Source of the DNA: a virus | Lineage: Duplodnaviria; Heunggongvirae; Uroviricota; Caudoviricetes | Length of the DNA: 64,000 bases | IMG/VR virus record: IMGVR_UViG_3300010344_001272 | Location: 11,046-75,045 of that record | Reading direction: 5' to 3' (one strand) | Shown: in pieces, positions 1 through 64,000 of the stretch | How positions within the stretch are numbered: the stretch's first letter is position 1 | Layout: each line of letters begins with the position of its first letter | Notes under the pieces: generated by a model | What the model saw: the letters and a program-made list of their open reading frames with translations, nothing else | The model's database searches: none | Told to the model about the DNA's origin: nothing | Translations under genes and position numbers: made by a program

Positions 1-454
1 GCTAAGGGCATGAGAGTATTTGTGCTAAGTTAAGTCAGAATTTTATTAGGGCTTGTTTTCGGCAAATACTCAATAAGGCAGGAACTTAGGATGGCTGGCA
101 GAACGAACACATAAATTCTGTACCTAAGGAGTTTTGAAAAACTTAAAATTTCGGGAGATAGGAACTCCGAAAAACACGCAAATACAATTTTTCTCAGAAA
201 AAAGATTTTTATACCGTAGTAAAGTTAGGTGATACTTCGTAAATAAGAAAGCCGTGGCCCCGTGCCACAAAAATCAAATCAATTCTATGTAAACGAAGAT
301 TTCCTAAAATACTTTTGGAATTTCCTGCATGGTTCGACGAACTATATGTTCTCGGTGTTTAGGCGCCTATTTGCGTACTAACGGATTTCAAAAGTATGGA
401 GATCAATGGAGACAACCATTAAAAACGCACCTACTGGCATTCTCGGAAGATTTA

Positions 455-492
455 AAAGGGGCAAAATTAAAACTTTGTCCCTTTATTTTTTT
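455..492 (+). terminator. Rho-independent terminator closing the ORF-free first 455 nt
   Basis: stem aaGGGGCAAA / TTTGTCCCtt with one G-T wobble followed by T-run. Confidence 0.5.
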
Positions 493-506
493 ATAATAAA
501 ATAAAA

Positions 507-710
507 ATGGGTAATAAAGATTTTTTTAAAGATTTCAATATTCGCGGAGGATTTTCATCTAAATCTTTTTTAACTGATAAATTTACTGTCTGCGTACGAA
601 CAAAAGATGGAAAAGTTATCGAACATGAAAACATTACGGATCCATGGAAATACATTGCAAAGTTAAAAAAGGAAATGAATATTGATGCCGCATGGATAAA
701 AGAAGAATAA
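507..710 (+). CDS. hypothetical small protein
   Basis: 67-aa ORF, no recognisable motifs. Confidence 0.3.
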   Translation: MGNKDFFKDFNIRGGFSSKSFLTDKFTVCVRTKDGKVIEHENITDPWKYIAKLKKEMNIDAAWIKEE

Positions 711-785
711 AAGTGTTAAAAATTGTTAAAAAATTTTTTACTGTCATAGAAAAGTATTATATTTGCTATGTAAATATTAACTTAA

Positions 786-2474
786 ATGACACACACGATG
801 AAAAAATTGACATTTTTATTTATGATTGGTATCATTTTTCTCTTTTCGTGCGAGAAAATAGAAGATACCCCCACCCTGCCCCTTGAATTTACTGTTAGTA
901 TAACAAATGTTTCTATTTTTGGAGGAAGCGATGGAAAAATAGTTATAAATGTAACTTCCGGGGTACCTCCTTACTCTTATAAAATTGGAAGTTCTAATCA
1001 ATCATCCAATGAGTTTTGTAATCTTGTAAGCGGCATATATACTATTACCGTAACAGACAGTAAACAACAAGTTTTATCTAATAATGTTACTATTACAGAA
1101 CCACCTGAAACACCCAAAGTAACCGTTATAAAAAAGGATATAACTTGCAAAGGTTCTAATAATGGTATCATACATATCTATCCTGTTGAATCGTTTCAAT
1201 ATTCGATTAATGGAGGAAATTGGGGTCAATTAAATACTTTTAATAATCTTGCACCTGGTATTTATAACATTAAAGTAAAAGACGGCAGTTCTAATATAGT
1301 TTTCAATGAAAATATATCAATTATTGAACCAAATATTGTTAATGCCATTATTACTTCAACGAATATCACTTGCTTTGGCGCGAATGACGGAACAATTATA
1401 ATTTCTTCTCCAACAGGTGGGTACGGGACGTATCAATATTCTATTGATGGAGGAACTAATTGGTCATCAACAACACAATTTTATAATCTTACTCCAAATA
1501 CTTATAATGTATGGATTCGAGACGCCTCTATTCCGAATTATACATGCATTAGCGGATGTCAAGATATAGTTTTTCCTAATGAAAATCCACCAACTTATTG
1601 TCAATTAATTCTTGGCAGTATTAATATCACACAACCACAAGTTCTTAATGCTGTAGTTACATCTTCAATAATAACGAATGTAGGCGATAATAATGGTATT
1701 ATAAACATATTATCAGCAAGTGGGGGGTCAGGCGTTTATGAATATAGTATTAATGGCGGAACAACTTGGAAAACTTCAGGATATTTTAATAACCTAGTGC
1801 CAGGAAAATATGATGTGTATCTTAAAGATGCCGTTACAGGATGTGTTAAAATACTTAATTCTTGTGTAATAAAAGAACCGACTTACGTTAAAAATTTAAT
1901 TGATTTTACGTTGGCCAGTTATAATAAAGAAACTATTTCAACTGAAGTTTCAGCCTATGTAAATACAATTAACGGTACTAATAAATTTTCCATATCATTT
2001 TGGTATAACACACCCACTTCTACATTGAATAAAAACAATCCAACTTGGACATCTGCTAGATTATTGTCATCCGATCATACATCTAATCCTAGCAATGAAG
2101 CTACTACTTGGATAGAAATTAATAATACTGATTATCAAAATACCGACCCAGATGATCCTATCAAAGCCAAAATCGAATATGGTAGAATTAAAGCTAATCC
2201 ATTAACTACCGATAAGATTACTTTAAATAGTAGAACTGTATGGTCAGGATTACATCATATCGTGGTTATATTCGATGGTTTTAAAATAAAAATGTATATT
2301 GATAATGTTCTAATTAATGAAGTTTCATCTTCAATAAGTTTGAATATCAATAAAATTTATTTTGGCGGTCATGAAAGTAATACCAACTACGAGTACAATG
2401 GCATCATAAGTAAGATAAAAATTTACAACGACGCTATAACTCCAGTCGAAGTAGATTATCTGTTTAAAAATTAA
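786..2474 (+). CDS. SprB-repeat lipoprotein with C-terminal LamG/ConA-like lectin domain (adhesin or receptor-binding candidate)
   Basis: N-terminal MKKLTFLFMIGIIFLFSC lipobox; four repeats of the type (C/I)xGxxDGxI...GGxxPYxYSI(N/D)GG typical of SprB repeats; C-terminal block resembling concanavalin/LamG fold. Confidence 0.6.
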   Translation: MTHTMKKLTFLFMIGIIFLFSCEKIEDTPTLPLEFTVSITNVSIFGGSDGKIVINVTSGVPPYSYKIGSSNQSSNEFCNLVSGIYTITVTDSKQQVLSNNVTITEPPETPKVTVIKKDITCKGSNNGIIHIYPVESFQYSINGGNWGQLNTFNNLAPGIYNIKVKDGSSNIVFNENISIIEPNIVNAIITSTNITCFGANDGTIIISSPTGGYGTYQYSIDGGTNWSSTTQFYNLTPNTYNVWIRDASIPNYTCISGCQDIVFPNENPPTYCQLILGSINITQPQVLNAVVTSSIITNVGDNNGIINILSASGGSGVYEYSINGGTTWKTSGYFNNLVPGKYDVYLKDAVTGCVKILNSCVIKEPTYVKNLIDFTLASYNKETISTEVSAYVNTINGTNKFSISFWYNTPTSTLNKNNPTWTSARLLSSDHTSNPSNEATTWIEINNTDYQNTDPDDPIKAKIEYGRIKANPLTTDKITLNSRTVWSGLHHIVVIFDGFKIKMYIDNVLINEVSSSISLNINKIYFGGHESNTNYEYNGIISKIKIYNDAITPVEVDYLFKN

Positions 2475-2498
2475 TAATTTAAGTTATCAAATATCAAA

Positions 2499-2527
2499 TG
2501 GAGATCAAAAGGTCTCCATTTTTTTTG
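2499..2527 (+). terminator. Rho-independent terminator
   Basis: TGGAGATC aaaa GGTCTCCA followed by T8. Confidence 0.65.
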
Positions 2528-2787
2528 AAAAAAAGTGCTCAAAAATTTTTTTATTTCACGAATATGTATTATAATTGCAACATATTTATTGAAAAAAATT
2601 GCAATAACTTAAAACTTTTTTAAACGAGTTCATAATATATAGAAAAAATCAACAGATGCAGAAACAAGGCTTAAATATAGTCGTAGCGAATTGGGTGGCC
2701 AATGATGATAACAAAGGTCGTAGAGGAGTTATGCGTCCCGTTGAGGATATAATTGATTGGTGAAAAACAACAATTAAGAATAAATCA

Positions 2788-2822
2788 ACGGGAACTCCAA
2801 AAAGGTTCCCGTTTTTATTTTA
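2788..2822 (+). terminator. Rho-independent terminator after a 35-codon micro-ORF (2656-2763)
   Basis: CGGGAAC loop GGTTCCCG then TTTTTATTTT. Confidence 0.5.
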
Positions 2823-2848
2823 AGTTCTTTGACATATTGCTTTCTTTC

Positions 2849-2922
2849 GCGGGTGTAGCACAGTGGTAGTGCAGGAGCCTTCCAAGCTTCTGACGTGAGT
2901 TCGATTCTCATCACCCGCTCCA
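2849..2922 (+). tRNA. tRNA-Gly(TCC), CCA encoded
   Basis: hand fold: acceptor GCGGGTG/CACCCGC 7/7, D stem GCAC/GTGC, anticodon stem GGAGC/GCTTC, loop CTTCCAA, T loop TTCGATT. Confidence 0.85.
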
Positions 2923-2942
2923 ATTACTGTAGTGACTGGAAT

Positions 2943-3019
2943 GGGTTACTTCGTGCTAAATGGTTTAGCAATTGTCTCTTAAACAATGGTTGCGGTTCAA
3001 ATCCGCCTGTTACCCTCCA
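2943..3019 (+). tRNA. tRNA-like, degenerate; anticodon arm reads Lys(CTT)
   Basis: perfect anticodon arm ATTGT-CTCTTAA-ACAAT and D stem TGCT/AGCA, T loop TTCAAAT, CCA end, but acceptor GGGTTAC/GTTACCC has a T-T mismatch and spacing between arms is off by 1-3 nt. Confidence 0.3.
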
Positions 3020-3038
3020 AATTTTCTCAGTAATTAAT

Positions 3039-3126
3039 GGTCTCAGGAGCTGCTAGGTGTGGCTGCCGGCCTGTCACGCCGGAACGACTAATAATCGACA
3101 GGAGGGTTCGAACCCCTTTGGGACCG
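3039..3126 (+). tRNA. 88-nt type-II-like tRNA with 19-nt variable arm; anticodon loop CTGTCAC reads GTC (Asp)
   Basis: acceptor GGTCTCA/TGGGACC 7/7 with one wobble, D stem AGCT/GGCT, anticodon stem CCGGC/GCCGG, T arm GAGGG-TTCGAAC-CCCTT; long variable arm is unusual for GTC. Confidence 0.45.
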
Positions 3127-3156
3127 CTAACCGTAGTGATAGAACAGAGTTTCATC

Positions 3157-3229
3157 GTGAAAATAACTCAATAGATAGAGTGTATTGCTTCTAACAATAA
3201 GGTCGCTGGTTCGACTCCAGCTTTTTACT
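3157..3229 (+). tRNA. tRNA-Arg(TCT)
   Basis: acceptor GTGAAAA/TTTTTAC with one wobble, D stem ACTC/GAGT, anticodon stem TATTG/CAATA, loop CTTCTAA, T arm GCTGG-TTCGACT-CCAGC; D loop lacks GG. Confidence 0.7.
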
Positions 3230-3261
3230 AAAAAGGCTCTTTCTGGTTTTCTCGGTTAAAC

Positions 3262-3333
3262 AGGGGTATGGTGTAATGGTTAGCATGTTTCTCTCCAAAA
3301 GAAATGATCTGGGTTCGAGTCCTGGTACCCCTG
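3262..3333 (+). tRNA. tRNA-Trp(CCA)
   Basis: acceptor AGGGGTA/TACCCCT, anticodon stem TTTCT/AGAAA, loop CTCCAAA, T loop TTCGAGT. Confidence 0.8.
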
Positions 3334-3363
3334 CTAATCAAATCCAAAACTTTTAGTTCAAAT

Positions 3364-3382
3364 GGATATATAATATAAAAAT
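3364..3382 (+). promoter_or_regulatory. T4-late-like promoter motif GGATATATAATATAAAAAT
   Basis: one of at least seven similar ATATATAA(A/T)AAAA boxes 8-25 nt upstream of start codons. Confidence 0.4.
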
Positions 3383-3389
3383 ATCCTCT

Positions 3390-4052
3390 ATGAATTGCGA
3401 AAATTGCGGAAATAAACATGATGGAACTTATGGTTCTGGAAGATTTTGTTCATCTAAATGTGCTAGAGGTTTTAGTACAAAAACAAAAAGAAAGGAAATT
3501 AACCAAAAGGTAAGTAAAAAACTAAAGAAGAATTTTCTGGAAATAAAAACTTGCCCATGTGGAAAAACGTTTGAAACTTCAAATAAAAAAAGATATTGTT
3601 CTTCTTCTTGTGGAAGTCATTATTCTCAGTTAGGAAAAAATAAGAAAAAAGGGATAGAAAGAAAACAAGGATCGGGGGGATTAAGACCTGGTGGAGGTAA
3701 ATCAAAACAAATTCCATACACAAATTGGCTAGGTTTTAAAATGTTTCTTAACACAGAAGAAATAGAAGTAGCAAAAATACTTGATGAGAAAAAATTAAAT
3801 TGGGATAGAAACAGAAAAGGCTTTCCTTATTTAATGCGAAATGGAAAACAAAGAAAATATTATCCTGATTTTGTAGTAAATGGAAACAAATACATTGAAT
3901 ACAAAGGGTGGGTTACTGAAGAAATGGAATGGAAAATGAACGATGCAGTTAAAACTAATAATCTAAATTTGAATATTATAGTCGGAACAGACCCTCGATA
4001 CCAGAGATTCGGTATAACCTTAAAAGAATTAAAAAATGGAAAAAGCTTTTAA
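3390..4052 (+). CDS. putative homing-type endonuclease (N-terminal zinc ribbon, C-terminal YYPDF...IEYKGW PD-(D/E)xK-like motif); paralog of 17118-17750
   Basis: CxxC...CxxxC at N-terminus, basic middle, conserved C-terminal block shared with second copy; sits inside tRNA array. Confidence 0.4.
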   Translation: MNCENCGNKHDGTYGSGRFCSSKCARGFSTKTKRKEINQKVSKKLKKNFLEIKTCPCGKTFETSNKKRYCSSSCGSHYSQLGKNKKKGIERKQGSGGLRPGGGKSKQIPYTNWLGFKMFLNTEEIEVAKILDEKKLNWDRNRKGFPYLMRNGKQRKYYPDFVVNGNKYIEYKGWVTEEMEWKMNDAVKTNNLNLNIIVGTDPRYQRFGITLKELKNGKSF

Positions 4053-4236
4053 ATTTTTTCAAGAATTAATTAAAAGACCTGTTATTAAATCTAAAAAAAT
4101 TAATTTTGGTCCGTATTTCGAAACAAGACGGCGAATTGGGGAAAACAAAGTTACGAGAAATCAGGATCAATTAAAGGATTTTTTTGATGCGGTAATAATA
4201 GAACAAGATATTTTCGAAAAAGAGAAACGCGTATAA
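4036..4236 (+). CDS. hypothetical protein
   Basis: 66-aa ORF. Confidence 0.25.
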   Translation: MEKAFKFFQELIKRPVIKSKKINFGPYFETRRRIGENKVTRNQDQLKDFFDAVIIEQDIFEKEKRV

Positions 4237-4289
4237 TCTAACGAATAACTTGGTTAGTCTGGGGCATCGAGAACCTCTATACGCACCAC

Positions 4290-4363
4290 GGGCTGTTAGC
4301 TCAGATGGCTAGAGCGCCTGCCTTGCAAGCAGGAGGCCAAGGGTTCGACTCCCTTACGGTCCA
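4290..4363 (+). tRNA. tRNA-Ala(TGC)
   Basis: acceptor GGGCTGT/ACGGTCC with two wobbles, D arm GCTC-AGATGGCTA-GAGC, anticodon stem CCTGC/GCAGG, loop CTTGCAA. Confidence 0.85.
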
Positions 4364-4424
4364 CTACAGACAGACTGTTAAATTTTCATAGTAACCGTGA
4401 CGACGGGTTTCATAGAAAATTAAC

Positions 4425-4498
4425 GCCTTCGTGGCGCAATTGCGTAGCGCTACTCCCTCTTAAGGAGAAGGTTAAGGGTTCGAGTCCCTTCGGAGGCA
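4425..4498 (+). tRNA. tRNA-Lys(CTT)
   Basis: acceptor GCCTTCG/CGGAGGC, D arm GCGC-AATTGCGTA-GCGC, anticodon loop CTCTTAA, T arm AAGGG-TTCGAGT-CCCTT; A-A mismatch at 27-43. Confidence 0.7.
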
Positions 4499-4506
4499 CA
4501 AATGCC

Positions 4507-4613
4507 GGATGATACACTGTTTTATCACAGTGCCGGCTCCAAGGGCGATACGTGGTGGTTGGTTGCCGGCCCCACCCAGTTGGTTATCATGGGTTCGATC
4601 CCCATATCGTCCA
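4507..4613 (+). tRNA. atypical 107-nt tRNA-like gene
   Basis: perfect acceptor GGATGAT/ATCGTCC, D arm ACTG-TTTTATCA-CAGT, T arm ATGGG-TTCGATC-CCCAT, but the anticodon region is a GCCGGC...GCCGGC stem enclosing 27 nt plus a 19-nt variable region; packed in the tRNA array with 3-8 nt spacers. Confidence 0.3.
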
Positions 4614-4618
4614 CAAAT

Positions 4619-4695
4619 AGTGCGTTAGTTCAGTTGGTTAGAATATCAGACTGTCACTCTGAGGGTCGCGAGTTCGAGTCTCGTACGCACTGCCA
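4619..4695 (+). tRNA. tRNA-Asp(GTC), CCA encoded
   Basis: acceptor AGTGCGT/ACGCACT 7/7, D arm GTTC-AGTTGGTTA-GAAT, anticodon stem TCAGA/TCTGA, loop CTGTCAC. Confidence 0.85.
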
Positions 4696-4702
4696 TAGAA
4701 TC

Positions 4703-4759
4703 TGTAGTAAGAATAGAGTTTCATCGTGGTAAACATTGGTTCGAATCCAATACCGAGCG
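4703..4759 (+). other. conserved tRNA-junction motif followed by an isolated tRNA 3' fragment (T arm ATTGG-TTCGAAT-CCAAT plus acceptor strand ACCGAGC-G)
   Basis: motif TGTAGTAAGAATAGAGTTTCATCGTGG as in three other sites; no D or anticodon arm and no complementary 5' acceptor strand nearby. Confidence 0.3.
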
Positions 4760-4801
4760 CATTGCTTAGTAATTAAACTCTTTTCAACTTTCTCAGATTA
4801 C

Positions 4802-4877
4802 GGGGAGTTAGCTCAGCAGGTAGAGCGACGGACTGTTAATCCGCAGGTCATGGGTTCGATCCCCTTACTCCCCGCCA
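4802..4877 (+). tRNA. tRNA-Asn(GTT), CCA encoded
   Basis: acceptor GGGGAGT/ACTCCCC 7/7, D arm GCTC-AGCAGGTA-GAGC, anticodon loop CTGTTAA. Confidence 0.75.
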
Positions 4878-4888
4878 AATTTCAAACG

Positions 4889-5143
4889 ATGGATGAATTA
4901 TTAGAGATTATCGAAAGATTAAAAGAAGAGAATGAAGATTTGAAATCAAGATTGATTGATCTTACATTTGAAATGAATTACAATAAACAAACAGAATTGA
5001 TTGAGTTTGTTCGTTCAATTTATTCAAGTATCGAACAGGAAATGAATTTCAAAACAAGAAGTAAGTTATCCAAGAGCCAAATGCTCTATAGTTTGAAAAA
5101 GAACATTGAAGAATTTGCTAAAAACAATAAAATAGCATTATGA
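4889..5143 (+). CDS. hypothetical coiled-coil protein
   Basis: ORF-track frame 4736-5143 overlaps tRNA-Asn; first ATG after the tRNA is at 4889 (MDELLEIIERLKEENEDLK...). Confidence 0.4.
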   Translation: MDELLEIIERLKEENEDLKSRLIDLTFEMNYNKQTELIEFVRSIYSSIEQEMNFKTRSKLSKSQMLYSLKKNIEEFAKNNKIAL

Positions 5144-5571
5144 AACTTTATCGATACAGTGTTACATCTTCAAGACATGGTGCAATTCCACACGTTGAGT
5201 TACAATCGTATGATGTTAAAAAGGAAACAAATAAAGGATATTGGATTAGTTTGTATTGGGGAAGTGATAAGAAATGGGTTTCAAAAGATGGATTGCGAAG
5301 ATTTGCATTTCCAACAAAGTATCAAGCAATGCAGAATTTTATAAAGCGAACTGAGAAACGTGTAAAATATTTAGAAATAGATTTACAAGCATGCCAAGTT
5401 GGTTTGCAGTCTGCAAAAAGAATACAAGAAGATATTTCTGAAGATGATGATGTTGTAACATTATATCATATTTTAAAACTGCGGGGTAGAGCAGCGGTAG
5501 CTCGTGAGGCCCATAACCTCAAGGTCGAGGGTTCGAACCCCTTCCCCGCTACAAATGGCGAGAAAGTTTAG
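5140..5571 (+). CDS. hypothetical protein; 3' end reads through tRNA-Met
   Basis: 143-aa ORF; last 30 codons coincide with a well-folding tRNA so the true stop may be misplaced or the overlap is real. Confidence 0.35.
   Translation: MKLYRYSVTSSRHGAIPHVELQSYDVKKETNKGYWISLYWGSDKKWVSKDGLRRFAFPTKYQAMQNFIKRTEKRVKYLEIDLQACQVGLQSAKRIQEDISEDDDVVTLYHILKLRGRAAVAREAHNLKVEGSNPFPATNGEKV
5480..5551 (+). tRNA. tRNA-Met(CAT), possibly initiator (1-72 T-T mismatch)
   Basis: D arm GAGC-AGCGGTA-GCTC, anticodon stem TGAGG/CCTCA, loop CCCATAA, T arm GAGGG-TTCGAAC-CCCTT, acceptor TGCGGGG/CCCCGCT with 1-72 mismatch. Confidence 0.7.
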
Positions 5572-5682
5572 AAAAAGGCTCTTATTAGCTTTCTCATTTC
5601 GGTGTAGTAATTATGAGAGTTTCATCGGAAAAACGTCAAGCTCATAACTTGAAGATCGTTGGTTCAAATCCAGCTCTCGCCA
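5557..5682 (+). tRNA. tRNA-like Met/Ile2(CAT) gene with about 60-nt insertion in the D loop that contains the conserved junction motif
   Basis: acceptor GGCGAGA/TCTCGCC 7/7, D stem GTTT/AAAC, anticodon arm TCAAG-CTCATAA-CTTGA 5/5, T arm GTTGG-TTCAAAT-CCAGC; the canonical parts are interrupted only inside the D loop. Confidence 0.4.
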
Positions 5683-5706
5683 CACTCACTTTTTGTTCCT
5701 TGGCTA

Positions 5707-5722
5707 TGATATATAAATAAAA
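5707..5722 (+). promoter_or_regulatory. T4-late-like promoter motif GATATATAAATAAAAA
   Basis: immediately upstream of GIY-YIG gene. Confidence 0.4.
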
Positions 5723-5729
5723 ATGTATC

Positions 5730-6284
5730 ATGCCAAGGAAACCAAAAGTGTATCATGTTCTTTACAAAACAACTTGTTTAGTGACAAATCGATATTATAT
5801 TGGAATGCACTCAACAAATGATTTAAATGATGGATATTTAGGAAGTGGAACAAGATTAAGATATTCTATTAAGAAATACGGAATTGAAAATCATAAGTTT
5901 GAAATTTTAGAAAACCTTCCCGATAGAAGTTCTTTGAAATTAAGAGAAAAGGAAGTTGTTAATGAAGAATTAATTAAGGATGTTAATTGTATGAATTTAA
6001 AATGCGGGGGTGAAGGAGGAGGAAAATTTTGGAATAAAGAACACCAGAAAAAATGTTCTATTGCAGGAGCCCTTGCTGTGTTACCTATTAGAAGACAATA
6101 TCATCTTGATAAATTAAAAACAGATCCAGAATATAGAAAAAAATACAAACAATCACTAAGTAAAGCACTATCAGGTGAAAAAAATCCTTTTTATGGAAAA
6201 CATCATACAGAAGAAACAAAACAAAAAATGAGAAAACCTCATAAAACATATAAAAAACGAAAAGCAAAAATCATGACCTCGTAA
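5730..6284 (+). CDS. GIY-YIG homing endonuclease
   Basis: N-terminal KVYHVLYKTTCLVTNRYYIGMHST...GYLGSG GIY-YIG module; paralog at 18204. Confidence 0.75.
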   Translation: MPRKPKVYHVLYKTTCLVTNRYYIGMHSTNDLNDGYLGSGTRLRYSIKKYGIENHKFEILENLPDRSSLKLREKEVVNEELIKDVNCMNLKCGGEGGGKFWNKEHQKKCSIAGALAVLPIRRQYHLDKLKTDPEYRKKYKQSLSKALSGEKNPFYGKHHTEETKQKMRKPHKTYKKRKAKIMTS

Positions 6285-6347
6285 CTCAGTTGGTAGAGTA
6301 CCACACTTTTAATGTGGGAGTCGTGAGTTCGAGTCTCACCGGGGTCA
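6275..6347 (+). tRNA. tRNA-Lys(TTT)
   Basis: acceptor GACCTCG/CGGGGTC, D arm ACTC-AGTTGGTA-GAGT, anticodon stem CCACA/TGTGG, loop CTTTTAA, T arm GTGAG-TTCGAGT-CTCAC. Confidence 0.85.
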
Positions 6348-6363
6348 CAATGATTAGAGTATT

Positions 6364-6593
<230 letters not shown>

Positions 6594-6671
6594 CACTGGA
6601 TGCCGATTGCCGGGGGAGGTATGTTCCCTGATTTGACGGCTATTATCAAAGTGCGGGCATGAAATCCTTTC

Positions 6672-6749
6672 GGAAGATTAGCTCAGTTGGTTCAGAGCAC
6701 TTGCCTTACAAGCAAGGGGTCGTGGGTTCGAATCCCTCATCTTCCACCA
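6672..6749 (+). tRNA. tRNA-Val(TAC), CCA encoded
   Basis: acceptor GGAAGAT/ATCTTCC, D arm GCTC..GAGC, anticodon stem CTTGC/GCAAG, loop CTTACAA. Confidence 0.85.
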
Positions 6750-6760
6750 AATAATTTGAT

Positions 6761-7267
6761 ATGGATTTTAAAGAATTTCCAATCAGACAACAAATGAACA
6801 GACATGATTGTTCAGTATGTGTCATTTGGTGTATACTTAGATATGCTGGAATAGATATTACTTACAGAGATTTATATCGCTTCATTCATCCTCCAATAGG
6901 CCCTAATGATGGGGTTTCTGGAGAACAAGTAATGAAAATACTTAGAAGTTTTGGAATTAATGTTGTTTCAGAAACTAGTAATATTTCAAAATTAAGAATT
7001 GATACAAATAATTGGCCCGTAATAGTCAGTATACAACACAAGAAAAAAAGAAATGTTGATTGGAAAAACATAATCGAATTTGGACATTATGTAATTGTTT
7101 TAAAAGTTGATGATAAAAAAGTAAAATTCATGGATCCAAATTATGGAAAGATAAGGTCTTTAAATATTAAAGATTTTAAAGACAGATGGCATGATGGAGA
7201 TGAAAATGAACTTTGTAAATATCCAGCAATCATATGTATGGTAAATGAATCGAAATCTATACTTTAA
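6761..7267 (+). CDS. putative papain-like cysteine peptidase (C39-like)
   Basis: N-terminal HDCSVCVIWCILRYAGI and later GHYVIVLKV...DPNYG match Cys/His arrangement of C39 peptidase domains. Confidence 0.45.
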   Translation: MDFKEFPIRQQMNRHDCSVCVIWCILRYAGIDITYRDLYRFIHPPIGPNDGVSGEQVMKILRSFGINVVSETSNISKLRIDTNNWPVIVSIQHKKKRNVDWKNIIEFGHYVIVLKVDDKKVKFMDPNYGKIRSLNIKDFKDRWHDGDENELCKYPAIICMVNESKSIL

Positions 7268-7559
7268 GGATGGTGTTCTTTTTGCTAAGGGCTACGAAAG
7301 AGTGGTTCACGGAGGGCGAGGAGATTATATAGAGTTAACTAAAGATCAAATAGTTGTAGAACTTAGATCAAAATTTAAACAATCACTTCCGGAAGCCGTT
7401 TCTGACGAGCCCTTTTATTACTACTGGTTGGTTCCAATTGGAAGAGAAGAAAAAATTTACTGGCAGTGCAGAACTGTAAATTATGCAGATTACAAAATAG
7501 GATATTATTATATAAGTCCTAAGTTAATTATACCATTTGATAGTACAGAATTATTTTAA
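7245..7559 (+). CDS. hypothetical protein
   Basis: 104-aa ORF. Confidence 0.3.
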   Translation: MNRNLYFKDGVLFAKGYERVVHGGRGDYIELTKDQIVVELRSKFKQSLPEAVSDEPFYYYWLVPIGREEKIYWQCRTVNYADYKIGYYYISPKLIIPFDSTELF

Positions 7560-7571
7560 TAAATAAGATAT

Positions 7572-7931
7572 ATGGAAGACAAAGATTTAGATATTAGAAT
7601 CACTCGGGGATCAGGCCCAGGGGGACAACATAAAAACAAGGTGGAAACTTGTGTTATTATAACTCATATTCCAACTGGTTTACAAGAGAAGTGTCAAGAA
7701 ACTCGTAGTAAAATTCAGAATCTTGAACTTGCTAAAGAAAGAATTAAAGCGAAAGTAGAGAAACTACAAGAGCAAAAAATTCAAGAGGCAAAAAATGAAC
7801 GCAGACGTGAATTAATTAAAAACCAGAAAGTAGTTCGTACATATAACTTTGTAAGAAATGAAGTTTATGATCATCGGACAAAAACAAAACACGATCTGAA
7901 AAAGTTTATGAGAGGAGAAATTGATCTATGA
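7572..7931 (+). CDS. arfB: ArfB-like peptidyl-tRNA hydrolase / class I release factor GGQ domain protein
   Basis: ITRGSGPGGQHKNKVETCV GGQ motif block followed by basic C-terminal tail. Confidence 0.75.
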   Translation: MEDKDLDIRITRGSGPGGQHKNKVETCVIITHIPTGLQEKCQETRSKIQNLELAKERIKAKVEKLQEQKIQEAKNERRRELIKNQKVVRTYNFVRNEVYDHRTKTKHDLKKFMRGEIDL

Positions 7932-8119
7932 AACTTACACTCGAAAAAGATATAAAAGTAGCTGTTGAAGTAAATGGTGAAAAATTCATTGGATCCGAAG
8001 AGGGAATTTTATACCAAAGTATTACAGATACAGAAATTTTACTTTATATTAAAACAGAACCTGAAGGAAAAGAAATAAAAATTAAAATAGCAAAAGATGT
8101 TAATAATCAAGGTGCATGA
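7928..8119 (+). CDS. hypothetical small protein
   Basis: 63-aa ORF, overlaps start of bS21 gene in another frame. Confidence 0.25.
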   Translation: MKLTLEKDIKVAVEVNGEKFIGSEEGILYQSITDTEILLYIKTEPEGKEIKIKIAKDVNNQGA

Positions 8120-8297
8120 GGGTGAAAATATTGACAAAGCCCTTAAGAGATTCAAAAGAAAATTCAACATGATTGGAGTTGCTAGTGAATTACGTGAAAG
8201 AGAACAATTCACAAAGCCTTCTGTAAAAAAGAGGCAAATAAAACAGAAAGCTAAATACAGACAATACATGCAGAGAAAAGAAGAAATGGGCGAATAA
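8097..8297 (+). CDS. rpsU: ribosomal protein bS21
   Basis: MLIIKVHEGENIDKALKRFKRKFNMIGVASELREREQFTKPSVKKRQIK matches the S21 family pattern over its full length. Confidence 0.8.
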   Translation: MLIIKVHEGENIDKALKRFKRKFNMIGVASELREREQFTKPSVKKRQIKQKAKYRQYMQRKEEMGE

Positions 8298-8301
8298 CAA
8301 T

Positions 8302-8377
8302 GGTTCGGTAGCTCAATGGATAGAGCAACAGCCTTCTAAGCTGTCGGTTGAGCGTTCGAGTCGCTCCCGAATCACCA
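8302..8377 (+). tRNA. tRNA-Arg(TCT), CCA encoded (second copy of this anticodon)
   Basis: acceptor GGTTCGG/CCGAATC, D arm GCTC-AATGGATA-GAGC, anticodon stem ACAGC/GCTGT, loop CTTCTAA. Confidence 0.85.
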
Positions 8378-8393
8378 ATTTAAATTTTCATTT

Positions 8394-8876
8394 ATGACAG
8401 CACTTTATATTATAATGTTAACCATATTTGTTGGTTATATTTCATGGATATGGGCCAGATATGGTGTATTACCATCTATTTCCCATAGTTATTATTCACT
8501 TCCCGACAATCTTAAATTTATATTTACTTTATGGTCTTGGGGATATGCAATTCCAGCTATCATTGTAGCTTCAACACCATTAATGTTTTTTGCCGGGGCG
8601 GGAATTTGTTTTGTAGGTGCGGCAGCAGCGTATCGAGAAAAAATGACCGAGACTGTTCATATAATTGGAGCAGCATGCGCAATTATTTTTAGTCAATTAT
8701 CTATAATAATCGATTTTGATATGTGGTATGTTACGGTTGCTTTTGCTGCAATTGCTTTACCACTTGCCTTAACAAGATTTTCAAAGAAAGGAATATGTCC
8801 AAATAGAACTTGGTGGGTTGAAATTTTAGCATTTATAACAATAGCTTTAGTATTAGGAATAAAATTATGGTCGTAA
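8394..8876 (+). CDS. polytopic membrane protein
   Basis: about 5 hydrophobic helices. Confidence 0.4.
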   Translation: MTALYIIMLTIFVGYISWIWARYGVLPSISHSYYSLPDNLKFIFTLWSWGYAIPAIIVASTPLMFFAGAGICFVGAAAAYREKMTETVHIIGAACAIIFSQLSIIIDFDMWYVTVAFAAIALPLALTRFSKKGICPNRTWWVEILAFITIALVLGIKLWS

Positions 8877-9142
8877 AGTTGGTATCATATGATGGTTCAT
8901 ATCCAAACTTATGTAGTGGTAAGTTAATTCTTTCTGTTGATGAAAAGGAATGGGTTTTTCCATCATATTGTTTATCAAGTGGCGGCAGCGTATGGTTTGA
9001 CAATGACTGGAGTGAACATGTTGAAGATGGTCCTTGGGGTATAGGTGAATGGCCTGAAGGTTTTCCTGAAGAAGCTAAGGAAGAAGCTTTAAGTGTTATT
9101 AACGAAGAAATTTCCTGGGGTTGTTGCGGAGGATGTGTATGA
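8867..9142 (+). CDS. hypothetical protein
   Basis: 91-aa ORF with C-terminal CCGGC. Confidence 0.3.
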   Translation: MVVKLVSYDGSYPNLCSGKLILSVDEKEWVFPSYCLSSGGSVWFDNDWSEHVEDGPWGIGEWPEGFPEEAKEEALSVINEEISWGCCGGCV

Positions 9143-9384
9143 CAGCGCAAGAATACATAGATGCTTGGGATATAAGATGGGAAAATCATTTTAGATACTC
9201 TGTTTTAGTTGAAGAATTAAGTAATTTACAAGGAATTGATGTAGTTGCCCAGATGGAATCTGTTTTAATAGCCGAAATGACTAAGGAGGTTGACAAACAT
9301 ATACAAAACGATATACAGAGATTATTTAATATGAGTATACAACAATCAGAAAAAATTAACACAATAGTCGATGGAATCCTATAA
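9121..9384 (+). CDS. hypothetical protein
   Basis: 87-aa ORF. Confidence 0.3.
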   Translation: MLRRMCMTAQEYIDAWDIRWENHFRYSVLVEELSNLQGIDVVAQMESVLIAEMTKEVDKHIQNDIQRLFNMSIQQSEKINTIVDGIL

Positions 9385-10003
9385 TTCCATACCAAAATGG
9401 AGTGAAGATTATTTTGGCAAATATGTATTCGCATTTGACAAAATAGACGGTTCCAATTTCAGAGCTGAATGGAATCGAAAATTATCTAAAAAATCCCGCT
9501 TTACATATGGTTTTGGAAAATTTGGAACCAGACAAGACAGAATAAAATTTATTAAAGATCCATATTGTGAAGGTATTGAAATATTTAAAAACAAATTTTC
9601 GGAAAAATTAGATAAGATATTCTTAGAAAACAAAACGTTTAGAAACATTGATAATATCACAGTATTTGGAGAATTTTATGGATCTAAAAGCTTTGCTGGA
9701 ATGCATGATTGGAGTGAAAAACATGATGTCAAAATTTTTGATGTATTTTTAGATAGAAAAGGAATTTTGCCCCCATCTGATTTTATAAAAATATTTGAAG
9801 GATTAGATACATGCAAACTTATATTTGCGGGAATTTTTTCTCAAAGTTATTTAGAGTTAATTGAAAAAAATATATTAAATTTACAAGAAGGAGTTGTTTG
9901 TAAAGGGGTTGAAAACCAAGAGGTATTCATGTTCAAAATAAAAACACTGAAATGGCTTCAGAAGGTAAGAGATTTATATGGTAATGAAAGAACTGATTAT
10001 TAG
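9371..10003 (+). CDS. ATP-dependent RNA ligase, Rnl2-like nucleotidyltransferase domain only
   Basis: motif I KIDGSNFRAEW, motif III FGEFYG, motif IV EGVVCKG, motif V FKIK. Confidence 0.6.
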   Translation: MESYNSIPKWSEDYFGKYVFAFDKIDGSNFRAEWNRKLSKKSRFTYGFGKFGTRQDRIKFIKDPYCEGIEIFKNKFSEKLDKIFLENKTFRNIDNITVFGEFYGSKSFAGMHDWSEKHDVKIFDVFLDRKGILPPSDFIKIFEGLDTCKLIFAGIFSQSYLELIEKNILNLQEGVVCKGVENQEVFMFKIKTLKWLQKVRDLYGNERTDY

Positions 10004-10262
10004 ATCGGCAATTACAGTTGACGAACTTGTTCTTCAATGGGAAGCAAAACAAGAGTTACGATTTATTTTTGATGGATTTCCTCAATTAAATATACTTCGT
10101 CCAACTGCATCATTGATCGCAAATGATTTAGTTTCAGTACAACCCATGGCAGCTCCTACAGGAGTATTCCATTATATAGAATATGTTTATAATGGAACCC
10201 CAGATAGACCGTTTAATGAAATGCAACATGATTGCGGAATTGAAAAAACTTTAAGTGAATGA
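9978..10262 (+). CDS. 94-aa ORF homologous to the N-terminal conserved core of gp23-family major capsid proteins (fragment or mini-paralog)
   Basis: LVSVQPMAAPTGVFHYIEYVYNG aligns with VNVVPMPGPTGVISYLDYVYAGG of the full capsid gene at 39095 and with T4 gp23 ICGVQPMNSPTGQVFALRAVYG. Confidence 0.4.
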   Translation: MVMKELIIRSAITVDELVLQWEAKQELRFIFDGFPQLNILRPTASLIANDLVSVQPMAAPTGVFHYIEYVYNGTPDRPFNEMQHDCGIEKTLSE

Positions 10263-10444
10263 AGAACTATAAATCTAAAAGAAAAGATTTAAGAGATCGA
10301 AAAAGAGAGATAATGGAAGTTGGATTTGACTCTTCAAAAGATAGAAAAAGAGTTGTTGAATCCTTTAAAAGAGAATCTCGTTCATTGAAAAGAAGTGAAA
10401 AGAATTCTTTCAAGAATTCTTGGAGAAGTGAATACGGTATTTAA
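10259..10444 (+). CDS. hypothetical basic protein
   Basis: 61-aa K/R-rich ORF. Confidence 0.2.
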   Translation: MKNYKSKRKDLRDRKREIMEVGFDSSKDRKRVVESFKRESRSLKRSEKNSFKNSWRSEYGI

Positions 10445-10521
10445 GGCCTTATAGCTCAATTGGATAGAGCACCTGACTACGGATCAGGAGGTTATGGGTT
10501 CGACTCCCTTTAAGGTCACCA
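10445..10521 (+). tRNA. tRNA-Arg(ACG), CCA encoded
   Basis: acceptor GGCCTTA/TAAGGTC, D arm GCTC-AATTGGATA-GAGC, anticodon stem CCTGA/TCAGG, loop CTACGGA. Confidence 0.85.
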
Positions 10522-10523
10522 TC

Positions 10524-10597
10524 GCCTTCATAGCTCAATTGGATAGAGCATCTGACTTCGGATCAGATGGTTGAGGGTTCGAATCCTTCTGAGGGCG
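10524..10597 (+). tRNA. tRNA-Arg(TCG)
   Basis: acceptor GCCTTCA/TGAGGGC, same D arm, anticodon stem TCTGA/TCAGA, loop CTTCGGA. Confidence 0.85.
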
Positions 10598-10613
10598 CTT
10601 AATATATAATAAG

Positions 10614-10814
10614 ATGAGTGATAAACTTGAAAATTTGTTGGCTATTTTGTTCTGTGTCATATTTGCAATTAGTGTAGGAATATATTACTTTGTTAGTATG
10701 ACTATTGGGGGGATGGATGGCCGGTTTGACGATTTGTTTGGGGATTTCATACATGTTAGCTCAATCATTTCGTTATGCTTGGATAAGTATCAAGCAGCTA
10801 TCAGACCAAATTGA
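10614..10814 (+). CDS. small membrane protein
   Basis: 66 aa, one or two TM helices. Confidence 0.25.
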   Translation: MSDKLENLLAILFCVIFAISVGIYYFVSMTIGGMDGRFDDLFGDFIHVSSIISLCLDKYQAAIRPN

Positions 10815-10848
10815 TAGTTTAAAAAAATAAAGAGTATGGACGACGAGG

Positions 10849-11082
10849 GTGGTAGTCAAAAAAGAAAAATTATCAACTGTGTTTCTAATGTTAGGAACTT
10901 TCTTCAATCCATTAGGATACGATGCGCTATTGAAGGCTTTACTGGATTGGACAGGCAATTATTGGCTTTCAATTTCCATTTTTTACCTTGTCTCAGCTTG
11001 TTTCTTTACGCTATATTTTGTATTTTCTAAAACAAATCCATTGAATTTGTTTCGAAAAAATAAAAAAAATGCCCATTCATAA
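10849..11082 (+). CDS. small membrane protein
   Basis: 77 aa, hydrophobic. Confidence 0.25.
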   Translation: MVVKKEKLSTVFLMLGTFFNPLGYDALLKALLDWTGNYWLSISIFYLVSACFFTLYFVFSKTNPLNLFRKNKKNAHS

Positions 11083-11383
11083 AATATTCGTAAAAATTTT
11101 TTTAAAATTATTTTCTGGATTCAAATTTTGTTTTATATTCACGTCATATTTCTTACACAATATGACCCTTTTAAAGCCCACCTTTTACGGAGACACAATG
11201 GAACTTCTGGTTCCAGTTAAATCCAATGATTATTTTTTAGAACAGGTTGACGTCGATATGTTTACTGGAAAAAGACGGTACTATAATATTATTGACGGGC
11301 ACGCGAAGGTCTATGGTTATTTACCCGGAGAAGGCGAACGTATTCCTAATCCAAAAACAACAATTTGGTTCTTTCCAAACTAG
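11069..11383 (+). CDS. hypothetical protein
   Basis: 104-aa ORF. Confidence 0.3.
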   Translation: MPIHKIFVKIFLKLFSGFKFCFIFTSYFLHNMTLLKPTFYGDTMELLVPVKSNDYFLEQVDVDMFTGKRRYYNIIDGHAKVYGYLPGEGERIPNPKTTIWFFPN

Positions 11384-11404
11384 TAACATTTAAATTTATA
11401 CAAT

Positions 11405-11887
11405 ATGAAAAAAGTTTTGCTCTTCCTCGTAATGTTTGTTTCACTCAGTATGATAACAAACGCACAAACTCCTATGGCATTACGTGTCCAGGGAGGGTAT
11501 TCTTGGATTAATGGTGTCGTTGGTGGTGAACTTCAAATTGGAAAATTTGGAGTAAGCGGTGGATGGATGCCATGTAAAATGCCATTGAGTGGTGATAAAA
11601 TAAGCTCAATTGGTGGTGCTCTTACTTACTACACACTTCCTGCAGACGAAGAAGGATATTCTTATTATGCATCAGTGGGTGTTGCTTCTCAAGGCTACCG
11701 ATATGAATTAACAAGTTCATGGGGATATGGCGAAGAAGCAACTTTACCTATGACAATCATAATGGTTGGTTACAAATATGACAGTGGCGGAGTTAACTTT
11801 AAACTCGGCGGAGGTTATGGATGGTGTGAAGAAGCTGGCGCCTGGACATTTGAAGCAACATTGGGATTTACACTTTTCGGAAATTAA
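11405..11887 (+). CDS. secreted Gly/Tyr-rich protein, possible small beta-barrel
   Basis: signal peptide MKKVLLFLVMFVSLSMITNAQT, alternating G/Y/W-rich strands. Confidence 0.4.
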   Translation: MKKVLLFLVMFVSLSMITNAQTPMALRVQGGYSWINGVVGGELQIGKFGVSGGWMPCKMPLSGDKISSIGGALTYYTLPADEEGYSYYASVGVASQGYRYELTSSWGYGEEATLPMTIIMVGYKYDSGGVNFKLGGGYGWCEEAGAWTFEATLGFTLFGN

Positions 11888-11888
11888 C

Positions 11889-12554
11889 ATGAAAAAACTA
11901 ATCTTTTTGCCGATTTTGATATTATTGATGTTTTCGTGTGAAGAACCGAACACAGCACCTAATATCGTTAATTTGATAGCAAGTGCTCAAACGGTAGAAA
12001 GCGAAGGAACATTGATGTTATCATGTGAAGCCCAAGACCTAGATGGAGACCCTATAATGTACAGATGGTCTTGTGTTTCAGGAACTTTCTTATCTGGAAC
12101 GTCTTCTTCGACTGTAATGTGGAAGGCTCCTCGTACGAATTCTGAAACAATTTCTAAGATTACTGTGCAAATAGCTGATGCAGAACATCCATTCGATAGT
12201 CCATTCATGGATTCACGCGCCATAATAATAATGGTAGACCCCTCTGCGCCAAGTTGTGTTAAAGAAAATTATGGAACGATGATAATCAAGAACACTAATA
12301 CTTATGCTATACGAGTTTATTGTTCAAGAGAAGACCCAAGCTGCCCACAGTGTGTAACTATTGACCCAACTCCAGTGGTAGCATTGGCTCCTAATCAATC
12401 CACAACGTTTAATATCAAACCTGGAAATATTGTGGCATGGTGTATTTCAGAAGCTAATTGGCAATTGGGGTTGGGGGGTCCTTGGACTACAACTATACCA
12501 TTTCCATTAACTCAATGTGAAATAAGAACATTAAATTGGGGACCTGGCAAATAA
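11889..12554 (+). CDS. lipoprotein with Ig/PKD-like segment and C-terminal Cys-rich small beta domain
   Basis: start at internal ATG giving MKKLIFLPILILLMFSC lipobox (ORF-track N-terminal extension overlaps upstream gene); C-terminal CVKENYGTMIIKNTNTYAIRVYC shared with 13108 ORF. Confidence 0.45.
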   Translation: MKKLIFLPILILLMFSCEEPNTAPNIVNLIASAQTVESEGTLMLSCEAQDLDGDPIMYRWSCVSGTFLSGTSSSTVMWKAPRTNSETISKITVQIADAEHPFDSPFMDSRAIIIMVDPSAPSCVKENYGTMIIKNTNTYAIRVYCSREDPSCPQCVTIDPTPVVALAPNQSTTFNIKPGNIVAWCISEANWQLGLGGPWTTTIPFPLTQCEIRTLNWGPGK

Positions 12555-12565
12555 CAATAAAAAAT

Positions 12566-13090
12566 ATGAAAAATCTACTAATCATTTTCATCACAACATT
12601 GTTTCTTACCTCGTGTGGGTGGGGAACCTTCGTGCAGGATATGAATTCTGCAAACAATAATCCTAACCGAACTTCATTTGCTGCAGAAATGCAAGAAATT
12701 CGAGATGCTGGCGGTGATATAACGTATACTGCTTTTATGACACATAATGCCATATTTCATGGTGATAATGTACCAAAAACGTTGGAGCAGCACAATAGTT
12801 ATTTCTGTGAATATACTCTTAACGATCAAACATATTTCAAAATTGTTGCATATGAAGCCACAGATCACTTGACAGCACTTGTTTGTACGGATCTAAAACT
12901 TGAAGGTTATTATGAACAAGAAGGACCATTCAATTGGTTTGCTGGGTGTATTGATATGGCTGATGATCAGAAATGCAAATTGCTTTTTTCTGCAGAGTCT
13001 TCTACTTTTCTTGTTATTTATAAAAAGGGAGAATATGGAAGGGCCTTTAAAGGAAGCATATTAAGTGGAATAAATGTACCTCGTAATTAA
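12566..13090 (+). CDS. lipoprotein
   Basis: MKNLLIIFITTLFLTSC lipobox at first ATG; ORF-track start 12536 is a TTG upstream. Confidence 0.45.
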   Translation: MKNLLIIFITTLFLTSCGWGTFVQDMNSANNNPNRTSFAAEMQEIRDAGGDITYTAFMTHNAIFHGDNVPKTLEQHNSYFCEYTLNDQTYFKIVAYEATDHLTALVCTDLKLEGYYEQEGPFNWFAGCIDMADDQKCKLLFSAESSTFLVIYKKGEYGRAFKGSILSGINVPRN

Positions 13091-13107
13091 TTAATTAACA
13101 CAAATAA

Positions 13108-13356
13108 ATGAAAACAAGAGCTCTTTTAAAATTTTCAGCTATTATAGTAGCTGGATTGATGATCCTAGGATTAAATTCCTGTACTAAAAAACCTTGTGAA
13201 AAGGATAATTTTGGAACTGTAATTGTCACTAACCATACAGGTCAGGTGATTTATGTCGATTGTACACAGGCAGGCAGCGATTATAATGACGAACGAATGC
13301 TTGGTATCGGACAGTCAACTACATATCACATGACTCCCGGACAAATAACCGAATAG
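13108..13356 (+). CDS. small lipoprotein of the CxKDNFGTVIVTN family
   Basis: lipobox ILGLNSC; CEKDNFGTVIVTNHTGQVIYVDC parallels 11889 ORF C-terminus. Confidence 0.4.
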   Translation: MKTRALLKFSAIIVAGLMILGLNSCTKKPCEKDNFGTVIVTNHTGQVIYVDCTQAGSDYNDERMLGIGQSTTYHMTPGQITE

Positions 13357-13547
13357 GCAATTGAGGCCTGGGACTATCCGAACGGTTCATGGTATACTGA
13401 CAGCTATTATCTCGGTCAGTGCGAAACACATAACGATCCCTGGACAGACGGTAAAAAGAAAAGTACCAAAAACTTGGAAAAATTGGATGTGAAGGTAAAT
13501 TCCACTATAAAGATTACCCACGAATAATTTTTCAATTTCACATATAA

Positions 13548-13578
13548 AAAGAGCTCTAGTTTAGAGCTCTTTTTTTGT
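13548..13578 (+). terminator. Rho-independent terminator
   Basis: AGAGCTCTA gtt TAGAGCTCT followed by T7. Confidence 0.65.
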
Positions 13579-13580
13579 TT

Positions 13581-13598
13581 GGATATATAATAAAATTA
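13581..13598 (+). promoter_or_regulatory. T4-late-like promoter motif GGATATATAATAAAATTA
   Basis: 10 nt upstream of M23 peptidase ATG. Confidence 0.4.
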
Positions 13599-13607
13599 TT
13601 TCTATGG

Positions 13608-14558
13608 ATGAAGTTTTATACATATCAAAAAGATACTGTTTCGTATCAACGATATAAGTTTTTTAGACTAAAATTCATCATTCCCTTTTTACTTTTTCAA
13701 TCAGTTATAGCATTTATTGTTTTTATTTTAATTGCTACATTTTATACAACACCTAAAGAAAAAATATTAAAACAAGATGTTGCATATTTGTTATACGAAT
13801 TTGATAATGTAAATAAAAGGATGATTGAAACTGAAGCCACATTAGAACAAATTAAACAAAATGATAGTATCATTTATCAATCCTTGTTCGATGTTAATAC
13901 CATAGCAAAAAAGGAATTAAATGTTTATTATGAGGATTTAGAAGGAAATAAATACAGTCAAATGGTTGAATTAACAAATCAAAAACTATCTGAATTAAGC
14001 GCAAGATTAGCAAAAGAATTATATCGTTTAGATGGAATGGTTAAAACTGCTTATTCACATCAAGAAATGCTAACTCATTTGCCTGCTATTCAGCCTATTG
14101 ATAATAAAGATTTAAAAAGGACTGCGTCAGGATGGGGTATGAGAATTCATCCAGTTTATAACATTCAAAAATTCCACTATGGATTGGACTTTACAGCACC
14201 TACAGGAACTTCTATTTATTCAACTGGGGACGGGGTAGTTGAATATGCAATTCCTTATACTAGCAAAGATTCCCAAGGCTATGGAAATGTGATGATTATC
14301 AATCATGGATATGGATATAGAACCTTATATGCCCATATGAATAAATTTAAAGCAAAGATTGGACAGCAAGTTAAAAGAGGAGAAATAATTGGATATGTTG
14401 GAAATACAGGAATATCTACAGGTCCTCATTTACATTATGAAGTTATAAAGGATGGGCAAAAAGTAAATCCTATCTATTATCTATTTAATAGTTTGACTCC
14501 TGAAGAATATCAAAAAATAATCGAGATATCGAATTCAATAACTAAATCTTATGATTAA
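13608..14558 (+). CDS. M23 family metallopeptidase (LytM-like), membrane anchored
   Basis: HYGLDFTAPTGTSIYSTGDGVV ... NHGYGYRTLYAHM ... GNTGISTGPHLHYEV; N-terminal TM helix; start moved to first ATG after promoter box. Confidence 0.75.
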   Translation: MKFYTYQKDTVSYQRYKFFRLKFIIPFLLFQSVIAFIVFILIATFYTTPKEKILKQDVAYLLYEFDNVNKRMIETEATLEQIKQNDSIIYQSLFDVNTIAKKELNVYYEDLEGNKYSQMVELTNQKLSELSARLAKELYRLDGMVKTAYSHQEMLTHLPAIQPIDNKDLKRTASGWGMRIHPVYNIQKFHYGLDFTAPTGTSIYSTGDGVVEYAIPYTSKDSQGYGNVMIINHGYGYRTLYAHMNKFKAKIGQQVKRGEIIGYVGNTGISTGPHLHYEVIKDGQKVNPIYYLFNSLTPEEYQKIIEISNSITKSYD

Positions 14559-14584
14559 AATGGAAGATTAAAACTTTTGATGAA

Positions 14585-14974
14585 TTGAAGAATAAAATAA
14601 ATAAAATAACTATGGAAGATATTACGAAAGAACAATTTCTTGAGGTTTATAATCAGCATTTGCCAAATAAGTGGATAAAATTTATTTACAAATATTTTTC
14701 TCAAGGAACTACGGAAGAAAATTTGAAACCAAGTAAAATAATAACTGCTATCTTACTTATTTTATTTGTTTCAGGATTTTTTGCTACAGTTTTAGGATTA
14801 CCCAAGGCAGCCATTTTGCCTATAGTAATACTTTATGCTATCATATTAACAGCATTAGTTGGTTCAATGTTTTCAGCAGTAATATTGAATAATTTAAGAA
14901 TACGTAAAATACGAAAAAAATTAGGGTTAACAGTGTGGCAATATAATTTACTTGCAGACTTATACGTAGAATGA
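14585..14974 (+). CDS. membrane protein
   Basis: two TM helices. Confidence 0.35.
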   Translation: MKNKINKITMEDITKEQFLEVYNQHLPNKWIKFIYKYFSQGTTEENLKPSKIITAILLILFVSGFFATVLGLPKAAILPIVILYAIILTALVGSMFSAVILNNLRIRKIRKKLGLTVWQYNLLADLYVE

Positions 14975-15453
14975 AAAAACTTTTAATAATATTATCTCTC
15001 ATATTATTTTCATGTGGCCCTTCTCCAGAGCAAAAAATAATAAAATCTTTTGAAGATGGCAGACATCGTAATCATTTTAAAATAAATAATGTATCTATTT
15101 ATGACACTATTTATTATGTAGATATTATTGATTCACTTGAATTTTACGAAAATAAAGTTCGTTTAATTCGAACACAAATAGATGGTCTTAGGGGATTTAG
15201 AGATAGTGTTTTTAAATTAAATTACCCAGATTCTACTCGCAGATCAATTCTTCAAAAGAGATTTGATTTGGACAGGGAATTACAAAGAGATTTACATCAT
15301 GCTTCAAGCCAACAAATGAATAGATATACATTTTATAATATGAATGATAGTATTTGTGGTTATCTAGTCAAAATTTATACTCCTCGAGATACATTTGATT
15401 TTGTTGTTACATCAAAATATACAATAGTTTGTCCAACTTTTATGTTTTATTAA
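14971..15453 (+). CDS. lipoprotein
   Basis: MKKLLIILSLILFSCGPSPE lipobox. Confidence 0.4.
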   Translation: MKKLLIILSLILFSCGPSPEQKIIKSFEDGRHRNHFKINNVSIYDTIYYVDIIDSLEFYENKVRLIRTQIDGLRGFRDSVFKLNYPDSTRRSILQKRFDLDRELQRDLHHASSQQMNRYTFYNMNDSICGYLVKIYTPRDTFDFVVTSKYTIVCPTFMFY

Positions 15454-15454
15454 A

Positions 15455-16048
15455 ATGAATCCATTTATTGTTTATAAGGAAATATTAGATAAATATCTGC
15501 ATTCTGATTCTTCTTTAAAATTGCAACAAGCTTGGAGTGAACCTCATAGAAAATATCACACAACTGAGCATTTAATATCTGTCTTAAAATATTTAGACAA
15601 ATATAGATTTGGGCTGCCTAATGAATTTTATGATGCTTTAGTGTTAGCTGCTTTTTTTCATGATTGTTACTATGATCCTAAAAGTTCTAGAAATAATGAA
15701 GATGAATCAATACGTCGATTTCTTTCTGAATTTCGAACAAAGGGTGATAATTGGAATATACGGAATGCTGTGATGGCAATGATCGAAGCAACTAAATATC
15801 GCAAACGTCCATCACAATATTTAGTTCGTTTATTTTGGGAAGCGGACAATCATCAATTTTATGATGGATATGAAACACTTTTAAAGAATGAACATTTAAT
15901 TAGACAAGAATTTATTCATCTTCCTAAGTCTGTTTATAGAACTAATCGTATAAAATTTCTAAAAACTAACATCGGTCTTTTTAATTCTAATGTTGATAAT
16001 GATCTAAGAAAACTGATGAAATACGTCGAGGATATATATAAAAATTAA
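15455..16048 (+). CDS. HD-domain phosphohydrolase-like protein
   Basis: HRKYHTTEHL ... AAFFHDCYYDP resembles H..H...HD metal site. Confidence 0.4.
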   Translation: MNPFIVYKEILDKYLHSDSSLKLQQAWSEPHRKYHTTEHLISVLKYLDKYRFGLPNEFYDALVLAAFFHDCYYDPKSSRNNEDESIRRFLSEFRTKGDNWNIRNAVMAMIEATKYRKRPSQYLVRLFWEADNHQFYDGYETLLKNEHLIRQEFIHLPKSVYRTNRIKFLKTNIGLFNSNVDNDLRKLMKYVEDIYKN

Positions 16049-16056
16049 TTATTCAG

Positions 16057-16422
16057 ATGGAAGATGTTAAGTTAGTAGCGGAATCATTACAAGACTTTGA
16101 TAAAATTGATGAAGGAATAGGTGATTTCTTCGCTGGTGCCAAATCAGCAATTTCTTTAGCCCTTAAAAATCCTAATGATGAAGATAAAGTAAATTCAGCT
16201 GTAAAAACTGCTTTTGCTAGACAATTTGGAAAATATCCTAAAATTAAAGAGACTATACTAGGATGGGAATTACAAAAGAAAATAGAGCTATTAAAATTAG
16301 CAGCTAAGAGATTAGAAGATAAAAAGATTGGGTCTTTATCCGTTGTTAAAAAGGATGGAAAAATTTTAGTTGTTGGAGTTCCATTAGAAGGAGGAGCAAC
16401 AACTTCGACAGGAGTTAGATAA
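16057..16422 (+). CDS. hypothetical protein
   Basis: 121-aa ORF. Confidence 0.35.
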   Translation: MEDVKLVAESLQDFDKIDEGIGDFFAGAKSAISLALKNPNDEDKVNSAVKTAFARQFGKYPKIKETILGWELQKKIELLKLAAKRLEDKKIGSLSVVKKDGKILVVGVPLEGGATTSTGVR

Positions 16423-16469
16423 AAAAAGCTGCAAAAAATTTTTTAGATTCAAAAACTTTTTGTATTTTT

Positions 16470-16487
16470 GCGTATATATAATAAAAG
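16470..16487 (+). promoter_or_regulatory. T4-late-like promoter motif GCGTATATATAATAAAAG driving a 23-codon micro-ORF (16501-16572)
   Basis: motif, tiny ORF MKCHSIHISSISSTESCLWPSYVN, then terminator. Confidence 0.35.
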
Positions 16488-16596
16488 AAATTTTTATAGA
16501 ATGAAGTGTCATAGCATACATATTAGTTCGATTAGTTCAACTGAAAGTTGTCTGTGGCCTTCTTATGTAAATTGAAGTACTAACTTTAAAAATTAA

Positions 16597-16630
16597 GGGA
16601 AGGCCTAAAAAGACCTTCCCTTTTTTGTTT
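16597..16630 (+). terminator. Rho-independent terminator
   Basis: GGGAAGG ... CCTTCCC followed by TTTTTTGTTTT. Confidence 0.65.
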
Positions 16631-16635
16631 TATAT

Positions 16636-16711
16636 GCTCTTTTAGCTCAGACGGTAGAGTACTTCCTTGGTAAGGAAGAGGTCTTGGGTTCGATCCCCAA
16701 AAAGAGCTCCA
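16636..16711 (+). tRNA. tRNA-Thr(GGT), CCA encoded
   Basis: acceptor GCTCTTT/AAAGAGC, anticodon stem CTTCC/GGAAG, loop TTGGTAA, T arm TTGGG-TTCGATC-CCCAA. Confidence 0.85.
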
Positions 16712-16713
16712 AT

Positions 16714-16803
16714 GGATGGGTGGCCGAGTGGTCTATGGCGTTAGTCTTGAAAACTAATGATCGAGTGATTGGTCCGTGGGTTCGAATCCCACCTCATCCG
16801 CCA
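16714..16803 (+). tRNA. tRNA-Ser(TGA), type II, CCA encoded
   Basis: acceptor GGATGGG/CTCATCC, 3-bp D stem GCC/GGC, anticodon stem TTAGT/ACTAA, loop CTTGAAA, long variable arm, T arm GTGGG-TTCGAAT-CCCAC. Confidence 0.8.
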
Positions 16804-16805
16804 AA

Positions 16806-16895
16806 GGAGGTGTAAAGCGTAATTGCGTATCGCCCCGGTCCCGAAAACCGGTTCCGTCGTAAGATGGAGTGTAGGTTCGAGTCCTATCGCCTCCG
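16806..16895 (+). tRNA. tRNA-Ser(CGA), type II
   Basis: acceptor GGAGGTG/CGCCTCC, anticodon stem CCGGT/ACCGG, loop CCCGAAA, variable-arm stem TCCGTC/GATGGA, T arm GTAGG-TTCGAGT-CCTAT. Confidence 0.7.
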
Positions 16896-16901
16896 CAAAG
16901 A

Positions 16902-16974
16902 CCCGATGTGGCGCAACGGTTAGCGCAAGCGGCTTATATCCACGAGGTTGGGGGTTCGAATCCCTCCATCGGGA
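16902..16974 (+). tRNA. 73-nt tRNA with anticodon loop CTTATAT (TAT, Ile/AUA); weak anticodon stem
   Basis: acceptor CCCGATG/CATCGGG 7/7, D arm GCGC-AACGGTTA-GCGC, T arm GGGGG-TTCGAAT-CCCTC; anticodon stem AGCGG/CCACG has two mismatches. Confidence 0.5.
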
Positions 16975-16979
16975 CTATT

Positions 16980-17061
16980 CCGGATGTGGATGAATGGTTT
17001 AGTCACCAGTCTGATACACTGGGTTCTTTGAACAATGTAGGTTCGAGTCCTACCGTCCGGA
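16980..17061 (+). tRNA. 82-nt type-II-like tRNA with anticodon loop CTGATAC (GAT, Ile)
   Basis: acceptor CCGGATG/CGTCCGG, anticodon stem CCAGT/ACTGG 5/5, 14-nt variable arm with GTTC/GAAC stem, T arm GTAGG-TTCGAGT-CCTAC; long variable arm atypical for Ile. Confidence 0.5.
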
Positions 17062-17098
17062 CTAAGTATTTTCTTGAAATAATATGCTGTTGATTTTA

Positions 17099-17115
17099 GA
17101 TATATAAAATAAAAA
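17099..17115 (+). promoter_or_regulatory. T4-late-like promoter motif GATATATAAAATAAAAA
   Basis: 3 nt upstream region of endonuclease paralog. Confidence 0.4.
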
Positions 17116-17117
17116 GA

Positions 17118-17750
17118 ATGGCAAGAAAATCAAGAAAATTTATTTGTGAAAAATGTGGAAATGAATTTGAATCAAAAAGAAAAGATGTTAGATTTTGTTC
17201 TAATAGTTGCAGGGCTTCAATTATAAATATGGGTAGAAAACCATTTAATTTTGTTGAAGGAAAAATTAGATATTGTTTAACATGCGGAAAAAAACTTCAT
17301 CATCAAACTAAAACAGGATATTGTGTTGACCATTATGTAACAGATGATTTTAAAGACAAAATTAGCAAAGGCGTTAAAAAAATAGGTGGGGGCGGATATC
17401 GAAAAAACTCAGGAAGAGGTAAACATGGGTGGTATAAAGGATTTTGGTGTGACAGTAGTTGGGAATTAGCTTGGGTTATTTATAATTTAGATCACGGAAT
17501 AAAATTTGAACGTAATACTAAAGGATTTGAATATATTTTTGAGGAAAAAATTTATAAATATTATCCAGATTTTAAAATATTAAAAGACAATTTGTACATA
17601 GAAATAAAAGGATGGATAGATGAAAAAAACAAAGCAAAAATTTCTCAATTTAAAGGTTTTTTAAAGGTATTATTTAGAAATGACATGAAATATATTTTTG
17701 AATACGTTGAAAATAAATACGGAAAACAATTTATAAAAATGTATGAATAA
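17118..17750 (+). CDS. putative homing-type endonuclease, paralog of 3390-4052
   Basis: N-terminal CEKCGNEFESKRKDVRFCSNSC zinc ribbon and C-terminal YYPDFKILKDNLYIEIKGW block. Confidence 0.4.
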   Translation: MARKSRKFICEKCGNEFESKRKDVRFCSNSCRASIINMGRKPFNFVEGKIRYCLTCGKKLHHQTKTGYCVDHYVTDDFKDKISKGVKKIGGGGYRKNSGRGKHGWYKGFWCDSSWELAWVIYNLDHGIKFERNTKGFEYIFEEKIYKYYPDFKILKDNLYIEIKGWIDEKNKAKISQFKGFLKVLFRNDMKYIFEYVENKYGKQFIKMYE

Positions 17751-17834
17751 CATGGAGAGTTGCCAGAGTGGTCTATCGGGGCAGCCTGCTAAGCTGTTGA
17801 ACGCGATATGTGTTCCGTGAGTTCGAACCTCACA
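17744..17834 (+). tRNA. tRNA-Ser(GCT), type II, CCA encoded
   Basis: acceptor GGAGAGT/ACTCTCC, anticodon stem GCAGC/GCTGT, loop CTGCTAA, T arm GTGAG-TTCGAAC-CTCAC. Confidence 0.8.
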
Positions 17835-17895
17835 CTCTCCGCCACTGAAAACGATGCTAAAGTTATCCCTGTTTTAAGTAGCGGAAGTTTTAGGG

Positions 17896-17982
17896 ATGAC
17901 AAACTGGAGAGTTGGCAGAGTTGGTCTATTGCGGCAGCCTGGAAAGCTGTGATCGAGAGATTGGTCCGTGGGTTCGAATCCC
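17896..17982 (+). tRNA. tRNA-Ser(GGA), type II
   Basis: acceptor GGAGAGT/ACTCTCC, anticodon loop CTGGAAA, T arm GTGGG-TTCGAAT-CCCGC. Confidence 0.8.
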
Positions 17983-18075
17983 GCACTCTCCGCACTTGGT
18001 GTAATCACGGAACGAACCGTGTCTTTGGAAATGGCCACCAAAGAAGCATTTGATGTTGATGCAGCCTTGGTATAC

Positions 18076-18140
18076 GGTGGTATTAGTGTTAACGGTTAGC
18101 ACGCAAGTCTGTGGAACTTGTAGTGAAGGGTTCGAATCCC
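18076..18140 (+). tRNA. tRNA-His(GTG) with encoded G-1 opposite C73
   Basis: G-1 then acceptor GTGGTAT/ATACCAC 7/7, D arm GTGT-TAACGGTTA-GCAC, anticodon stem CAAGT/ACTTG, loop CTGTGGA; T stem only 3 clean pairs. Confidence 0.75.
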
Positions 18141-18178
18141 ACATACCACCAAATGGACAAAATTGTCCCTTCTAGACT

Positions 18179-18195
18179 GGATATATAAATAAACT
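18179..18195 (+). promoter_or_regulatory. T4-late-like promoter motif GGATATATAAATAAACT
   Basis: 8 nt upstream of GIY-YIG gene. Confidence 0.4.
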
Positions 18196-18203
18196 ATATA
18201 TCC

Positions 18204-18848
18204 ATGTCTAGAAGTAAAATAAAATTTCATTATATTTATAAAACAACCTGTTCTATAACAAATAGATATTATTATGGAATGCATTCTACTTATAATATTG
18301 ATGACGAATATTTAGGTTCAGGAAAAAGATTAAGATATTCCATAAGAAAATATGGAAAAGAAAATCATAAAAAAGAAATAATTGAATTTTGTAAAGATAA
18401 ATTAGAATTAAAGGAGAAAGAATTTAAAATAATAAATGAAGAATTATTGAATGATCCATTATGTATGAATTTACAGCCTGGTGGTGGAGGGGGATGGAGT
18501 AGTGAAATGCAAAGTCAAAATGGTATTAGAGGCAATGTCAGAATGAAATGGTTAAGGGAAAATGATGAAGATTGGAAAAATAAATTATCGATTAAACACT
18601 CTAATTATATGATAAATTCTTATAAAAATGGAACCAGAATTCCAAATCCCCCAAATTGGACAGGAAGAAAACATAAAGAAGAAACTAAACAAAAAATAGG
18701 TTTTTCAAATTCAATAAAACAACTTGGACAAAAAAATTCACAATATGGAACTCATTGGATAACAAACGGAGTTCAAAATAAAAAAATTAATAAAAATTGT
18801 GATATTCCTGATGAATGGTACTTAGGTAGAATTGTTAAAAAATGTTAA
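18204..18848 (+). CDS. GIY-YIG homing endonuclease (paralog of 5730)
   Basis: KIKFHYIYKTTCSITNRYYYGMHST...EYLGSGKRLRYSIRKYG. Confidence 0.75.
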   Translation: MSRSKIKFHYIYKTTCSITNRYYYGMHSTYNIDDEYLGSGKRLRYSIRKYGKENHKKEIIEFCKDKLELKEKEFKIINEELLNDPLCMNLQPGGGGGWSSEMQSQNGIRGNVRMKWLRENDEDWKNKLSIKHSNYMINSYKNGTRIPNPPNWTGRKHKEETKQKIGFSNSIKQLGQKNSQYGTHWITNGVQNKKINKNCDIPDEWYLGRIVKKC

Positions 18849-18925
18849 TTTAATGCTAAAACAGTAAAAAATATTTTTTAGTCTCATAAGTATTTATTAT
18901 ATTTGCTGTATAAACACACACTTAT

Positions 18926-19183
18926 ATGAGACAAATTATTTCAAATAGGTTAATAAAAGAAGAAATGGAGAAGCCCGTAAAATCATCTTATAAAGACGTT
19001 GGTACATGCCTCCGTTATAAAGGTAAACAATCAATTATGCGTTCCAAGTTCAAAACGGCTAAGGATGCCCAGAATTACTTTGAAAAACTTCTTTCCATTG
19101 GGGTAATAAATCCATCATATGTAGTATATAAGTGCCCTGAATGTCACATGTGGCATGTTGGCTTAAAAGAATGGTCTGAATAA
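18926..19183 (+). CDS. small zinc-ribbon protein
   Basis: VVYKCPECHMWH motif shared with 6364 ORF. Confidence 0.3.
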   Translation: MRQIISNRLIKEEMEKPVKSSYKDVGTCLRYKGKQSIMRSKFKTAKDAQNYFEKLLSIGVINPSYVVYKCPECHMWHVGLKEWSE

Positions 19184-19203
19184 TAATTTAATACACACAC
19201 GTC

Positions 19204-19389
19204 ATGAACAAACAGATGTTAAAGGAAGCTGGATTCGACAGAGAAGTAAAGCTTATTGAAGAAGGAAAATGCCCTTGTTGTGAAGAAGTTATCAACGAAG
19301 CTGATTTCAGAGATGAACTTTCCAAAAAGGAATTTCATGTAAGTGGAATGTGTCAGTCCTGCCAGGATTCAGTTTTCGGAAAAGAATAA
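19204..19389 (+). CDS. small zinc-ribbon protein
   Basis: CPCC ... CQSC pairs. Confidence 0.3.
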   Translation: MNKQMLKEAGFDREVKLIEEGKCPCCEEVINEADFRDELSKKEFHVSGMCQSCQDSVFGKE

Positions 19390-19393
19390 AATT

Positions 19394-19942
19394 ATGAGTT
19401 TTAAACTTGAGCCCAAAAAACCTGAAGAAATTGTTGATGGGTTAAGGGAATTACCTACCGATGACATATTTTCAAAAATCAGTAAGGACCCTAAATCACC
19501 ATTCAACATTTTTCTTTCTTTAGCTCTCAAGGATCGTTATGAACAACGACCAATTGAAGAGAAGCATTTGACTTTTGATCAGTGGCGGAATCTTTATATG
19601 CTACGTCAAGAAAAAGAAAAGGATGTAGAAAAAAAGAGAGATCGCATGAGAATGATTATGGACCGGTTAAACAGAACTACATCAGAAGTCAAAAAGAAAA
19701 ACAAAGCTCTTTATCAACATTTGCAAGACAGCATTCCTGAAATGTTCAAGCAAATGAGTACTAAGCAACTCTTAGATTTACGTTATAGGTATTATTATCC
19801 GGGATATTATGATGCCTCAGAAGTAAATAAAGATTTACTTTATGCTGAATTAGCAAATCGTCCTCATGTCAAAAATAAAAGTGACCGCAAGGAAGTGTTT
19901 ACAAAGAAAGAAAAGAAGAAGATGAAATTCAAAAATAAATGA
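19394..19942 (+). CDS. hypothetical basic protein
   Basis: first ATG after previous stop (MSFKLEPKKPEE...). Confidence 0.35.
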   Translation: MSFKLEPKKPEEIVDGLRELPTDDIFSKISKDPKSPFNIFLSLALKDRYEQRPIEEKHLTFDQWRNLYMLRQEKEKDVEKKRDRMRMIMDRLNRTTSEVKKKNKALYQHLQDSIPEMFKQMSTKQLLDLRYRYYYPGYYDASEVNKDLLYAELANRPHVKNKSDRKEVFTKKEKKKMKFKNK

Positions 19943-20157
19943 AAGCATTTGAAGCCAAAGCTGCTAAAACTATTTCGCTAATAAAAAACTCTAATCCTTT
20001 TGGTAGAAAAAATTTTCGCGTTAAAATAGGGGCTATTAAAAAAGGAGATACCATTACAGTAGCTCAATCAGGAGATGAGTATTTTCTTTGGCATGATGCG
20101 ATCTATACACTCGATAAAAAATACATTGGAGAAAAAATAAGAGATTTATCAAAATGA
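19939..20157 (+). CDS. hypothetical protein
   Basis: 72-aa ORF. Confidence 0.3.
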   Translation: MKAFEAKAAKTISLIKNSNPFGRKNFRVKIGAIKKGDTITVAQSGDEYFLWHDAIYTLDKKYIGEKIRDLSK

Positions 20158-20813
20158 TGGCTGAAACAGGAATAATTAAAGAAGTTGTTGAACAAGAAGA
20201 TGGTTTTAGTGTTGGTCTTCCTGGAAGTGGATTTTTCTTAAGTAAAGAATGGGGTGTTACTCCAAAAGTTGGAGATAAAATTACTCTACATACAACACAA
20301 GGTAGCTTAATTCGTGGTGTTTTTTTGAATGATAGAAAGGTGTTTTATAAATCAGATGAAGACCTTGACAATGACCATAAAAAATGGGTTGCTGAATATC
20401 ATCGAAAACAAGAAGAAGACTACAAAAAATATAAAGACAAATATGATGAACAATATCAAAGTCTTCCTCCTGAGTTTAAACAAAGAATTGATAACTTTCG
20501 AAAAAATAATGAAAGATTTTGTTATGAACTTGAACCTTATGAATTATTTTGTTGTACTCAAGCCGTTCTCATTGCTAACACTCTAAAAACGACTGACAAA
20601 ATTAAAGAATTTTCAGAAAGCAGTGACAGGTGGAATTATGTTCCGGACTTAGATAAAGGGCATTCAGGAAATACTTTAGGCGCTGCTACACAATTAGCAT
20701 ATTGGTACTTGCAACAGCCTGGAGCCATTGCAAGAATTCCAGGTTCTTTATCTCCATTAGTTGGAAGTAAAGCATATGAAGAAAAGAACAAACGTAAAAA
20801 ACTTTCCAAATGA
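20154..20813 (+). CDS. hypothetical protein
   Basis: 219-aa ORF. Confidence 0.35.
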   Translation: MMAETGIIKEVVEQEDGFSVGLPGSGFFLSKEWGVTPKVGDKITLHTTQGSLIRGVFLNDRKVFYKSDEDLDNDHKKWVAEYHRKQEEDYKKYKDKYDEQYQSLPPEFKQRIDNFRKNNERFCYELEPYELFCCTQAVLIANTLKTTDKIKEFSESSDRWNYVPDLDKGHSGNTLGAATQLAYWYLQQPGAIARIPGSLSPLVGSKAYEEKNKRKKLSK

Positions 20814-20910
20814 GTAAGCTTAAAGAATTCCGTGAATGGTGTAACAGATATTTAGAGAAACAGGCTATCATTGAAAGACGAGAAAATATAAAAAAAGAAA
20901 AAATTAAACA

Positions 20911-21318
20911 ATGGGAAAACAAACAAGAAAAAATAGCGCTCGCTTTATACTCAGATTACACTCAGTGATTGATGTCATAACAAATTCAAGTACTGAATTG
21001 TTTATCATTGATAAAGAAAAAGGACTTCAATATGTTCAAGAAATTGTTAATGAAGCTTTAAAGAAATTTCCGCCAAAATATGGAGAACATATTCCGTATG
21101 TATCTATTGAAAATCCAGAATATTATGATGGAAATTGTGGAATTTTTGATAGTCAAGATGCTATTAAACATCTTGAAAGCAGAGGGTATAAAGTAATACC
21201 CCCTGAAGTTCCGCAAGAACCTGAAGCTATTATTATATCATGGGAAAGGGGATATATGAGTGAAGGCTTCATAAATTATATTTCGAATGTATTTGGAGTA
21301 GAACCTACATATAATTAA
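20911..21318 (+). CDS. member of the IDVITNSSTE(L/I)F-motif family
   Basis: LHSVIDVITNSSTELFIIDKEKG near N-terminus; four more paralogs at 29.0-31.1 kb. Confidence 0.4.
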   Translation: MGKQTRKNSARFILRLHSVIDVITNSSTELFIIDKEKGLQYVQEIVNEALKKFPPKYGEHIPYVSIENPEYYDGNCGIFDSQDAIKHLESRGYKVIPPEVPQEPEAIIISWERGYMSEGFINYISNVFGVEPTYN

Positions 21319-21320
21319 TT

Positions 21321-21995
21321 ATGGGACTTGATATTTGCCTTTATAAGATTCAGCCATTAAATGGTCGCGATCCTGAAAAAATAAGGGAAGAAGAATATGC
21401 TAACACTACAAATTTACATGTTCATTACATTGACGAAGAGCTGAATAAAGATTTCGTAGAATTCTTTAAGGATTTTATTTTTGAATCGAAGGAATCTGTG
21501 TATGATCTTGAAGGATTATTGGCTGAACAGGGGTATACATGGGAAGCCATTGATCGAAGAGATGATGACTATTCTTATCGAGATGATGACTTTCACCCAG
21601 GTGATTTTCAATTTATTATGAAGGATGGCAAGGTTCTTACATTCAATAATGCTCGAACCATTATGCAACCATATAAAGGTTGTCTTTGCGAAGAAGTTGG
21701 TTATCAAAGAAAAGGTGCCAATCGGTCATTTTATGCCGATGGGATGTGGGACAGCGCCGATGTTTTTAAAATGGAAACTCTTTTAGAACATTGGGAAAAA
21801 TACTTTTCAGGAGAAGGAAATGTCAAAGGAGAGGGTGGAATAAAAATCCGGGAAGGAAAGGTATCTGTTGAAGAAGGAGTTCCATGGGGATTTGGTGTTG
21901 AATATGACAACACTGCTGAAGAAAATAAAGCGAGATTCAAAGAAAATATTATCGATAATTTTGTTCAAGGAGAAACCTTTGTAGTATATTGTTGA
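21321..21995 (+). CDS. hypothetical acidic protein
   Basis: 224-aa ORF. Confidence 0.35.
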   Translation: MGLDICLYKIQPLNGRDPEKIREEEYANTTNLHVHYIDEELNKDFVEFFKDFIFESKESVYDLEGLLAEQGYTWEAIDRRDDDYSYRDDDFHPGDFQFIMKDGKVLTFNNARTIMQPYKGCLCEEVGYQRKGANRSFYADGMWDSADVFKMETLLEHWEKYFSGEGNVKGEGGIKIREGKVSVEEGVPWGFGVEYDNTAEENKARFKENIIDNFVQGETFVVYC

Positions 21996-21996
21996 T

Positions 21997-22335
21997 ATGA
22001 GTGACGAACATGAAGATCAAATATTTGTAAGAAATCACTTTACAGACTTTGAAAAACTTCTTTTTGCACAAGATGAAATAAAACAATTAAAAAAGAACAA
22101 TTCAGAATTAAGTGTTGAAGTTGGAAAGTGTCAATCTTACATAACTGAACTTGAAGAAACTATTCGGCAATTAAATTCCAATCCAAGATCAGAAGAAGAA
22201 AAAAAGGAGTTAAGAAAGTTACAATATAACGAAGAACTTTTGAGACTAAATAAACAATTAATGGAAAAGTGCCGCAAATTAAAAAAGGACAACGACGAAT
22301 TAATTTATAAATTGTGTAAAAATGAAAACAGGTAA
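21997..22335 (+). CDS. hypothetical coiled-coil protein
   Basis: heptad-rich 112-aa ORF. Confidence 0.35.
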   Translation: MSDEHEDQIFVRNHFTDFEKLLFAQDEIKQLKKNNSELSVEVGKCQSYITELEETIRQLNSNPRSEEEKKELRKLQYNEELLRLNKQLMEKCRKLKKDNDELIYKLCKNENR

Positions 22336-22936
22336 TACGAGGGCAATTTGCAAAAAAGGCAAGCATGGCATGACCAAGCACGGAGTTTACTCATATAAAA
22401 ATGGAACGATTGTTTCCATTCGGTGTTTAGAATGTGCGAAAGAACAAAAAAATATTCGTCGGCAAAACAAAGAAAAATATGAACATGACAAAGCATATTC
22501 TAAACAATGGCATAAAGATAACAAAGATAAACTTCGCCAGAAACGTAGTGTTTTGAGAACCAAAGAACAAGAACAAAGAAAAAGAAGAGTTGAAAATTAT
22601 TTTAAGGAAATGAAACCTGAAATAATGAGACTATTAAAAACTCTCGAATCTACGTTGACCTTTAAGCAAATAAAAAGCCACTGTTATCGTTTTAACATCA
22701 CTTCTATTTATAAAATAAAAGAATTCATTATAAACAACAAAAGAAGTCAATTATTGGATCGTGAAGCATACATGCAATCATATGTTGTGAAATATGCATG
22801 GGGAATTGCCGGCAATGGATTTAATAATTATTCTTCATTGCCTGAACGAACAAAAGAAAAAATAAGAAAGGAATACAAGGATAAGGCCAAAAATATTGTA
22901 AATAAAAAAATGGTCGAACTTTGTGCTAATATTTAA
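22322..22936 (+). CDS. hypothetical K-rich protein with zinc-finger-like Cys pairs
   Basis: 204-aa ORF. Confidence 0.35.
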   Translation: MKTGNTRAICKKGKHGMTKHGVYSYKNGTIVSIRCLECAKEQKNIRRQNKEKYEHDKAYSKQWHKDNKDKLRQKRSVLRTKEQEQRKRRVENYFKEMKPEIMRLLKTLESTLTFKQIKSHCYRFNITSIYKIKEFIINNKRSQLLDREAYMQSYVVKYAWGIAGNGFNNYSSLPERTKEKIRKEYKDKAKNIVNKKMVELCANI

Positions 22937-22945
22937 AAAATTGTT

Positions 22946-22953
22946 TATATTTG
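22946..22953 (+). promoter_or_regulatory. Bacteroidetes-type -7 box TATATTTG upstream of GC-rich ncRNA candidate
   Basis: matches TAnnTTTG consensus. Confidence 0.3.
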
Positions 22954-22957
22954 TTCT

Positions 22958-23150
22958 TTAAATAACTAAGAGGACTTGTCGCTTCGCAAGAAGAGGAACT
23001 TCAGGACATCTCTGCTAAATGCGGGAGGGCTAAACCCCGATACTACCGCAGAGGATGCGAGCCAAACAGACCGAGGCGGAAAGCAGGCCAATGAGGTCGG
23101 GTTGGTGCTTAGAGAAATGACGAGATAAAACAGAATCCTGGGTACGCTCA
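22958..23150 (+). ncRNA. candidate structured ncRNA (unclassified): about 190-nt GC-rich ORF-free island
   Basis: roughly 50% GC versus about 30% background, no ORF on + strand, several short hairpins including CTTC-GCAA-GAAG tetraloop and GGG-CTAAA-CCC. Confidence 0.4.
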
Positions 23151-23172
23151 AGTTATTTTTAAAAATATTTTT

Positions 23173-23457
23173 ATGGCAGAAAATAGAGGTAATCGAAATC
23201 GAAGAACTTCCCTAGAACAATTAGAGAAGTTTCCATTGTCCGAAGAGGAAAAAATTAATTATTTTAGAATTGCTTTGGGACTTCAAAAAATTGGAGTTGA
23301 CAATGAAATGGCAGACCGCATCATACAAACATATGAAGCGGTAACTCATTTAGGAGGAAATTTCAGTATTCATGATGCCGTTGATATAGAATTATCTCTT
23401 GATCGAAAATATCGTAAAAAAGATGTTGTCGTAAGGGCTGAACCAGATGTACAATGA
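23173..23457 (+). CDS. hypothetical protein
   Basis: 94-aa ORF. Confidence 0.3.
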   Translation: MAENRGNRNRRTSLEQLEKFPLSEEEKINYFRIALGLQKIGVDNEMADRIIQTYEAVTHLGGNFSIHDAVDIELSLDRKYRKKDVVVRAEPDVQ

Positions 23458-23732
23458 GTGCATTTTCTAAACTAAAAGATTATATTAATTCTATACCAAT
23501 AGGAGAAACAGTTTATAGGAAAGAATTAATTAGATGTTTGAATTCATCAAGTTTAGATTTGTATCGTAGAAGATTGTCTTTATTAGGTTATATTTCTGAA
23601 GGAGAAGGAGATGGATCGTATAAAAAATTGAAACAAATTCCAGATGATTTAAAAACTTCTGACCTGGAATCAGCTTATAAGAATAAAAGATTTAAATTAA
23701 AGAAAAATGCCAGAATTAAGAAGAGTATCTGA
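23454..23732 (+). CDS. hypothetical protein
   Basis: 92-aa ORF. Confidence 0.3.
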   Translation: MSAFSKLKDYINSIPIGETVYRKELIRCLNSSSLDLYRRRLSLLGYISEGEGDGSYKKLKQIPDDLKTSDLESAYKNKRFKLKKNARIKKSI

Positions 23733-24030
23733 TGGGGCAGGAGATGCCGGTTCAATGGTTGATGCCATTGCATGGAATGAAGATGGAACATTTAAAGAAA
23801 TTGCCGGTCATAAACCAATGATCGGTTGTTCTCTTAAAGTTGGTAGTCCATTTGCAAGATCATATTCCAATCAAGATTGGTGGATGACTACTCCTATAAC
23901 CGAAATTATCGAGGATATTGAAAAGGAAGATGGACATTATGTTCGCTTTAAAACTCAAAATAGCGAATATGAATATTTTTCGGGAAATGCCTCTTTATGG
24001 GCAAAAACAAAGAAACGAATAAAGAAATGA
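23707..24030 (+). CDS. hypothetical protein
   Basis: 107-aa ORF. Confidence 0.3.
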   Translation: MPELRRVSDGAGDAGSMVDAIAWNEDGTFKEIAGHKPMIGCSLKVGSPFARSYSNQDWWMTTPITEIIEDIEKEDGHYVRFKTQNSEYEYFSGNASLWAKTKKRIKK

Positions 24031-24434
24031 AATATTGGGTATTGTCTGCATTACTATTATTTTCAATGAGTTTGTTTTCACAAACTTATGATAGTTTTGT
24101 AGCATATTCACCGACATATGAAAGTACTGTTGAATCCAAAGAAACTACTATTTCCATAAAAGAAGATAAAAATTCCATTACATTTTATAATGCAACATAT
24201 GATGGAGAGGTTACGAATCTTAGAATAGATTCCGTTAAAACGAAATATTGGACCTATGAATTGGGAGAAGTAAAAACTTTCTTCTGTACGGATTTAGATG
24301 AGGATATGATGATTATTGTATTAGATTTAATAAATCTGAAAAATACAATAAAACTTATTTATATTTGGGATGAAATATCTATAGAAGAATATTCATTTAT
24401 AGTTAAAAAAGATGAAAGCAGAATTACAAAATAA
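23997..24434 (+). CDS. secreted hypothetical protein
   Basis: signal peptide after N-terminal K-rich stretch. Confidence 0.35.
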   Translation: MGKNKETNKEMKYWVLSALLLFSMSLFSQTYDSFVAYSPTYESTVESKETTISIKEDKNSITFYNATYDGEVTNLRIDSVKTKYWTYELGEVKTFFCTDLDEDMMIIVLDLINLKNTIKLIYIWDEISIEEYSFIVKKDESRITK

Positions 24435-24894
24435 ACTCGTAAGTAAATATCCAGAATTTTTTGAATATTTGAAGGAGAATGAAACTCCTATGATTGATCC
24501 TTCACAACCCGTTATACACGAGGTTGAAAAATTATTAAATCAAGAGAAAATAGTTCTTCCAATGCAGTTTGGAATTGAATGCGGAAATGGCTGGTATTGG
24601 TTGTTAGATCAATTAATGGACACAATTTATTCTTATTGTAAAAACAATAATAAACCTATTCCGCATGTTTCTCAGATAAAGGAAAAATGGGGAGGTCTTT
24701 GTTTTTATGCAGGTGGAGATCAAATGATTCATGGCATGATATGGCTTGCAGAACACATGTCATATAGCATATGTGAAACCTGTGGAACAAACAAAAATGT
24801 GGGCCAAACCGAAGGGTGGGTTTACACTATCTGCAAAGATTGCTATGAAAAAAACGAAAGAGCAAAAAACTTAAACTTTAAACTTAGAACATAA
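24412..24894 (+). CDS. hypothetical Cys-rich protein
   Basis: 160-aa ORF. Confidence 0.35.
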   Translation: MKAELQNKLVSKYPEFFEYLKENETPMIDPSQPVIHEVEKLLNQEKIVLPMQFGIECGNGWYWLLDQLMDTIYSYCKNNNKPIPHVSQIKEKWGGLCFYAGGDQMIHGMIWLAEHMSYSICETCGTNKNVGQTEGWVYTICKDCYEKNERAKNLNFKLRT

Positions 24895-25103
24895 TGGCAG
24901 AATCAAAAGCAGCAGCTTCAGGTGGCGTATCATTAGCAACTGTATTAGTTGCTATATTTGTGGTTCTTAAATTAACCCATGTTATTGATTGGTCTTGGTG
25001 GTGGGTATTCTCACCTTGGTGGATTGGGCTTGCGATATTCATAGGAGTATTAGCAATAATCGGTCTAATTGCTGGAATAGTATTAATTTTTAAAAACTTG
25101 TGA
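24894..25103 (+). CDS. small two-helix membrane protein (holin-like topology)
   Basis: 69 aa, two hydrophobic helices, W-rich. Confidence 0.35.
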   Translation: MAESKAAASGGVSLATVLVAIFVVLKLTHVIDWSWWWVFSPWWIGLAIFIGVLAIIGLIAGIVLIFKNL

Positions 25104-25104
25104 A

Positions 25105-25332
25105 ATGAGTAAAGTAACTACCTATGAAAGACTTCCAGAAAGTCTTGGAGGATTTGAAGTTGAAGTATTTTGGGAACTCGGCGATCAATATGATGACGCT
25201 GGTGATGGTCATTGCTTCTTCTATCATGCAGATGGTTATTCTCCATCAGGATATAGATTCTCTGGATCAGCCAGTGTCGTTGATGAAGAATGGGACTCTG
25301 TTGAAGATGTTGAATTTGAAGGAGAAGAATGA
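25105..25332 (+). CDS. small highly acidic protein
   Basis: 75 aa, D/E-rich. Confidence 0.3.
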   Translation: MSKVTTYERLPESLGGFEVEVFWELGDQYDDAGDGHCFFYHADGYSPSGYRFSGSASVVDEEWDSVEDVEFEGEE

Positions 25333-25919
25333 AAACTTGGCTCCTTATTTTCATAATATTATTATTCTTTGCATTTTTATTAGGATGGATAGGATTTTTA
25401 ATATTAGGAGCATTTACTATAGCATTAATTATTAAACGTATGAAAAAACAAAATCGAATTATTTTAGTTGGACCCACTGCATCAGGAAAAAATTTCATTA
25501 GATCTAAATTTGCCGAAAGGGGATTTAGTTTTGATGTATCATATACAACTCGTGAACCCAGGGAAGGAGAAGAATTTGGAGTCGATTATAATTTTATCTC
25601 CAAGAACGAATTTGAAAAAATGATAAAGGACAATGCCTTTTATGAATGGGTTGAATATAATGGAAACTATTATGGTACTGGTTTATGGGAATTCAAACAT
25701 TCTGATGTATTCATAATGGAAACAGATGGAATTAAACATTTGAAACCAAAGCACAGAAAGAAATCATTAGTAATGTTTGTCAATACTCCTGAAAATGTTC
25801 GAATTGAACGAATGAAGGAAAGAGGATGGGATGATGACAAAATTGCCAATCGTATAAAAACCGACAAAGAAAAATTTGATAATTTTACAGATTTTGATTT
25901 GCAAATTCAATCGATATGA
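25329..25919 (+). CDS. gmk: guanylate kinase-like nucleoside monophosphate kinase with N-terminal membrane anchor
   Basis: P-loop GPTASGKN, SYTTREPREGEEFGVDYNFIS ... YYGT signature. Confidence 0.65.
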   Translation: MKTWLLIFIILLFFAFLLGWIGFLILGAFTIALIIKRMKKQNRIILVGPTASGKNFIRSKFAERGFSFDVSYTTREPREGEEFGVDYNFISKNEFEKMIKDNAFYEWVEYNGNYYGTGLWEFKHSDVFIMETDGIKHLKPKHRKKSLVMFVNTPENVRIERMKERGWDDDKIANRIKTDKEKFDNFTDFDLQIQSI

Positions 25920-26491
25920 ATGTTGCTATCTATGGTGGTGCATTTAATCCCATCACCTTAGCACATATACAAGTAATTCAGGCTGTTTTAAATCATGGGT
26001 TTGATGAAATTTGGATAACTCCAACATTTAAACACAGATTTAATAAGATGATGGAATCGTCTGATCACAGATTAAAAATGTGTGAAATTGTAGCTGAAAC
26101 AGATAAACGAATTCGTGTGTTTGACTATGAAATTAAACATCAGCTTTCAAATGGAACATATGATTTCATAAATCGATTAAAACAAGAAAAAGAATTAAAT
26201 CATAACTTTAGCATGGTTATTGGTTTAGATAATGCAAATATTTTTGATAAATGGGCCAATAGTGAATTACTTAAAAAAGCTATTCCGTTTGTTGTAATTT
26301 CTAGACCAGGATATGAAGTCATTCCTAATTCTTGGTATTTAAATGCACCACATATTTTTATACAAACGGATGTCATTAATGTTTCTTCAACAGTAGTTAG
26401 AGAATTAATAAAGAGAGATATAGATGCTTCTAAAAAATTCCTGTTATATGATGTTTGGGAGTATATATTAAATAATAATCTTTACTTATGA
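25916..26491 (+). CDS. nicotinate/nicotinamide mononucleotide adenylyltransferase
   Basis: IYGGAFNPITLAHIQ nucleotidyltransferase (H/T)xGH-type motif, length 191 aa. Confidence 0.6.
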   Translation: MNVAIYGGAFNPITLAHIQVIQAVLNHGFDEIWITPTFKHRFNKMMESSDHRLKMCEIVAETDKRIRVFDYEIKHQLSNGTYDFINRLKQEKELNHNFSMVIGLDNANIFDKWANSELLKKAIPFVVISRPGYEVIPNSWYLNAPHIFIQTDVINVSSTVVRELIKRDIDASKKFLLYDVWEYILNNNLYL

Positions 26492-27024
26492 TACATCCTA
26501 TAGTAACATATGGAAGTGATTTATTAACTCAGAAATCTGGAGAAATTCCAAGAAATTTTCCAAACATTCATGAGTTGATAGATGACATGTTTGAAACCAT
26601 GCATAAAGCTAATGGTGTAGGATTATCAGCTATTCAAATCGGAATTCCATTACGAATTTTTGTCATTGAAGTAACTCGTCAACGTGCCGATGATTTTGGT
26701 TTTAGAGGTATATTTATAAATCCATACATTCGAAAAGAATTTGGAGATAAAGTAAAATTTACCGAAGGATGCCTTTCCGTTCCCCTTATTACCGCTATGG
26801 TAGAAAGAAGTGCCGAAATAGAATTAGAATATTATGATGAATATTGGAAACATCATGTTCATAAATTTGATGGAATGGCAGCAAGAATAATTCAACATGA
26901 ATATGATCACTTAGAAGGCATAATTTATGTTGAAAGATTAAACTCCCTTTGGAAAGAGGCACTTAAAAATCCATTACAAGAAATTAAAGAAAAGAAGTTC
27001 GAAGTCAATTATTTAATAAAATAG
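26488..27024 (+). CDS. def: peptide deformylase
   Basis: GVGLSAIQIG, EGCLSVP, QHEYDHLEG motifs. Confidence 0.8.
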   Translation: MIHPIVTYGSDLLTQKSGEIPRNFPNIHELIDDMFETMHKANGVGLSAIQIGIPLRIFVIEVTRQRADDFGFRGIFINPYIRKEFGDKVKFTEGCLSVPLITAMVERSAEIELEYYDEYWKHHVHKFDGMAARIIQHEYDHLEGIIYVERLNSLWKEALKNPLQEIKEKKFEVNYLIK

Positions 27025-27096
27025 TTGGAAAAAATTTTTTGTTTTCGTTTTTTTGTTTATATTAGCAAAAATTATTAACGAACAAATCACACAATT

Positions 27097-27645
27097 ATGA
27101 AAGGAAAACTTATTGCTTTAGGTGTAGTTTTAATCCTCGGAATCGGAATTGCTATTTGGGCTATCGGAGTTTCGAATGATGAAAAACGCCTGGTTAACAA
27201 AATGGATGCACAGAAAGAAGTGATCGGCCTTTACTTCGACAAAATGTGGAAAATCCTGAAAGAGAAAGCTGGTGTTGCTGATGCAGCCAAAGAAGCTTTC
27301 AAAGAAATCTATGTACCCCTTATTGAAGGCCGATATTCCCAGGGTGATGGTACTCTTATGAAGTGGATTACCGAACAGAATCCAACATTTGATTTATCAC
27401 TTTATAAAGATGTCCAGAATTCCATTGAAACAGAACGTAATGGCTTTTTTGTCGAACAGGCAAAAATGACCGACATGAACCGGGAACATGAAAATATGCG
27501 CGATTTATTTCCTCGCAGCATTATCTGTGGAAAACGCCCGGCTTATGATTATACACCGATTACATCCGCTTTGACCAAAGAAGTTCAGCGCACGGGTGAA
27601 GAAAATGATATAGAGTTATTCCCCAAGAAAGATGGAAGCAAGTAA
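27097..27645 (+). CDS. LemA family membrane protein
   Basis: N-terminal TM, overall LemA layout, C-terminal FPRSIICG matching LemA FPGSIFAG. Confidence 0.5.
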   Translation: MKGKLIALGVVLILGIGIAIWAIGVSNDEKRLVNKMDAQKEVIGLYFDKMWKILKEKAGVADAAKEAFKEIYVPLIEGRYSQGDGTLMKWITEQNPTFDLSLYKDVQNSIETERNGFFVEQAKMTDMNREHENMRDLFPRSIICGKRPAYDYTPITSALTKEVQRTGEENDIELFPKKDGSK

Positions 27646-27841
27646 ATTTGTCTCAAAATACTGTCAGGGAGAAAAATGTGGTATGTGTTGGGGCCAGGAG
27701 CATAAACTGGTCCCAGCTACCCACAAAGTTCAAGAAACACTTTTCGATGATGACCCTCTCAAAGAAAGACATGAACTAACACAATATGTTTGTGACCGAC
27801 ATTTCAGAAGTATCTTTGGAACACCAAAACAAAACGCTTAA
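27632..27841 (+). CDS. small zinc-finger protein
   Basis: CQGEKCGMC ... C..H. Confidence 0.3.
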   Translation: MEASKFVSKYCQGEKCGMCWGQEHKLVPATHKVQETLFDDDPLKERHELTQYVCDRHFRSIFGTPKQNA

Positions 27842-29107
27842 ATGCTTATCTACCTAACACTCCTCATTCCAATATTTACCACATTTGGATTTTACATCTT
27901 CTTCAAACACAAGTTTAGATGGTGGGAATTCTTCATTCCAATTGCTTGTACTCTGATCGTTATCGTTATAACCAAATTAATTTTCGACACATCAAATCTA
28001 AAATTTGACGAGTGGTGGGGTTCTACTGTTGTAGAAGTATACGAAGAAGAACCATACAATGAATGGCATCATCAGACTTGTACACGTTCGGTTCCTTGTG
28101 GTACGGATAGTGATGGAAATACAGAATATTGTGATGAAACATATGATTGTTCTCATCAAGATGATTATGGTCCATCATGGTATATGGAAACTAACATTGG
28201 TGAACGAGTTTATATAACTGAGGCCGAATATGAACACATGAAGGCTTTATGGGGAACACCAAAGATAACCATTAAACAAATTAAAAATCATTCCCCAAGA
28301 GATTGGGCTGTTGGTTCTAAAGGAACTAAATTTGAAGGGCAGAGGGTTGGCCAGGTTTCTCATTTTTATAAATGCGAATGGAATAATGTTGATTTGACAA
28401 GGGTTCCATTTGTTTCTCGAAGAGTTTATGAAAACCGTGTAAAAGCTTCTGACTTATCAGTTTTCAATATTTCTATTGTAAAGGAAAAGGATGCTGACAG
28501 TTTAAAATTATTCAAATATCCTGAAAAGGGGCCAAGAGGAAACGATGGACTTTATTTTCCAACAATACTCGGGGGAAATGTTTCCGAAGATGTTCACCAA
28601 CGATTCCGTCAGCTAAATGGAAAATTTGGGGTGTCAGATTCCCTGCGTCTTTGGATTCTTATATTTCCAAGCGGCACTCCAGAAGTGAATGCCTCATATC
28701 AAGAAAACTACTGGGTCAAGGGAAATAAAAATGAAATAGTTGTATGTCTAAGTTTGAATAAGGATAATACCCTGCAATGGGTTCATACATTTTCATGGGG
28801 AATGCCTACAGGAATTGCCGAATCTTCAAAAATGCAAGCTATTTCTATTGATACACTTGATAACAAAGGGATGATGGAATATGCTGATTGGTTTGATAAA
28901 AACTTGCATATTTATAAACAAAGAGATTTTAATAAGGAATTTTCTTACATAAAATTAAAGCCAACGGTACCATCTATCATAACTATTATTATATTAGCAC
29001 TGTTAACCTCTATTGGAACCAACATATGGGCCATTAAAAATGAAATTGACGATGAAGAAACAGATCATAGCAATAAGCACTCATTCATTCATAGACGTTA
29101 TTACTAA
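27842..29107 (+). CDS. large membrane protein (two N-terminal and one C-terminal TM helices), LemA-partner-like
   Basis: topology typical of the membrane proteins encoded next to lemA genes. Confidence 0.4.
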   Translation: MLIYLTLLIPIFTTFGFYIFFKHKFRWWEFFIPIACTLIVIVITKLIFDTSNLKFDEWWGSTVVEVYEEEPYNEWHHQTCTRSVPCGTDSDGNTEYCDETYDCSHQDDYGPSWYMETNIGERVYITEAEYEHMKALWGTPKITIKQIKNHSPRDWAVGSKGTKFEGQRVGQVSHFYKCEWNNVDLTRVPFVSRRVYENRVKASDLSVFNISIVKEKDADSLKLFKYPEKGPRGNDGLYFPTILGGNVSEDVHQRFRQLNGKFGVSDSLRLWILIFPSGTPEVNASYQENYWVKGNKNEIVVCLSLNKDNTLQWVHTFSWGMPTGIAESSKMQAISIDTLDNKGMMEYADWFDKNLHIYKQRDFNKEFSYIKLKPTVPSIITIIILALLTSIGTNIWAIKNEIDDEETDHSNKHSFIHRRYY

Positions 29108-29543
29108 CAGTTCTTCCGAATTGTTCGTATTAGGTGACGCTAAGTCTATTGAGGCTGTAAAAGAATTACTTCAGGTAATGCTTGACCATTGGAATCAAAT
29201 GGCTGTTCAAGGTATTTTTGGTTCTCATTATGTCACTAATGAAAGGTATTCTTTAGCTTCGAACGAAAAAGCTGAATACAAACCTATCAAAAATTGGAAT
29301 GACACTTTTGGCAATGTTTACATTTATACTGAAGACAGGTACAATGCAGATATGGCTGAAATGGAAAGATTTAATAAACAATATCCTAATCGGGATTATG
29401 AACCTGGATGGGGATATGAAAAGAAAGAAAACATCGGCAAGATTTTTATTGAAAGCGAAAGTGATAATTCAATTCCACATGAAATGTTTGAATGGATTGA
29501 ATCTGCTTTCGGTTATCACACTCAAAGATACCACTTAGGATAA
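29052..29543 (+). CDS. IDVITNSSTE(L/I)F-motif family protein
   Basis: ISTHSFIDVITNSSSELFVLG; start chosen at MKKQ to limit overlap with upstream gene. Confidence 0.4.
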   Translation: MKKQIIAISTHSFIDVITNSSSELFVLGDAKSIEAVKELLQVMLDHWNQMAVQGIFGSHYVTNERYSLASNEKAEYKPIKNWNDTFGNVYIYTEDRYNADMAEMERFNKQYPNRDYEPGWGYEKKENIGKIFIESESDNSIPHEMFEWIESAFGYHTQRYHLG

Positions 29544-29824
29544 TGGCAACGCAATTAACAACTAAACAAGAATTCATCGATCTCCTTAGTAAGGAAATCA
29601 AAGATGATGAAGTAATTCTTTTTACCACTGAATTTGATGGCCAAGCATATGCAGCCTCAAGTAGAAATCCATACATACGACTTCCGTTTGCTTTTTCGGG
29701 AGATGCGTTAAAAGAATCTCAGGGATTAAATCATATTCTCAAAAATGCTATATTTGCTGCGATGATTGTCCCGAAAGAAAAACTGACTGATGCAGCAATT
29801 GAATTATTAAATTCTAAAAAATGA
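29543..29824 (+). CDS. hypothetical protein
   Basis: 93-aa ORF. Confidence 0.3.
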   Translation: MATQLTTKQEFIDLLSKEIKDDEVILFTTEFDGQAYAASSRNPYIRLPFAFSGDALKESQGLNHILKNAIFAAMIVPKEKLTDAAIELLNSKK

Positions 29825-30273
29825 AAATAAAAATTCCACTTCATTCCACAACGGATTTGATTACCAATTCATCCACTGTTATTTTTACATACAGTGAGAA
29901 TTCGGTAGGAGCTCTCAAAGAAATGATTGATGAGCTGTTTAAAACTTTCGGTATTGAAAAAACATGTGAAGATGTTTTTGATACTGTGATTACTTGTGAA
30001 GATTCTTGGCCTTATGAAGAATATGCCCGAGAAAATGAAATTGAAGGAGTAAACATTGATGAAATTGATCAATTGCTCAAAGATGTTACAGCCGGAAAAA
30101 CTCCAAAACCTGAATGGTTTAACGATGCTGAAAAAACAGAATCTTGTTGTGATTATTACACACCTACAACGATTTTGTCTCTTATTCCAAAATCGGCGGA
30201 GTATGAAAGACTTGGAAGCTTAGTCGAAAACTTTTTATATTCACCCAATCACGAAGCAACAAGAGATGGATAA
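29821..30273 (+). CDS. IDVITNSSTE(L/I)F-motif family protein
   Basis: IPLHSTTDLITNSSTVIFTYS. Confidence 0.4.
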   Translation: MKIKIPLHSTTDLITNSSTVIFTYSENSVGALKEMIDELFKTFGIEKTCEDVFDTVITCEDSWPYEEYARENEIEGVNIDEIDQLLKDVTAGKTPKPEWFNDAEKTESCCDYYTPTTILSLIPKSAEYERLGSLVENFLYSPNHEATRDG

Positions 30274-30751
30274 AGTTATCAAAATTCCCGTACATTCTCA
30301 GATTGATGTAATTACAAATTCATCAACAGAGATATTCGTTCATAGTGAAAATTCTATTGAACCGGCCCGCGAACTGTTGGCTGAACTTCTAAAAATGGAT
30401 GGTTCAGACAAGAAAGTTGATGATGTATTCGAAATATCTACCAGAATGGAAGAATGGAATCTGGAGCAGATGATCGAGTATGGAAGTGAAGATATCGATT
30501 CTGACGAACTTCAGGAAGAACTTGGTATCGATCCGAAATTGCCCTACAAAGAAAAGGAAAAGGAAATTAAAAGGGTTGTCAAAGAAATAATGGACGGAAC
30601 CCGCTCTGTACCTGAAGTACTTGAAGATTATGATTCAGGGATTCAGACATTTTTGGTGGTTAAATCAAAAGACCCCAAATATGATAAGTTCCTTGATCTC
30701 CTGGTTAAACTGGTTTATTCACCTGATTGGTATGAATACAGCAACAACTAA
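30266..30751 (+). CDS. IDVITNSSTE(L/I)F-motif family protein
   Basis: IPVHSQIDVITNSSTEIFVHS. Confidence 0.4.
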   Translation: MDKVIKIPVHSQIDVITNSSTEIFVHSENSIEPARELLAELLKMDGSDKKVDDVFEISTRMEEWNLEQMIEYGSEDIDSDELQEELGIDPKLPYKEKEKEIKRVVKEIMDGTRSVPEVLEDYDSGIQTFLVVKSKDPKYDKFLDLLVKLVYSPDWYEYSNN

Positions 30752-31073
30752 AATAAAACTCGGAACGATTCAAGTACATAGCGTCATAGACGTTATTACG
30801 AATTCTTCTACGGAAATCTTTTGCACTGTTGAAGGAAAAACCGAAGAAGCTATTCAAAAAGTCATAGACAAGATTTTAAAAGATTTTGACTGTGAGTGTT
30901 TGAAGAATGGAGATTTCGGAATGTATGTACAAGAACATTGGGATTATAAAGATGACCACGAAGTTCTCGTTAAAGGGAAATTCGATATCTATTATAATTA
31001 TGGATGTAAACCGTGCAAAATGATTTATGAAGAACTCAAAAAACGTTTCTCAGTCATTAATTTTAACGACTAA
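30732..31073 (+). CDS. IDVITNSSTE(L/I)F-motif family protein
   Basis: IQVHSVIDVITNSSTEIFCTV; internal ATG start. Confidence 0.4.
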   Translation: MNTATTKIKLGTIQVHSVIDVITNSSTEIFCTVEGKTEEAIQKVIDKILKDFDCECLKNGDFGMYVQEHWDYKDDHEVLVKGKFDIYYNYGCKPCKMIYEELKKRFSVINFND

Positions 31074-31085
31074 ATATACAGAAAT

Positions 31086-31361
31086 ATGTTGATACAACTA
31101 TGCATTGAACTGATCGTACTGTTAATAGCAATTTACTACATAACAGTTGTGATTCATTTCCTTGGATTTAACATCTTTAAGGGAAAGAAAATTGAATTTG
31201 GGAAAGCATTTATTCCCTTCTACGCGTGGATTACCAGAAATATAAATGAAGGAAATCCTGAGAACTTCGAAGACGACATTCCGGAAGAAAAACCTAAAGG
31301 GCCGGAAATTAAAACAACAACTAAAAAAACAACAAGTAAACGTAACATTAAAAACAAATAA
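31086..31361 (+). CDS. small membrane protein with K-rich tail
   Basis: 91 aa. Confidence 0.3.
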   Translation: MLIQLCIELIVLLIAIYYITVVIHFLGFNIFKGKKIEFGKAFIPFYAWITRNINEGNPENFEDDIPEEKPKGPEIKTTTKKTTSKRNIKNK

Positions 31362-31363
31362 AA

Positions 31364-32501
31364 ATGACAAACAGAAAAATTATTCTCGCGATTGCCTTTG
31401 GAGTATTGGCAGTAATTTTTATCTTCCTTGCAGGAGGAATTTTTGAAACTAACCAGGCTGGTTATTTCCAGGTGAAGCAGGCTGCTTTTACTGGAAAAAT
31501 GACCGTTCGTCTCAACCCAGGAACCTATTTCCAGTGGTTCACATCGCGGTGATGGAAGTGCTGACATCGATGCAGTTCCTGTAATATTTAATGACGGTTC
31601 GAAAGCCGTTATATCTGGACTTATTCGTGTTAAATTGCCTTCAACATCAGAAAGTGCTATTCATCTTAAAAACGAATATGCTGGTGGGTTTGACCATTTT
31701 ATTAATTCAGGCGTTGTTCCTATTGTAAATAACGCTATTAAACTTGCCGCTAACCTACGTTCAGCCCAGGATGCTTATACCACACTTGCTCTATTCCAAC
31801 AGGCGGTTGAAGACCAGCTTAAAAATGGTATATATGTAACCAAATCTGATAAAGTAACTATTACCAGAAGTACAGGTGATACAGAAGAACAGCGTATTAC
31901 AGCTATTGTTTATGGACCAGACGGTAATCCTCTTCGAATGGAGAACCGACTTCAGCAGTTAGGATGTGAAGTTCTTGAATGTGTTATAGATGTTCCATCA
32001 TTTGATGCAAAAGTTGAAGAAATGATTGCCAAACGTAAAGATGAAGCTATGAAAACAGAACTTGCAAAGCAGGAAGCTATTCGCGCACAACAGGATGCTC
32101 TTACTGCAGAACAGCAGGGTCTTGCTAACGTTGCCAAAGCTAAATACGAAAAAGAAGTTGAAAAGGTTCAGGCTGTTACTCAGGCACAGAAAGAATTTGA
32201 GGTTGCTCAGCTTCAGGCCAAAAGGGAAGAGCAGAATAAACTCGCTAAAATCTATGAAGGTCAGGGTATTGCTGAATTCAACCGTTTGAAAGTCCAGGCC
32301 GGTCTTACTCCTCAGGAAAAAATGGAATGGGAATATAAGACCAAAGTTGGTGTTGCAGCTGAATTAGCTAAAGCACAGCCAGGAGCATTCGTTCCAAGTG
32401 TTATGGTTGCCAGCGGCAGTGGAAATGGTGTCAATGCCATGGATGCTGTTGGTATCAACATGCTTTTGGACGTCATGAACAAAATGGACACTAAGAAGTA
32501 A
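31364..32501 (+). pseudogene. SPFH/band-7 (HflK/C-like) gene split by a frameshift near 31540
   Basis: TM plus NPGTYFQWF in frame A; frame B continues IDAVPVIFNDGSKAVISGLIRVKL and a long coiled-coil tail. Confidence 0.5.
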
Positions 32502-32512
32502 TTATTACCATT

Positions 32513-32791
32513 ATGTATAGAGAAAACGAAATTTACAAGATCGTACGGAACGAGTCGGAATCTGAAACTCAAAGAGGGAGGAAACCATCATCGTTCAGAA
32601 CAAAAGTTGACAAGACTTTAGGTTCAATGAACAGAAATGAATCCTTTACGGTTTGGAACAAGGTTGGAATGACCAATGTTGAACTCCAGAAAGTGCTTAG
32701 CAGCTATGCTTGCATGTATGGAAATAAAACAGGAAGACGGTTTACTACCAAGAAGTACAAACACGGAGTAAAAGTTTCGCGGGTCTGGTAA
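32513..32791 (+). CDS. hypothetical protein
   Basis: 92-aa ORF. Confidence 0.3.
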   Translation: MYRENEIYKIVRNESESETQRGRKPSSFRTKVDKTLGSMNRNESFTVWNKVGMTNVELQKVLSSYACMYGNKTGRRFTTKKYKHGVKVSRVW

Positions 32792-32808
32792 GATTCTTGT
32801 GAAAATAA

Positions 32809-32846
32809 ATCCCTCTAGATTTTTTATTTAGAGGGTTTTTTTTTAT
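32809..32846 (+). terminator. Rho-independent terminator
   Basis: CCCTCTA ... TAGAGGG followed by T9. Confidence 0.6.
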
Positions 32847-32848
32847 AT

Positions 32849-33103
32849 TTGTATTCTATGGACGAAGTTGAAAAAATATACGATCAGTCATTTGACAAAT
32901 ACTATAGCCGTTACGGTACTATTTGGGAAACATGGAGTTGGGAACATTGGCCATTTGGACCAGGACGATCACAAAAAGTTAAAGACCGCATTAAGGAATT
33001 ATTGGAACAGGGATATAGAGTGAAATGCGGATATGCTGCTACAAAGATAAGAAACGTACATGATAGATTTATATTCTATAAACCAAAAACCAAACTTAAA
33101 TGA
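32849..33103 (+). CDS. hypothetical protein
   Basis: 84-aa ORF. Confidence 0.3.
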   Translation: MYSMDEVEKIYDQSFDKYYSRYGTIWETWSWEHWPFGPGRSQKVKDRIKELLEQGYRVKCGYAATKIRNVHDRFIFYKPKTKLK

Positions 33104-33996
33104 TAAAAACACGCGTTTTTCCTGAACACAACTACAAAGCCATTCATATTAATGGCAAAACAATTCGTATTGCTCTTAACCCTAAGATGCCTATTGATGA
33201 ACTAAGTTATCCTGAATTCTATGATGTAAAGGTAACACCATATTGCGAAGGAAACTGTCCCTATTGTTACCAGAATAGCCTGGATTCTAACGATCATCCT
33301 AAGGATATTATCAAAAGGTTTCTTGCTTTCTTCAGTCCTATGAATGAGAATCAAAAGCCTTTTCAAATTGCTTTCGGGGGTGGCGAACCAACAACTCATC
33401 CTGATTTTGCCGAACTTATGAAAGTTTGTTTTGATATGGGCATCATGCCTAATTATACTACAAACGGAATGTGGGTAAATTTCGATGAAAATCACAAAAA
33501 CAAACTAATTTCATATACCAAAGAATATTGTGGTGGTGTGGCAGTTTCAACACATCCTCATCTACACAGGTTTTGGGAAGAAGCAACCAATATTTACATC
33601 AAAGAAAACATCTTCACAAATCTCCATATAATAATTGGAGACAGATATTCTATTGATGAATTTTCAAGAGTTTACAAATTGTACAAAGGATTCGTCAAAT
33701 ATTTTGTTTTGCTTCCACTTACAGCACAAGGAAGAGCAACCGAATCATTTGTCGATTGGGAATATTTCAAGGATAAAATTGATGGAAGCCCAGCTGATAT
33801 AGCATTTGGCGCTAATTTTTATCCTTATCTTTGTAAGGACCCTCATAGATTTACTGTTTCACTTTATGAACCAGAAATCATGTCTGCTTATCTTGATTTG
33901 GAAGATATGAAAGTTTACAAATCAAGTTTTAGTTCATGCGAGAAGAAAGTTGGAGATTCAAAATTTCAGGAGGTAGTATGTCAATCGGTCAAATAA
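33100..33996 (+). CDS. radical SAM enzyme
   Basis: CEGNCPYC CxxxCxxC cluster and GGGEP motif. Confidence 0.6.
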   Translation: MIKTRVFPEHNYKAIHINGKTIRIALNPKMPIDELSYPEFYDVKVTPYCEGNCPYCYQNSLDSNDHPKDIIKRFLAFFSPMNENQKPFQIAFGGGEPTTHPDFAELMKVCFDMGIMPNYTTNGMWVNFDENHKNKLISYTKEYCGGVAVSTHPHLHRFWEEATNIYIKENIFTNLHIIIGDRYSIDEFSRVYKLYKGFVKYFVLLPLTAQGRATESFVDWEYFKDKIDGSPADIAFGANFYPYLCKDPHRFTVSLYEPEIMSAYLDLEDMKVYKSSFSSCEKKVGDSKFQEVVCQSVK

Positions 33997-34253
33997 TTTA
34001 TGGCATTGGAACATCTGCACTAATATCATTTCCTATAGCACTGGCATGTTGGAAATTTTTTAAATGGAAATTAGATACATGCACAACTATCGGAGCTGCA
34101 GCTTTTGGCGGAACTATTAGCTTTTTTGGATTTAACATCATAGCTAAATGGCCATTATGGCTTCTTACACTAGCAGCAATAATGATATATGTTATTGTTC
34201 AAAGAATTGCACTTGATCATATAGATAAAATTTATGGCAAAAAAGAAAGTTAA
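33978..34253 (+). CDS. small membrane protein
   Basis: RBS AGGAGG then MSIGQIIYGIG..., three hydrophobic helices. Confidence 0.35.
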   Translation: MSIGQIIYGIGTSALISFPIALACWKFFKWKLDTCTTIGAAAFGGTISFFGFNIIAKWPLWLLTLAAIMIYVIVQRIALDHIDKIYGKKES

Positions 34254-34710
34254 AACTTGTCAGGAATTAGTTGATTCTTGGGAAGAAAAGATGGAGAAAG
34301 GTCTAACGAATAGACCACGCATCGTATTAAACAGGATTAAAACTCCTGATGGAACAATAATAACTTCTTATCATGTTCATGATTATGTTACCCATTTGGA
34401 CAAAAATGGTAAAGAATACATGGTTGATGGAGGTTTAGATTATCTTCGTAGAAATGTTCATGAGGATGCTCCTTATGAAGAAATGTCAGTCACAACCGAA
34501 GCTCCATTTGAACAGGTTCGTGAATCAATGCATTGGGGGACTTTTGGTAAAAAAGGAGATCAACCATTGAGATATGTTACAGTCAGCCAAATGACTGATG
34601 GACATATCAACGCTATTCTTGATCAGGAAATGGGTGCAGCTTGGGTTCGTGATATTCTTTCTGAAGAATTGAAATACCGAAGAAAAAAAGGAATAACCAT
34701 AACAGATTAA
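34234..34710 (+). CDS. hypothetical protein
   Basis: 158-aa ORF. Confidence 0.35.
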   Translation: MAKKKVKTCQELVDSWEEKMEKGLTNRPRIVLNRIKTPDGTIITSYHVHDYVTHLDKNGKEYMVDGGLDYLRRNVHEDAPYEEMSVTTEAPFEQVRESMHWGTFGKKGDQPLRYVTVSQMTDGHINAILDQEMGAAWVRDILSEELKYRRKKGITITD

Positions 34711-34713
34711 AAT

Positions 34714-34965
34714 ATGAAAAAAAGTAATGTTGTTGAATTCAGCGAGTTACTGGAACATGCTGAAACATTAGGATATAAATGGAATGACGCTTGTGGTTTT
34801 CTTGATGGTGTTCGCCCTCAATATGAGGTCCACACAACCGAATTAAGATTAAGTGAGGAGAATGAATGGAGAGAAGAATTTGAGTGGGATGAAAAGGCTA
34901 TTGAGGTTATTAAATCATTCATGAAGAAAAATAAAGTGAATGAAATAACAGTTGTTGATGATTAA
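34714..34965 (+). CDS. hypothetical protein
   Basis: 83-aa ORF. Confidence 0.3.
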   Translation: MKKSNVVEFSELLEHAETLGYKWNDACGFLDGVRPQYEVHTTELRLSEENEWREEFEWDEKAIEVIKSFMKKNKVNEITVVDD

Positions 34966-35413
34966 GGACATCTTAAAACCGAAGCCAATTGATAATATAA
35001 TCGATGATTTATTAAGGCCTTCGTATGTCAAAAATGATGCAAACACTATCCTATCATTAATTGATAAAAAGGAAATTCTAATTCCAATTATCGAACACGA
35101 GTCCTTTAAGTCTAGAATTATTTTAGAACAACTTTTTTCTAAATGTTGTACTGATGATAGGCACATTGAGTTGACTAAAATAATTATGAAAAAACAACTC
35201 ATTGATTTGTCCGATAATAATAACAGATTTCTAAGAGTCGCATATCATCATAATAGTTTTGACACAATTAGATTGTTATTGAACCAAGAAAGTGTCAAAT
35301 CTAAATTAACTGTAATTCAAAAAAGAGCTTTGCGTGCCTATATTTTAATAGGACAAGAACCATTAATTGATAAACCAACTGCAACTAGATTGATATTTGA
35401 ATCCGATATATAG
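34952..35413 (+). CDS. hypothetical protein
   Basis: 153-aa ORF. Confidence 0.3.
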   Translation: MLMIKDILKPKPIDNIIDDLLRPSYVKNDANTILSLIDKKEILIPIIEHESFKSRIILEQLFSKCCTDDRHIELTKIIMKKQLIDLSDNNNRFLRVAYHHNSFDTIRLLLNQESVKSKLTVIQKRALRAYILIGQEPLIDKPTATRLIFESDI

Positions 35414-35426
35414 ATAAAACGGATTT

Positions 35427-36488
35427 ATGAAAATCATACTATCTATGGACGGCGGCGGAATACGAGGAATCGTTCCTGCCGCCGTCCTTGCTTATCTTGA
35501 GAATAGAATTCAAGAAATGATGAATGATAACAGAATTCGACTAGTTAATTTAGTTGATTTTGTTGCAGGCACGTCAACGGGTTCCATCATCGGCGGATTA
35601 ATGTTAATTCCTGGCACAGTAAAAAATCAATATGTTGTTCCTATGTACACGATGTGGGAAATTGTACAAATGTATTTTGAATTTGGTGGTGCTGTATTTA
35701 AGAAAAATGATTTATGGTATTATATAAGAACTATGTGGGGATTATTAGGCCCCAAATTTCCTGAGAGAAACATAGAGACACCTTTGCTACAATATATGGA
35801 TCACTATAAATTAAAGGATTTATTAAAACCTTGCATGTTTAGTGGTTATGATATAGATAAAAGAAAAGCAATATTTTATACAAACTCAGATGAACGTCAA
35901 GAATATGCTGATTATTATTTAAAAGATGTTGTTAGAGGTTCTACTTCTATTCCATCTATATTTTCTCCAGCTTATTTTAATGAAGGAATTAATATTAATA
36001 CTATTGTTGATGGCGGTACTTTTGCAAATAATCCTTCATTAGCAGCATATATTGAAGTTTCAAAAACAATATTTAAAGGAGAAAATAAACCTAAAAAACA
36101 TAGTGTAAAAGATGTGTTAGTAATTTCTTTAGGAACAGGAAGTTATTCTAAAAAACCATATACCTTCAGCAAAACTAAAAGATGGGGAAAAGCCCAATGG
36201 ATTGTTCCCGCTTTAGATGTTATGACTTCTTCACATTCTGAAGTTACAAATTATGAGATGGAAAAAATATTTGCTGCAAATGATTCTTCTCAAAATTATA
36301 TAAGATTAAACCCACCAATAGTATTAGGTTCTACTAATGCGCTAGACGCGTCTAAAGAAAACTTATCTAAACTGTTAAAAGACGCTCAAAACTATACAAA
36401 AGAAAATAAGGAGATGCTAGATGATTTGGCACAAAAAATTTGTCGAATAAAATGTCTGCATAATTGGAAAGAAGAAGACCTCGATTGA
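35427..36488 (+). CDS. patatin-like phospholipase
   Basis: DGGGIRG oxyanion motif, GTSTGS nucleophile elbow, DGG catalytic Asp motif. Confidence 0.75.
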   Translation: MKIILSMDGGGIRGIVPAAVLAYLENRIQEMMNDNRIRLVNLVDFVAGTSTGSIIGGLMLIPGTVKNQYVVPMYTMWEIVQMYFEFGGAVFKKNDLWYYIRTMWGLLGPKFPERNIETPLLQYMDHYKLKDLLKPCMFSGYDIDKRKAIFYTNSDERQEYADYYLKDVVRGSTSIPSIFSPAYFNEGININTIVDGGTFANNPSLAAYIEVSKTIFKGENKPKKHSVKDVLVISLGTGSYSKKPYTFSKTKRWGKAQWIVPALDVMTSSHSEVTNYEMEKIFAANDSSQNYIRLNPPIVLGSTNALDASKENLSKLLKDAQNYTKENKEMLDDLAQKICRIKCLHNWKEEDLD

Positions 36489-36503
36489 GGTCTTTTTTAT
36501 TTT
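36475..36503 (+). terminator. Rho-independent terminator
   Basis: AGACCTC gatt GAGGTCT followed by TTTTTTATTTTT. Confidence 0.6.
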
Positions 36504-36635
36504 TAACAATCTCTTAACATTCATACATTAATTAAATGTTTATATATCAATTAGATATATAACCTATTTATTATCAATTCTTTCAAAATCCAATTTTTAC
36601 TGCAATATGTTCATTTTTCACTGCCGAAGGAGCTC

Positions 36636-36654
36636 TATATATAATAAAAAACTC
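36636..36654 (+). promoter_or_regulatory. T4-late-like promoter motif CTATATATAATAAAAAACT
   Basis: 8 nt upstream of protease-scaffold gene. Confidence 0.4.
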
Positions 36655-36662
36655 TAAAAGGC

Positions 36663-39014
36663 ATGAAAAATGTATTAATACTTGAGAGATCAAGTGAAAA
36701 TCTTAAAAAGGTCAGCCAGAAAGGAAAGACTGTCCTTGAGGGAGTATTTGCCGAGTTTGGAGTTGAAAACAGAAATGGACGCGTATATGAGGAAAAAGAA
36801 TATCTTCCTCATTTAGAGTACTTAAAAAAGGACATTCAAGGCGGAAGTCTTTTAGGTGAACTTGACCACCCAGAAAGATTTGAAGTTGCGCTTGGTAATG
36901 TTTCACATAGAGTAACAGATTTATGGTATGATCAACAAAATCGTCAGGTTAAAGGTCGTATCGAAATTCTTGAAGGAACGCCTAAGGGACAGATTGCAAA
37001 ATCTCTTCTCGATTCTGGAGTTCCTCTTTCTATTTCTTCACGTGCTGCGGGTACAGTAAATGAAGACAAAACTGTTTCTATTCAGCAGATTTATACCTAT
37101 GACTTAGTTGCTAAGCCAGGTTTCGAAAAAGCTCAATTGGAAACTGTTAACGAAAGTGCAAGAGCAAGAATTGAAAATCAAATAAGACAATTAAACGAGT
37201 CCTATAGTAAGTTTGAAAAAGATCACAACGATCTTAAGCCCGAACTAGGTATCATGAATGAACACGTTTCTATCTATGACTTAACAGACAAGTACCCAGC
37301 TGTGAAACTTAGAGAAGAAGCAAAAGAACTTGTTAAAAATAAAAGCGAGAAAACGATGAATGAAAAAGTAAATGAAGAAAATGTTCAGCAATGGACTGTT
37401 TACTTTAAAAACGAACTTAGCAAAGCACAAGACAGATTAACCGCTATTGAAAATGCTATTCTTGAAGGTGGATCAGTAAAAGAATTAAAAGCTCTTAGAG
37501 AGTATGTTGATGAATTACGTAAGCTTCAGGAAAAACATCAGAAGTGGACTGGCGATATTGCTAAAAACGTTAACAAAGTTGCCACACATTCGCAGAGTTT
37601 AGCCGAAAAGAGTAACCAACATTATAAATTGACTAAGAAGATTTCTGAAACAGTTGATTTCAATGCACAGGTTCTCAACCACACCCAGGATTGGGTTGGA
37701 AATAACGCTAAAGTTACGAATGCAATTGCTGAAACTGTTGACCACAATGCTGAAATGCTTAATGGCATCAACGAATGGAACACTCAATTAGCTAAGGGTG
37801 TTAATGCTCTCCACGAATGGGGAACTGAAAAAGCAAAAGCTATTAACGAAATGCACGAGTGGACAAGCACTATTGCTAAAGGCTTGAATACCACTGCAAG
37901 TTGGTCTGAAGACATGTTCGGAAGAGCAATGTCAAAAGCTGACGCCAAGAAACTTGTTGAGTATATTGAGTTAGTTTCTGAATCTAAAGCAGATCCTAAA
38001 CTCAGAGAAAAACTCGACGAAATTCTTTCAACTCATGGAATCACTGAAAAACCTCTATCAGAATCTATGTTAACTAGCATTGCAGGTGTAAAAGGACTTG
38101 GTGTTATCACCGATGTTAAAACAACTGGTAATGAAAAAGTTGATACTGAAGCTGGAAAAGACAAGAATGTAAAATTCGATGGAAAAATCATTGTTGCTAA
38201 AACCGGTAAAGGTTCAAAAGTAGGTGGTCAGAAACCGAAAGAATTAAATACTAAAGAAACAGCAATTCCTGTTCAAAATACTACTGGACAGAAATTAGGT
38301 GCTACTGGTAAAACCAAAGGTGTTATGGTACTTGATACTACTAAAACCGCTGGAGCCAGACCTACTGTTAAGATAACTGGAGATGGTCCTTCTCCTGCAA
38401 TTGTAAAGGGCCAGAATTTAAAATTAGACACTAAGCCAGTTGGTAAACTTAAGGAGTCCTTCAGCGGATCTTCGGAAGTTTCAACTAGACGTTCTAAATT
38501 AGATGAAAAGCTAGGTGCAATCATCGCTGATCTTGAAAAAGAGAAGAAGGCTGATGACGATTCAGTTAAGCTTTTTCCATTCTTAGGACTTCTTAGCGAA
38601 AGCGAAAGAAAAGAATTTAGAGCTCTAGACTCAGCTAATAAAGAAAAAGTTGCGCAAGAAGTAGCGAAAAATCCTACCACTGATAGCGGTGTTATTCGTA
38701 AGTTATGGGAATCAGCTTTAGCAAATCCTACAAGCACTGAGCCTTTATGGAAGAAAGCAGCTCCTGCGAAATTCAAAGAACTTTATGAAAGTGCTTCTGA
38801 CGTTCAAAAGGCTGCAATAGATGCTAGAGCAGAATTCTATACTCTCGATACACAATATCAAATTAATAACTTCTGGGAAACTTCAGGATTAGTAACCAGA
38901 CCTACACTATCTCTTAATGAGGTTGTAACTGCTAAAACTCCTGAGGAATCAGACAAGAAGTTAGACACCTTTGTTGCATCCGTTGGTGAAGCAATGAAGA
39001 GATACAACAAATAA
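36663..39014 (+). CDS. T4 gp21-like prohead core protease fused to scaffolding protein (gp22-like) with internal 14-aa tandem repeats
   Basis: N-terminal LGELDHPERFE block as in gp21 proteases; long coiled-coil; repeats such as INEWNTQLAKGVNA / LHEWGTEKAKAINE / MHEWTSTIAKGLNT; gene order protease-scaffold-capsid. Confidence 0.6.
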   Translation: MKNVLILERSSENLKKVSQKGKTVLEGVFAEFGVENRNGRVYEEKEYLPHLEYLKKDIQGGSLLGELDHPERFEVALGNVSHRVTDLWYDQQNRQVKGRIEILEGTPKGQIAKSLLDSGVPLSISSRAAGTVNEDKTVSIQQIYTYDLVAKPGFEKAQLETVNESARARIENQIRQLNESYSKFEKDHNDLKPELGIMNEHVSIYDLTDKYPAVKLREEAKELVKNKSEKTMNEKVNEENVQQWTVYFKNELSKAQDRLTAIENAILEGGSVKELKALREYVDELRKLQEKHQKWTGDIAKNVNKVATHSQSLAEKSNQHYKLTKKISETVDFNAQVLNHTQDWVGNNAKVTNAIAETVDHNAEMLNGINEWNTQLAKGVNALHEWGTEKAKAINEMHEWTSTIAKGLNTTASWSEDMFGRAMSKADAKKLVEYIELVSESKADPKLREKLDEILSTHGITEKPLSESMLTSIAGVKGLGVITDVKTTGNEKVDTEAGKDKNVKFDGKIIVAKTGKGSKVGGQKPKELNTKETAIPVQNTTGQKLGATGKTKGVMVLDTTKTAGARPTVKITGDGPSPAIVKGQNLKLDTKPVGKLKESFSGSSEVSTRRSKLDEKLGAIIADLEKEKKADDDSVKLFPFLGLLSESERKEFRALDSANKEKVAQEVAKNPTTDSGVIRKLWESALANPTSTEPLWKKAAPAKFKELYESASDVQKAAIDARAEFYTLDTQYQINNFWETSGLVTRPTLSLNEVVTAKTPEESDKKLDTFVASVGEAMKRYNK

Positions 39015-39094
39015 TTTTCTGCACTACGTTATAAAAGTGCCGAAATGGTAAAAAATAAATAGATAAAATAAAAATTAAAATTAATTAAAAGATC

Positions 39095-40852
39095 ATGAAT
39101 CATCTTAATGAACAACAAATTGAGCAAAAATGGTCTCCAATGGTAGAACAAGTTACAGGGATCAAAGATAAATCAAAACTATCTTGGATTTCTAAATACG
39201 CACACTTTCACGCATTAAACGAAGCTGCTATGGGTGGTGTTTACACTCCTTATGCAACTCTTTATAATGTTCCAGGTGTTGGTAACGCAGTTCCAGCTTC
39301 TCAAGCTGCAACAACTGGTAACCAGTTCTATCAAGCCGCAACCAAAGGTTCCGGAGACAAATGGCCTGCACTTCTTCCTATGTCACTTCAGGTGGCTGCA
39401 AGAACGATAGGTTTCGACATTGTGAACGTAGTTCCTATGCCAGGTCCAACAGGAGTTATCTCTTATTTGGATTATGTTTATGCTGGTGGCAAGCAGCCTT
39501 ATGGCGCACAGCCTGCAAATAGCCCAGCTAATGCTAACCCACCTCACAATGGTGCTTATGATCCAGCTTGGAAGGCTTACGAAGCTCCTCATGCTTTCAA
39601 ACTTCAGATAGCTGACGCATCACTCAAGGCTGTTTTAACAAATGGCGCTGCTATCACCTTTACTGGTGGTCTTGGTAGTGTAGATGCTACTTACATTGGC
39701 AAATCACGTATTGATGGTTTTGCAATGTTTAAAACCGGAAAATTCACCGGTGCTACAAACTTAGGAGAAGTATTTGATGGTGTAGCTCCTGTACAAGCTG
39801 ATACATCTCTTGGAATAGTTGATGTAGAAATACTTACCTTCCCATCACTTATCTCTACTCTTGAAGATCAGGTTCAAGGATTTACTGGTGCTGGTGAATA
39901 CGACCAGGCTAATTGGGATGGTACTTTCGTAGATGGTACTAAACTTTATGAGCCTATGGAACGTGGTGTTGGTGAAATGAAATACCCAAGAGCCCTTGGT
40001 TTACAGGTATTCACCAAATTCGTTCAGGTTGGAACTTACCAAGTATCTGTTTCTGTAACTCAGGAACAAATTCAAGACCTTAACAAACAGTGGGGTATTG
40101 ATGTTATCGCAATGGTTGAAAACGCTGGTATCAACGAAATTAGCCAGAGCATTAACAAGCACATCCTCTCAAGAGCATTTGGTCTTGGTTGGAAAAACCA
40201 CATCAGAGCTAACGAAGTTGAAGGTATGAACTTCAACCTTAGAACTGACAACGCAGCTGACGGTGTAACTCCTGCATTCGCTTATCCAGATGCAGCTGGT
40301 ACTTCAACCGCTCCTGTAACCGCTACAATGTTACTTCCTGGCTTCAAAGCTGTTCCAGTTGCCGCTACTACTACCTTCGAAAACGAAGATACAGCTATCA
40401 AGAGAATTATGGCTCGTATAATGGCAGCAGGTAACGCAGTTGCACAAAGAGGTCGTAGAGGTCCTGCTAACTTTATTGTTACCAACATTAAAATAGCTAC
40501 CGCTCTCCAGGTAAATGCACAGTACGCATTCTCACCATTAGCAAACACTTTCAATCAAACTAACGGTTCACTTTATCCACTCGGAACCATCGGCGGAATG
40601 ACATTATATGTTGATCCTAACATGATTTACGAAGATACTAGAGTTCTTGTTGGACGTAAAGGTGCTGCTGATGAACCAGGTATCGTATTCTGCCCATACT
40701 TAATGGCTGAATCAGTTAAGCTTATCACTGAAGGTACAGGTGCTCCTAAAGTTATCATCAAATCAAGATACGCTCTTGTTGATGCTGGCTGGCATCCTGA
40801 AACGCAATATTTGACCTTGTATATTCGCACAAGTCCAGGTGCTCTTATTTAA
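39095..40852 (+). CDS. major capsid protein, T4 gp23 family
   Basis: VNVVPMPGPTGVISYLDYVYAGG aligns with T4 gp23 core; follows protease-scaffold gene; 585 aa. Confidence 0.75.
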   Translation: MNHLNEQQIEQKWSPMVEQVTGIKDKSKLSWISKYAHFHALNEAAMGGVYTPYATLYNVPGVGNAVPASQAATTGNQFYQAATKGSGDKWPALLPMSLQVAARTIGFDIVNVVPMPGPTGVISYLDYVYAGGKQPYGAQPANSPANANPPHNGAYDPAWKAYEAPHAFKLQIADASLKAVLTNGAAITFTGGLGSVDATYIGKSRIDGFAMFKTGKFTGATNLGEVFDGVAPVQADTSLGIVDVEILTFPSLISTLEDQVQGFTGAGEYDQANWDGTFVDGTKLYEPMERGVGEMKYPRALGLQVFTKFVQVGTYQVSVSVTQEQIQDLNKQWGIDVIAMVENAGINEISQSINKHILSRAFGLGWKNHIRANEVEGMNFNLRTDNAADGVTPAFAYPDAAGTSTAPVTATMLLPGFKAVPVAATTTFENEDTAIKRIMARIMAAGNAVAQRGRRGPANFIVTNIKIATALQVNAQYAFSPLANTFNQTNGSLYPLGTIGGMTLYVDPNMIYEDTRVLVGRKGAADEPGIVFCPYLMAESVKLITEGTGAPKVIIKSRYALVDAGWHPETQYLTLYIRTSPGALI

Positions 40853-40868
40853 TGTCAAATTAAAAAAT

Positions 40869-40898
40869 AAAGAGGGGTAATCTTACCCCTCTTTTTGT
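40869..40898. terminator. bidirectional Rho-independent terminator between convergent capsid and endonuclease genes
   Basis: AGAGGGGTA atct TACCCCTCT flanked by A-run and T-run. Confidence 0.6.
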
Positions 40899-41692
40899 TT
40901 GTAATGGTTTTTAAGTCCTTGAGATATTTTTAGTTTAGTTTCTTCAGAATGATTATACCCTTTTCTTGAAATTTTCCATTTTTCGATAGTTTCTTTAGAA
41001 ATATTTTTTCCTCGATGGGCATTTCCAATTTTTTCTTTATGTTCCTTTGTAAAAACTCGATTTTTAAGTTTTTCTTTAAATTCTTTCGATCTTTTTATAC
41101 CCCTTCCTTTTTTACTTATTTTTATTTTAGTTTCTTCCGGCGTGATTTTTCCTAATCTACTTACTCGAAGCTTTTTAATAAATTCATCATATCTTTTTTG
41201 TCCTTCTTCTTCACCATATTTTTGCACTAATAATTCTAATCTTGTTTTGCCTTTTCTCTCTTTTAACTTATTAATATAATCTTCATATCTATTCTTTCCT
41301 TCTATTTCTCCATATCTATTAATATAATGATCCAAATTACTTTTTCCTTTCATTACATTTTTTAAATGCTCTTTAGTTTCTAGAGTATGATGATAACCTC
41401 GAATAGTTCCCCCACCAGAAGTCATATTATATCCACTTTTTAAGGTGTCATAAAAATCTATCCAAAAAATTTCTCGATTATCTAAATAATCAACCGCCAC
41501 GTTATTTTCAATAATTTCCCATTTAAAATTTCTTTTTCCGTATTTTCTTAAAGCTTCATGAAATCTAGATTGAGAATTAAATTTAAAGGCAGCAGAAAAA
41601 TGTTTTGCTTTACGATAATTCAATTGAGTAATGCATTGCCCAATATATTTTTTACCATTAATTTTATTTTCAACTAAATATATAAGTCCCAT
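40883..41692 (-). CDS. GIY-YIG homing endonuclease with repeated NUMOD-like DNA-binding modules
   Basis: GLIYLVENKINGKKYIGQ ... KWEIIE GIY-YIG core then several repeats of the E(E/T)KxKIS...KG type. Confidence 0.7.
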   Translation of the reverse strand: MGLIYLVENKINGKKYIGQCITQLNYRKAKHFSAAFKFNSQSRFHEALRKYGKRNFKWEIIENNVAVDYLDNREIFWIDFYDTLKSGYNMTSGGGTIRGYHHTLETKEHLKNVMKGKSNLDHYINRYGEIEGKNRYEDYINKLKERKGKTRLELLVQKYGEEEGQKRYDEFIKKLRVSRLGKITPEETKIKISKKGRGIKRSKEFKEKLKNRVFTKEHKEKIGNAHRGKNISKETIEKWKISRKGYNHSEETKLKISQGLKNHYKQKEG

Positions 41693-41695
41693 TAT

Positions 41696-42040
41696 TCAAT
41701 TTTGAGTCCCTTTTTTATTAAGATAATTTCGAATATTTAGTTCTCGTAATTCTAGAATTTCCGATGATATTGAGTTCATTATATCATTTGTACCACTCCA
41801 CCATTTGGTATAAAGCATATAACGATGGTGTTCATTATCTAATTCTAAATAAGGAATAGCTATGCATTTTTTAGAAGTTGTTGTTTTCTCTTTTAACAAT
41901 TCATTTCGAACATCTCTTTTTATTTCTTGAATTGAATAGCAGGACGCTAATTCTCCATATCCATATCTATACTCATTATCTATAAGATATTTAAACAAAA
42001 AATCTACATTCTGTAAATTTAAAATAAAATATGTTTTCAT
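41696..42040 (-). CDS. hypothetical protein
   Basis: 114-aa ORF. Confidence 0.3.
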   Translation of the reverse strand: MKTYFILNLQNVDFLFKYLIDNEYRYGYGELASCYSIQEIKRDVRNELLKEKTTTSKKCIAIPYLELDNEHHRYMLYTKWWSGTNDIMNSISSEILELRELNIRNYLNKKGTQN

Positions 42041-42044
42041 TTTT

Positions 42045-43001
42045 TCAATTTAAAGCGTTTATTCCAAGCTTAAGTTTTTGGTAAAAAGGAGGGGGGGTTT
42101 TTTCCCAACGATTGTGCCAATGATACGCATAAATTTCTTTTGGTAAATTTAATTCTTCTTGTTGAAAAAATTCATCCCAGTTTTGAAAAGAAACAAATTC
42201 ATTTGGCCCTTGCCAATGAATATCAAAAAATGTTGATGGAATTATAGTCAAATCAATATCATTTTCTAATTTAAAGGATGATGTAGGATAAAATGTTTTA
42301 GGATAATTTTTAAATTTTTGAATTAAATCATGCCCCTTTTCTAATTTTAAGATAGCTGCATTTCCACAAGGATCTGTTCCCCACTGAGAAACAAACCTTT
42401 TCATCTTAATAGAATCAAAATTTCTTAAAAACAAAATATCCATATCAAACCATACTCCGCCATAAAGATATAATGTAACAAATCTAATAATATCTGAGGC
42501 ATATGCTAGATCGGCTTTATAATTTTTTTCATTTTCTTGAATTATTAAATAAGCTAATTCATCATCTGATTTATTAGGGTATATTTTTTTATATTCTTCA
42601 AATTGATATATGTTTACAGATTTAAAGTTAACTTGCATAGAATAAATAGAATAGAACAATGAAGCACCAGCTTCTTTAAAATGTTCATATGTCACTTCTT
42701 GTAATTTAATCCTATCTTTAAATAGTCTCTTTATCTTTATCCATGAATATGATCCCTGAACCTCCAGAAGGTTGGGGGTCCAAAATAAAACTGTACAATT
42801 GGGATGTGTTTCATTTAAAGATTCTAGACACATTAAATGAAGATCTGAAACTGATCCTTTCCAAAAACAATGAAAATATTGTATTGGTTCTACATCTTCA
42901 TTTCCTATTTGTGGATTGTTTCGAAGATATTCTAAAATAAATGGAACATCATTGTATTTTTCAAACGATATATCTGGGAGTAATTTCATTTTTCTTAGCA
43001 A
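42045..43001 (-). CDS. glycosyltransferase, GT32-like (DxD sugar transferase)
   Basis: YASDIIRFVTLYLYGGVWFDMD resembles GT32 family core. Confidence 0.5.
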   Translation of the reverse strand: MLRKMKLLPDISFEKYNDVPFILEYLRNNPQIGNEDVEPIQYFHCFWKGSVSDLHLMCLESLNETHPNCTVLFWTPNLLEVQGSYSWIKIKRLFKDRIKLQEVTYEHFKEAGASLFYSIYSMQVNFKSVNIYQFEEYKKIYPNKSDDELAYLIIQENEKNYKADLAYASDIIRFVTLYLYGGVWFDMDILFLRNFDSIKMKRFVSQWGTDPCGNAAILKLEKGHDLIQKFKNYPKTFYPTSSFKLENDIDLTIIPSTFFDIHWQGPNEFVSFQNWDEFFQQEELNLPKEIYAYHWHNRWEKTPPPFYQKLKLGINALN

Positions 43002-43569
43002 TTATACATTGTGTTTTTTGATTTTTATTTGTGTCATACTGATTTACAACATTCAAATATTGACCGATATATTCTCTTAATTCTGATGATGACCACTCTC
43101 TTGCGTGTGCGTCATTTTTTGGTGGTCCATTTTGAGATAACTCTAGATTATCTCTATTAGGTGTTGAAATAATTAAATATTCAAAATTAATTTTTTCAAT
43201 ATATTTCATCATTTCATCTGGGTCATTTAGATGTTCTAGTACATCCGCTAAAATAACTACTCCAAATTTTTCTTTCGGAGGAATATTTGTTTTAATTTCC
43301 CATTTCTTCTCCGGATATTTTTCTATCAAAAACTTATAAGTTTCCTCTAATTCAATTCCTAAAGTATCAAATTCTTTAAAAATATTGACTAATTTATATC
43401 CTGACCCACAACCAATATCAAGGACTGGCAATTTAGGAATAATAAGAGCGATTGTATGCGCTAACTCATAAACTTCGTATTGCCATTTATCAGTATTTGG
43501 AGTATCATCAAATGGTCTTGGATTGTCTCGATGAATATAATTCGATTTTATTTTATATAAACTTACCAT
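42961..43569 (-). CDS. class I SAM-dependent methyltransferase
   Basis: VLDIGCGSGYKL motif I. Confidence 0.55.
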   Translation of the reverse strand: MVSLYKIKSNYIHRDNPRPFDDTPNTDKWQYEVYELAHTIALIIPKLPVLDIGCGSGYKLVNIFKEFDTLGIELEETYKFLIEKYPEKKWEIKTNIPPKEKFGVVILADVLEHLNDPDEMMKYIEKINFEYLIISTPNRDNLELSQNGPPKNDAHAREWSSSELREYIGQYLNVVNQYDTNKNQKTQCIIAKKNEITPRYIV

Positions 43570-44219
43570 ATTTCTTTTCCTATTTTTTCCTGTTCTGGTT
43601 TATTTCTATATTGTTTATCAAAAACGACTACACTATCATATATGTGAATGCCCGTTGTGCTTTTTGTAAAATCAGTTATTACTAAATCATCAGATTGGCT
43701 AAAAAATGCGTGTAATTCATCTATTAAATTTTTAGTTAGTTCTATAAATGTATTTTTTGATTTATATCCTCCTCCGTAATGCGTCCAATAATTAGTATGT
43801 AAATCCTCACATAAATAAATTCCGCCGTTATTTACAAATGGATATAAAGTTTTAAAACTAGTTATTTGCTGATTCATTAAATGACCACCATCATCAATAA
43901 TAATATCAAAATTTTTTTCTTCATCAATAAGTTTATTTAAAAATTCAATATTTGCTTGATCGCCGATGTATATTTTTATTTGTTCATCTTCAATTTGTTT
44001 GCATTTTGAATTAATATCAACACTGATTATTTGTGCATTTTTACCAAAATATTCTTTCCACATTTTTAAAGAACCCCCTTGCCACACTCCAATTTCTAGA
44101 ATTTTGACGTTTTTACCAATAAATTTATTAAAATGTTTCTCATATATTTCAAAATAGTGAAGCCATTTGGTCATGGCATTTCTATCCTGATTGCTTTCAA
44201 AATATTCTAATAATTTCAT
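43563..44219 (-). CDS. SAM-dependent O-methyltransferase, CmcI/TylF-like
   Basis: ILEIGVWQGGSLKMW ... IIIDDGGH pattern. Confidence 0.5.
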   Translation of the reverse strand: MKLLEYFESNQDRNAMTKWLHYFEIYEKHFNKFIGKNVKILEIGVWQGGSLKMWKEYFGKNAQIISVDINSKCKQIEDEQIKIYIGDQANIEFLNKLIDEEKNFDIIIDDGGHLMNQQITSFKTLYPFVNNGGIYLCEDLHTNYWTHYGGGYKSKNTFIELTKNLIDELHAFFSQSDDLVITDFTKSTTGIHIYDSVVVFDKQYRNKPEQEKIGKEIW

Positions 44220-45106
44220 ATTGATGTTTCTATTATATTAAACCACTGTTCTATTCGATTTTTCCATAAATGCTTTTGATGTATGACATTTAAAATATGT
44301 GAAGTATCTATATGTATAAAATTTAAATTTTGTAAATTATTCATATTAAAGAATATCCCTAAATTATCGTTTTTGAGTATTTCTCTTTCTCCAATAGAAT
44401 CTTCATATAAAACAGGAAGCCCATATGATAAATAATCAAATACTTTGCCACAAGGGGAAGGTGTTCCTTCAAAACATAATCCGTAACTATGATTGTTTAT
44501 TGCTTTATATAAATCCGCATATTTTAATTGTCCTTTAAATTTAATATATTGTTCGTTGGGAACATCATCAACATCAAATGTATATAAATCAATATTTCTT
44601 TTTATTGCCTTAGAAAATTTTATAAGTTTATTAGTTTTCCCCTTTATTCTACCTATATATAGTAAGCTTCCATTATTATCAATTTTTGGCAAATTTTCTT
44701 GATAAACACATGCATTATGAATTAGATATTTATTAGTATGTTTTATCTTTTCAAATGATGGCGGATGAGCAATTCCAACCGCAACAAATTTATTCATTAT
44801 GTTCCAATCATGTGTAAAGGGCCAAATAGCACAATCTAATTGAATAAAAACAGGTTTTGTAAATAATGAAATGTCATTTTTTAATAATCTATGATATGTT
44901 TCTTCATGAAATATAAAGATGAAATCATAATTAAAGTTTGTAATGGAAGGAATTATATTGCTTTCTTTATCTACAACATGAAAATCTACATCATATCTGT
45001 CATTTAGTAATGTATAATATTCTTTTATTCTTGCAGAGTCAACATGCATGAATATATTATAATCTTTAACTAAATTAGAAAATGATAAGAATAATACTTT
45101 TTTCAT
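44216..45106 (-). CDS. glycosyltransferase, GT4-like C-terminal domain
   Basis: CFEGTPSPCGKVFDYLSYGLPVLYEDSIGEREIL resembles E...G...E...G.P GT-B donor-binding motif. Confidence 0.5.
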   Translation of the reverse strand: MKKVLFLSFSNLVKDYNIFMHVDSARIKEYYTLLNDRYDVDFHVVDKESNIIPSITNFNYDFIFIFHEETYHRLLKNDISLFTKPVFIQLDCAIWPFTHDWNIMNKFVAVGIAHPPSFEKIKHTNKYLIHNACVYQENLPKIDNNGSLLYIGRIKGKTNKLIKFSKAIKRNIDLYTFDVDDVPNEQYIKFKGQLKYADLYKAINNHSYGLCFEGTPSPCGKVFDYLSYGLPVLYEDSIGEREILKNDNLGIFFNMNNLQNLNFIHIDTSHILNVIHQKHLWKNRIEQWFNIIETSI

Positions 45107-47553
45107 CTATATTTTGCTAAATTCCATCTCATTTTAACTCTATGCGTTTCATTATCTCTGGATTTTCTAATATCTGAATCACCAACATCAGAAATTATTA
45201 AATTTGGAAATGATGTAAAACATTTATTAAAGTTTTTTTCTTGAATATCATGTAACATGTTATCTATAGGACGATTTTTAAAATCATTTGTATTTAATAT
45301 TTGATCATAAATTGAATGATCTACTGCATAGGCAAAAGTTCCATCACAATTTTTACTCAAATAATAGCCTCTGCTAACATTAATTCCATTCCATTCATGC
45401 TGAGAGGCACCCAGATATAGCAATTTCCAATCACTTTTTATTTGTGAAATAAACTTTGTGAAATTATCATTAAAATTTTCGATGAATAAAACGTCATCTT
45501 CAAGAATTAAGATGCGATTATATTTATTATTTTTTGCATCCTCAATTATTTTATAATGACTTAGTATACAACCTACTGCATATTTATTTATTTTTTCATA
45601 CTGTTGTAGTACGTAATCTGGTATTAAATTTCCATCAACCGCCGAAAATCTTTCAACATTTATTTTTAATTCTAAAAATCTTTGATTCACGGTTTCCCAT
45701 TTATCAGATCTTCTATCTAAATTTAAACAGTACACGTGATCAAAATAATCATTTAATGGCGAAGATTGTTTAATTTTAGTACCATTCATTCTAGTTGGAA
45801 TTTCATTATAAGCAACATAAAATCTTGATTTACGAAGTAATTGTTTTTTATTTTTTAATTGATCTTCAGTGTTCCATAATCTTCGAAATTCATTATGGCT
45901 GATATAATTATCTTTGTTTAATTGAATAAATTCGTTGCTGTCTTTGGCATCAAATGGATAGTTTAAATCATTATATCCAGATCGACAACATCTCAATGAG
46001 AAATCAACATGACCCAGACCGCATAGTCCAAAATTTTGAACATCAATAAATCCGACACTCTTTATTAAATCTTTTGTAAATGTCCAAAATGCTCCCTGTA
46101 AATTTACATTATCTACATAATTTTGCAATATATCATCTTTAAAAATTGGATTACGAACTTCATTTCTTCGAACACCCCAATTTCTGTCATAAAAAATCAA
46201 ATGAGAATACCCAGATTGTTCAATGGCATTAATATACAAATCATCCCAGCCAGATTTAATAAACACTAAATCATCATCAGATTTAAACCCGATGTCAAAT
46301 TCTTTAGATATTGAGATTTTTAATAGTTGATTTGTTTGATGGTGAACACCTCTTCTGTCATTTAATATTATTATTATTTCAATTCCATCTAATTTTAAAT
46401 TACGTAAATATTCAACAGTTCCGTCATCAGAATTATCATCAGCAACAATTAAAGTCCATTTATGTTTTTTATTAATGGTGTTATACCATGTTTCGATGGT
46501 TTTTTTAAGAAATGATAAGCGATTATATGTGGTTACAGAGTATATTAAAGATAAAGATTTAGACAAATCCTTGGGTTCATCTTTAACATGATTTTTTATT
46601 TTTCCTATAAAATTTTTAAGAGGAAAAGTTTTTTTTTCTTCTTTATGTTCAATAGGCTTCTCTTGTATTTCTTCTTTTGGTTTAGGTGTAAAGACAGAAG
46701 AAATTCCTGAAATCATTTTTTGTACATATTCTTTATCTAAATAGGGAAGTTCTTCAAATAAATCAAATGGGCATCTTGTAACTTGCGTCCCGTCAAATCT
46801 TCCTGGCCCAACAAACGGATTTCCATAAAATCCCTTTTTATTTAAAACATTAAATTTAGCTTCAGAAAATTCTTCCCATTCTTTTATATACTTAACACTC
46901 ACAAATCCTGTCACTGGATTGTCTTTATAATATGAAAACTTTTCTCTTACTCGTTTTTCTCCTACCCAAGACAGATGATAAAGAGCATTCTTTGTTGTTA
47001 AGTTTATAGGTCGGTATTTAGCCCCATCGCAGTGCCCATATTTATTTCCCTTTTGATGACGTATTATTCTAACTGAGGAATTTGGTGTTGGATTTACATA
47101 TAATTCTTTGTTATTTGTCAAAAGAAATTCAGGGGTTTTATAGAAATTATAAAATTTTGTTCCTATTGAATTTACAGATCTTTTAAAAATGGTTTCAACT
47201 TCTGCAATTAAATCTTCTTTAAAAAATTCATCCATATCAGTACACCAGAAAACATCTATGTCATCATGAACAAAATTGCTTCCATAGGAAAACATTTTAC
47301 ATTTTATTTCGTTTCCTGCACCCAATGGAGTTACTCCAGATAAATCCGTTTCTTCAATTAAAGTGATCTTGTTGTCAGGATCTGGATAATTTTTTATAAA
47401 CTCGTGACTTCCATCATCTGAAAATTTTCTTTCCTTTCCAAATACATATAAATCATAAAAAATAAGTTGGTCAAAATGCTCATATAAAAATGGCATCTTG
47501 AGCCGTAAAAAATCTATTTCATTATACAGAATTGTAAAATGGCAGTGCTTCAT
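45103..47553 (-). CDS. multidomain glycosyltransferase (GT2 domain plus GT25-like C-terminal domain)
   Basis: LIVADDNSDDGTVEYL GT2 DxD block; C-terminal FDHVYCLNLDRRSDKWETV ... ILEDDVLF GT25-like. Confidence 0.55.
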   Translation of the reverse strand: MKHCHFTILYNEIDFLRLKMPFLYEHFDQLIFYDLYVFGKERKFSDDGSHEFIKNYPDPDNKITLIEETDLSGVTPLGAGNEIKCKMFSYGSNFVHDDIDVFWCTDMDEFFKEDLIAEVETIFKRSVNSIGTKFYNFYKTPEFLLTNNKELYVNPTPNSSVRIIRHQKGNKYGHCDGAKYRPINLTTKNALYHLSWVGEKRVREKFSYYKDNPVTGFVSVKYIKEWEEFSEAKFNVLNKKGFYGNPFVGPGRFDGTQVTRCPFDLFEELPYLDKEYVQKMISGISSVFTPKPKEEIQEKPIEHKEEKKTFPLKNFIGKIKNHVKDEPKDLSKSLSLIYSVTTYNRLSFLKKTIETWYNTINKKHKWTLIVADDNSDDGTVEYLRNLKLDGIEIIIILNDRRGVHHQTNQLLKISISKEFDIGFKSDDDLVFIKSGWDDLYINAIEQSGYSHLIFYDRNWGVRRNEVRNPIFKDDILQNYVDNVNLQGAFWTFTKDLIKSVGFIDVQNFGLCGLGHVDFSLRCCRSGYNDLNYPFDAKDSNEFIQLNKDNYISHNEFRRLWNTEDQLKNKKQLLRKSRFYVAYNEIPTRMNGTKIKQSSPLNDYFDHVYCLNLDRRSDKWETVNQRFLELKINVERFSAVDGNLIPDYVLQQYEKINKYAVGCILSHYKIIEDAKNNKYNRILILEDDVLFIENFNDNFTKFISQIKSDWKLLYLGASQHEWNGINVSRGYYLSKNCDGTFAYAVDHSIYDQILNTNDFKNRPIDNMLHDIQEKNFNKCFTSFPNLIISDVGDSDIRKSRDNETHRVKMRWNLAKYR

Positions 47554-47555
47554 GA

Positions 47556-48269
47556 TTATTTATAGTCCTTGTAAGATTTAACTTCAACAATATTAGAACC
47601 ATACTTCTCATTAATTTTCTTTTTAAGGAGACTACGTTCATCATTTGTTATATATACCGCTCTTGCAAGTTTAACGAATATTTCATCATATTGTTTACGA
47701 TCTTCTTTTATTCGAATATTGTCTTCTATTCCCCACAATGCCTCATTTTTCTTTTTTAGTTGAAAATAAAGTTTATCATCTATTGGAAATTTACTAGATA
47801 TTTCATTCAATAAGAGCAATTCTTTTTGAATTAATTTCAATTTTTCTTCATCTTTAATTCTTTCCATCTTTATTTCTAAAATAGAAATTTTATCATAAAG
47901 TTCTCCTAATGAAATTGGTGCTAATATTTCCATATTTTTGGTTGTTAATTGATTCCTATAATTTACTTTTACTTGATCTCCTTCGAAGTATTTTTCTGGA
48001 TGATTGAACAAGTTTTCAATTGGTGCCCAAGAAACTACTTCGAAATCTCCTGGTTCAACCCGCTCGTCTTTAAATAATCTATCATATGTATATCGATAAT
48101 TGCCAGGATGACCTCTAAGAGCCTCAAATGAATATGTTTTAAAGTCATTATTTAAAAGTAACATTGCCCCATCGCTAGTTCTACGAATCGCAAATGGGAT
48201 ATGTTGATCTACGTAAAGTTTTTTATAATACTCTTTTAGATCATTTAAGTTTTTTAAAGAATTTTCCAC
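47556..48269 (-). CDS. hypothetical protein
   Basis: 237-aa ORF. Confidence 0.35.
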   Translation of the reverse strand: MENSLKNLNDLKEYYKKLYVDQHIPFAIRRTSDGAMLLLNNDFKTYSFEALRGHPGNYRYTYDRLFKDERVEPGDFEVVSWAPIENLFNHPEKYFEGDQVKVNYRNQLTTKNMEILAPISLGELYDKISILEIKMERIKDEEKLKLIQKELLLLNEISSKFPIDDKLYFQLKKKNEALWGIEDNIRIKEDRKQYDEIFVKLARAVYITNDERSLLKKKINEKYGSNIVEVKSYKDYK

Positions 48270-48955
48270 GGTAATTTTGTTGTTGGTGTTCCGCCTTCTC
48301 CGACTAAATGTATTTTAACATATTTATGAAAATATAAATTTTCATCTTGTCTAAGTTGCATACAATCAATAAGATTGAAAAATGAGGAATCTATGCAATG
48401 TACTTCTTTAGCCTTTTCAATAGTATATAAAAAATGAAATATTGAAATATCTTTTCGATCTGGTCTAATTATCCGAATATCTGTTGGAAGTTTATCTGGT
48501 AACATAGGACGTTCAAAGTCATCATGAACAAAAATAAATTTACTATCATCTTTTAAACCAAGTTTATTATAGTAAACATTCTTTTCTTCTTCTAATTGTC
48601 GCTTAATGTAAAATCTTTTCCATTTATCTTCAAACGGAACATTAGCCATTTTATAAAATATTTGATCAAATCTACCCTTTGGATCCTCACGGAGTTCTTC
48701 GTGTAATTTTTGATGTCCTACAATTAAATAATTATTTTGAGGGCTAATAGAAATAAATTGTTGAACTTGATCTTCTTCCATTGGCATTATGTAAATTTTA
48801 GGATTGTCCCTAAACATCCACATAACATTTTTAGTATTTTTTGGTTTAGAAAAAACATAAATACGATCATATTTTTCTGCATAAAATCTCACCAATCCAT
48901 TGCAAGCAATTTGATCGCCGAGTCCTAAATGTTCATATATGTAAATAGTTTTCAC
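48254..48955 (-). CDS. hypothetical protein, possible GT9-like transferase
   Basis: N-terminal HLGLGDQIACNGLVR weakly resembles heptosyltransferase N-terminus. Confidence 0.3.
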   Translation of the reverse strand: MKTIYIYEHLGLGDQIACNGLVRFYAEKYDRIYVFSKPKNTKNVMWMFRDNPKIYIMPMEEDQVQQFISISPQNNYLIVGHQKLHEELREDPKGRFDQIFYKMANVPFEDKWKRFYIKRQLEEEKNVYYNKLGLKDDSKFIFVHDDFERPMLPDKLPTDIRIIRPDRKDISIFHFLYTIEKAKEVHCIDSSFFNLIDCMQLRQDENLYFHKYVKIHLVGEGGTPTTKLPWKIL

Positions 48956-49608
48956 AACGATTCATTCTTTAATAAAACATCATAGTCATATTTTTCCACA
49001 ACACTCCACTTTCCTGGAAGTTTCTTCAAAATTTCATCTAATCCTATTTCTCCTTCATACATTTCTTGTTCATATACTTCTGTATATAAGTATTTTGTAT
49101 TGGATAAAGCTTTTTGACCATGTTCTATTAAATCAATTTCAGCACCTTGAATATCTGCCCAAATAAAATCAATAATTCCTGGCTGAACTTTATCATAATA
49201 AGTATCGAATCTTATTGATGGAATTATGCAAGGTTGAAATTGCATATCTGGAAATTCTGATAAGGTTTCTTTTGGTTTTCGAATAGATGAAGAACCATAA
49301 AACTCCTGTTTTATTTTATCGGGTCTTGATTCTTGGCCACTAGAAAGATAAAATTTTACATTTCCATCTTTATTCCCTACTGCTGCTTGAACGAATGTTA
49401 TTTCGGGATGAATTTGATTATTTATTTTAAACTGAGGAACTATTCGCGGATCTGCTTCAAATGCGTAATATTTGAAATTCTTCTTGTGCTTTTTAAGAAT
49501 GTTGCACATCTGTTTTGTTTGAAGACCCTCACAAGTTCCAAATTCAAATATAACAGGAGCATCACTATTTTTAATGATACTCTGAAAATGATCCATAATC
49601 TCGATCAT
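48952..49608 (-). CDS. FkbM-family methyltransferase
   Basis: VIFEFGTCEGLQT ... YAFEADPR pattern. Confidence 0.5.
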   Translation of the reverse strand: MIEIMDHFQSIIKNSDAPVIFEFGTCEGLQTKQMCNILKKHKKNFKYYAFEADPRIVPQFKINNQIHPEITFVQAAVGNKDGNVKFYLSSGQESRPDKIKQEFYGSSSIRKPKETLSEFPDMQFQPCIIPSIRFDTYYDKVQPGIIDFIWADIQGAEIDLIEHGQKALSNTKYLYTEVYEQEMYEGEIGLDEILKKLPGKWSVVEKYDYDVLLKNESL

Positions 49609-49618
49609 ATTATCTTAT

Positions 49619-50422
49619 TTATAGTTTATAAAACTCTTCTTTAATTAAGTTTTGCCACCAACTCATTTTTAACTGATCAAATGATTGTTTATCTTTCCAT
49701 TTTAAAAAATGTTCATCCAATAATTCATATGTAATGTCAGACCATTTTTTTACTTGTAAGATTGGTAGATCATAATATTTGTATATGCGGCTCTCCAGGG
49801 TGATGGGATAACACCCTAGATAAAGAGCTTCCCATAATCTATGAGTGTCTACCCCATTACCAGGCGGGCATACAATAAATTTATGGTGAGCCATGTGTTC
49901 GCAATATTCTTCATAAGAAATATTGCTATGAAAAACTATTTGTAAATCATTTTTTTGTAATGTTTCTATGATATTACCTCGTATTTCCCTATTAGTATTT
50001 ATGTTCCAATTACAATAGAGAGCACAATCTTTAGGAACTTTTTTTAATTCATCAACATTATCAGTAAACCATTTGTGATCAGTAAATTTTCCCTTTGACC
50101 GGCCGGCATGATTTTCTAAACCCAATGGAATAGGAACTAGATTAGGATGATCATAAATAGCATTTTCAGCATACCATTTTACAATAGATTTAGGTGCAGA
50201 TTTAAATCTAGTTTCATTTATCGGATAATCAGACATATGAGAAATAAGAATATATTTTCGACCTGACCATCTCATATAATCAAATAACTGATTTAAAAAA
50301 TCAGTTTTACAGTAAATAATTGCATTTTGTTTAAATAGTTCTAATCCCACATTGTTGTGATCAAAATCGATAGCAAAATCAGCTATTTCTAAAAACTTAT
50401 TTCCGTTAATGTAATCTAACAT
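49619..50422 (-). CDS. hypothetical protein in glycan locus
   Basis: 267-aa ORF. Confidence 0.35.
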   Translation of the reverse strand: MLDYINGNKFLEIADFAIDFDHNNVGLELFKQNAIIYCKTDFLNQLFDYMRWSGRKYILISHMSDYPINETRFKSAPKSIVKWYAENAIYDHPNLVPIPLGLENHAGRSKGKFTDHKWFTDNVDELKKVPKDCALYCNWNINTNREIRGNIIETLQKNDLQIVFHSNISYEEYCEHMAHHKFIVCPPGNGVDTHRLWEALYLGCYPITLESRIYKYYDLPILQVKKWSDITYELLDEHFLKWKDKQSFDQLKMSWWQNLIKEEFYKL

Positions 50423-51108
50423 TAGTAAAATATTTTTTGTAAAAGTTCCATTTTTTTTAAATCTAATGATCTATCAAGAGATTTACATCTAAAACACCAT
50501 ATATTATCATTTTTTGTTTTAAAAAGAGGATCCTCAAGCTGTGATAAATTAGAACCACCTATATCTTTTCTGTCAAAATGAATATAAATATCAAAATAAT
50601 TAGGATATATTTTTTTTAATAACATTCCTATTCCCACATCATCTTCAGAAGGGTTTTTATCAGCAGGCCACAAATCCTTATTTTTGATTATTTTTTCTAC
50701 TACATCTCTAGATAATAGCATTGACATTCCGTTTGGATAATTCTTATTAAAACCTGGTAAAGACGCAGATCCAAAAAAATCCTTTAAATCATATGTTGAT
50801 ATAATTTTTTCAAATATATCTAACCTAAAATAAGCATTTAAACTAGTTTTTAAAATTATATCAAAATCTAAATTATTATAAGCTACTTCAAGTACAGACA
50901 ATAATTTTTTATACGTATTTTTAGCTCCATAATCTTCATCAACAACATTTATTATTTTTCCATCAAACGAATTAGTATTAGATCCTCCAAAGGAATAGAT
51001 AATATTTATATTACTATTTGTTGATGTACCCCAAGTTTTTTCTATTGTTTTTATATAATTATAACAGATTTCATGATGATACCCTAATATTAGTACAATT
51101 ATTTTCAT
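50422..51108 (-). CDS. putative GT31-like glycosyltransferase, paralog of 52951-53646
   Basis: DEDYGAKNTYKKLL and GMSMLLSRDVVEKI blocks resemble Fringe/GT31 family; conserved C-terminus with paralog. Confidence 0.4.
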   Translation of the reverse strand: MKIIVLILGYHHEICYNYIKTIEKTWGTSTNSNINIIYSFGGSNTNSFDGKIINVVDEDYGAKNTYKKLLSVLEVAYNNLDFDIILKTSLNAYFRLDIFEKIISTYDLKDFFGSASLPGFNKNYPNGMSMLLSRDVVEKIIKNKDLWPADKNPSEDDVGIGMLLKKIYPNYFDIYIHFDRKDIGGSNLSQLEDPLFKTKNDNIWCFRCKSLDRSLDLKKMELLQKIFY

Positions 51109-51131
51109 ATTACTATATAATTATTTTCATA

Positions 51132-51791
51132 TTACTCTATAACGATTCCTTGTCCTACAAACATTTTATTTTCATTCTCAACTTTAAATTGTCTCTTATC
51201 ACCCGACCATTGGCTCTGCACACTTTCATGAGCAATATGCTTATTTATTATTCTTGGCCAAATAGTTTCTTGTAAAAATGATTGATCAACATAAAAATAT
51301 TTTCCTCTTGGATGGCTTAAAACCCTATGTTGATTCTTTGATAACCAATCAGATAATAATCTTTGATAATTTGGTTTAAATTCTTTTGTAGCCCCCCACA
51401 TTCCACCACAAATAGGAACAACATTATGCCATTTATTGTCTCGCATAATGTGAAATATTTTTCCTGATTCTTCCCATTCTCTAACGGCATCAGCTTCTCT
51501 AGGATTTAATCTGCAATCAGTATCTCGAACTATAAATCGTTCTATTGAATCATCGTCTAATGGTTGAAATCTCCAAAACATTCCAAAATTTCCATCAGAT
51601 TTAGGCATAATAATAGTTTCAGCACCTAAATCTTGAAGTTGTTTTATTGAATCTTCTGGAACCGTTTCATCATAATAAAAACGACAAGTCCAACCCGGAT
51701 AAATTGCGGGTTGGAGTTTAGCATTCTCAATAGCTCCTTGAGAATAAAATGGATTTTTACCCCAAAGAGAAAAACTAATTATTTTATTCAT
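51132..51791 (-). CDS. putative DxD glycosyltransferase
   Basis: FIVRDTDCRL DxD-like motif. Confidence 0.3.
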   Translation of the reverse strand: MNKIISFSLWGKNPFYSQGAIENAKLQPAIYPGWTCRFYYDETVPEDSIKQLQDLGAETIIMPKSDGNFGMFWRFQPLDDDSIERFIVRDTDCRLNPREADAVREWEESGKIFHIMRDNKWHNVVPICGGMWGATKEFKPNYQRLLSDWLSKNQHRVLSHPRGKYFYVDQSFLQETIWPRIINKHIAHESVQSQWSGDKRQFKVENENKMFVGQGIVIE

Positions 51792-52006
51792 TCATCAACA
51801 TTAAATTCCAATGATTGTAAAGTACCCACATTTGATTTATTTTCACTCATGCCTCTTATGTAATTTCCATAATTTGTCATTACATTTATTGTTTGGCCAT
51901 GTATTGTTTTTCCATTAAAAATATAAGTGGCTTTAACTGTTCCCCTTTTATTTTGGATTTCTTTCATGACCTCACTCATGTTTTCACGAGTAGCAATTAT
52001 TTTCAT
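51788..52006 (-). CDS. hypothetical small protein
   Basis: 72 aa. Confidence 0.3.
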   Translation of the reverse strand: MKIIATRENMSEVMKEIQNKRGTVKATYIFNGKTIHGQTINVMTNYGNYIRGMSENKSNVGTLQSLEFNVDE

Positions 52007-52007
52007 A

Positions 52008-52286
52008 TTATAAAATTTTTACAACTATATCTTCATCGTAACTAAAATTTGCTTCTTCTTCTCCTACGAAGTCCCAATATTCTTCTTCATGTAATCGTTT
52101 CAAGCGATTTTTAAAATATTTTTTTATAACTTTTTGAACTACTTCATCCAAACCATTCATACCCTCTTCTGTATAAGGCCACAAGTCAAAGGTAATACAT
52201 TTTTTATCATGATGAACAGTCATGGTTTGTAAGTCTGGAAATTCTTTCCTAACTTTTTCTTCGAATTTTTCAATTAAATCTTTCAT
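52008..52286 (-). CDS. hypothetical small protein
   Basis: 92 aa. Confidence 0.3.
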   Translation of the reverse strand: MKDLIEKFEEKVRKEFPDLQTMTVHHDKKCITFDLWPYTEEGMNGLDEVVQKVIKKYFKNRLKRLHEEEYWDFVGEEEANFSYDEDIVVKIL

Positions 52287-52951
52287 AATGTTTCTTTATA
52301 ATGTTGCATAGTATCTTGTCTAACTGCAAATTTTCCATCAACATCTGAAAAATCAGCAATTTGATAAGCTGATAATGGTAATAACGTATATGATTTAAGT
52401 GTTCCATTTAATATAATATCATTTATAGCGTCATCTGCTGTTGTGTTAAATCTATACATTTCTTCATAAACCTTTTTAATACCAAGTCCTTTCACAATAT
52501 ATGCATGCGTACAATCTGTAAATGAAGATGTCCAAACATGATCTTTAATTTGTCTCATTTGATTAAATCTTCGTATGGCCCCACCTATAAATAAATGTTC
52601 CCATTCTATTCCTTCAAGTTCTTTTTCATATATGCCCATTCTTTCATTAAAGTCTTTTGAAAGAACGACATCATCCTCAAGCATTAAAGGCTGATTATAA
52701 CCAAGAGCTTTAGCCATTTTTAATGCACCGATATGAGATAAAGAACATGATGCAGCATTCATATTTATACTAGTCCATGAAAAATATGGTCTTCTTGGAG
52801 GAATTATTGTTACATTTTTTATTATTTTTCCATCAAATGCTGGATATACTAAAAGATTTTGAACACCTCTTTTTTTAAGATGTTCAATGACTCTTTTAGT
52901 TCTATCTTCTCGTCTTTCAAGATTAATTAATATAGCTACATCGTAAATCAT
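52283..52951 (-). CDS. glycosyltransferase family 25
   Basis: IYDVAILINLERREDRTKRV ... MLEDDVVL. Confidence 0.55.
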   Translation of the reverse strand: MIYDVAILINLERREDRTKRVIEHLKKRGVQNLLVYPAFDGKIIKNVTIIPPRRPYFSWTSINMNAASCSLSHIGALKMAKALGYNQPLMLEDDVVLSKDFNERMGIYEKELEGIEWEHLFIGGAIRRFNQMRQIKDHVWTSSFTDCTHAYIVKGLGIKKVYEEMYRFNTTADDAINDIILNGTLKSYTLLPLSAYQIADFSDVDGKFAVRQDTMQHYKETL

Positions 52952-53646
52952 TATGAATATATTTTATGTAATAATTCTATTTTTTTAATATCTAAATCCC
53001 TATTTACAATTCCATTCTGACTTGTTTTACATCGAAATGCCCAAATGTCATCATATTTTAATTTAAATAAAGGGTCACATAATCTAAATAGATTATTTTC
53101 AGAAATATCCAATCTTTTAAAATCTTTATAATTTTGTATGTAATTAGGATAAATTTGTTTTAATAGATATTCAATGCCAGTATCATCCCATTTAGTATAT
53201 GGATTATCTATATGCTTAATATCTAATATTTTCTTTACCACGTCTTTAGATAACAACATTGAAACCCCATGAAAACATCCTTTATCTAAATGACTGTCAT
53301 GAGATGATCCATAGAAATTATGCAATTCATAGGATTTTAATATTTTATATGTTAAATCTAATCTAAAATATGAGTTATTACTAGTTTTAAGAATTACATC
53401 AAAATCTAAATTTTTATATACAACGTCAAACACATTCAATAATTTATCATAAGTATTTTCTTCGCCAAAATCTTTAGATGTAACATAAACAGTGTCATCA
53501 ATTAATTCATTAGTATGATGACCTCCATAAGAATAAATTATTTGAATATTTTCATTTTTAAAATCCCCCCAAGTTTTTTTAACTACTTCAATATATTTTT
53601 CATATATGGGATTATGATACCCTAATATAACTACAATTAATTTCAT
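52951..53646 (-). CDS. putative GT31-like glycosyltransferase, paralog of 50422-51108
   Basis: SKDFGEENTYDKLL and GVSMLLSKDVVKKI. Confidence 0.4.
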   Translation of the reverse strand: MKLIVVILGYHNPIYEKYIEVVKKTWGDFKNENIQIIYSYGGHHTNELIDDTVYVTSKDFGEENTYDKLLNVFDVVYKNLDFDVILKTSNNSYFRLDLTYKILKSYELHNFYGSSHDSHLDKGCFHGVSMLLSKDVVKKILDIKHIDNPYTKWDDTGIEYLLKQIYPNYIQNYKDFKRLDISENNLFRLCDPLFKLKYDDIWAFRCKTSQNGIVNRDLDIKKIELLHKIYS

Positions 53647-54539
53647 TTTGATATATAATTTTTACCAAAATTTTGCATGTATTCTGAAAGACATTCTTTC
53701 CAATTTCTCATATTATTTAATCCTCTCGATTCAAGTTTTAGATTTATTAATTTTTCTGAGTATGGTCTTGGAGCCCAGTATTCTTTTTTAAAAAAATCAG
53801 AATCTACTAAATTTACAGGAATATTTAAATTTAAAAGCTTTATAATTTCGACAGCAACTTCATATCTAGAACAATCACCCGTACATACTTGATTATATAA
53901 ACCATAATGTTCATGTTCAATTATAGGAATCATATTTTTTATAAAATCATAAGTATAAGTCGGGGTTCCTAATTTATCACCTACTACATTTAATTCTAAT
54001 ATTCCATTTTTTATTTGGTCAAGTATTTTTTTAACAAATTTTTTATCTTTTTCTTCTCCTCCCATCATCCATCCAGCTCTAAAAACAAAATGTTTAGGAA
54101 CTAATTGTACAATTTTTTCTCCATAATATTTACTTTTTCCATAAATACTTTTAGGAGTAGGGATGTCAAAATCAGTAAATTTTTCTTGATCAACAGTATC
54201 AAATATTCCTGCTGTACTAATATAAACAATTTTGCAGTCATATTTTTTTGCAATTAGTGCAGCATTTTCGGCACCTAATGCATTAGTTTTCCACGAATTT
54301 TCTAAATTTTGTTCGCAATATTCCAAGTCAGTTAATGCTGCTAAATGAAATATTATATCAAAATTATGATCTCTAAAATAATTTTCAAAATGATTTAATT
54401 CTCTAACATCTAAATAAGATAACCAAGGTTCATTTAAATTTATGTCAGTAGCAATTACATCATATTTTTCAGATAGTATTTTATATGCTGCTTTTCCAAG
54501 CATACCACCACATCCAGTGATTAAGGCCTTATTTTTCAT
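53643..54539 (-). CDS. NAD(P)-dependent sugar-nucleotide reductase/epimerase (RmlD-like)
   Basis: ITGCGGMLG Rossmann motif, 298 aa. Confidence 0.55.
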   Translation of the reverse strand: MKNKALITGCGGMLGKAAYKILSEKYDVIATDINLNEPWLSYLDVRELNHFENYFRDHNFDIIFHLAALTDLEYCEQNLENSWKTNALGAENAALIAKKYDCKIVYISTAGIFDTVDQEKFTDFDIPTPKSIYGKSKYYGEKIVQLVPKHFVFRAGWMMGGEEKDKKFVKKILDQIKNGILELNVVGDKLGTPTYTYDFIKNMIPIIEHEHYGLYNQVCTGDCSRYEVAVEIIKLLNLNIPVNLVDSDFFKKEYWAPRPYSEKLINLKLESRGLNNMRNWKECLSEYMQNFGKNYISK

Positions 54540-55615
54540 TAAAAATTCTTAATTAATTCAAATGCTCTTTCAATAGTTTGATCCATATTTAAATACTTAT
54601 ATGAACCTAATCTTCCTCCAAAAAGGTATTTTTTATCTATATTTTTTAAATATTTTTCATAAATTTCTTGATTTTTTAAATCATTTACAGGATAATATGC
54701 AGGCAAGCCAATTTTCCAATCTTGAGGATATTCTCTAGTAATTATAGTAAATTCTTGTTGTCCAAATTCAAAATGTTTGTGTTCAATAATTCTAGTAAAG
54801 GAATATTTTGTTTCCGGATAAGAAATCATAAAAACTCCTTGAAAATCTTTAATTGGTAATAATTCTTCTTCAAATCTCAAAGATCTATAATCTAATGAAC
54901 CAAATTCATAATTATAAAATTCGTCAATAGCTCCAGTATATATTATTTTTTCATATTTTGAATCAAAATATTGTCGGTCATTCAAATAATCAATATTTAA
55001 TGTTATTGGAATATTATGTAATAATGTATCAAATAGCTTGGTATAATCGGGAATGCCTTGATAAGTATCATAATAATAACTATCATTATAATTTAAACGC
55101 ATTACCTGTCGAATCATTATTTCTGCTGGAATTTGCTTTGGATCTTTATTCCATTGTTTAATTAAATATCCTTTGTAAAATATTTCATAAATTTCTTTTC
55201 CTACATTTCCTAAAGCATATTCTTCAGCGTTAAGATATTTTTCTTTTTTGTATTCTTTTGTAATTTGTTTTATCTTTTCTTCAGCTTCAATAGGAGTAGT
55301 AATTCCCCATAATTGATTAAAAGTCATTAAATTAATAGGAAAAGAATACACATTCTCTCCATATTTTAATTTAGGTCTGCAAGAAAATTGATTTATAGTT
55401 GTATGTTTTGAAATATAAGACCATATGTTTTTATTTGATGTATGAAATATGTGGGGGCCATATTTGTGTACATTTATTCCATTGATATTTTCAGTATAAC
55501 AATTTCCTCCCACATGATTTCTTTTATCCACTACATGACATTTAAATCCCATATCTGTTAATTCTCTCGCTATAACAGATCCAAATAATCCCGCACCTAC
55601 TATAAGAAATTTCAT
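54539..55615 (-). CDS. glf: UDP-galactopyranose mutase
   Basis: FLIVGAGLFGSV FAD motif, NGINVHKYGPHIFHT, C-terminal LFGGRLGSYKYLNMDQ. Confidence 0.8.
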   Translation of the reverse strand: MKFLIVGAGLFGSVIARELTDMGFKCHVVDKRNHVGGNCYTENINGINVHKYGPHIFHTSNKNIWSYISKHTTINQFSCRPKLKYGENVYSFPINLMTFNQLWGITTPIEAEEKIKQITKEYKKEKYLNAEEYALGNVGKEIYEIFYKGYLIKQWNKDPKQIPAEIMIRQVMRLNYNDSYYYDTYQGIPDYTKLFDTLLHNIPITLNIDYLNDRQYFDSKYEKIIYTGAIDEFYNYEFGSLDYRSLRFEEELLPIKDFQGVFMISYPETKYSFTRIIEHKHFEFGQQEFTIITREYPQDWKIGLPAYYPVNDLKNQEIYEKYLKNIDKKYLFGGRLGSYKYLNMDQTIERAFELIKNF

Positions 55616-56217
55616 GAATTTTTTGCTTTTTCAAAAAATAATAAATTTATTAAATGACCACTATGTGAAAAACCTTGAAAATCTCTCATCGCAATTGCTA
55701 TTTTTCTCAGTTGCTTAGAGTATTCATCACCACATTTAAATCCGATTGAATTTAATTTTTCAATCCAATATTCAGCTGATTTAACATTGACTCTATAATG
55801 AGGAGATTCTGTTCCATCATAAGTCATTGCAATATATTTTGCATGTTTGAAATCATGTAAAAAATTATCTATAAATTTTTCTTCAACATGTTGAACAAAC
55901 TCACAGCACCAAATTAAATCAAATTCTTCATCTTCCAATGCCGAAGAAACAGTGTAATCATTTTTAATTAAATAACCCTCAAATAAACTATTATTAATAG
56001 CGTTTGACCCGCCTTCAATACCGACAGTATATAATCCCTTTTTGGCAAAATAGGCTGTTGATGCTCCTAATCCACATCCCATATCTACAACACTTTCAAT
56101 ATCATAATCTTTTATGATTTTATTCCATATTTCAGGCCCCCAAGTTCCTGGATCTCCCCAAGGAACTTTAGCACTCCACCACCCTCCTAAATGTTTTTCT
56201 TTTTCGTATCCGTACAT
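55612..56217 (-). CDS. SAM-dependent methyltransferase
   Basis: VVDMGCGLGAST motif I. Confidence 0.5.
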   Translation of the reverse strand: MYGYEKEKHLGGWWSAKVPWGDPGTWGPEIWNKIIKDYDIESVVDMGCGLGASTAYFAKKGLYTVGIEGGSNAINNSLFEGYLIKNDYTVSSALEDEEFDLIWCCEFVQHVEEKFIDNFLHDFKHAKYIAMTYDGTESPHYRVNVKSAEYWIEKLNSIGFKCGDEYSKQLRKIAIAMRDFQGFSHSGHLINLLFFEKAKNS

Positions 56218-56218
56218 A

Positions 56219-56734
56219 TTAAATACATTTAATATTAAATTTTAGTATTAAAACTGGGGCATTTGTTCCTTCAGCAATTAACGAAATATTTCTAATTAGA
56301 TTATTTACATAGATGGTTTTTCCTTCATCTATTAATCGATTTATTTCATTACCAGCTTCGATTAATGATTGGTTTATAGCCATTTCCATAGCATCAATGT
56401 TCCATTCTCGTAGCATTTCAATTTGTTCTCTTGACTCAAAGCAAACTTTAACCTGTTTGTCTTCACATTCTTCTTTGGTAAAAATAATTTTTGATAGATC
56501 TTTTACTTTAGAAAGAAGATATAAACTTCCTGAAACTAATTCCATTTCTCCATCTGTCAACAGCCGATCATAACCATTAGATATTTTCTTAGAAAACTCA
56601 TTCATATAACATGAAATTCTCATAAGATCATAATCATTTAAATTAGGAATGGATTTATTGACTAAATCTTCCCACAATGTGACAGCTTCAGTTTTGTCTT
56701 CCCAAAGTTTTATGATACTATCTCTATTAACCAT
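56219..56734 (-). CDS. hypothetical protein
   Basis: 171-aa ORF. Confidence 0.3.
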   Translation of the reverse strand: MVNRDSIIKLWEDKTEAVTLWEDLVNKSIPNLNDYDLMRISCYMNEFSKKISNGYDRLLTDGEMELVSGSLYLLSKVKDLSKIIFTKEECEDKQVKVCFESREQIEMLREWNIDAMEMAINQSLIEAGNEINRLIDEGKTIYVNNLIRNISLIAEGTNAPVLILKFNIKCI

Positions 56735-57561
56735 TTTTCAAAATTAATCAAATTTTCAATATGTTTGTTCTTTTGTTCCTCTGTAAATACAGGTTCTTCA
56801 TACATTTCTTCCCAAAAACTTTGATTTTCATCAGCTGTTTTAATCCAATCTAACCAATCAGGGTGTTTCATTACATTGATAAAAGCTTTTGGATTCCAAT
56901 CTTGTTCGATTTTTGGATCACCCCAATATATTGGCATTGAACCAACTAAAAAGGCATCCATTAATTTTTCAGTTGAATAATATGGATATGAAGTATTCTC
57001 ATAAGTCATCATGAACTTATGAGGGTGTTTTAAAAAGAATTCATCCTTAGCATCTCTCCAATATTTTCCTTCTGTAGCATTTTTTAATTCGAACGTATTC
57101 ATTCTAACTTTACCATAAGAATGGACCTTTTTATATGATGATATAAGGTCAAAATGATTATTCCTCAACATGTTAGATGGATTAGAAACTGTAAAAGCAC
57201 AAAATCTTTCAAAGTTGTCCAATCGTTTACGTTCAAATAATCGATCTTTAAGTTCTGGTTTCATTAACCAGTATATTTGCCATAAAGGCAAACGAAAGTT
57301 TGTTTTTGAATGAGGATCAAATGAAATAGAATAGTTTGAACCAAATTGATGAGGTCTCCAGTTCTCAGCTAATATCAGAACTTTTTTGCATTTGTATTTC
57401 GGCGTCTCCACCATTCTATTAAAAATAGAATGAAAAAGAACGTCAGGATTGCTTTTAGAAAGAGTAACGCTAAAGTGTCCATTCAATATCGGGGTTATAA
57501 AATCTTCGACATTCCATTCGGGCCAAAAATCTGTAAACCATATTTTTAATTCGGGTTTCAT
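56710..57561 (-). CDS. alpha-1,3-fucosyltransferase (GT10)
   Basis: TYENTSYPYYSTEKLMDAFLVGSMPIYWGDPKIEQDWNPKAFINV aligns with GT10 block ENSQGYGYVTEKIIDAYFSHTIPIYWGSPSVAKDFNPKSFVNV. Confidence 0.7.
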   Translation of the reverse strand: MKPELKIWFTDFWPEWNVEDFITPILNGHFSVTLSKSNPDVLFHSIFNRMVETPKYKCKKVLILAENWRPHQFGSNYSISFDPHSKTNFRLPLWQIYWLMKPELKDRLFERKRLDNFERFCAFTVSNPSNMLRNNHFDLISSYKKVHSYGKVRMNTFELKNATEGKYWRDAKDEFFLKHPHKFMMTYENTSYPYYSTEKLMDAFLVGSMPIYWGDPKIEQDWNPKAFINVMKHPDWLDWIKTADENQSFWEEMYEEPVFTEEQKNKHIENLINFEKWLIEIVS

Positions 57562-57569
57562 TATATATT

Positions 57570-58352
57570 TTATTCGTAATCATTCTCATTTAAACCAAGC
57601 ATAAAAACATTTCCTCCGAGGAATTGTACTTGATCATAGTTTTTGTTTTTACCTCTTATATCCGAACTCAACATTTTAGTTGGAATTACAAGAGGAGGAG
57701 TCGCTATATAAAAATTAAATTTATCATGAGTCATCATATGAAGTGTAATTGTATCAGCTATCATAGGTTGTGTATCGGCAATTTGAATATATCTTTCCAT
57801 TGCTCTTCTGTTCATTCCATATGCTAATATTGACCAGCTTGCAAATCCTTTTGTCCAACGTGGCTTTACTCGAATGTTTTGTGGTTCAAGCTTTGCCATA
57901 TATGAATATAATAAAATTCCATCTGCATCTTCAGGAACACTATCTAAATATTTTTTAATAAGTGTATCAAAATCTTTATGAAAGGCACAATCATCTTCAA
58001 AAATAAACAAACTTTGGACTCCTTCTAATAATGCAGTTTTAATTACGTGATAATGTGATTGCATTGCCCCTAATTCGTTTGGAAATTGAGGATTAAAAAG
58101 AACTTTTCTATTTACAATATTATGTTTTTGGCAATAAGGTTCTAACAATCTTGCTGCATATCCTGGAATAACAGGCCTAAACCATTCTACTTCAATATCA
58201 TGTTTTATGAACTGCGACAGCATATATTTGTACTTGTCATCACGTTCTTTCAAACAAATACATACAACTTTGTTATATTTCTCGTTAATTAGACTCATAT
58301 ATCTTTTATGAAGATGTTCATTGATAGTTTTAACCACATAATTGATATTCAA
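57570..58352 (-). CDS. putative GT25-like glycosyltransferase
   Basis: KVVCICLKERDDKYKYM ... IFEDD. Confidence 0.4.
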   Translation of the reverse strand: MNINYVVKTINEHLHKRYMSLINEKYNKVVCICLKERDDKYKYMLSQFIKHDIEVEWFRPVIPGYAARLLEPYCQKHNIVNRKVLFNPQFPNELGAMQSHYHVIKTALLEGVQSLFIFEDDCAFHKDFDTLIKKYLDSVPEDADGILLYSYMAKLEPQNIRVKPRWTKGFASWSILAYGMNRRAMERYIQIADTQPMIADTITLHMMTHDKFNFYIATPPLVIPTKMLSSDIRGKNKNYDQVQFLGGNVFMLGLNENDYE

Positions 58353-58629
58353 GCCATAAAGTATAATCAGAAGTTAATCTTTCTGGCGAATTTCTTTTTG
58401 TTGGATATGTAGCGTAGCAAGCAGTATCACAATGATAAATGTCCCGAATTTCTCGTATACCTAATTGTTCTTCCATCCAAAGTCCATAAATGGATTTAGG
58501 TGTACCTCTGATAACATGTCTATCTTTAATAATCCAGCCATCCCATGGATGCCATTCATTTTCATCGCACCAAACAGGATATTCTCCTGTTTCCATAATA
58601 AATTTTACTCTAAGATCTATTGGTGTCAT
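58330..58629 (-). CDS. hypothetical small protein
   Basis: 99 aa. Confidence 0.3.
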   Translation of the reverse strand: MTPIDLRVKFIMETGEYPVWCDENEWHPWDGWIIKDRHVIRGTPKSIYGLWMEEQLGIREIRDIYHCDTACYATYPTKRNSPERLTSDYTLWLEYQLCG

Positions 58630-59435
58630 ACGTCTAATATTATTTTTTTAAATTTTGGTTCGTAATCTATTGATTTAATTGTATGATATAAATTTAAACA
58701 CATTTTCTTTTGTAAAGAATAACCAGAATCTGCATATTCAAAAAATGGGTGTTCGGATTTATAATAAAACAAAGTATTGCCGTGGTCAAATCTCTTAGTT
58801 GTTCCAAATATCATTGTATTTTGATTCATACGAGGATCTACAAAAATTGTCATATTTTTAAATTTCCCAAATGGATGAATAAATACAGGATCAACATTAG
58901 TTGTATCTACATTAAATGTACTAAAAGCTACTGGGTAAACTGTATTATGACCTATAAAATTAGCTATTTCGGGTGAAACAATTGCATAAAATAAATCATC
59001 TTGATAATAATTGTAAATTTCTATTTGACATTGTTCTATGATCCCAAGTATATTTTCATAACGATTAACATCTAATTTTTTAGAAGTTAAATGAAATCGA
59101 GTATTAACTTTTAAATATTTTATTGGGGGTTTATAAATGTTATTTTTATAAAATGAAATTCGTTCTGTGATACAATGATTTTCAACAAATTCTTTAAATT
59201 TGTCTTCAAGATTTAATAGAAATTTTTTTGAAGCAATATCTAATGAAGGTTCTGCTTGGCCTTGATTATATGGAATGATCATATCTTCTCTATAATTTTG
59301 TAATGAAATTTCTTGAGTTTCTACTAATGTAGAATATTTGAACACAGGAGCAGGAGCTTGCACCATTTTTACAAAATTATTCAAAGAAGAACTTTTATAG
59401 ATCCAATCAATAAACTTATCTATTTGAGCATCCAT
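58626..59435 (-). CDS. hypothetical protein
   Basis: 269-aa ORF. Confidence 0.35.
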   Translation of the reverse strand: MDAQIDKFIDWIYKSSSLNNFVKMVQAPAPVFKYSTLVETQEISLQNYREDMIIPYNQGQAEPSLDIASKKFLLNLEDKFKEFVENHCITERISFYKNNIYKPPIKYLKVNTRFHLTSKKLDVNRYENILGIIEQCQIEIYNYYQDDLFYAIVSPEIANFIGHNTVYPVAFSTFNVDTTNVDPVFIHPFGKFKNMTIFVDPRMNQNTMIFGTTKRFDHGNTLFYYKSEHPFFEYADSGYSLQKKMCLNLYHTIKSIDYEPKFKKIILDV

Positions 59436-60622
59436 TAGAATAAGGCCTTTGGCTTCAATGATTTAACATCAACAATTTCTATATTATTTATCGTCCTAGT
59501 TTTTTCTGCATTCTCTAAATATAAATCTTCTATTAACTTACAAAATTGTTTGCTTAAATCTTCTTTTGAAATATAAGAATCTTCATACTGAGCCTTTAAA
59601 ACCTCGATCATAAAATCAGGGTCAGCTTTAAGCTGTCTTAATTTTTCAACTAGTTCTTTTTGATTTTTAACATACAAAAAATCTTGTAAGAACTTATCTG
59701 AGAATGCTCTCTTTTGTGGATCATATTCTAAATCCATAAATGAAACTACATTTGCTAAAACTGTTTCATAGATTCTTGGATTTAATTGTCTACCTTCATT
59801 AAATGTATCGCTTATGTTTATAGTAGCAATTGCGCTATTCATTTTCTGAAGATTTTCCTTAAATTGAATTGGACCTTCAAATTTTGGAAGTATTTTACCT
59901 GCAACTAACGAAGGTTTAAAATCTTCAAGTTTCATTTTTCCATAAAATACACCACTTATATCTGATGGAAGATCAAAGTAATATTTGACCATTTTCTTTT
60001 CTCTCTTATTTCTAAAGCTATTTGCTCCATAAATAAGATCAATAGTTTTAGTTCCAATAAAATTTAATCGTTCACTAAAAAATGGATATTTTTCAAATGG
60101 AAAGTAAACAATCTTTTTAGGATTTATTCCTGTCTTTTCAGTTATTTGAAATACTGCTTCAGTATCATAGCACATCGTAATGTAAATAATATCATCACGA
60201 GTTATGTTCATGTTCTTCTCTTCATATTTTTTACTCCAGGGCTTAGCTTTGATGCTCTCCCATACATTCTTTAGTGGAAGTAATGTGTCTATGAATACAT
60301 AGAAGACAGGGCCTTGGAAGTTATTAATCACATGTAGATTCATCAATTGTTCTGGTGTCTCAGCACCTCCATAAAAATTGATGTTTCCGTTAATAACTAT
60401 CAAAGCATCATAATTTCCAGAAATTGAATTATAATGTTTGGTAATATCAAAAATGTTTAATTCAGGTATTGGAAGATCTTTATCAGAAATTTTTGTATAA
60501 CAATCAGCATGATGAAGGCCACCAATACTTAGCATTTTGCTGATTGAAACAGCTTCAAATGATGTAATTCCGTGTCCTTCATTAGCAATTCTTCCACCTA
60601 ATTTTATTACAGCTACTTTCAT
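59435..60622 (-). CDS. hypothetical protein in glycan locus
   Basis: 395-aa ORF. Confidence 0.35.
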   Translation of the reverse strand: MKVAVIKLGGRIANEGHGITSFEAVSISKMLSIGGLHHADCYTKISDKDLPIPELNIFDITKHYNSISGNYDALIVINGNINFYGGAETPEQLMNLHVINNFQGPVFYVFIDTLLPLKNVWESIKAKPWSKKYEEKNMNITRDDIIYITMCYDTEAVFQITEKTGINPKKIVYFPFEKYPFFSERLNFIGTKTIDLIYGANSFRNKREKKMVKYYFDLPSDISGVFYGKMKLEDFKPSLVAGKILPKFEGPIQFKENLQKMNSAIATINISDTFNEGRQLNPRIYETVLANVVSFMDLEYDPQKRAFSDKFLQDFLYVKNQKELVEKLRQLKADPDFMIEVLKAQYEDSYISKEDLSKQFCKLIEDLYLENAEKTRTINNIEIVDVKSLKPKALF

Positions 60623-61071
60623 ATATTAAAATCTTCTATTTTTAATTTAAAAAACTTCATAAAATTTTCATGATTTAGGTGATATTCCATATTGTCAAGC
60701 AAATCGGAAACTTGATCGTAAGCTTCTTTTCCAACAACATTACCACTGTGTAAAAAATAAACTATTGCGCTGCCCTTATAAAGAGTATCACTTATAATTA
60801 ATTCTAATTTCCATTTATCTCCATGCATCCAATATCTTTGGTCAACACAGCGAGTCAAAAATCCAATACCCTTTTTATTTGTAGCTCGTAGAAAAAGCAT
60901 ATAAGGTTTATTTGGACCAATGTCACAAGAACAAGATATTTTAATTCCAGGTAAAGATTTTATGGCTTCTTCTAAATCTCTTTTTGCAGCAAGCCACTTA
61001 CCTTCTTCATCAGTAATTAATTCTCTATCTATTTTTTTAGGAAACTGAATCATTTCAATTGATTTTTCCAA
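60619..61071 (-). CDS. hypothetical protein
   Basis: 150-aa ORF. Confidence 0.3.
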   Translation of the reverse strand: MEKSIEMIQFPKKIDRELITDEEGKWLAAKRDLEEAIKSLPGIKISCSCDIGPNKPYMLFLRATNKKGIGFLTRCVDQRYWMHGDKWKLELIISDTLYKGSAIVYFLHSGNVVGKEAYDQVSDLLDNMEYHLNHENFMKFFKLKIEDFNI

Positions 61072-61736
61072 GAGTTAAATTTATTCTCGTCATATCCTCT
61101 AGCTAAAAAACCAGGATGCCATATAGAATGAAAATTTAATTTCATATGAAACTTTTGAAACACTGGATGATTAAGTAAATACTCTTTAAATAGTGGGTAT
61201 TCTTCGTAATTACCCATAAAAACAAGGTTCATTTCAGATATACCGTATACTATTTTATATATGTAGAAGATAACTATAAGTTCTTTGAAAATGAAATTAA
61301 AATCCTTATTAAAAGGTTTGTTTGGTTCATTATAAATATTCGTAAAATAAGGGTATATGTTTAAGGAAATTAAAAGCTTATGTAATAATACACTGCTAGG
61401 ACCAAACAGCCATGCAGTGTCTGCTTTACTTAAATGTGCATATACGTGACCAGGACGAATTCCAATAAAAATATAGTTATTGCTTTTTGAAAGATTTCCT
61501 CTTGAAGGAGTGTAGATATTATTGTCTACAAAGTCTTTGTAAATTTTTAGATAGTTTGTTTGGGCTTCTAAATTCGAAAAAACAAAACCAGGAAATCTTA
61601 AATAACGAATATCACTTGTATCTGAAAGAAAAAATGAATGTTTTTGTTGTGCAATTATTTCCCATTCATTATCTTGTATCTCTGTTAAATTTTGTGAAGA
61701 AGCAAAATGAACATTATTTACCTCGATTCGTACCAT
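61050..61736 (-). CDS. hypothetical protein
   Basis: 228-aa ORF. Confidence 0.35.
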   Translation of the reverse strand: MVRIEVNNVHFASSQNLTEIQDNEWEIIAQQKHSFFLSDTSDIRYLRFPGFVFSNLEAQTNYLKIYKDFVDNNIYTPSRGNLSKSNNYIFIGIRPGHVYAHLSKADTAWLFGPSSVLLHKLLISLNIYPYFTNIYNEPNKPFNKDFNFIFKELIVIFYIYKIVYGISEMNLVFMGNYEEYPLFKEYLLNHPVFQKFHMKLNFHSIWHPGFLARGYDENKFNSWKNQLK

Positions 61737-61945
61737 TTATAATTGTGTTTTTCAAATTCTTCTTGTGTTACTAAGCCAAAAGTATCTAATTGATCTAAAA
61801 TATCTTTTTCTCTATCTCTGCAAGCTGCTGCGCGTTCAAAATGTTGTTCATTAATGGCTTGTATTTTTTTCTCCATTATATCTTCAAGAGCTAATCGTAG
61901 CTCTTGAATTTTTTCCCAAGTTTCTATATGTTGTTTTGAATCCAT
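61718..61945 (-). CDS. hypothetical small protein
   Basis: 75 aa. Confidence 0.3.
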   Translation of the reverse strand: MDSKQHIETWEKIQELRLALEDIMEKKIQAINEQHFERAAACRDREKDILDQLDTFGLVTQEEFEKHNYKWYESR

Positions 61946-62295
61946 TAAAAACCTAAACGATGGATAAATCTTTGAAATGGATTACGCATATCATGTTCAA
62001 TCATTTCTTCAGTTATTACAGCATGCACCGGCATTGTTTGCCAGTCATCAGGCTGAGGATTTGGTACTGCTTGTACTCCTTGAATACCTTGTATTGCGTG
62101 TTGAAATCCCCCTACATTAATCATAGCAGTTGCTCCTCCGCCAACCCAAGTTGTAGCTGATGATCCTCCACCAACATAAGAGCGACCCATAGAAATGGTT
62201 CGCTTACTTAAGCTAATTCGAAAATTTTGCTGAATATATTGAATATCAAATCTGATCTTTTCTGGCTTCAATCCAGAATCCGCCATAGTAGCCAT
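61945..62295 (-). CDS. hypothetical Gly-rich protein
   Basis: 116 aa. Confidence 0.3.
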   Translation of the reverse strand: MATMADSGLKPEKIRFDIQYIQQNFRISLSKRTISMGRSYVGGGSSATTWVGGGATAMINVGGFQHAIQGIQGVQAVPNPQPDDWQTMPVHAVITEEMIEHDMRNPFQRFIHRLGF

Positions 62296-62671
62296 TGTGT
62301 TCGTTGTGATTTGACATTGTAAAAATTCCCTTGTCGGTTTTTACATCCAGAAATTGTACTTCGTGGACTTCACCCCATTCATCCTCCATATCTGGAGCAT
62401 CTTTTATTTCAAAATCTTCAAGAATTGCTCCACAATATTCATTAAGATCATCATCAGTTCTCATGTAACGATGTTCACAGCAGCTTTGTCCGCCATCCCA
62501 CATTACTAATTGAGTTCCATCTTCTAGGTTAAATCGAAGTTTGTCATTTTCTTCATCAAGCCAAACTTTTTCAATTCGTTTACCTACTGATTCCTTTATA
62601 GAATTTACGGTTTCTTCGTTTCCACCCATCATACAAAGCATGACTCCCATTCCTAATCTGTCTGATTTCAT
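62246..62671 (-). CDS. hypothetical protein
   Basis: 141 aa. Confidence 0.3.
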   Translation of the reverse strand: MKSDRLGMGVMLCMMGGNEETVNSIKESVGKRIEKVWLDEENDKLRFNLEDGTQLVMWDGGQSCCEHRYMRTDDDLNEYCGAILEDFEIKDAPDMEDEWGEVHEVQFLDVKTDKGIFTMSNHNEHNGYYGGFWIEARKDQI

Positions 62672-63033
62672 TTTAATTTGTCTTTAGCGTTAATATCTAT
62701 ATCGTAATAATTACAAGTTATTTCTTCTCCTTTTTTAATATCTCTTAGAGCAATCATTCTGCCATCATTAAGAGGACCTGTATTTGGATCGTCAGAATGA
62801 TTTGTGTATTTGTCATTATCTAATGAAACTATCCACTGTTCTGTTTGTTTATCTCGAAATGAATATTTTTTTAAATATTTTTTATCAATTCCTGCTAATT
62901 TCAATCCATCTAAAACTATATCAAATCCTCTAAAAAATTCCCAAGTTATTGTTCCTTTAGGAATATCTTCATCAGCAAACAAACCTTCTCCATTTATAGA
63001 ACTATCTTTAACTATAGTTTTAACTTTTAACAT
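62668..63033 (-). CDS. SET-domain protein lysine methyltransferase-like
   Basis: NHSDDPN and GEEITCNYY match NHSCDPN and ELTxDY SET motifs; N-terminal GEGLFA. Confidence 0.55.
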   Translation of the reverse strand: MLKVKTIVKDSSINGEGLFADEDIPKGTITWEFFRGFDIVLDGLKLAGIDKKYLKKYSFRDKQTEQWIVSLDNDKYTNHSDDPNTGPLNDGRMIALRDIKKGEEITCNYYDIDINAKDKLK

Positions 63034-63401
63034 TATCTTTCCACTTCTTTAAAGATGAAAGGAACTGTACCAAGTATTTCTTCAAAATCTTTTCCAACAT
63101 CAATCATATCTTGATCTTTTAATTCATGACACCAAGTAACTGTTGTAGGAAAATTTTTGAATTTATACATCATAGCCATTAATTCTTTAGCTGTTGCAGT
63201 ATTAAAATATTCAAGATTAATTGTAACATCTAAATTTTTACTAGGTGTTTCTCCATAAATATCTAATTGTTTTTGAAGCTCTTTAAAAAATTGTTTAGCA
63301 TCTTCAGGAACACAACGGCCTTCTATATCAAGAATTCCTTTATCCCCATCAAAAAATACGTATGGAGTTCTATCTTCAGCAGAATATCTTATGACTTCCA
63401 T
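63033..63401 (-). CDS. hypothetical protein
   Basis: 122 aa. Confidence 0.3.
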   Translation of the reverse strand: MEVIRYSAEDRTPYVFFDGDKGILDIEGRCVPEDAKQFFKELQKQLDIYGETPSKNLDVTINLEYFNTATAKELMAMMYKFKNFPTTVTWCHELKDQDMIDVGKDFEEILGTVPFIFKEVER

Positions 63402-63415
63402 AATTTTTAATTATT

Positions 63416-64000
63416 TTATTTCCAGAATGAATACATTCCTTTTTCTACTTCATAAGGAATTGTTTTCACGGTCCTTTCAGGTTGCATCATTCCCCATGTA
63501 AACATATCGTGCATAACCTTTTCAAGATCAGTTCCATCAACAAAGCTTAAAAGTTTTTTAGCCTTGGAATGATCACAAAAAGCATCTTTCACTTCATGCC
63601 TTGGTTCAAGATGTTTTATTTCACTTTTAAATCCATGCTTTTGAGCAACACCATTTAATAAATTAGCTGCATCTATGATGTGATATTCTTTATCAGCACC
63701 AATATTAAATGTTTCACCATTATATTCTTCCATTAATCTAGTAAATGGTTCCATATAAAATGAAATATCAGAAAATGCTCTCTTTTGTAAACCATCACCA
63801 AAAATGGTGATAGGCTGTTTATTTAAAATTTGTCTAATCCAAATTCCTATAACGTTTCTATAACGATCCCAAATATTTTGGTACATACCTACAACGTTAT
63901 GAGGTCTTACAATTGTAAAGTTTAATCCAAACTGATTGTTTGCTTGTTTAATATCTTGTTCAACAGTAAACTTAGCGATTCCATAAGGATCAATAGGTGA
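63416..64000 (-). CDS. NAD-dependent sugar-nucleotide epimerase/dehydratase, N-terminus beyond window
   Basis: frame stays open upstream of the ORF-track Met; SPIDPYGIAK (YxxxK catalytic motif) and IFGDGLQKRAFSDISF; partial. Confidence 0.55.
   Translation of the reverse strand, partial: SPIDPYGIAKFTVEQDIKQANNQFGLNFTIVRPHNVVGMYQNIWDRYRNVIGIWIRQILNKQPITIFGDGLQKRAFSDISFYMEPFTRLMEEYNGETFNIGADKEYHIIDAANLLNGVAQKHGFKSEIKHLEPRHEVKDAFCDHSKAKKLLSFVDGTDLEKVMHDMFTWGMMQPERTVKTIPYEVEKGMYSFWK

Follow-up and report, generated by a model that had tools for sequence, protein, structure and literature searches.

In the 64,000-nt stretch of phage DNA analysed here (the window), the pattern HSxxD[VL]ITNSS[ST]x[IL]F is found near the N-terminus of exactly five ORFs, all on the + strand, which we refer to as p1 to p5 (Table 1). 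p1 is a lone copy located ~8 kb upstream of an array formed by p2-p5. The sequence-only reading of this DNA had described four of the copies as lying in tandem; the array itself stands, yet it is not uninterrupted, being broken by an unrelated 93-aa ORF. At its upstream side p2 overlaps the gene of a 421-aa membrane protein by 56 nt. A radical SAM enzyme gene is located 2 kb from p5, with four genes inserted between the two, and is preceded by a terminator-like hairpin.

Table 1. Features of the window discussed in the text
Feature	Length (aa)	Position	Strand	Motif position	Residue of motif His	Remark
p1	135	20911-21318	+	20959-21003	17	
ORF matching phrog_1383		27097-27645				
p2	163	29052-29543	+	29082-29126	11	
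Unrelated ORF	93	29543-29824				
p3	150	29821-30273	+	29842-29886	8	
p4	161	30266-30751	+	30293-30337	10	
p5	113	30732-31073	+	30777-30821	16	
Terminator-like hairpin		32811-32835				
Radical SAM enzyme	298	33100-33996	+			PF04055, E 1.7e-8
Peptidase_S77 gene		36663-39014				T4-type head gene
Gp23 gene		39095-40852				T4-type head gene

A six-frame scan of the window located both D[VL]ITNSS and the bare TNSS at five sites only, all of them within p1-p5, while the numbers expected by chance from the six-frame composition of the window are ~0.0007 and 2.1, respectively. The proposal that the five ORFs are paralogs with a shared N-terminal motif is therefore correct, and they constitute a real family. 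All five have in common H-S-x-x-D-[VL]-I-T-N-S-S-[ST]-[EV]-[LI]-F, with Val in place of Glu in p3 (NSSTVIF). The codons of the motif vary synonymously between the copies (Ser is encoded by TCN or AGY, and all four Thr codons are used), and the synonymous sites are saturated. As the synonymous codons differ, the motif is conserved at the protein level and not through recent gene conversion or a DNA element.

Outside the motif, the five proteins are divergent (22-32% identity to p1) and acidic (pI 4.3-5.4; family-wide median 4.67), in agreement with the earlier description of their bodies. Members of the family are 100-330 aa long and Gly is the last residue in 56% of them. Bodies of different subfamilies cannot be aligned, and the N-terminal motif alone is common to all; each paralog belongs to a separate subfamily of orthologs in which the C-terminus is conserved, the C-terminal motifs differing among subfamilies. 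The p1 subfamily, with orthologs including P0003 (93%) and P0013 (61%), carries the C-terminal signature ISWERGxMSxxFIxxIxxxF; at locus L012 the array lies only 1.9 kb from the p1 ortholog. p2 is the 'HLG-type' core member and terminates with ...SESDNSIPHEMFEWIESAFGYHTQRYHLG-COOH. Proteins of this type have invariant residues at both ends (H, S, D, T, N, S, S and E, then D-N-S-x-P and R-x-H-L-G), with the C-terminal motif DNSIP...RxHLG-COOH; R-x-H-L-G-COOH is absent from p1, p4 and p5, and exactly one p2-type member is present in ~72% of distinct arrays. The C-terminus of p3, a protein identical to P0010 (present on 17 public contigs), is FLYSPNHEATRDG-COOH, and that of p4 is LVYSPDWYEYSNN. 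The body of p5 contains Cys residues (CxC...CxxPC); its orthologs include P0012 (80%), and it is missing from the otherwise syntenic L072.

Identities to a related phage are 42-56% for the paralogs, similar to neighbouring accessory genes, versus 75% for the radical SAM enzyme and 75-80% for the capsid genes. The orthologous subfamilies and this degree of identity do not agree with the view of tandem diversification as a recent or arms-race expansion; the five paralogs are old, did not arise by recent expansion, and evolve at ordinary rates. AF2 models of p2 (m43711f370a19, pLDDT 85.6) and p4 (m125ceb0dd19f, pLDDT 82.3) show confident bodies with generic ferredoxin-like folds, in which the invariant motif is the low-confidence segment (below 50 at residues 10-19 and 17-25, respectively); in the p2 model the fold begins directly after the motif. 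The low pLDDT at this site fits a segment that would become ordered only on a partner, or it may merely reflect missing covariation in alignments of 42-43 sequences.

Database comparisons agreed with the earlier impression that the paralogs are phage-specific, accessory-looking and without a known family, and profile searches recovered no well-characterised housekeeping family. The best Pfam-A match (E 0.031) fails every cut-off, the best match in PHROGs v4 (E 0.0027) is a 65-position profile of unknown function, NCBIfam and PADLOC gave zero matches, and profile searches of PDB sequences gave E values of 0.15 or worse. In BFVD just two proteins match, both uncharacterised and from uncultured phages. 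The family comprises ~2,650 clusters at 50% identity, with members from metagenomes only and from phage contigs of up to 508 kb; neither the family nor the radical SAM enzyme occurs in 50,697 deposited phage records. It is a large, unnamed and virus-only family, and among the larger unannotated phage protein families.

The radical SAM gene, overlooked in the neighbourhood given by the sequence-only reading, is the sole neighbour of the family conserved across all clades, with a homolog in 76 of the 81 family-anchored loci. No conserved peptidase or exporter was found among the neighbours in these loci. When the scan was anchored on the enzyme instead, 78 of 79 viral loci encoded one or more family members on the strand of the enzyme gene. 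A member is located upstream of the enzyme gene in 70 of the enzyme-anchored loci and downstream only in eight; the nearest upstream member ends less than 100 bp from the enzyme gene in 56 of the 70 (median gap ~25 bp). The pairing persists at enzyme identities down to ~34%. Exceptions are L117, with the enzyme and no family member, and L026, with five family copies and no enzyme within 9 kb. The two-way gene coupling of the family and the enzyme is near-obligate and well supported.

The features of the enzyme are C49xxxC53xxC56, GGGEP at residues 93-97 and YTTNG at 119-123, with a conserved extension of ~45 aa before the cluster motif. Its homologs have ~280-305 aa and, across 55 sequences, conserved cysteines are C49, C53 and C56 only; no auxiliary-cluster (SPASM/twitch) cysteines are conserved in this set. 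PF04055 is the sole domain match, and no PqqD-like (RRE) domain was found. Characterised radical SAM families give weak and partial matches only, including weak matches of the cluster-binding segment to PqqE, SuiB, CteB and other peptide maturases. In NCBIfam the enzyme is far under every cut-off; NrdG2 (TIGR02495) reaches 20.5 bits, where the cut-off is 131, and covers residues 49-127 only. The homologs carry the automatic JGI names 'organic radical activating enzyme', 'pyruvate-formate lyase-activating enzyme' and 'AslB'. From its sequence features, the protein is a predicted radical SAM enzyme of the single-[4Fe-4S] type, and it is as conserved as the capsid genes.

Over 419 distinct family sequences the motif is close to invariant (S 98%, D 97%, I 96%, N and both Ser 100%), the T and the first Ser being part of the pattern by which this set was anchored. 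The motif Glu is present in 85% of the family, and the entire p3 subfamily carries Val. At the first position His or Gln occurs, and the variant is uniform within each array: 46 arrays are all-H, 36 all-Q and one is mixed. The H/Q variant tracks the phylogeny of the radical SAM enzyme, and two paralog lineages older than the H/Q split have both switched. Such concerted variation within genomes points to a shared, genome-specific partner.

Judged from the linkage of the family with the enzyme, uncultured phages may possess an enzyme-and-client system of a hitherto undescribed kind. The N-terminal element that defines the family consists of a short beta-strand and, behind it, (H/Q)S-x-x-D-x-I-T-N-S-S-(S/T)-E-(L/I)-F, and would couple each copy to one dedicated enzyme. 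As the best explanation, held with somewhat less than even confidence, we propose that the paralogs are protein clients (substrates) recognised and modified at the motif by the radical SAM enzyme of the window. We infer the physical interaction, the motif as the modified site, the type of chemistry and the biological role. The exposed N-terminal strand would dock on the enzyme, possibly at its conserved N-terminal hairpin extension, and the small polar T-N-S-S loop would enter the active site; there the 5'-deoxyadenosyl radical would abstract a hydrogen, so that all paralogs would receive an identical post-translational change. Their acidic bodies, ferredoxin-like but divergent, would then serve different purposes downstream in the infected host, an anaerobe. 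In favour of this reading are the two-way linkage, the near-invariance of the motif, its low confidence in the two models, the concerted H/Q variation, the strong conservation of the enzyme, and the absence of family and enzyme alike from the deposited phage records. The layout, in which arrays hold 1-6 copies with the motif region as their only shared part, suggests several clients for one enzyme. Against the client reading, the motif contains neither Gly nor Cys and, to our knowledge, no known radical SAM chemistry has a T-N-S-S motif as its target. The rare exceptions L117 and L026 likewise speak against it, as does the position of the enzyme gene in the window, 2 kb away and behind the hairpin. 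Since the bodies are folded, conserved and have invariant C-terminal motifs of their own, the motif could also belong to a functional site of the domain itself. A more specific version of the client reading is possible, if rather doubtful: in uncultured phages of anaerobic habitats, jumbo phages included, a dedicated minimal radical SAM enzyme would equip the T-N-S-S loop of 1-6 small acidic effectors with a new modification or protein-derived cofactor, in a maturation system new to science whose products, 'armed' host-takeover proteins, would be unparalleled in cultured phages and in cells.

Similar arrangements are known from RiPP systems (PqqA/PqqD/PqqE, MftA/MftB/MftC, SCIFF/Tte1186), where one radical SAM gene adjoins one or several small genes whose products have a conserved recognition segment at the N-terminus in common and are variable in the remainder. 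Unlike these, the family consists of folded proteins with conserved bodies and not of short peptides with a leader and a variable core, and the conserved segment would here be the modified site instead of the leader. The ~290-aa enzyme with its three canonical Cys also differs in having no SPASM/twitch or PqqD-like domain, and the present system is phage-only and has no conserved peptidase or exporter. The pairs PFL/PflA, NrdD/NrdG and sulfatase/anSME are comparable in having adjacent genes and a compact radical SAM enzyme whose target is a folded protein, at a short motif that does not vary. In contrast to glycyl radical enzymes, the family has no RVxG[FWY] loop and its shared motif is N-terminal and without Gly; R-x-H-L-G-COOH of the p2 type differs in spacing and sits at the extreme terminus. 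The enzyme fails the family models of PflA and NrdG. The sulfatase motif C/S-x-P/A-x-R is absent from the family alignments, and the enzyme is without the auxiliary clusters of anSME.

A close rival of the client reading, if an unlikely one, is that the paralogs serve the enzyme as subunits or adaptors that are non-catalytic and can replace one another; the motif would dock on, complete or gate the enzyme (a docking or specificity role), and the bodies would recruit different targets, for example a protein of the host, a nucleic acid or a metabolite. The linkage and the concerted H/Q variation apply equally to it, and bodies that are conserved, folded and orthologous across phages agree with it. 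It also draws on proteins with an N-terminal RxGFATNSSS[ST]HS from Salmonella phage Arash (gp146c) and metagenomic relatives, in which T-N-S-S-(S/T) follows a short strand, at residues ~12-16, and a D-N-(S/T) motif is located near the domain end. Such domains occur as tandem standalone copies beside a related radical SAM gene (L171), or, in Arash gp146c, as an N-terminal ATNSSSSHS domain that precedes a radical SAM domain in one fusion protein; subunits are more typically fused in this way than substrates, which counts against clients. However, homology with the Arash-type domain is not established (hhalign probability 3-5%): profile comparison aligns 13 columns only, with a probability of 4.8%, the flanks are R-x-G-F-A before and H-S after in place of H-S-x-x-D before, and the Arash radical SAM domain is just 27% identical to the enzyme of the window. 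We regard the possible relationship as a lead. Arash gp146 is not mentioned in the main text reporting the virion proteome (PMC10585845). The invariant residues, moreover, are small and polar (T, N, S, S), unlike hydrophobic interface residues, and up to six adaptors per enzyme would be unusual.

It is improbable that the paralogs are ligand-binding proteins or enzymes in a small-molecule or nucleic-acid pathway of the radical SAM enzyme, with the motif as an intrinsic phosphate, metal or SAM loop after the first strand and the linkage due to a shared pathway without direct recognition. The many invariant polar residues at both ends of the p2-type core would suit this reading, and the motif loop resembles the Ser/Thr-rich phosphate loop of flavodoxin, S-x-T-G-N-T-E; flavodoxin is the physiological reductant of radical SAM enzymes. 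Yet neither a flavodoxin fold nor a Pfam flavodoxin match was found for the paralogs, which have no Pfam signal at all; the N-terminal motif is all that the subfamilies share, five different enzymes with one 15-residue site and nothing else in common are hard to rationalise, and the genome-wise H/Q concordance favours a shared macromolecular partner. We consider it highly improbable that the family is a fast-diversifying accessory, anti-defence or host-interaction set tied to a LemA-like/membrane module and functionally unconnected with the radical SAM gene, although an anti-defence or host-interaction role as such may still apply. Tandem arrays of small, acidic, phage-restricted proteins are a typical feature of anti-defence loci, and the array of the window has membrane proteins on its flanks. 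The module that had been offered as the relevant context is, however, clade-specific, its components (the ORF at 27097-27645, the 421-aa membrane protein and an SPFH gene) being confined to close relatives. The ORF taken for LemA matches no Pfam family at E ≤0.01 and instead matches phrog_1383, 'virion structural protein', at E 6e-30. PADLOC is silent, orthologs are kept at ordinary divergence, and the radical SAM linkage extends over distant enzymes. Least credible of all is that the motif is a capsid-targeting sequence or propeptide of internal head proteins, which would be packaged by means of their common N-terminus and which a gp21-like prohead protease would cut behind the Glu of SS(S/T)E. 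T4-type head genes are found 6 kb downstream, a gp21-type protease is present in the window, S-(S/T)-E occurs in 85% of members, and in the p2 model the fold starts just behind the motif. The motif S-x-E resembles the cleavage consensus reported for phiKZ gp175, S/A/G-x-E, and T4 gp21 cuts after Glu; tandem paralogs of T4-like phages (internal proteins IPI-III, and the inner-body paralogs of phiKZ) likewise share only a short N-terminal sequence with S-x-E. The family motif is, in contrast, longer and invariant over thousands of sequences, and its Glu is less constant than T-N-S-S and replaced in the whole p3 subfamily. It is missing from the capsid, the protease and all other genes of the window; head genes are near the array in this clade only, the orthologs of related phages are conserved and not hypervariable or hyperplastic, and the conserved partner is the radical SAM enzyme, which this reading leaves unexplained, and not a head gene.

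The pairing gives the family a concrete functional anchor, one dedicated radical SAM enzyme. If the paralogs are substrates, they would represent the first virus-specific radical SAM protein-modification system, in which the target motif and probably also the chemistry would be new; if they are subunits, a new route to diversified radical SAM specificity. The pairing also provides a simple annotation rule for thousands of hypothetical proteins and concerns an annotation gap, as the system is missing from cultured phages, whose hosts are mostly aerobic, and gene callers sometimes cut off the motif. For p2, a TTG at 29013 is an alternative start, and some public gene calls place the start internally (140 aa), by which the motif is lost.

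Exactly five ORFs in the window, all on the + strand, carry the N-terminal motif HSxxD[VL]ITNSS[ST]x[IL]F (p1–p5, see table). Residues H, S, D, I, T, N, S, S and F are invariant in their alignment, and a six-frame scan of the whole window found D[VL]ITNSS, and even bare TNSS, only at the five motif sites, with 0.0007 and 2.1 occurrences, respectively, expected by chance from the window composition. The motif codons vary synonymously among p1–p5, including TCN/AGY serine switches, which indicates that purifying selection on the protein, as opposed to gene conversion or a nucleotide element, keeps the motif. The bodies following the motif are acidic (pI 4.3–5.4) and nearly unalignable with each other. 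ORF calls, alignment and scan thus confirm the five motif-sharing ORFs with divergent acidic bodies described by the sequence-only reading; an unrelated 93-aa ORF (29543–29824) breaks up its "four in tandem".

Features of the window and of two compared loci (L170, L171)
Feature	Position	Strand	Remarks
SprB-repeat protein	786–2474		562 aa; SprB repeats and concanavalin/LamG domain
tRNA island	2849–18151	+	22 tRNA genes; small ORFs interspersed
Standalone Peptidase_C39 domain protein	6761–7267		168 aa; E 3e-14
p1	20911–21318	+	135 aa; motif; group C-terminal signature ISWERGxMSxxF..
Metabolic trio	25329–27024		guanylate-kinase-like (N-terminal TM), cytidylyltransferase-like (NadD-type), peptide deformylase
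p2	29052–29543	+	163 aa; motif; group C-terminal signature SxxDNSIPxExFxWIExAF...RxHLG-COOH
p3	29821–30273	+	150 aa; motif; group C-terminal signature FLYS(T/P)xHEATRDG-COOH
p4	30266–30751	+	161 aa; motif; group C-terminal signature FLYSPDWYEHS..
p5	30732–31073	+	113 aa; motif; group signature a Cys pattern
SPFH/Band-7-like membrane protein, split	31364–31552 and 31635–32501		62-aa N-terminal TM piece and 288-aa piece in a different frame
Radical SAM enzyme	33100–33996	+	conserved gene partner of the family
DUF7695 protein	34234–34710		158 aa; 3′ of radical SAM gene
Patatin-like phospholipase	35427–36488		immediately upstream of head protease
Peptidase_S77 protease, apparent scaffold fusion	36663–39014		783 aa; gp21-type prohead protease domain at residues 9–158
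Gp23 capsid protein	39095–40852
Low-GC block	40883–64000	-	strand switch at ~40.87 kb; GC and AT skew reversed; GC falls to 26–30%
Arash gp146c (Salmonella phage)	L170:3437–4867		annotated "methyltransferase"; in fact RxGFATNSSSSHS domain and radical SAM domain
Two tandem standalone Arash-motif proteins	L171:4493–5489		adjoin related radical SAM gene

Judged by sequence comparison, p1–p5 are old paralogs and not a recent expansion. The best 120 matches sorted into five groups, one for each window paralog, with the C-terminus conserved per group. Between the window and the related phage L009 the paralogs share 42–56% identity, similar to deformylase (60%) and patatin (55%), and no sign of hypervariability was seen; the radical SAM enzyme (75%), the protease (75%) and the capsid protein (80%) are more conserved. 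These groups and identities speak against the tandem diversification proposed earlier, if understood as a recent or arms-race expansion. Long members (200–330 aa) are of the p2 type, in which big insertions separate conserved 45-aa N-terminal and 45-aa C-terminal parts, and in about 72% of distinct arrays this type is represented just once. A C-terminal Gly was found in 56% of 511 family members vs. 2.3% of background ORFs.

No significant match to p1–p5 was obtained in Pfam, PHROGs, NCBIfam, PADLOC or PDB sequence profiles, in line with the earlier impression that no known family is involved. Profile searching across 5.8 billion proteins gave at least 2,708 family members, all unnamed and all metagenomic. 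Exhaustive HMM searching of cluster representatives (50% identity) yielded 2,651 clusters at E ≤ 1e-3, of which 1,264 reached E ≤ 1e-10; of 135 new family representatives, 134 have the motif Asp at residue 7–32 (mode 13). The family occurs in 77 IMG/VR loci (largest contig 508 kb) and, among 185,579 species genomes searched, on only 3 MAG contigs, from one UASB-reactor bacterium and two archaeal bins. Searches of 50,697 deposited phage records by tblastn with p2, p4 and the consensus motif peptide failed to detect it, and megablast of the window region against the same records gave no match. Literature searches on motif strings returned unrelated acronyms only, and those combining radical SAM with phage terms gave nothing on a cassette of family and enzyme. 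One 332-aa metagenomic protein (P0130) has p3-like and p2-like units in series, with full motifs at residues 8–22 and 170–184; it represents two array genes read through as one, or else a natural fusion.

When ORFs of all fetched loci were clustered, homologs of the radical SAM enzyme were the sole cross-clade neighbour of the family. They were present in 76 of 81 dereplicated family loci, almost invariably in the same orientation as the family and immediately 3′ of its last copy. A reciprocal scan, with radical SAM peptide patterns as its sole anchor, gave 79 viral loci, 78 of them with one or more family members. In 70 of these a member precedes the enzyme gene, and in 8 members are found exclusively downstream. 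No more than 100 bp separate the end of the nearest upstream member from the enzyme gene in 56 of the 70 (median gap ~25 bp), and arrays hold 1–6 copies. ORFs in the compared loci were simple in-house calls and the loci are partly redundant, many coming from one gut-like clade; nonetheless, the linkage holds over enzyme identities of 34–100%. We consider the coupling of family and enzyme strongly supported and very probably real. In the window, four genes displace the enzyme gene by 2 kb and a terminator-like hairpin is found at 32811–32835; the compact layout of another locus (L012) runs p1, kinase, deformylase, p2, p3, p4 and then the radical SAM gene, with the kinase and deformylase genes between p1 and p2 as in the window. 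A promoter scan was uninformative (38 sites vs. 38.1 expected). In the sole enzyme-anchored locus devoid of the family (L117), the gene directly upstream (5193–5978) encodes instead 261 aa with a PP-loop-like motif, SGGKAS.

The enzyme (298 aa) contains CxxxCxxC at residues 49–56, GGGEP and YTTNG, and an invariant-rich 45-residue extension N-terminal to the cluster motif; no further conserved Cys was seen among 55 sequences (34–100% identity). Pfam gave PF04055 only, and matches in NCBIfam, PADLOC and PDB were limited to the cluster-binding segment, with NCBIfam scores far under the curated cut-offs. About 1,000 close metagenomic homologs have generic names only, and no ortholog was present in deposited phages, where the top match was Salmonella phage Arash gp146c (27% identity). 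In this protein, a 185-aa domain that starts MYLTQIRYGFATNSSSSHS and contains GGNDNTDY is fused N-terminal to the radical SAM domain; all of the domain's few relatives contain RxGFATNSSS(S/T)HS. Alignment of the two families by hhalign covered only ITNSSTELFV/ATNSSSSHSVV with a probability of 4.8%, giving no statistical support for homology, and we treat the Arash-type domain as a possible sister family, a lead from sequence and not established homology.

The motif also varies in concert within genomes. Immediately before the first motif Ser, 82% of sequences have His and 16% have Gln, and of the arrays that hold at least two copies 46 were all-His, 36 all-Gln and 1 mixed. The motif state tracks the enzyme tree, where there is a single large Gln clade and a single (D/E)N clade. 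Compared without the motif, p2-type bodies of Gln arrays match those of His arrays, a ~105-aa type likewise matches its counterpart, and no body similarity between array-mates was detected; at least two old paralog lineages must then have switched in parallel within the same genomes, as would be expected if the motif contacts a common genome-encoded partner. A His-to-Asn change at enzyme position 152 coincides with the large Gln clade; we set it aside as a coupled change because isolated Gln cases lack it, which leaves it confounded by phylogeny.

Two paralogs were modelled confidently by AF2, on alignments of only 42–43 sequences, with pLDDT 85.6 and pTM 0.76 for p2, and 82.3 and 0.70 for p4. 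A flavodoxin identity, proposed from the Ser/Thr-rich loop, the acidity and the reductant need of radical SAM enzymes, was rejected on the fold and because neither flavin-stacking nor a Pfam signal was present.

As to how the coupling works, we infer, tentatively and at somewhat less than an even chance, that the paralogs could be clients modified by the enzyme at the motif. This is favoured because a small-polar invariant loop, exposed and unmodelled, is all that several divergent proteins have in common, and because the paralogs occupy the precursor position; glycyl-radical activases and anSME offer parallels of motif-directed protein maturation. A close rival, possible if doubtful, would make the paralogs docking or specificity subunits of the enzyme, a view favoured by the fusion in Arash and by bodies that are both conserved and folded. 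That they have an intrinsic ligand site or pathway role of their own is less likely, and improbable in itself.

Two further readings draw on the gene neighbourhood. By jackhmmer, the 93-aa ORF, the TM protein, SPFH, the LemA-like ORF, the 421-aa membrane protein, DUF7695, patatin and the head genes are all clade-restricted. The LemA/membrane module thus loses its standing as relevant context, and the earlier picture of a membrane module in an arms race is quite unlikely. That the motif is a capsid-targeting or cleavage sequence, for which head genes lie nearby in the window, we downgrade to very unlikely indeed, given the Val in p3, the missing head-gene linkage outside the window's clade and the radical SAM linkage.

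Among these neighbours, the DUF7695 gene accompanies the radical SAM gene in nine loci of the window's and neighbouring clades, and not beyond. L002 and L003 carry an intact SPFH/Band-7-like gene (395 aa), L005–L007 a split one; the split form may be a frameshift variant or pseudogene. PADLOC "Effector" phospholipase models match the patatin-like protein from end to end (E 3e-45), and its position is the same in L009 and L072.

The window phage is T4-like. Beyond its protease domain, the 783-aa protein shows a weak coiled-coil-like match (MCPsignal) and is 75–94% conserved in relatives; it looks like a protease-scaffold fusion. Among the genes of the tRNA island are four for tRNA-Arg, three for tRNA-Ser and two each for the Asp, Gly, Lys and Ile tRNAs. 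The island also harbours the Peptidase_C39 gene, of a family cleaving double-glycine leader peptides, 22 kb from the paralog array and with no cassette linkage in other loci. Several glycosyltransferases are encoded in the - strand block (45103–47553, 59435–60622). SprB repeats typify surface adhesins of Bacteroidota, and the SprB-repeat protein may point to the host or to a receptor-binding protein.

Follow-up and report, generated by a model that had tools for sequence, protein, structure and literature searches.

A putative phage-encoded miniature RNase P RNA with a type-A-like catalytic domain

Positions 22961-23158 on the plus strand of a phage DNA fragment are likely to encode a miniature RNase P RNA, phage-borne and equipped with a type-A-like catalytic domain, that matures phage pre-tRNAs. 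The fragment, a stretch of 64,000 nt referred to here as the window, comes from a tailed phage, has a GC content of 32%, and counts a head maturation protease and a major head protein among its products. The two universal ribozymes include RNase P RNA, and a typical bacterial type A RNase P RNA measures 330-400 nt; the phage form measures about 198 nt. It is virtually certain that the element is a real, selected, structured RNA, and its homology to RNase P RNA (Rfam clan CL00002) is equally hard to doubt.

A GC-rich island and its coding potential

The RNA occupies an island between the plus-strand open reading frames 22322-22936 and 23173-23457. An earlier note, made from the sequence without database searches, had described a GC-rich island here, and this is borne out: the 190 nt at 22961-23150 have a GC content of 51.1%, compared with a window mean of 32.1% (sd 6.1, z = 3.1). 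GC peaks of equal height elsewhere in the window are mainly tRNA genes. The note's statement that the island has no plus-strand reading frame was mistaken, since a frame of 50 amino acids with a TTG start runs from 22976 to 23128 on that strand. The minus strand has a frame of 61 amino acids, which the note had dismissed as an artefact. In two near relatives (L001 and L002), a 1-nt indel breaks both frames, while the RNA differs at only 3 of 198 positions and the flanking proteins are 81-93% identical. The island is considered non-coding because this indel disrupts the frames on both strands. The dismissal of the minus-strand frame was therefore justified, and the homologues, when checked for a shared protein-coding frame, conserve none; a protein-coding reading of the island is thus ruled out.

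The open frames of 50 and 61 amino acids, together with scores below the Rfam cut-offs (see below), might be taken to suggest a remnant of a host rnpB gene, captured and now decaying, or an artefact of coding or composition. This explanation is extremely improbable, given that 40 distinct sequences have one reduced architecture in common, each of its helices showing compensatory changes, that the 1-nt indel breaks both frames, and that the RNA is better conserved than the genes on either side of it. The single-sequence folding energy of the island, compared with shuffled sequences, was uninformative (z = -0.43 and -0.41 for the two strands); support for the structure comes from covariation and not from folding energy.

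Homology to RNase P RNA

An Rfam scan of the 501 nt around the island returned RF00373 (RNaseP_arch) at 22971-23156 on the plus strand, with a score of 29.4 bits and E = 9.9e-7. Infernal aligned the full model, from position 1 to 288, over 186 nt, skipping the model's specificity domain. No RNase P family reached its Rfam gathering score, this best match standing against a cut-off of 84 bits for RF00373, and scans of the whole window, at gathering thresholds or at E <= 0.05, returned tRNAs only and missed the RNase P RNA. A trivial explanation by a known Rfam family, which the earlier note had allowed for, is therefore half realized: a match exists, but far below the cut-off and lost at the scale of the whole window. 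The relatives described below score 25-47 bits against RNaseP_arch. SRP RNA and other known families were rejected, the non-RNase P matches in the 501-nt scan all having E >= 2.4. The resemblance to SRP RNA domain IV that the earlier note had raised and doubted is spurious, as the scan contained no SRP match. The note had settled on a structured non-coding RNA of unknown class; the description as structured and non-coding stands, while the class is a known one, that of RNase P RNA homologues. Among the candidates it listed, a ribozyme agrees with this homology, a defence or anti-defence RNA and a base-pairing sRNA found no support, and a decoy survives as a minor rival.

Relatives were sought using the pattern GAGGAANNTC-N(90-120)-TAGANNAATG-N(5-20)-ACAGAA, which demands a short distance between the conserved regions CR-I and CR-IV. 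This pattern matched 52 stretches in IMG/VR, many of them on contigs of 250-494 kb, and 54 in a species-representative genome set. A covariance model, R1, was then built on 11 sequences with a nested structure drawn up by hand, which left out P4 and P6. R1 scores 201.9 bits on the window, in a single copy, and 49 of its matches on viral contigs were accepted, 40 of them distinct; the contigs of these 40 relatives span 31-60% GC and share the same reduced architecture. Four DNA-pattern matches (L017, L023, L035 and L057) are AT-rich coding sequence and were rejected by R1. In the species-representative set, strong R1 matches were found solely on contigs of metagenome-assembled genomes (eight further contigs) and in none of the isolate genomes, and PHROG scans of the reading frames beside these strong matches were mostly empty. 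Phage genes and bacterial-type tmRNAs are present on the relatives' contigs. At the site beside homologues of the 94-aa downstream gene in three loci (L003-L005), the RNA is missing, and R1 finds none in these loci.

Sequence searches extended the family to named phages. BLAST of the window or of the element against GenBank phages gave weak matches to huge phages only, and further members were reached with other family members as queries. BLAST with family members followed by R1 identified four distinct huge-phage genomes in GenBank, namely LR756501/LR756503 (735 kb), LR756502 (642 kb), LR756511 (595 kb) and LR745206 (635 kb). A copy is also present in the cultured T4-like Stenotrophomonas phage DLP6 (KU682439.2, 105773-106020; R1 77.6 bits), where it fills an unannotated gap, with a tRNA-Arg gene beginning 5 nt downstream. 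The DLP6 genome paper makes no mention of RNase P.

The elements of the RNA, all on the plus strand, are as follows.

22920..22953 (+), possible Bacteroidota-type promoter, called from its position: TTTG at 22920-22923, a 22-nt spacer and TATATTTG at 22946-22953
22961..23158 (+), complete gene of the miniature RNase P RNA, about 198 nt (with P1 possibly reaching 22959-23160); matches to RNaseP_arch and R1
22961..22972 (+), P1 5' strand: AAUAACU (22961-22967) and GAG (22970-22972) pair with 23151-23157 and 23147-23149; covariation
22975..22981 (+), P2 5' strand, CUUGUCG, paired over 7 bp with UGACGAG at 23118-23124; complementarity and covariation
22982..22993 (+), P3 hairpin, CUUC-GCAA-GAAG; 99.1% paired
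22993..23006 (+), CR-I and P4 5' strand, GAGGAACUUCAGGA: CR-I GAGGAAcuUC at 22993-23002, bulged U at 23001; covariation
23007..23010 (+), P5 5' strand, CAUC, directly after P4, paired with GAUG at 23054-23057; 100% paired, three of four pairs covarying
23012..23015 (+), P6 pseudoknot 5' strand, CUGC, paired with GCAG at 23083-23086 in the P17 loop; covariation
23016..23053 (+), vestigial specificity domain, 38 nt: P7-like stem 23020-23024/23046-23050 and hairpin GGG-CTAAA-CCC at 23027-23038; covariation
23058..23060 (+), J5/15, CGA (GCGA; family consensus GCAA); conservation
23061..23106 (+), P15-P16-P17 arm: P15 23061-23063/23104-23106, P16 23069-23072/23095-23098, P17 23073-23077/23087-23091; covariation
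23076-23090 (+), P17 with its loop, GGCGGAAAGCAGGCC, the loop GCAG leading to P6; seen in the sequence
23100..23102 (+), L15 GGU; conservation
23110..23119 (+), CR-IV, UAGAGAAAUG, core 23111-23118; sequence and Rfam alignment
23125..23144 (+), J2/4 and CR-V, AUAAAACAGAAUCCUGGGUA: ACAGAA at 23130-23135 and P4 3' strand at 23136-23143; sequence and covariation
23130-23144 (+), CR-V, ACAGAA followed by UCCUGGGUA; sequence comparison
23147..23172 (+), P1 3' strand (23147-23157) and U/A-rich tail up to the ATG at 23173; sequence and covariation

Strong evidence for this structure came from pairing counts in an R1-derived alignment of the 40 distinct sequences, covering the nested helices and also P4 and P6, which are absent from the model. 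Pairing was observed in 95.7% of cells, compared with 63.5% in shuffled alignments (none of 500 shuffles reached the observed value) and 31-42% when the partner was slid by 1-3 columns. Compensatory changes, altering both sides, are present in 47 of the 55 pairs. The pairing of P4 and P6 emerged although R1 had not been fitted to it, and RNAalifold independently predicts P1, P3, P4, P5, the P7-like stem and P15-P17. CR-I, CR-IV and CR-V are colinear, and the helices of the catalytic domain are complete (P1-P6 and P15-P17). The hairpins and motifs that the earlier note had picked out (CUUC-GCAA-GAAG in P3, the GGG-CTAAA-CCC hairpin and several GC stems) are all present in the sequence.

Individual helices behave in the same way. 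All ten pairs of P1 have changed on both sides among the relatives, with 91-96% of cells paired, and a complementarity scan found perfect P1 helices of 8-12 bp with unrelated sequences. P2, whose 3' strand directly follows CR-IV as in the P1-P2-P3 framework, is complementary at 7 of 7 positions in 35 of the 40 relatives despite sequence divergence (96.7% of cells paired, five of seven pairs changed on both sides), and in L002 a G-to-A change turns its U-G pair into U-A. P3, which is very short in the window, comprises 10-40 nt in relatives. In P4, where 22998-23000 and 23002-23006 pair with 23136-23143, 99.0% of cells are paired and six of the eight pairs have changed on both sides. The P6 pseudoknot is paired in 89.3% of cells and has double changes in all four pairs, with examples such as CCACC/GGUGG, UAACC/GGUUA and CCGUU/AACGG. 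Within the arm, which also contains J15/16 AAACA (AAACAG) and J16/15 GGGU, P15, P16 and P17 are 97.5%, 96.1% and 85.7% paired, respectively, and every pair is double-changed.

Conservation of single nucleotides points to the same family. That the cores of CR-I, CR-IV and CR-V do not vary among the IMG/VR relatives is in part imposed by the search pattern; the same motifs, however, also occur in three members detected by BLAST (L114, L115 and L118). Unforced conservation was observed for L15 GGU (39 of 39 sequences), for the equivalents of A249 (40 of 40) and A248 (37 of 40), for the AAA of J15/16, for the first P5 pair, and for G23140 and A23144 in CR-V (39 of 39).

Comparison with E. coli M1 RNA, its numbering checked at U69, A248 and G292-U294, aligned CR-I, J5/15, J15/16, L15 GGGU, CR-IV, P2, J2/4 and CR-V colinearly with the window. 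P2 reads ACAGUCG/UGACUGU in E. coli and CUUGUCG/UGACGAG in the window, a helix of 7 bp in the same register in both, and P4 has an identical length in both, with U23001 at the place of the U69 bulge. P5 follows P4 directly in E. coli as it does in the window, and the J5/15 nucleotides 23058-23060 correspond to C247, A248 and A249. J15/16 is AAACAG in the window and AAAUAG in E. coli. The window's J16/15 GGGU equates with G291-U294, the 3'-CCA binding site, and its GGU with G292, G293 and U294. The window's CR-IV, UAGAGAAAUG, is colinear with UAGAUGAAUG in E. coli, and the ACAGAA of CR-V is followed by UCCUGGGUA in the window and by CCCGGCUUA in E. coli.

The largest difference lies in the specificity domain. 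In E. coli, the P7-P14 region that forms this domain spans about 150 nt. In the window, CR-II and CR-III are absent, and the P7-P14 region is replaced by the 38 nt that separate the P6 5' strand from the P5 3' strand. This stub is itself conserved: its P7-like stem of 5 bp is paired in 96.7% of cells, with four of five pairs covarying, and encloses a conserved asymmetric internal loop (G-R-A-G/C-G-N5-A-C) and a hairpin that is often GAAA-capped in the family. None of the 37 ungapped sequences lacks any of five stub nucleotides (G64, A66, G67, A85 and C86 in trimmed numbering). P18 is also absent in the window, where GGUGCU (23104-23109) leads directly into the UAGAG of CR-IV; inserts are found at this site in LR756501 and DLP6, and hairpin inserts in L114 and L115.

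tRNA context and a proposed role in 5' maturation

The genomic setting connects the RNA with phage tRNAs. In the window, 22 tRNA genes lie at 2849-18151, all on the plus strand. Across the 49 loci, all 351 tRNA genes are on the strand of the RNA and none is opposite, with at least one tRNA gene in 44 loci. A tRNA gene starts less than 20 nt beyond the 3' end of the RNA (the P1 3' strand) in 18 of the 49 loci, usually 2-7 nt beyond it. Where tRNAs adjoin, the RNA evidently belongs to a polycistronic tRNA transcript. The window copy stands by itself downstream of the array, 4.8 kb from the nearest tRNA gene.

This arrangement suggests an alternative in which the RNA derives from RNase P RNA but is a non-catalytic element of tRNA operons, either a spacer that guides host nucleases or a stabiliser of the transcript. 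The tight junctions with tRNAs in many loci (0-7 nt) would suit such a role, and other large structured RNAs, GOLLD and ROOL, occur near phage tRNAs. Both of these RNAs have been described (PMC12286853). The solitary position of the window copy argues against an operon element, as does the fact that the conserved positions are those of catalysis and substrate binding, beyond the helices alone; we consider this alternative very unlikely.

The TAnnTTTG box noted earlier is indeed present upstream of the RNA, and the promoter G at 22953 precedes the first base of P1 by 6-8 nt. The wider motif, TTTG-N(18-23)-TAnnTTTG, is not enriched in the window (7 matches vs 5.1 expected), and the call of a promoter is for that reason one of position. 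A sigma-70 scan gave nothing useful, and a terminator scan found no canonical intrinsic terminator.

From these data we infer how a phage RNase P RNA could be transcribed, how its ends could form, which protein it could use, how it could act and what the phage could gain. In the window phage, the RNA would be transcribed from its own promoter, and in many relatives it would be co-transcribed within the tRNA array, where RNase P cleavage of the following tRNA would define its 3' end, and 3' processing of the preceding tRNA its 5' end. The RNA would fold around the P4 and P6 pseudoknots, bind pre-tRNA through pairing of L15 GGU with CCA and through a contact of J5/15 with N(-1), and remove the 5' leader by hydrolysis, acting in trans and most likely joined with host RnpA in a holoenzyme. 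The host protein is the suggested partner because no phage rnpA was found by tblastn in the window and the relatives' loci, or by a pattern scan of IMG/VR, both searches being of low sensitivity. CCA is encoded by 10 of the 22 tRNA genes in the window and by about half of phage tRNAs overall, which is consistent with the retention of GGU.

Published biochemistry supports such a scheme. The catalytic domain of type A RNA is catalytic on its own, needs a P6-like interaction, and can dispense with P18 when the specificity domain is absent (PMC5839562), and archaeal T-type RNase P RNAs without most of this domain are active (PMC7191817). The set of elements kept (the catalytic core, P6 and L15 GGU) and lost (the specificity domain and P18) by the phage RNA matches these findings, and a trans-acting pre-tRNA 5' endonuclease is therefore proposed. 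Judged from sequence, catalytic activity of the phage RNA in pre-tRNA maturation can be predicted with good confidence. Cleavage may be poor in efficiency or specificity, since CR-II and CR-III, which serve in docking of the T/D-loop elbow of the tRNA, are absent.

The J5/15 contact offers a possible variation on this scheme. In E. coli, A248 contacts the N(-1) nucleotide of the substrate. The equivalent position in the window, 23059, is G in the window's clade and A in 37 of 40 relatives; this G counts against the catalytic reading. C is found at -1 in 39% of tRNA leaders in the clade with G at 248, compared with 11% where the RNA has A (Fisher p = 4e-4, the clade consisting of three close phages). 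These sequence data would suit an enzyme that works on its own substrates and suggest a possible coevolution of 248 with N(-1), as a lead from three closely related phages.

A second alternative is that the RNA mimics the RNase P RNA core as a decoy or sponge, diverting host RnpA or pre-tRNAs and so shutting down or re-routing host tRNA maturation without catalysis. The missing specificity domain, the change at the A248 equivalent in the window clade, and the failure to find a phage protein partner can all be accommodated by this model, which also has a precedent in the one RNase P-like RNA so far recorded from a virus, that of camelpox virus, which was inactive (PMC3001073). A decoy would, however, have no need for GGU (39 of 39 sequences), the bulged U in P4, the adenines of J15/16 or a covarying P6, and RNase P RNAs reduced to their catalytic domain are catalytic (PMC5839562). 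Moreover, the gene lies within tRNA operons of the phage itself and on their strand, such that a decoy damaging tRNA maturation would harm the phage itself. We therefore regard a decoy as unlikely.

If the RNA acts as an RNase P ribozyme, a phage with 20 or more tRNA genes would gain its own capacity for 5' maturation. Possible benefits include the capacity to process 20-70 phage pre-tRNAs arriving in a burst, freedom from host rnpB expression after takeover, and altered specificity. Given that the host already has RNase P, any selective benefit is conjectural.

Significance and comparison with known systems

A full-text literature search of incomplete coverage, with most subscription journals outside its reach, yielded no phage RNase P RNA, no report of a functional virus-encoded one and no account of this reduced architecture from a phage or a bacterium; a miniature RNase P RNA of phages has probably not been reported before. 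A wider proposal, which seems to us evenly balanced, is that many large and huge phages, from T4-like phages of 168 kb to the 735-kb record holder, carry an RNase P ribozyme without a specificity domain that would be the first functional viral one and the smallest natural RNase P RNA of bacterial type, freed from operons by tRNA processing, perhaps tuned through 248:N(-1), and making 5' maturation independent of host RNase P or resistant to changes in it.

If active, the phage RNA would provide a natural test of the minimal needs of RNase P, including the roles of the specificity domain, P18 and P6, and the copy in the cultured phage DLP6 makes its function directly testable. If the proposal is true, the translation functions of phages, which include tRNAs, tmRNA and theta ribozymes for 3' ends, would extend to maturation of the 5' end. 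A phage RNase P RNA would also account for unannotated gaps in phage tRNA arrays, this miniature class being overlooked by standard Rfam annotation. Its compact scaffold suggests uses in structural work and in applications of the external-guide-sequence (EGS) type.

For the RNase P-like RNA of camelpox virus and other orthopoxviruses, neither a setting in tRNA arrays nor a catalytic core backed by covariation is known to us. Like the phage form, that RNA is virus-encoded and resembles RNase P RNA; unlike it, it belongs to a eukaryotic virus, does not cleave pre-tRNA in vitro, and has a weak structural similarity (PMC3001073).

A closer functional parallel is with the theta (minimal HDV-like) ribozymes, which are also phage-encoded in tRNA arrays and have been proposed to confer host-independent tRNA maturation (PMC10879173). 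Theta ribozymes self-cleave in cis at tRNA 3' ends, whereas the phage RNase P RNA would cut 5' leaders in trans, and the two folds are unrelated. For tRNA 5' processing, the theta-ribozyme study names the universal cellular RNase P only, and none that is phage-encoded (PMC10879173). In circularised megaphages, Rfam scans gave only tRNAs and one tmRNA (PMC8172020).

The archaeal T-type (RNaseP-T) of Pyrobaculum and other Thermoproteaceae shares with the phage RNA the design principle of dispensing with the specificity domain, and nothing more. In one archaeal lineage, the T-type RNA is the only cellular RNase P and has archaeal protein partners, while the phage form is an additional, virus-borne copy in bacterial systems. 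Furthermore, unlike the T-type, the phage form has retained P6 together with a P15-P17 arm that is bacterial-like and contains GGU, and the best clan match of the window RNA is RF00373, not RNaseP-T. The reductions of the specificity domain in the two forms are evidently independent.

Parallels exist with engineered minimal RNase P RNAs. Eco CP RPR, the E. coli catalytic domain, and Micro P share the element set of the phage RNA, namely the catalytic domain and a required interaction through P6 or a P6-mimic, P18 being dispensable after removal of the specificity domain (PMC5839562). These engineered RNAs are laboratory deletions with reduced efficiency; the phage form, in contrast, is natural, is under purifying selection, and has a conserved stub of internal loop and hairpin.

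The phage RNA is most similar to bacterial type A RNase P RNA (RF00010). It has P1, a P2 of 7 bp, P3, P4 with its bulged U, P5, P6 and P15-P17 in the same order and register, together with GAGGAA, GCAA at J5/15 (in the family), AAA at J15/16, GGU in L15, the UAGAnnAAUG of CR-IV and the ACAGAA...GGnUA of CR-V, and it presumably uses RnpA as type A does. It differs from type A in its length of about 198 nt, in the replacement of P8-P14 with CR-II and CR-III by a 38-nt stem and hairpin, in the loss of P18 from the window form, in scores far below the RF00010 and RF00373 cut-offs, and in being phage-encoded within tRNA arrays. It is set apart as a variant of type A because it has neither P18 nor the specificity domain with CR-II and CR-III and falls short of every Rfam cut-off. 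Structurally it is a reduced variant of the bacterial type A RNA; the archaeal T-type is an analogue, to which it does not belong.

Position 248 and the tRNA leaders

The RNase P RNA (RPR) of the window clade, which comprises the window and the related loci L019 and L024, carries a G at the position equivalent to E. coli A248 in J5/15 (window 23059). Among the tRNA genes of this G clade, counted from the window (2849-18151), L019 and L024 and so drawn from three close relatives, 11 of 28 have C at leader position −1, versus 29 of 257 in phages with A at this RPR position (Fisher p = 4e-4). U(−1) predominates in the A248 group (72%). The association between the base at the 248 equivalent and N(−1) may reflect enzyme-substrate coevolution.

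tRNA, tmRNA and protein-coding genes

Three additional or unusual tRNAs are possible in the window:
16806-16894, sub-threshold match to the tRNA-Sec model (37.1 bits), absent from the ARAGORN calls
2955-3006, partial tRNA match (model positions 10-63)
3039-3127, 89-nt "tRNA-Asp", called by ARAGORN only

Rfam models "Plastid-psbl-rps4" and "Plastid-ycf2" match the antisense strand of tRNA genes at window 17789-17841 (−) and at several other loci; we rejected these plastid elements as model artefacts antisense to tRNA genes.

Some RPR-bearing phages encode CUA-anticodon tRNAs, which ARAGORN labels "tRNA-Pyl", and tmRNAs that lie no more than a few kb from the RPR and tRNA arrays:
L021 8568-8641, CUA-anticodon tRNA
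L027 12076-12152, CUA-anticodon tRNA
L030 3246-3318, CUA-anticodon tRNA
L037 5497-5648, CUA-anticodon tRNA
L051 9933-10005, CUA-anticodon tRNA
L031 1263-1644, phage tmRNA gene
L046 1020-1390, phage tmRNA gene
L051 5069-5412, phage tmRNA gene

The five tRNAs are predicted amber suppressors, which points to TAG-recoded genetic codes in some of the phages that carry an RPR.

One ORF lies immediately upstream of the window RPR:
22322-22936 (+), ORF encoding a highly basic, Lys/Arg-rich protein of 204 aa

Its product has no PHROG match. Synteny of the ORF with the RPR is confined to the two closest relatives, and a role for the protein as an RPR cofactor is unsupported.

Structural variation among reduced RNase P RNAs

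Some members of the miniature RPR family have one or two additional hairpins at the exact site of type A P18:
L114 ~5105-5135, P18-site hairpin insert (LR756501, 735 kb)
L115 ~3972-4005, P18-site hairpin insert (phage DLP6)

Because hairpins occupy the P18 site in these two loci, loss of P18 is not universal across the family. In LR756501, ACAGGA also replaces ACAGAA in CR-V.

Two further styles of reduced RPR were observed on viral contigs:
L038 10595-10802, ~207 nt (IMGVR_UViG_3300028920_000026, 190 kb)
L028 676-885, scoring 63.5 bits

The L038 RNA, which exceeds the Rfam RNaseP_bact_a cut-off (118.5 versus 100 bits), has P8, CR-II and a P18-like hairpin and seems to lack P12-P14 and P16-P17. 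The L028 RNA partly keeps the S-domain, and its P15 is closed as a loop.

Weak matches (21-42 bits) to R1, our covariance model of the miniature family built from 11 sequences, were found on six contigs from DPANN archaeal metagenome-assembled genomes (L060, L073, L083, L085, L095 and L102), assigned to Aenigmarchaeota, Micrarchaeota or, for others, only "uncultured archaeon". All six have short CR-I to CR-IV spacing, and they may be truly small archaeal RNase P RNAs.

Follow-up and report, generated by a model that had tools for sequence, protein, structure and literature searches.

A megaphage gene block tentatively read as a conserved DNA-modification module with an exchangeable glycan cassette

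What does a phage decorate when it carries its own large set of glycosyltransferases and methyltransferases? The 64,000-nucleotide stretch of viral DNA analysed here (the window) raises this question through a long gene block, which a preliminary description read as a locus for a complex methylated glycan, possibly destined for the virion or the host surface. We weigh these acceptors against the phage DNA itself, which we tentatively favour. Family calls were judged against curated Pfam and NCBIfam cut-offs, along with PHROG and PDB searches and with AF2 and Foldseek on selected proteins.

A packed array in a Lak-related megaphage

From 40883 to the window end, 34 complete ORFs and one cut ORF form a single co-directional array on the minus strand, translationally packed throughout, the spacing between genes ranging from -50 to +23 nt. 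The co-directional block had been recognised before at about 23 kb; it now extends down to 40883 and continues for roughly 2.4 kb beyond the window end, giving about 25.5 kb in total. Judged by its capsid sequence the phage is a huge, uncultured, Lak-related megaphage. The earlier label of a T4-like phage fits the gp23-type capsid genes only and is wrong in its classic sense, as its capsid comes closest to those of Lak megaphages (48% identity in the major capsid protein), then to that of an uncultured 462-kb phage (41%). One contig title and one MAG name suggest that the samples come from sludge or digester communities.

Could the block stem from contaminating host DNA, or have been fused to phage DNA by chimeric assembly, a concern raised at the outset? 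Its variable part, the island, has a G+C content of 26–30% against 32–39% in the remainder of the window, and relatives' assemblies often break within it, as in two contigs of sample 3300044580 that stop there, breaks that we ascribe to strain variation. Against this, a related contig (L009) is 100% identical to the window over 7.6 kb (51493–59059), the order FucT, 171-aa ORF, methyltransferase, Glf, RmlD, 231-aa ORF, GT25 recurs with its junctions in six independent assemblies, a single IMG/VR contig covers the capsid gene, island, BGT and epimerase, and the island genes continue the packing, strand and codon style of the phage backbone. An artefact is thus effectively refuted, its probability being negligible. 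The block is real, and independent metagenome assemblies reproduce it.

A conserved module at the head of the array

The upstream part of the block consists of the following features.

58626..59435, minus: HK97-fold capsid-like protein, 269 aa, resembling T4 gp24/gp23
59435..60622, minus: homolog of T4 DNA beta-glucosyltransferase (BGT, PF09198; T4-Gluco-transf 7.4e-19, phrog_7922 1.7e-54)
60619..61071, minus: conserved 150-aa ORF (ORF calls and strain comparison)
61050..61736, minus: UDG-superfamily protein, 228 aa (homologs bear PF03167; AF2/Foldseek)
61718..63401, minus: five conserved small genes, namely UVR-motif (4.5e-07), 116-aa ORF, DUF7448 (1.9e-19), 121-aa SET-domain (1.2e-12) and SiaC-family (3.2e-27)
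63416..64000, minus: C-terminal part of a GalE-like SDR sugar-nucleotide epimerase, cut by the window end (Epimerase 3.2e-18)

The whole block had been taken for a glycan locus, a view that fails for 58.3–63.4 kb, where the HK97-fold, BGT, UDG-superfamily, UVR-motif, DUF7448, SET and SiaC proteins are encoded. The first three of these had escaped the earlier reader. The epimerase running off the window does belong to the SDR epimerases; its full-length copy in the relative L002 (329 aa) matches galE best, yet below the cut-off.

The BGT homolog is a member of its family, aligning full-length with PDB 1bgt (1.6e-31 across residues 2–347), with E22, D100, R195, R269 and E272 matching T4 BGT and the SFR motif retained, and it is predicted to be an active glucosyltransferase. 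The UDG-superfamily protein has a variant motif A (GIRPG) and keeps the HP motif; its AF2 model (pLDDT 89) finds uracil-DNA glycosylases, mostly of family 4, as the best seven Foldseek matches in the PDB. The BGT stop codon and the start of the HK97-fold gene overlap; in distant relatives this pair showed no linkage.

The island and its enzymes

Downstream, the island runs towards the convergent major capsid gene, which adjoins the last array gene at a distance of 30 nt.

39095-40852, plus: major capsid gene, convergent with the array end
40883..41692, minus: GIY-YIG/NUMOD3 homing-endonuclease-like ORF, final gene of the array (NUMOD3 1.8e-07)
41696..42040, minus: 114-aa ORF, no Pfam match
42045..43001, minus: GT32-like glycosyltransferase (Gly_transf_sug 9.4e-10, 39.5 bits, cut-off 23)
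42961..43569, minus: class I SAM methyltransferase (Methyltransf_23 2.3e-09, above cut-off)
43563..44219, minus: TylF/CmcI-like SAM methyltransferase (Methyltransf_24 8.9e-07, above cut-off)
44216..45106, minus: 296-aa ORF, possibly GT-B-like (Glyco_trans_1_2 E=0.0057, below cut-off)
45103..47553, minus: 816-aa multidomain protein; N-terminal domain (1–330), then GT2, then GT25
47556..48269, minus: DUF6165 protein (1.6e-11)
48254..48955, minus: 233-aa ORF, no family match (Pfam, PHROG, NCBIfam)
48952..49608, minus: FkbM-family SAM methyltransferase (Methyltransf_21 8.5e-16)
49619..50422, minus: borderline GT47/exostosin-like transferase (Exostosin_GT47 4.9e-08, 33.1 bits, cut-off 33.4)
50422..51108, minus: paralog A, 228 aa, possibly GT31-like (Galactosyl_T E=0.05, below cut-off)
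51132..51791, minus: 219-aa ORF, no family match
51788..52286, minus: two small ORFs of 72 and 92 aa (ORF calls)
52283..52951, minus: GT25 glycosyltransferase (Glyco_transf_25 4.9e-09)
52951..53646, minus: paralog B, 231 aa, 51% identical to paralog A
53643..54539, minus: RmlD-like NDP-4-keto-6-deoxyhexose reductase (RmlD_sub_bind 5.7e-51)
54539..55615, minus: UDP-galactopyranose mutase, Glf (GLF 8.9e-59)
55612..56217, minus: class I SAM methyltransferase (Methyltransf_11 1.4e-07)
56219..56734, minus: 171-aa ORF
56710..57561, minus: GT10 alpha-1,3-fucosyltransferase-like enzyme (FucT_N 2.9e-13 and Glyco_transf_10 4.6e-09, both above cut-off)
57570..58352, minus: GT25 glycosyltransferase (Glyco_transf_25 6.9e-09)
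58330..58629, minus: conserved 99-aa ORF (ORF calls and strain comparison)

Most enzyme assignments of the preliminary description hold up: Glf passes the TIGR00031 equivalog (307.1 bits, cut-off 303.75), and the GT10 enzyme, the GT32-like enzyme, the four methyltransferases, three GT25 domains and one GT2 domain are all recovered, the last together with one GT25 in the 816-aa protein (Glycos_transf_2 5.2e-10, residues 340–483; Glyco_transf_25 1.9e-17, residues 605–722), whose N-terminal domain has no match in Pfam or PDB. Active-site motifs are intact in the translations, with EDD in 3/3 GT25 domains, DXD in GT2 and GT32 (as DMD in the latter) and YENxxxxYxTEK in GT10, where the motif reads YENTSYPYYSTEK. 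Other calls had to be softened. The reductase is RmlD-like but stays below the rmlD equivalog TIGR01214 (173.9 bits, cut-off 224), and the two proposed GT31-like transferases are indeed paralogs, for which a single sub-threshold match hints at GT31. The supposed GT4-like enzyme, the 296-aa ORF, is weakly supported, as its Glyco_trans_1_2 match falls below the cut-off and neither PHROG nor NCBIfam gave a match. The GT47/exostosin-like ORF was absent from the earlier list; its homologs in L001, L002 and L004 are likewise flagged as Exostosin_GT47. The homing-endonuclease-like ORF begins with GLIYLVENKINGKKYIGQ in translation. The enzymes encoded, together with Gmd and Fcl for GDP-fucose in a close relative, support the proposed complex O-methylated glycan with galactofuranose and fucose.

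How stable is this gene content? A comparison across related phages finds near-identical backbones (95–100% identity) and a downstream island that differs in gene content, with at least five arrangements behind BGTs that are identical or 83% identical. The GT25 at 57570..58352 still belongs to the conserved part (89–100% identity between strains), and the 171-aa ORF is the first gene in which identity falls (67–84%). Further on, the second GT25 (52283..52951) reaches merely 53–92%, paralog B is missing from L001, L004 and L015, the RmlD-like gene is restricted to the window-type island, and relatives' genes at the position of the TylF/CmcI-like methyltransferase match TylF weakly. The 92-aa ORF is 89–91% conserved among island variants; in L103 and L108 the 114-aa ORF is 99–100% and the homing-endonuclease-like ORF 93–98% identical. 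Island cassettes of 99.8–100% identity are common to phages whose backbones share only about 80%, and such segments lie mosaically within genomes that are about 80–94% identical. We best explain the block as a composite, in which a conserved DNA-modification module is coupled to a glycan-extension cassette that is hypervariable and exchanged horizontally.

Links to hydroxymethylase genes in relatives

In a relative of 259,840 bp, a cluster of P-loop kinase, Gmd, Fcl, exonuclease and gp42-like genes lies 14.5 kb beyond the BGT gene. The product of the gp42-like gene carries the catalytic Cys and an Asp at both specificity positions, and CMP and dCMP hydroxymethylases are its top matches in the PDB. 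Copies of 99%, 94% and 92% identity occur on related metagenome contigs, one of them in JGI sample Ga0209311, from which a 100% identical BGT is also known, and the kinase-Fcl-hydroxymethylase linkage is maintained in relatives as low as 60% identity. The window encodes no hydroxymethylase, nor does this lineage have one within 10 kb of BGT; judging by relatives and by contigs that co-occur, the exact window strain probably has one.

Similar neighbourhoods appear further afield. BGT homologs (35–40% identity) lie 0.5–5 kb from gp42-like genes in RsoM2USA, LR756500.1, L018 and L087, the last with a UDG-like homolog directly after both. UDG-like homologs also adjoin DNA polymerase, Thymidylat_synt, dCMP deaminase and 5-hmdU DNA kinase genes in DNA-hypermodification clusters, and FkbM genes occur in two such clusters (L100, L102). 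In 11 of 80 viral loci a gp42-like gene is followed at about 330 bp by a Glf homolog (44–48%), and epimerase homologs (57–61%) lie near such genes in five loci (L040, L050, L057, L058, L073). Homologs of the 171-aa ORF (30–34%) overlap the gp42-like stop codon in L133, L146 and L164, in L182 a gp42-like gene and Gmd are directly followed by a 48% homolog of the 219-aa ORF, and a 40% homolog of the 233-aa ORF clusters with Gmd, Fcl and DegT in L121, 5 kb upstream of a dCMP-hydroxymethylase homolog.

Which molecule carries the glycan?

Both acceptors proposed earlier remain live rivals, although they were not the best-supported part of the proposal. On the virion, soluble transferases would act in the cytoplasm and assemble the glycan straight onto structural proteins, be it the major capsid protein, the HK97-fold protein or fibres, while BGT would glucosylate DNA independently or have been recruited to a protein acceptor. 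This would resemble the glycosylated capsid and tail tube of mycobacteriophages and the capsid glycans of chloroviruses, whose enzymes are similar to the multidomain GT2-GT25 protein and methyltransferases here. Proximity to the major capsid gene fits, as would strain-level variability of an exposed structure, and none of the 34 array proteins has a transmembrane segment or, in profile searches, matches a flippase, polymerase, ligase, ABC exporter or polyprenyl-phosphate priming transferase, so that assembly must use a cytoplasmic acceptor. Phage virion glycosylation is on record in works cited by PMC12619734. We nevertheless consider this route rather unlikely. The T4 BGT family is to our knowledge known from DNA glucosylation only, and all its matches in our profile and structure searches are DNA enzymes. 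GDP-fucose genes are conserved beside the dCMP hydroxymethylase homolog and not beside structural genes, and in other viruses hydroxymethylase genes have Glf, the epimerase and three unassigned island families as recurrent neighbours. No acceptor motif emerged, and the presumed sludge or digester setting would lack antibody pressure to account for hypervariability.

Remodelling of the host surface appears less probable still. Here the transferases would work at the inner membrane face of the infected host, where they would extend or alter its lipo-oligosaccharide, LPS core or capsule intermediates and so block superinfection by other phages. GT25, GT10, GT2 and GT32 are classic outer-core families of LOS and LPS, and low G+C is common in acquired polysaccharide loci. 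Comparable 'LPS' clusters in jumbo cyanophages such as P-SSM2 comprise about 15 genes, including numerous paralogous glycosyltransferases, NDP-sugar enzymes and O-methyltransferases, and are polymorphic among related phages and interpreted as host-surface modification (PMC7824862); the rarity outside giant viruses claimed earlier was thus overstated. But the missing membrane, export and priming proteins weaken this route, no sign of lysogeny or pseudolysogeny is seen in the window, and this reading accounts neither for BGT and UDG genes lying within the array nor for dCMP hydroxymethylase genes being linked to island families and to GDP-fucose synthesis.

The BGT homolog and UDG-like protein in the block, together with the lineage's dCMP hydroxymethylase homolog, make DNA a serious candidate acceptor. 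The reading we favour, with a likelihood somewhat short of even, is that the hydroxymethylcytosine of phage DNA serves as the base for a variable, methylated oligosaccharide. Hydroxymethylcytosine is known to carry mono- to trisaccharides (10.1101/2023.12.21.572611), and phage RL38J1 encodes a UDP-galactopyranose mutase and has hexose chains on cytosine (PMC13326640). Several points caution against this reading. The locus encodes at least eight solid glycosyltransferase domains and four methyltransferases, far above any known DNA glycan; we know of none beyond three sugars. Cytosine makes up about 15% of the bases, and if each hydroxymethylcytosine bore a long glycan, the added mass would by our own estimate be comparable to that of the DNA and strain packaging. 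The array is also functionally mixed, with SET and SiaC genes, a capsid-like gene right after BGT and the major capsid gene abutting, so that adjacency alone does not tie the island to BGT.

If DNA is the acceptor, a dCMP hydroxymethylase of the thymidylate synthase family, found in close relatives and presumed here, would supply 5-hydroxymethyl-dCMP for phage DNA, on which the BGT homolog would place the first hexose. The conserved GT25 and GT10 may add galactose or glucose and alpha-1,3-fucose to complete a conserved inner glycan. Strain-specific soluble GT25, GT2, GT32, GT47-like and unassigned transferases and the four methyltransferases would then extend and cap the outer sugars, with Glf and the GalE-like epimerase providing galactofuranose and the RmlD-like reductase a 6-deoxy sugar. 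Any one base probably carries few sugars, and the many transferases may represent alternatives or branches and not one long chain. Such a strain-variable DNA glycan would block restriction enzymes and evade modification-dependent nucleases and glycosylases, whose pressure would drive cassette turnover much like that of O-antigens.

A mosaic island beside the capsid gene

The most striking result of this analysis is the population structure of the glycan-gene array. An identical protein homologous to the T4 DNA beta-glucosyltransferase (BGT) is encoded on 16 contigs from several metagenomes. Across these contigs the genes from the epimerase through the 99-aa ORF are 95–100% identical, and those for GT25 and GT10 89–100%. 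From the 171-aa ORF (56219-56734) onward identity is only 43–90% and gene content differs between contigs. For example, three related metagenome contigs (L001, L002 and L004) are without Glf, RmlD and paralog B and carry DUF3431 and other genes there instead. At least five arrangements of the island exist. Moreover, an IMG/VR relative whose backbone is only ~80% identical (BGT 83%) carries window positions 47.2–49.7 kb at 99.8–100% identity, and a second relative (MCP 94%) carries 42.0–47.5 kb, again at 99.8–100%. Such high-identity segments in diverged backbones, together with the variable content, show the island to be mosaic: cassettes exchanged recently sit on a conserved scaffold. The preliminary description had asked whether the locus might be an assembly chimera; this is excluded, because an independent contig (L009) reproduces the window arrangement exactly, with 100% identity over 7,567 bp.

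The island and its surroundings are laid out as follows:

39095-40852, plus strand: gp23-type major capsid protein (MCP) gene; a prohead-protease fusion is also on the plus strand
40883 to the window end, minus strand: the array, with 34 complete ORFs and one ORF truncated at the window edge
Past the window end in related contigs, co-directional: 218-aa, 150/168-aa and 76- or 103-aa ORFs and the full 329-aa epimerase

The array and the MCP gene converge across a 30-nt gap. Genes within the array are spaced by -50 to +23 nt with frequent overlaps of start and stop codons, no terminator-like hairpins were found between them, and sigma-70-like sites show no excess (117 versus 140±13 in shuffled sequence). 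Since related contigs show three to four further co-directional genes past the window end before a divergent gene set begins (one of them, L183, has two additional ORFs there), the block extends to about 25.5 kb. Its glycosyltransferase (GT) and methyltransferase (MT) portion covers ~17 kb. G+C content is 26–30% over 42–56 kb versus 32–39% in most of the window. Functionally the array is mixed: it adjoins the MCP gene, it includes an HK97-fold gene, and its end genes at 58.3–63.4 kb have functions other than glycan biosynthesis.

The 34 array genes (40883-63886) end in TAA (19) or TGA (15) and never in TAG, an avoidance worth noting beside the stop-codon recoding that occurs in Lak phages. An alternative genetic code was considered and rejected: recoding TAG, TGA or TAA leaves the minus-strand ORFs no longer than before, and the standard code was therefore kept.

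Several ORFs resemble mobile or nuclease genes and may aid cassette exchange:

5730-6284, 18204-18848 and 40883-41692: GIY-YIG/NUMOD3 homing-endonuclease-like ORFs, the last precisely at the boundary between island and capsid gene
3390-4052 and 17118-17750: two paralogous zinc-ribbon nuclease-like ORFs

A homing-endonuclease-like ORF also splits the sugar-gene cluster of a related contig, L121.

Enzymes of the island

The gene list drawn up from the sequence proved real and mostly right in content; it left out a GT47/exostosin-like ORF of borderline score, a DUF6165 protein and everything between 58.3 and 63.4 kb. Most of the enzymes it proposed are now borne out by family profiles. UDP-galactopyranose mutase (Glf) matches PF03275 (8.9e-59) and the TIGR00031 equivalog (307.1 versus a cut-off of 303.75 bits, with residues 2-357 of 358 aligned). 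GT10 exceeds the cut-offs of both its domains, FucT_N (50.5 versus 27.2 bits) and Glyco_transf_10 (36.6 versus 23.9 bits). Curated thresholds are likewise passed by three GT25 domains, a GT2 domain, the GT32-like protein (Gly_transf_sug) and all four SAM methyltransferases (Methyltransf_23, Methyltransf_24/TylF-like, FkbM and Methyltransf_11). The GT2 domain and one of the GT25 domains belong to the same 816-aa protein, whose N-terminal 330 residues are without family assignment. Translation shows intact motifs: every GT25 domain has EDD, GT2 has DDxSxD and DDD, GT32 has DMD, and GT10 has the conserved C-terminal nucleotide-sugar motif YENTSYPYYSTEK.

The RmlD-like reductase is confirmed by PF04321 (5.7e-51) but misses the rmlD equivalog cut-off, and the terminal SDR epimerase is confirmed with GalE as its best match, below cut-off. 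Two other assignments are not borne out. A pair of proteins described as GT31-like are true paralogs (51% identity), but one reaches only 13.8 bits against a PF01762 cut-off of 23 (E=0.05) and the other has no match; their homologs number only three among 5.8 billion proteins. The 296-aa ORF named GT4-like matches Glyco_trans_1_2 at E=0.0057 only. Among island proteins without a family, searches of PHROGs (nine proteins) and NCBIfam (six proteins) gave no match, and a relaxed Pfam search gave sub-threshold hints at most. An exact-sequence look-up of the 816-aa protein and the MCP returned no record. The interpretation of the locus product as a complex methylated glycan stands.

A DNA glucosyltransferase homolog in the conserved end

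The preliminary description overlooked three key genes in the conserved end of the array, namely those for BGT, a uracil-DNA glycosylase (UDG)-like protein and the HK97-fold protein.

59435-60622, minus strand: BGT
Two genes upstream of BGT: 228-aa UDG-like protein
58.3–63.4 kb, minus strand: UVR-motif protein, DUF7448, 121-aa SET protein and SiaC-family protein

BGT belongs to the T4 family (PF09198 / CAZy GT63), scoring over threshold with both domains aligned end to end. It matches PF09198 at 7.4e-19 (68.5 bits versus a cut-off of 27), phrog_7922 at 1.7e-54 over residues 1-347, and PDB entry 1bgt at 1.6e-31 (query 2-347 versus chain 2-329). It is 30% identical to T4 BGT across 88% of the protein. 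The T4 residues E22, D100, R191, R195, R269 and E272 are the catalytic base and the UDP-binding residues in the T4 BGT structures; E23, D112, R207, R283 and E286 align directly with five of them, and around T4 R191 the alignment is shifted by one position with the S-F-R motif kept (R204). By homology, BGT is predicted to transfer glucose from UDP-glucose onto hydroxymethylcytosine (hmC) in duplex DNA. Secondary transferases and sugar-nucleotide enzymes, as found in DNA glycan clusters, accompany it: GT25 and GT10 are encoded two to three genes further downstream, and the array also includes Glf, the RmlD-like enzyme and the epimerase.

The 228-aa ORF is a UDG-superfamily member, as PF03167 is found on three of its homologs; in its predicted AF2 structure (pLDDT 89) the seven best PDB matches are uracil-DNA glycosylases, mostly of family 4. 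The HK97-fold gene family is restricted to the present lineage. The HK97-fold protein itself (269 aa) had been considered as a 5mYOX dioxygenase, which the fold search ruled out. Within the array's conserved part, the 121-aa SET protein (62668-63033, minus strand) is minimal, about as large as the chlorovirus vSET histone methyltransferase; another SET protein, 422 aa long, is encoded on the opposite strand just past the window end (2295-3563 of contig L002).

Hydroxymethylase homologs in the lineage and beyond

No ThyA homolog or 5mYOX is closer than 10 kb to BGT, either in the window or in the related contigs L001-L006 and L015-L017; near BGT, the present lineage is without the base-activating enzyme by which DNA glycan clusters are recognized (Pyle 2023; Lee 2026). 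Walking along the 259,840-bp contig of a relative (BGT 83% identical) located a homolog of the T4 dCMP hydroxymethylase gp42 some 14.5 kb beyond BGT, with divergently oriented genes between. The cluster there consists of:

P-loop kinase with weak thymidylate-kinase similarity
Gmd (3e-139)
GDP-fucose-synthase-like SDR (Fcl), which with Gmd provides the GDP-fucose pathway enzymes
Exonuclease
293-aa thymidylate-synthase homolog (gp42-like)

The best solved relatives of the 293-aa protein are CMP and dCMP hydroxymethylases (1.8e-20 and 9e-18); thymidylate synthases match it at 4.5e-14 or weaker. Its catalytic Cys is retained, and Asp occupies the equivalents of E. coli ThyA 169 and 177. Copies of the gene at 92–99% identity occur in related metagenomes, and JGI sample Ga0209311 holds a 94% copy together with a 100% identical BGT. 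The kinase-Fcl-hydroxymethylase linkage is kept in relatives as low as 60% identity. The SiaC-bearing contigs of the exact strain measure 9.5 kb at most and end short of the hydroxymethylase region. By inference from its relatives, the window strain itself may make hmC. Lak phages are absent among the best 40 gp42-like matches, and the 174-aa gene that follows the relative's gp42-like gene, tried as a homolog of the 171-aa ORF, was unsupported by comparison.

Similar linkages recur in other viruses. BGT homologs of 35–40% identity in RsoM2USA, LR756500.1 and two IMG/VR contigs have a gp42-like gene 0.5–5 kb away, that is, a base-activating enzyme nearby, and these gp42-like proteins carry the cytosine-specifying Asp. 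In contig L087 a gp42-like gene, BGT and the UDG-like homolog follow directly in that order. Elsewhere, UDG-like homologs sit among genes for DNA polymerase, thymidylate-synthase-family enzymes, dCMP deaminase and 5-hmdU DNA kinase, in clusters that also hold FkbM and class I methyltransferases. Glf homologs are found ~330 bp downstream of a gp42-like gene in 11 of the 80 loci listed, and homologs of the island epimerase neighbour gp42-like genes in at least five loci. The same holds for ORFs without an assigned role: homologs of the 171-aa ORF overlap the gp42-like stop codon in three loci, a 219-aa ORF homolog follows gp42-like and Gmd genes in one, and a 233-aa ORF homolog lies in a DegT-Gmd-Fcl-gp42-like cluster in another.

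Several of these related contigs show features of their own:

L046, 6137-14759 (254-kb viral contig): DNA polymerase III alpha, gp42-like, Glf, two ORFs without family and a GalE-like epimerase, in this order
L100, 12379-17061, and L102, 1566-7105: UDG-like homologs with HMUDK_hel (5-hmdU DNA kinase), inositol-1-phosphate synthase, and FkbM and class I methyltransferases
L121, 5770-10879 (another phage in the same sample set): DegT-family aminotransferase, Gmd, Fcl and a dCMP-hydroxymethylase homolog, linked
L109, 10828-11628, and L121, 15-2775: ankyrin-repeat proteins, unusual in phages, directly upstream of the kinase-Gmd-Fcl-hydroxymethylase cluster

The first is a compact candidate cluster for galactofuranosyl-cytosine DNA modification, and about ten other IMG/VR contigs have clusters like it. 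Those of L100 and L102 may represent an undescribed thymidine hypermodification with an inositol-derived group. L121 suggests that cytosine modification may also involve amino-deoxy sugars of the perosamine type.

A Lak-related megaphage

The phage had been taken for T4-like. Its capsid module is indeed of the gp23/gp21 type (Gp23 2.4e-38, Peptidase_S77 2.2e-14), but its MCP is most similar to those of Prevotella Lak megaphages (48%) and of the 462-kb LR756500.1 (41%), with Straboviridae far more distant. It is a Lak-related megaphage that is T4-like in the capsid module only. The Lak megaphages with the 48%-identical MCP measure 540–550 kb, and a close relative is represented in one sample by contigs of 259,840 and 54,062 bp, together more than 310 kb. 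Megablast of both window halves against 50,697 phage records gave no match. A protein with SprB repeats encoded in the window hints at a Bacteroidota host.

The remainder of the window holds the following:

2849-18151, plus strand: 22 tRNA genes in several clusters, including two tRNA-Ile, four tRNA-Arg and three tRNA-Ser; small ORFs overlapping them (e.g. 4502-4732, 17808-18053) are probably non-genes
7572-7931, 9371-10003, 25329-26491, 26488-27024, 33100-33996 and 35427-36488, plus strand: auxiliary genes, which together encode an RF-1-domain (ArfB-like) protein, RNA ligase, guanylate-kinase-like and cytidylyltransferase-like (NMNAT-type) proteins, peptide deformylase, a radical SAM protein and a patatin-like phospholipase
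20911-21318, 29013-29543, 29821-30273, 30266-30751 and 30621-31073, plus strand: five small paralogous ORFs with the common N-terminal motif H-S-x-I-D-V-I-T-N-S-S-T-E-L/I-F and no Pfam match
9978-10262, plus strand: 94-aa ORF matching the first 50 residues of the Gp23 family only (LVSVQPMAAPTGVF), remote from the true capsid gene

DNA, virion or host surface as acceptor

Where is the glycan attached? Building on demonstrated family memberships, intact motifs, gene linkages and a mosaic population structure, we tentatively regard DNA as the best-supported acceptor, ahead of virion proteins and the host surface. BGT would glucosylate hmC of the phage DNA, GT25 and GT10 would extend this first sugar, and the variable cassette would complete a strain-specific methylated glycan that guards the DNA from restriction and modification-dependent defences. 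The GT25-GT10 pair would have a parallel in Helicobacter, where the analogous pair builds the Lewis-type structures of the LPS. A more detailed, O-antigen-like version is doubtful when all its parts are taken together: the lineage's DNA may carry a conserved inner glycan of beta-hexose, then galactose or glucose, then alpha-1,3-fucose on hmC, made by BGT, GT25 and GT10, and an O-methylated, strain-specific outer oligosaccharide that includes galactofuranose, whose cassettes diverged phages would swap under pressure from modification-dependent host defences. The main objection to DNA is scale. To our knowledge, known DNA glycans have three sugars at most, and we estimate that long chains on each hmC (~15% cytosine) would come close to the mass of the DNA itself. 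Should the glycan sit on DNA, its transferases would probably serve as alternatives, form branches or work sub-stoichiometrically.

A further objection leads to the virion. Since the array is mixed, lies next to the capsid gene (30-nt gap) and includes the HK97-fold gene, so that transferase genes adjoin structural ones as in virion glycosylation, glycosylation of virion proteins stays plausible, if less probable than the DNA reading. The HK97-fold family is limited to the lineage and is unlinked to BGT elsewhere. Remodelling of the host surface, as proposed for jumbo cyanophage clusters, would suit the transferase families, and several GTs, NDP-sugar genes, low G+C and strain variability are also features of cell-surface polysaccharide loci. 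The lipid-carrier priming and the export and assembly membrane proteins of such loci are missing. None of the 34 proteins has a Pfam or NCBIfam match to a flippase, polymerase, ligase, ABC exporter or polyprenyl-phosphate priming transferase (Wzx/Wzy, Wzm/Wzt, WaaL), and in 19-residue windows none reaches the transmembrane hydropathy threshold save for one marginal segment in the UDG-like protein. The glycan must therefore be built inside the cytoplasm, and its acceptor must be soluble or peripheral. Remodelling would also leave the hydroxymethylase linkages unexplained; we rank it as the least probable of the three.

Comparison with known systems

The glucosyl-hmC system of T-even phages shares with the present lineage a BGT homolog with its catalytic residues and a gp42-family enzyme with the cytosine-specific Asp. 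In T2, T6 and CC31 a second-step transferase (beta-glucosyl-HMC-alpha-glucosyltransferase) extends the first sugar. However, BGT adjoins gene 42 in T4-like phages and is ~15 kb from it here; T-even phages add one or two glucoses, whereas BGT is followed here by four methyltransferases, NDP-sugar enzymes and no fewer than eight additional GT domains; and they are Straboviridae, not Lak-related megaphages.

The clusters for poly-glycosylated cytosine in RB69, DLP3 and Rhizobium phage RL38J1 contain a thymidylate-synthase homolog, a thymidylate-kinase-like kinase, several GT-B enzymes and phage genes for sugar-nucleotide synthesis; RL38J1 encodes UDP-galactopyranose mutase and its DNA bears Gal-Glc-Glc, hexose chains on cytosine (PMC13326640). 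The kinase, the hydroxymethylase homolog and Glf are all present in our lineage. In contrast, the 5-hydroxycytosine synthases of these phages are marked by D169N, and the relative's enzyme retains Asp there (criterion from PMC13326640). Their glycans stop at three sugars, neither fucose nor methylation is reported for them, and their clusters are syntenic, not hypervariable.

Phage GTs are known to put mono- to trisaccharides on 5hmC, with LPS-transferase-like second-step enzymes (10.1101/2023.12.21.572611). In metavirome clusters the GT-B first-step enzymes are T4 BGT-like, with epimerases, secondary GTs and methyltransferases nearby, and some clusters adjoin structural genes (Pyle et al., 10.1101/2023.12.21.572611). 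The island resembles them in all these respects. Yet these clusters are small, with one to three GTs, and were recognized by a neighbouring 5mYOX or ThyS, whereas the island has ~17 kb of GT and MT genes and no hydroxymethylase within 10 kb.

Jumbo T4-like cyanophages such as P-SSM2 carry polymorphic 15-gene LPS clusters, for which the host surface in pseudolysogeny is the proposed target (PMC7824862). By description, large co-directional sets of paralogous GTs of several families, NDP-sugar enzymes, O-methyltransferases and gp23-type capsids are common to both, but a BGT or UDG module is not reported there (PMC7824862). Virion glycosylation in chlorovirus PBCV-1 and mycobacteriophages Che8, Corndog and Myrna is similar in using soluble GTs near capsid genes and no membrane machinery. 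These systems are not known to have a DNA-glucosyltransferase homolog or a hydroxymethylase linkage, both of which are seen here, as read from the genes. Cytoplasmic virion glycosylation involves multidomain GT-MT proteins and glycans with fucose, galactose and methylated deoxy-sugars.

Implications

Large phage GT clusters and DNA glycosylation are each known already; their O-antigen-like, hypervariable fusion in a megaphage appears to be new. Under any acceptor, the BGT-GT25-GT10 trio and the Gmd-Fcl-hydroxymethylase cluster offer a testable set of about six genes. If the glycan belongs to the virion or the host surface, the island would be among the largest and most variable glycan loci of non-cyanobacterial phages and a clear case of recent lateral exchange among phage lineages. 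If the enzymes act on DNA, the known chemistry of DNA modification in nature, so far one to three simple sugars, would come to include branched, methylated glycans with fucose and galactofuranose; should the O-antigen-like version be true, no natural DNA modification known to date would be as complex, and none before it would contain fucose or methyl-sugars. DNA-acting enzymes would also bear on DNA labelling, on sequencing bias against such genomes and on how huge phages evade restriction: their DNA glycans would diversify through cassette exchange, as bacterial O-antigens do.
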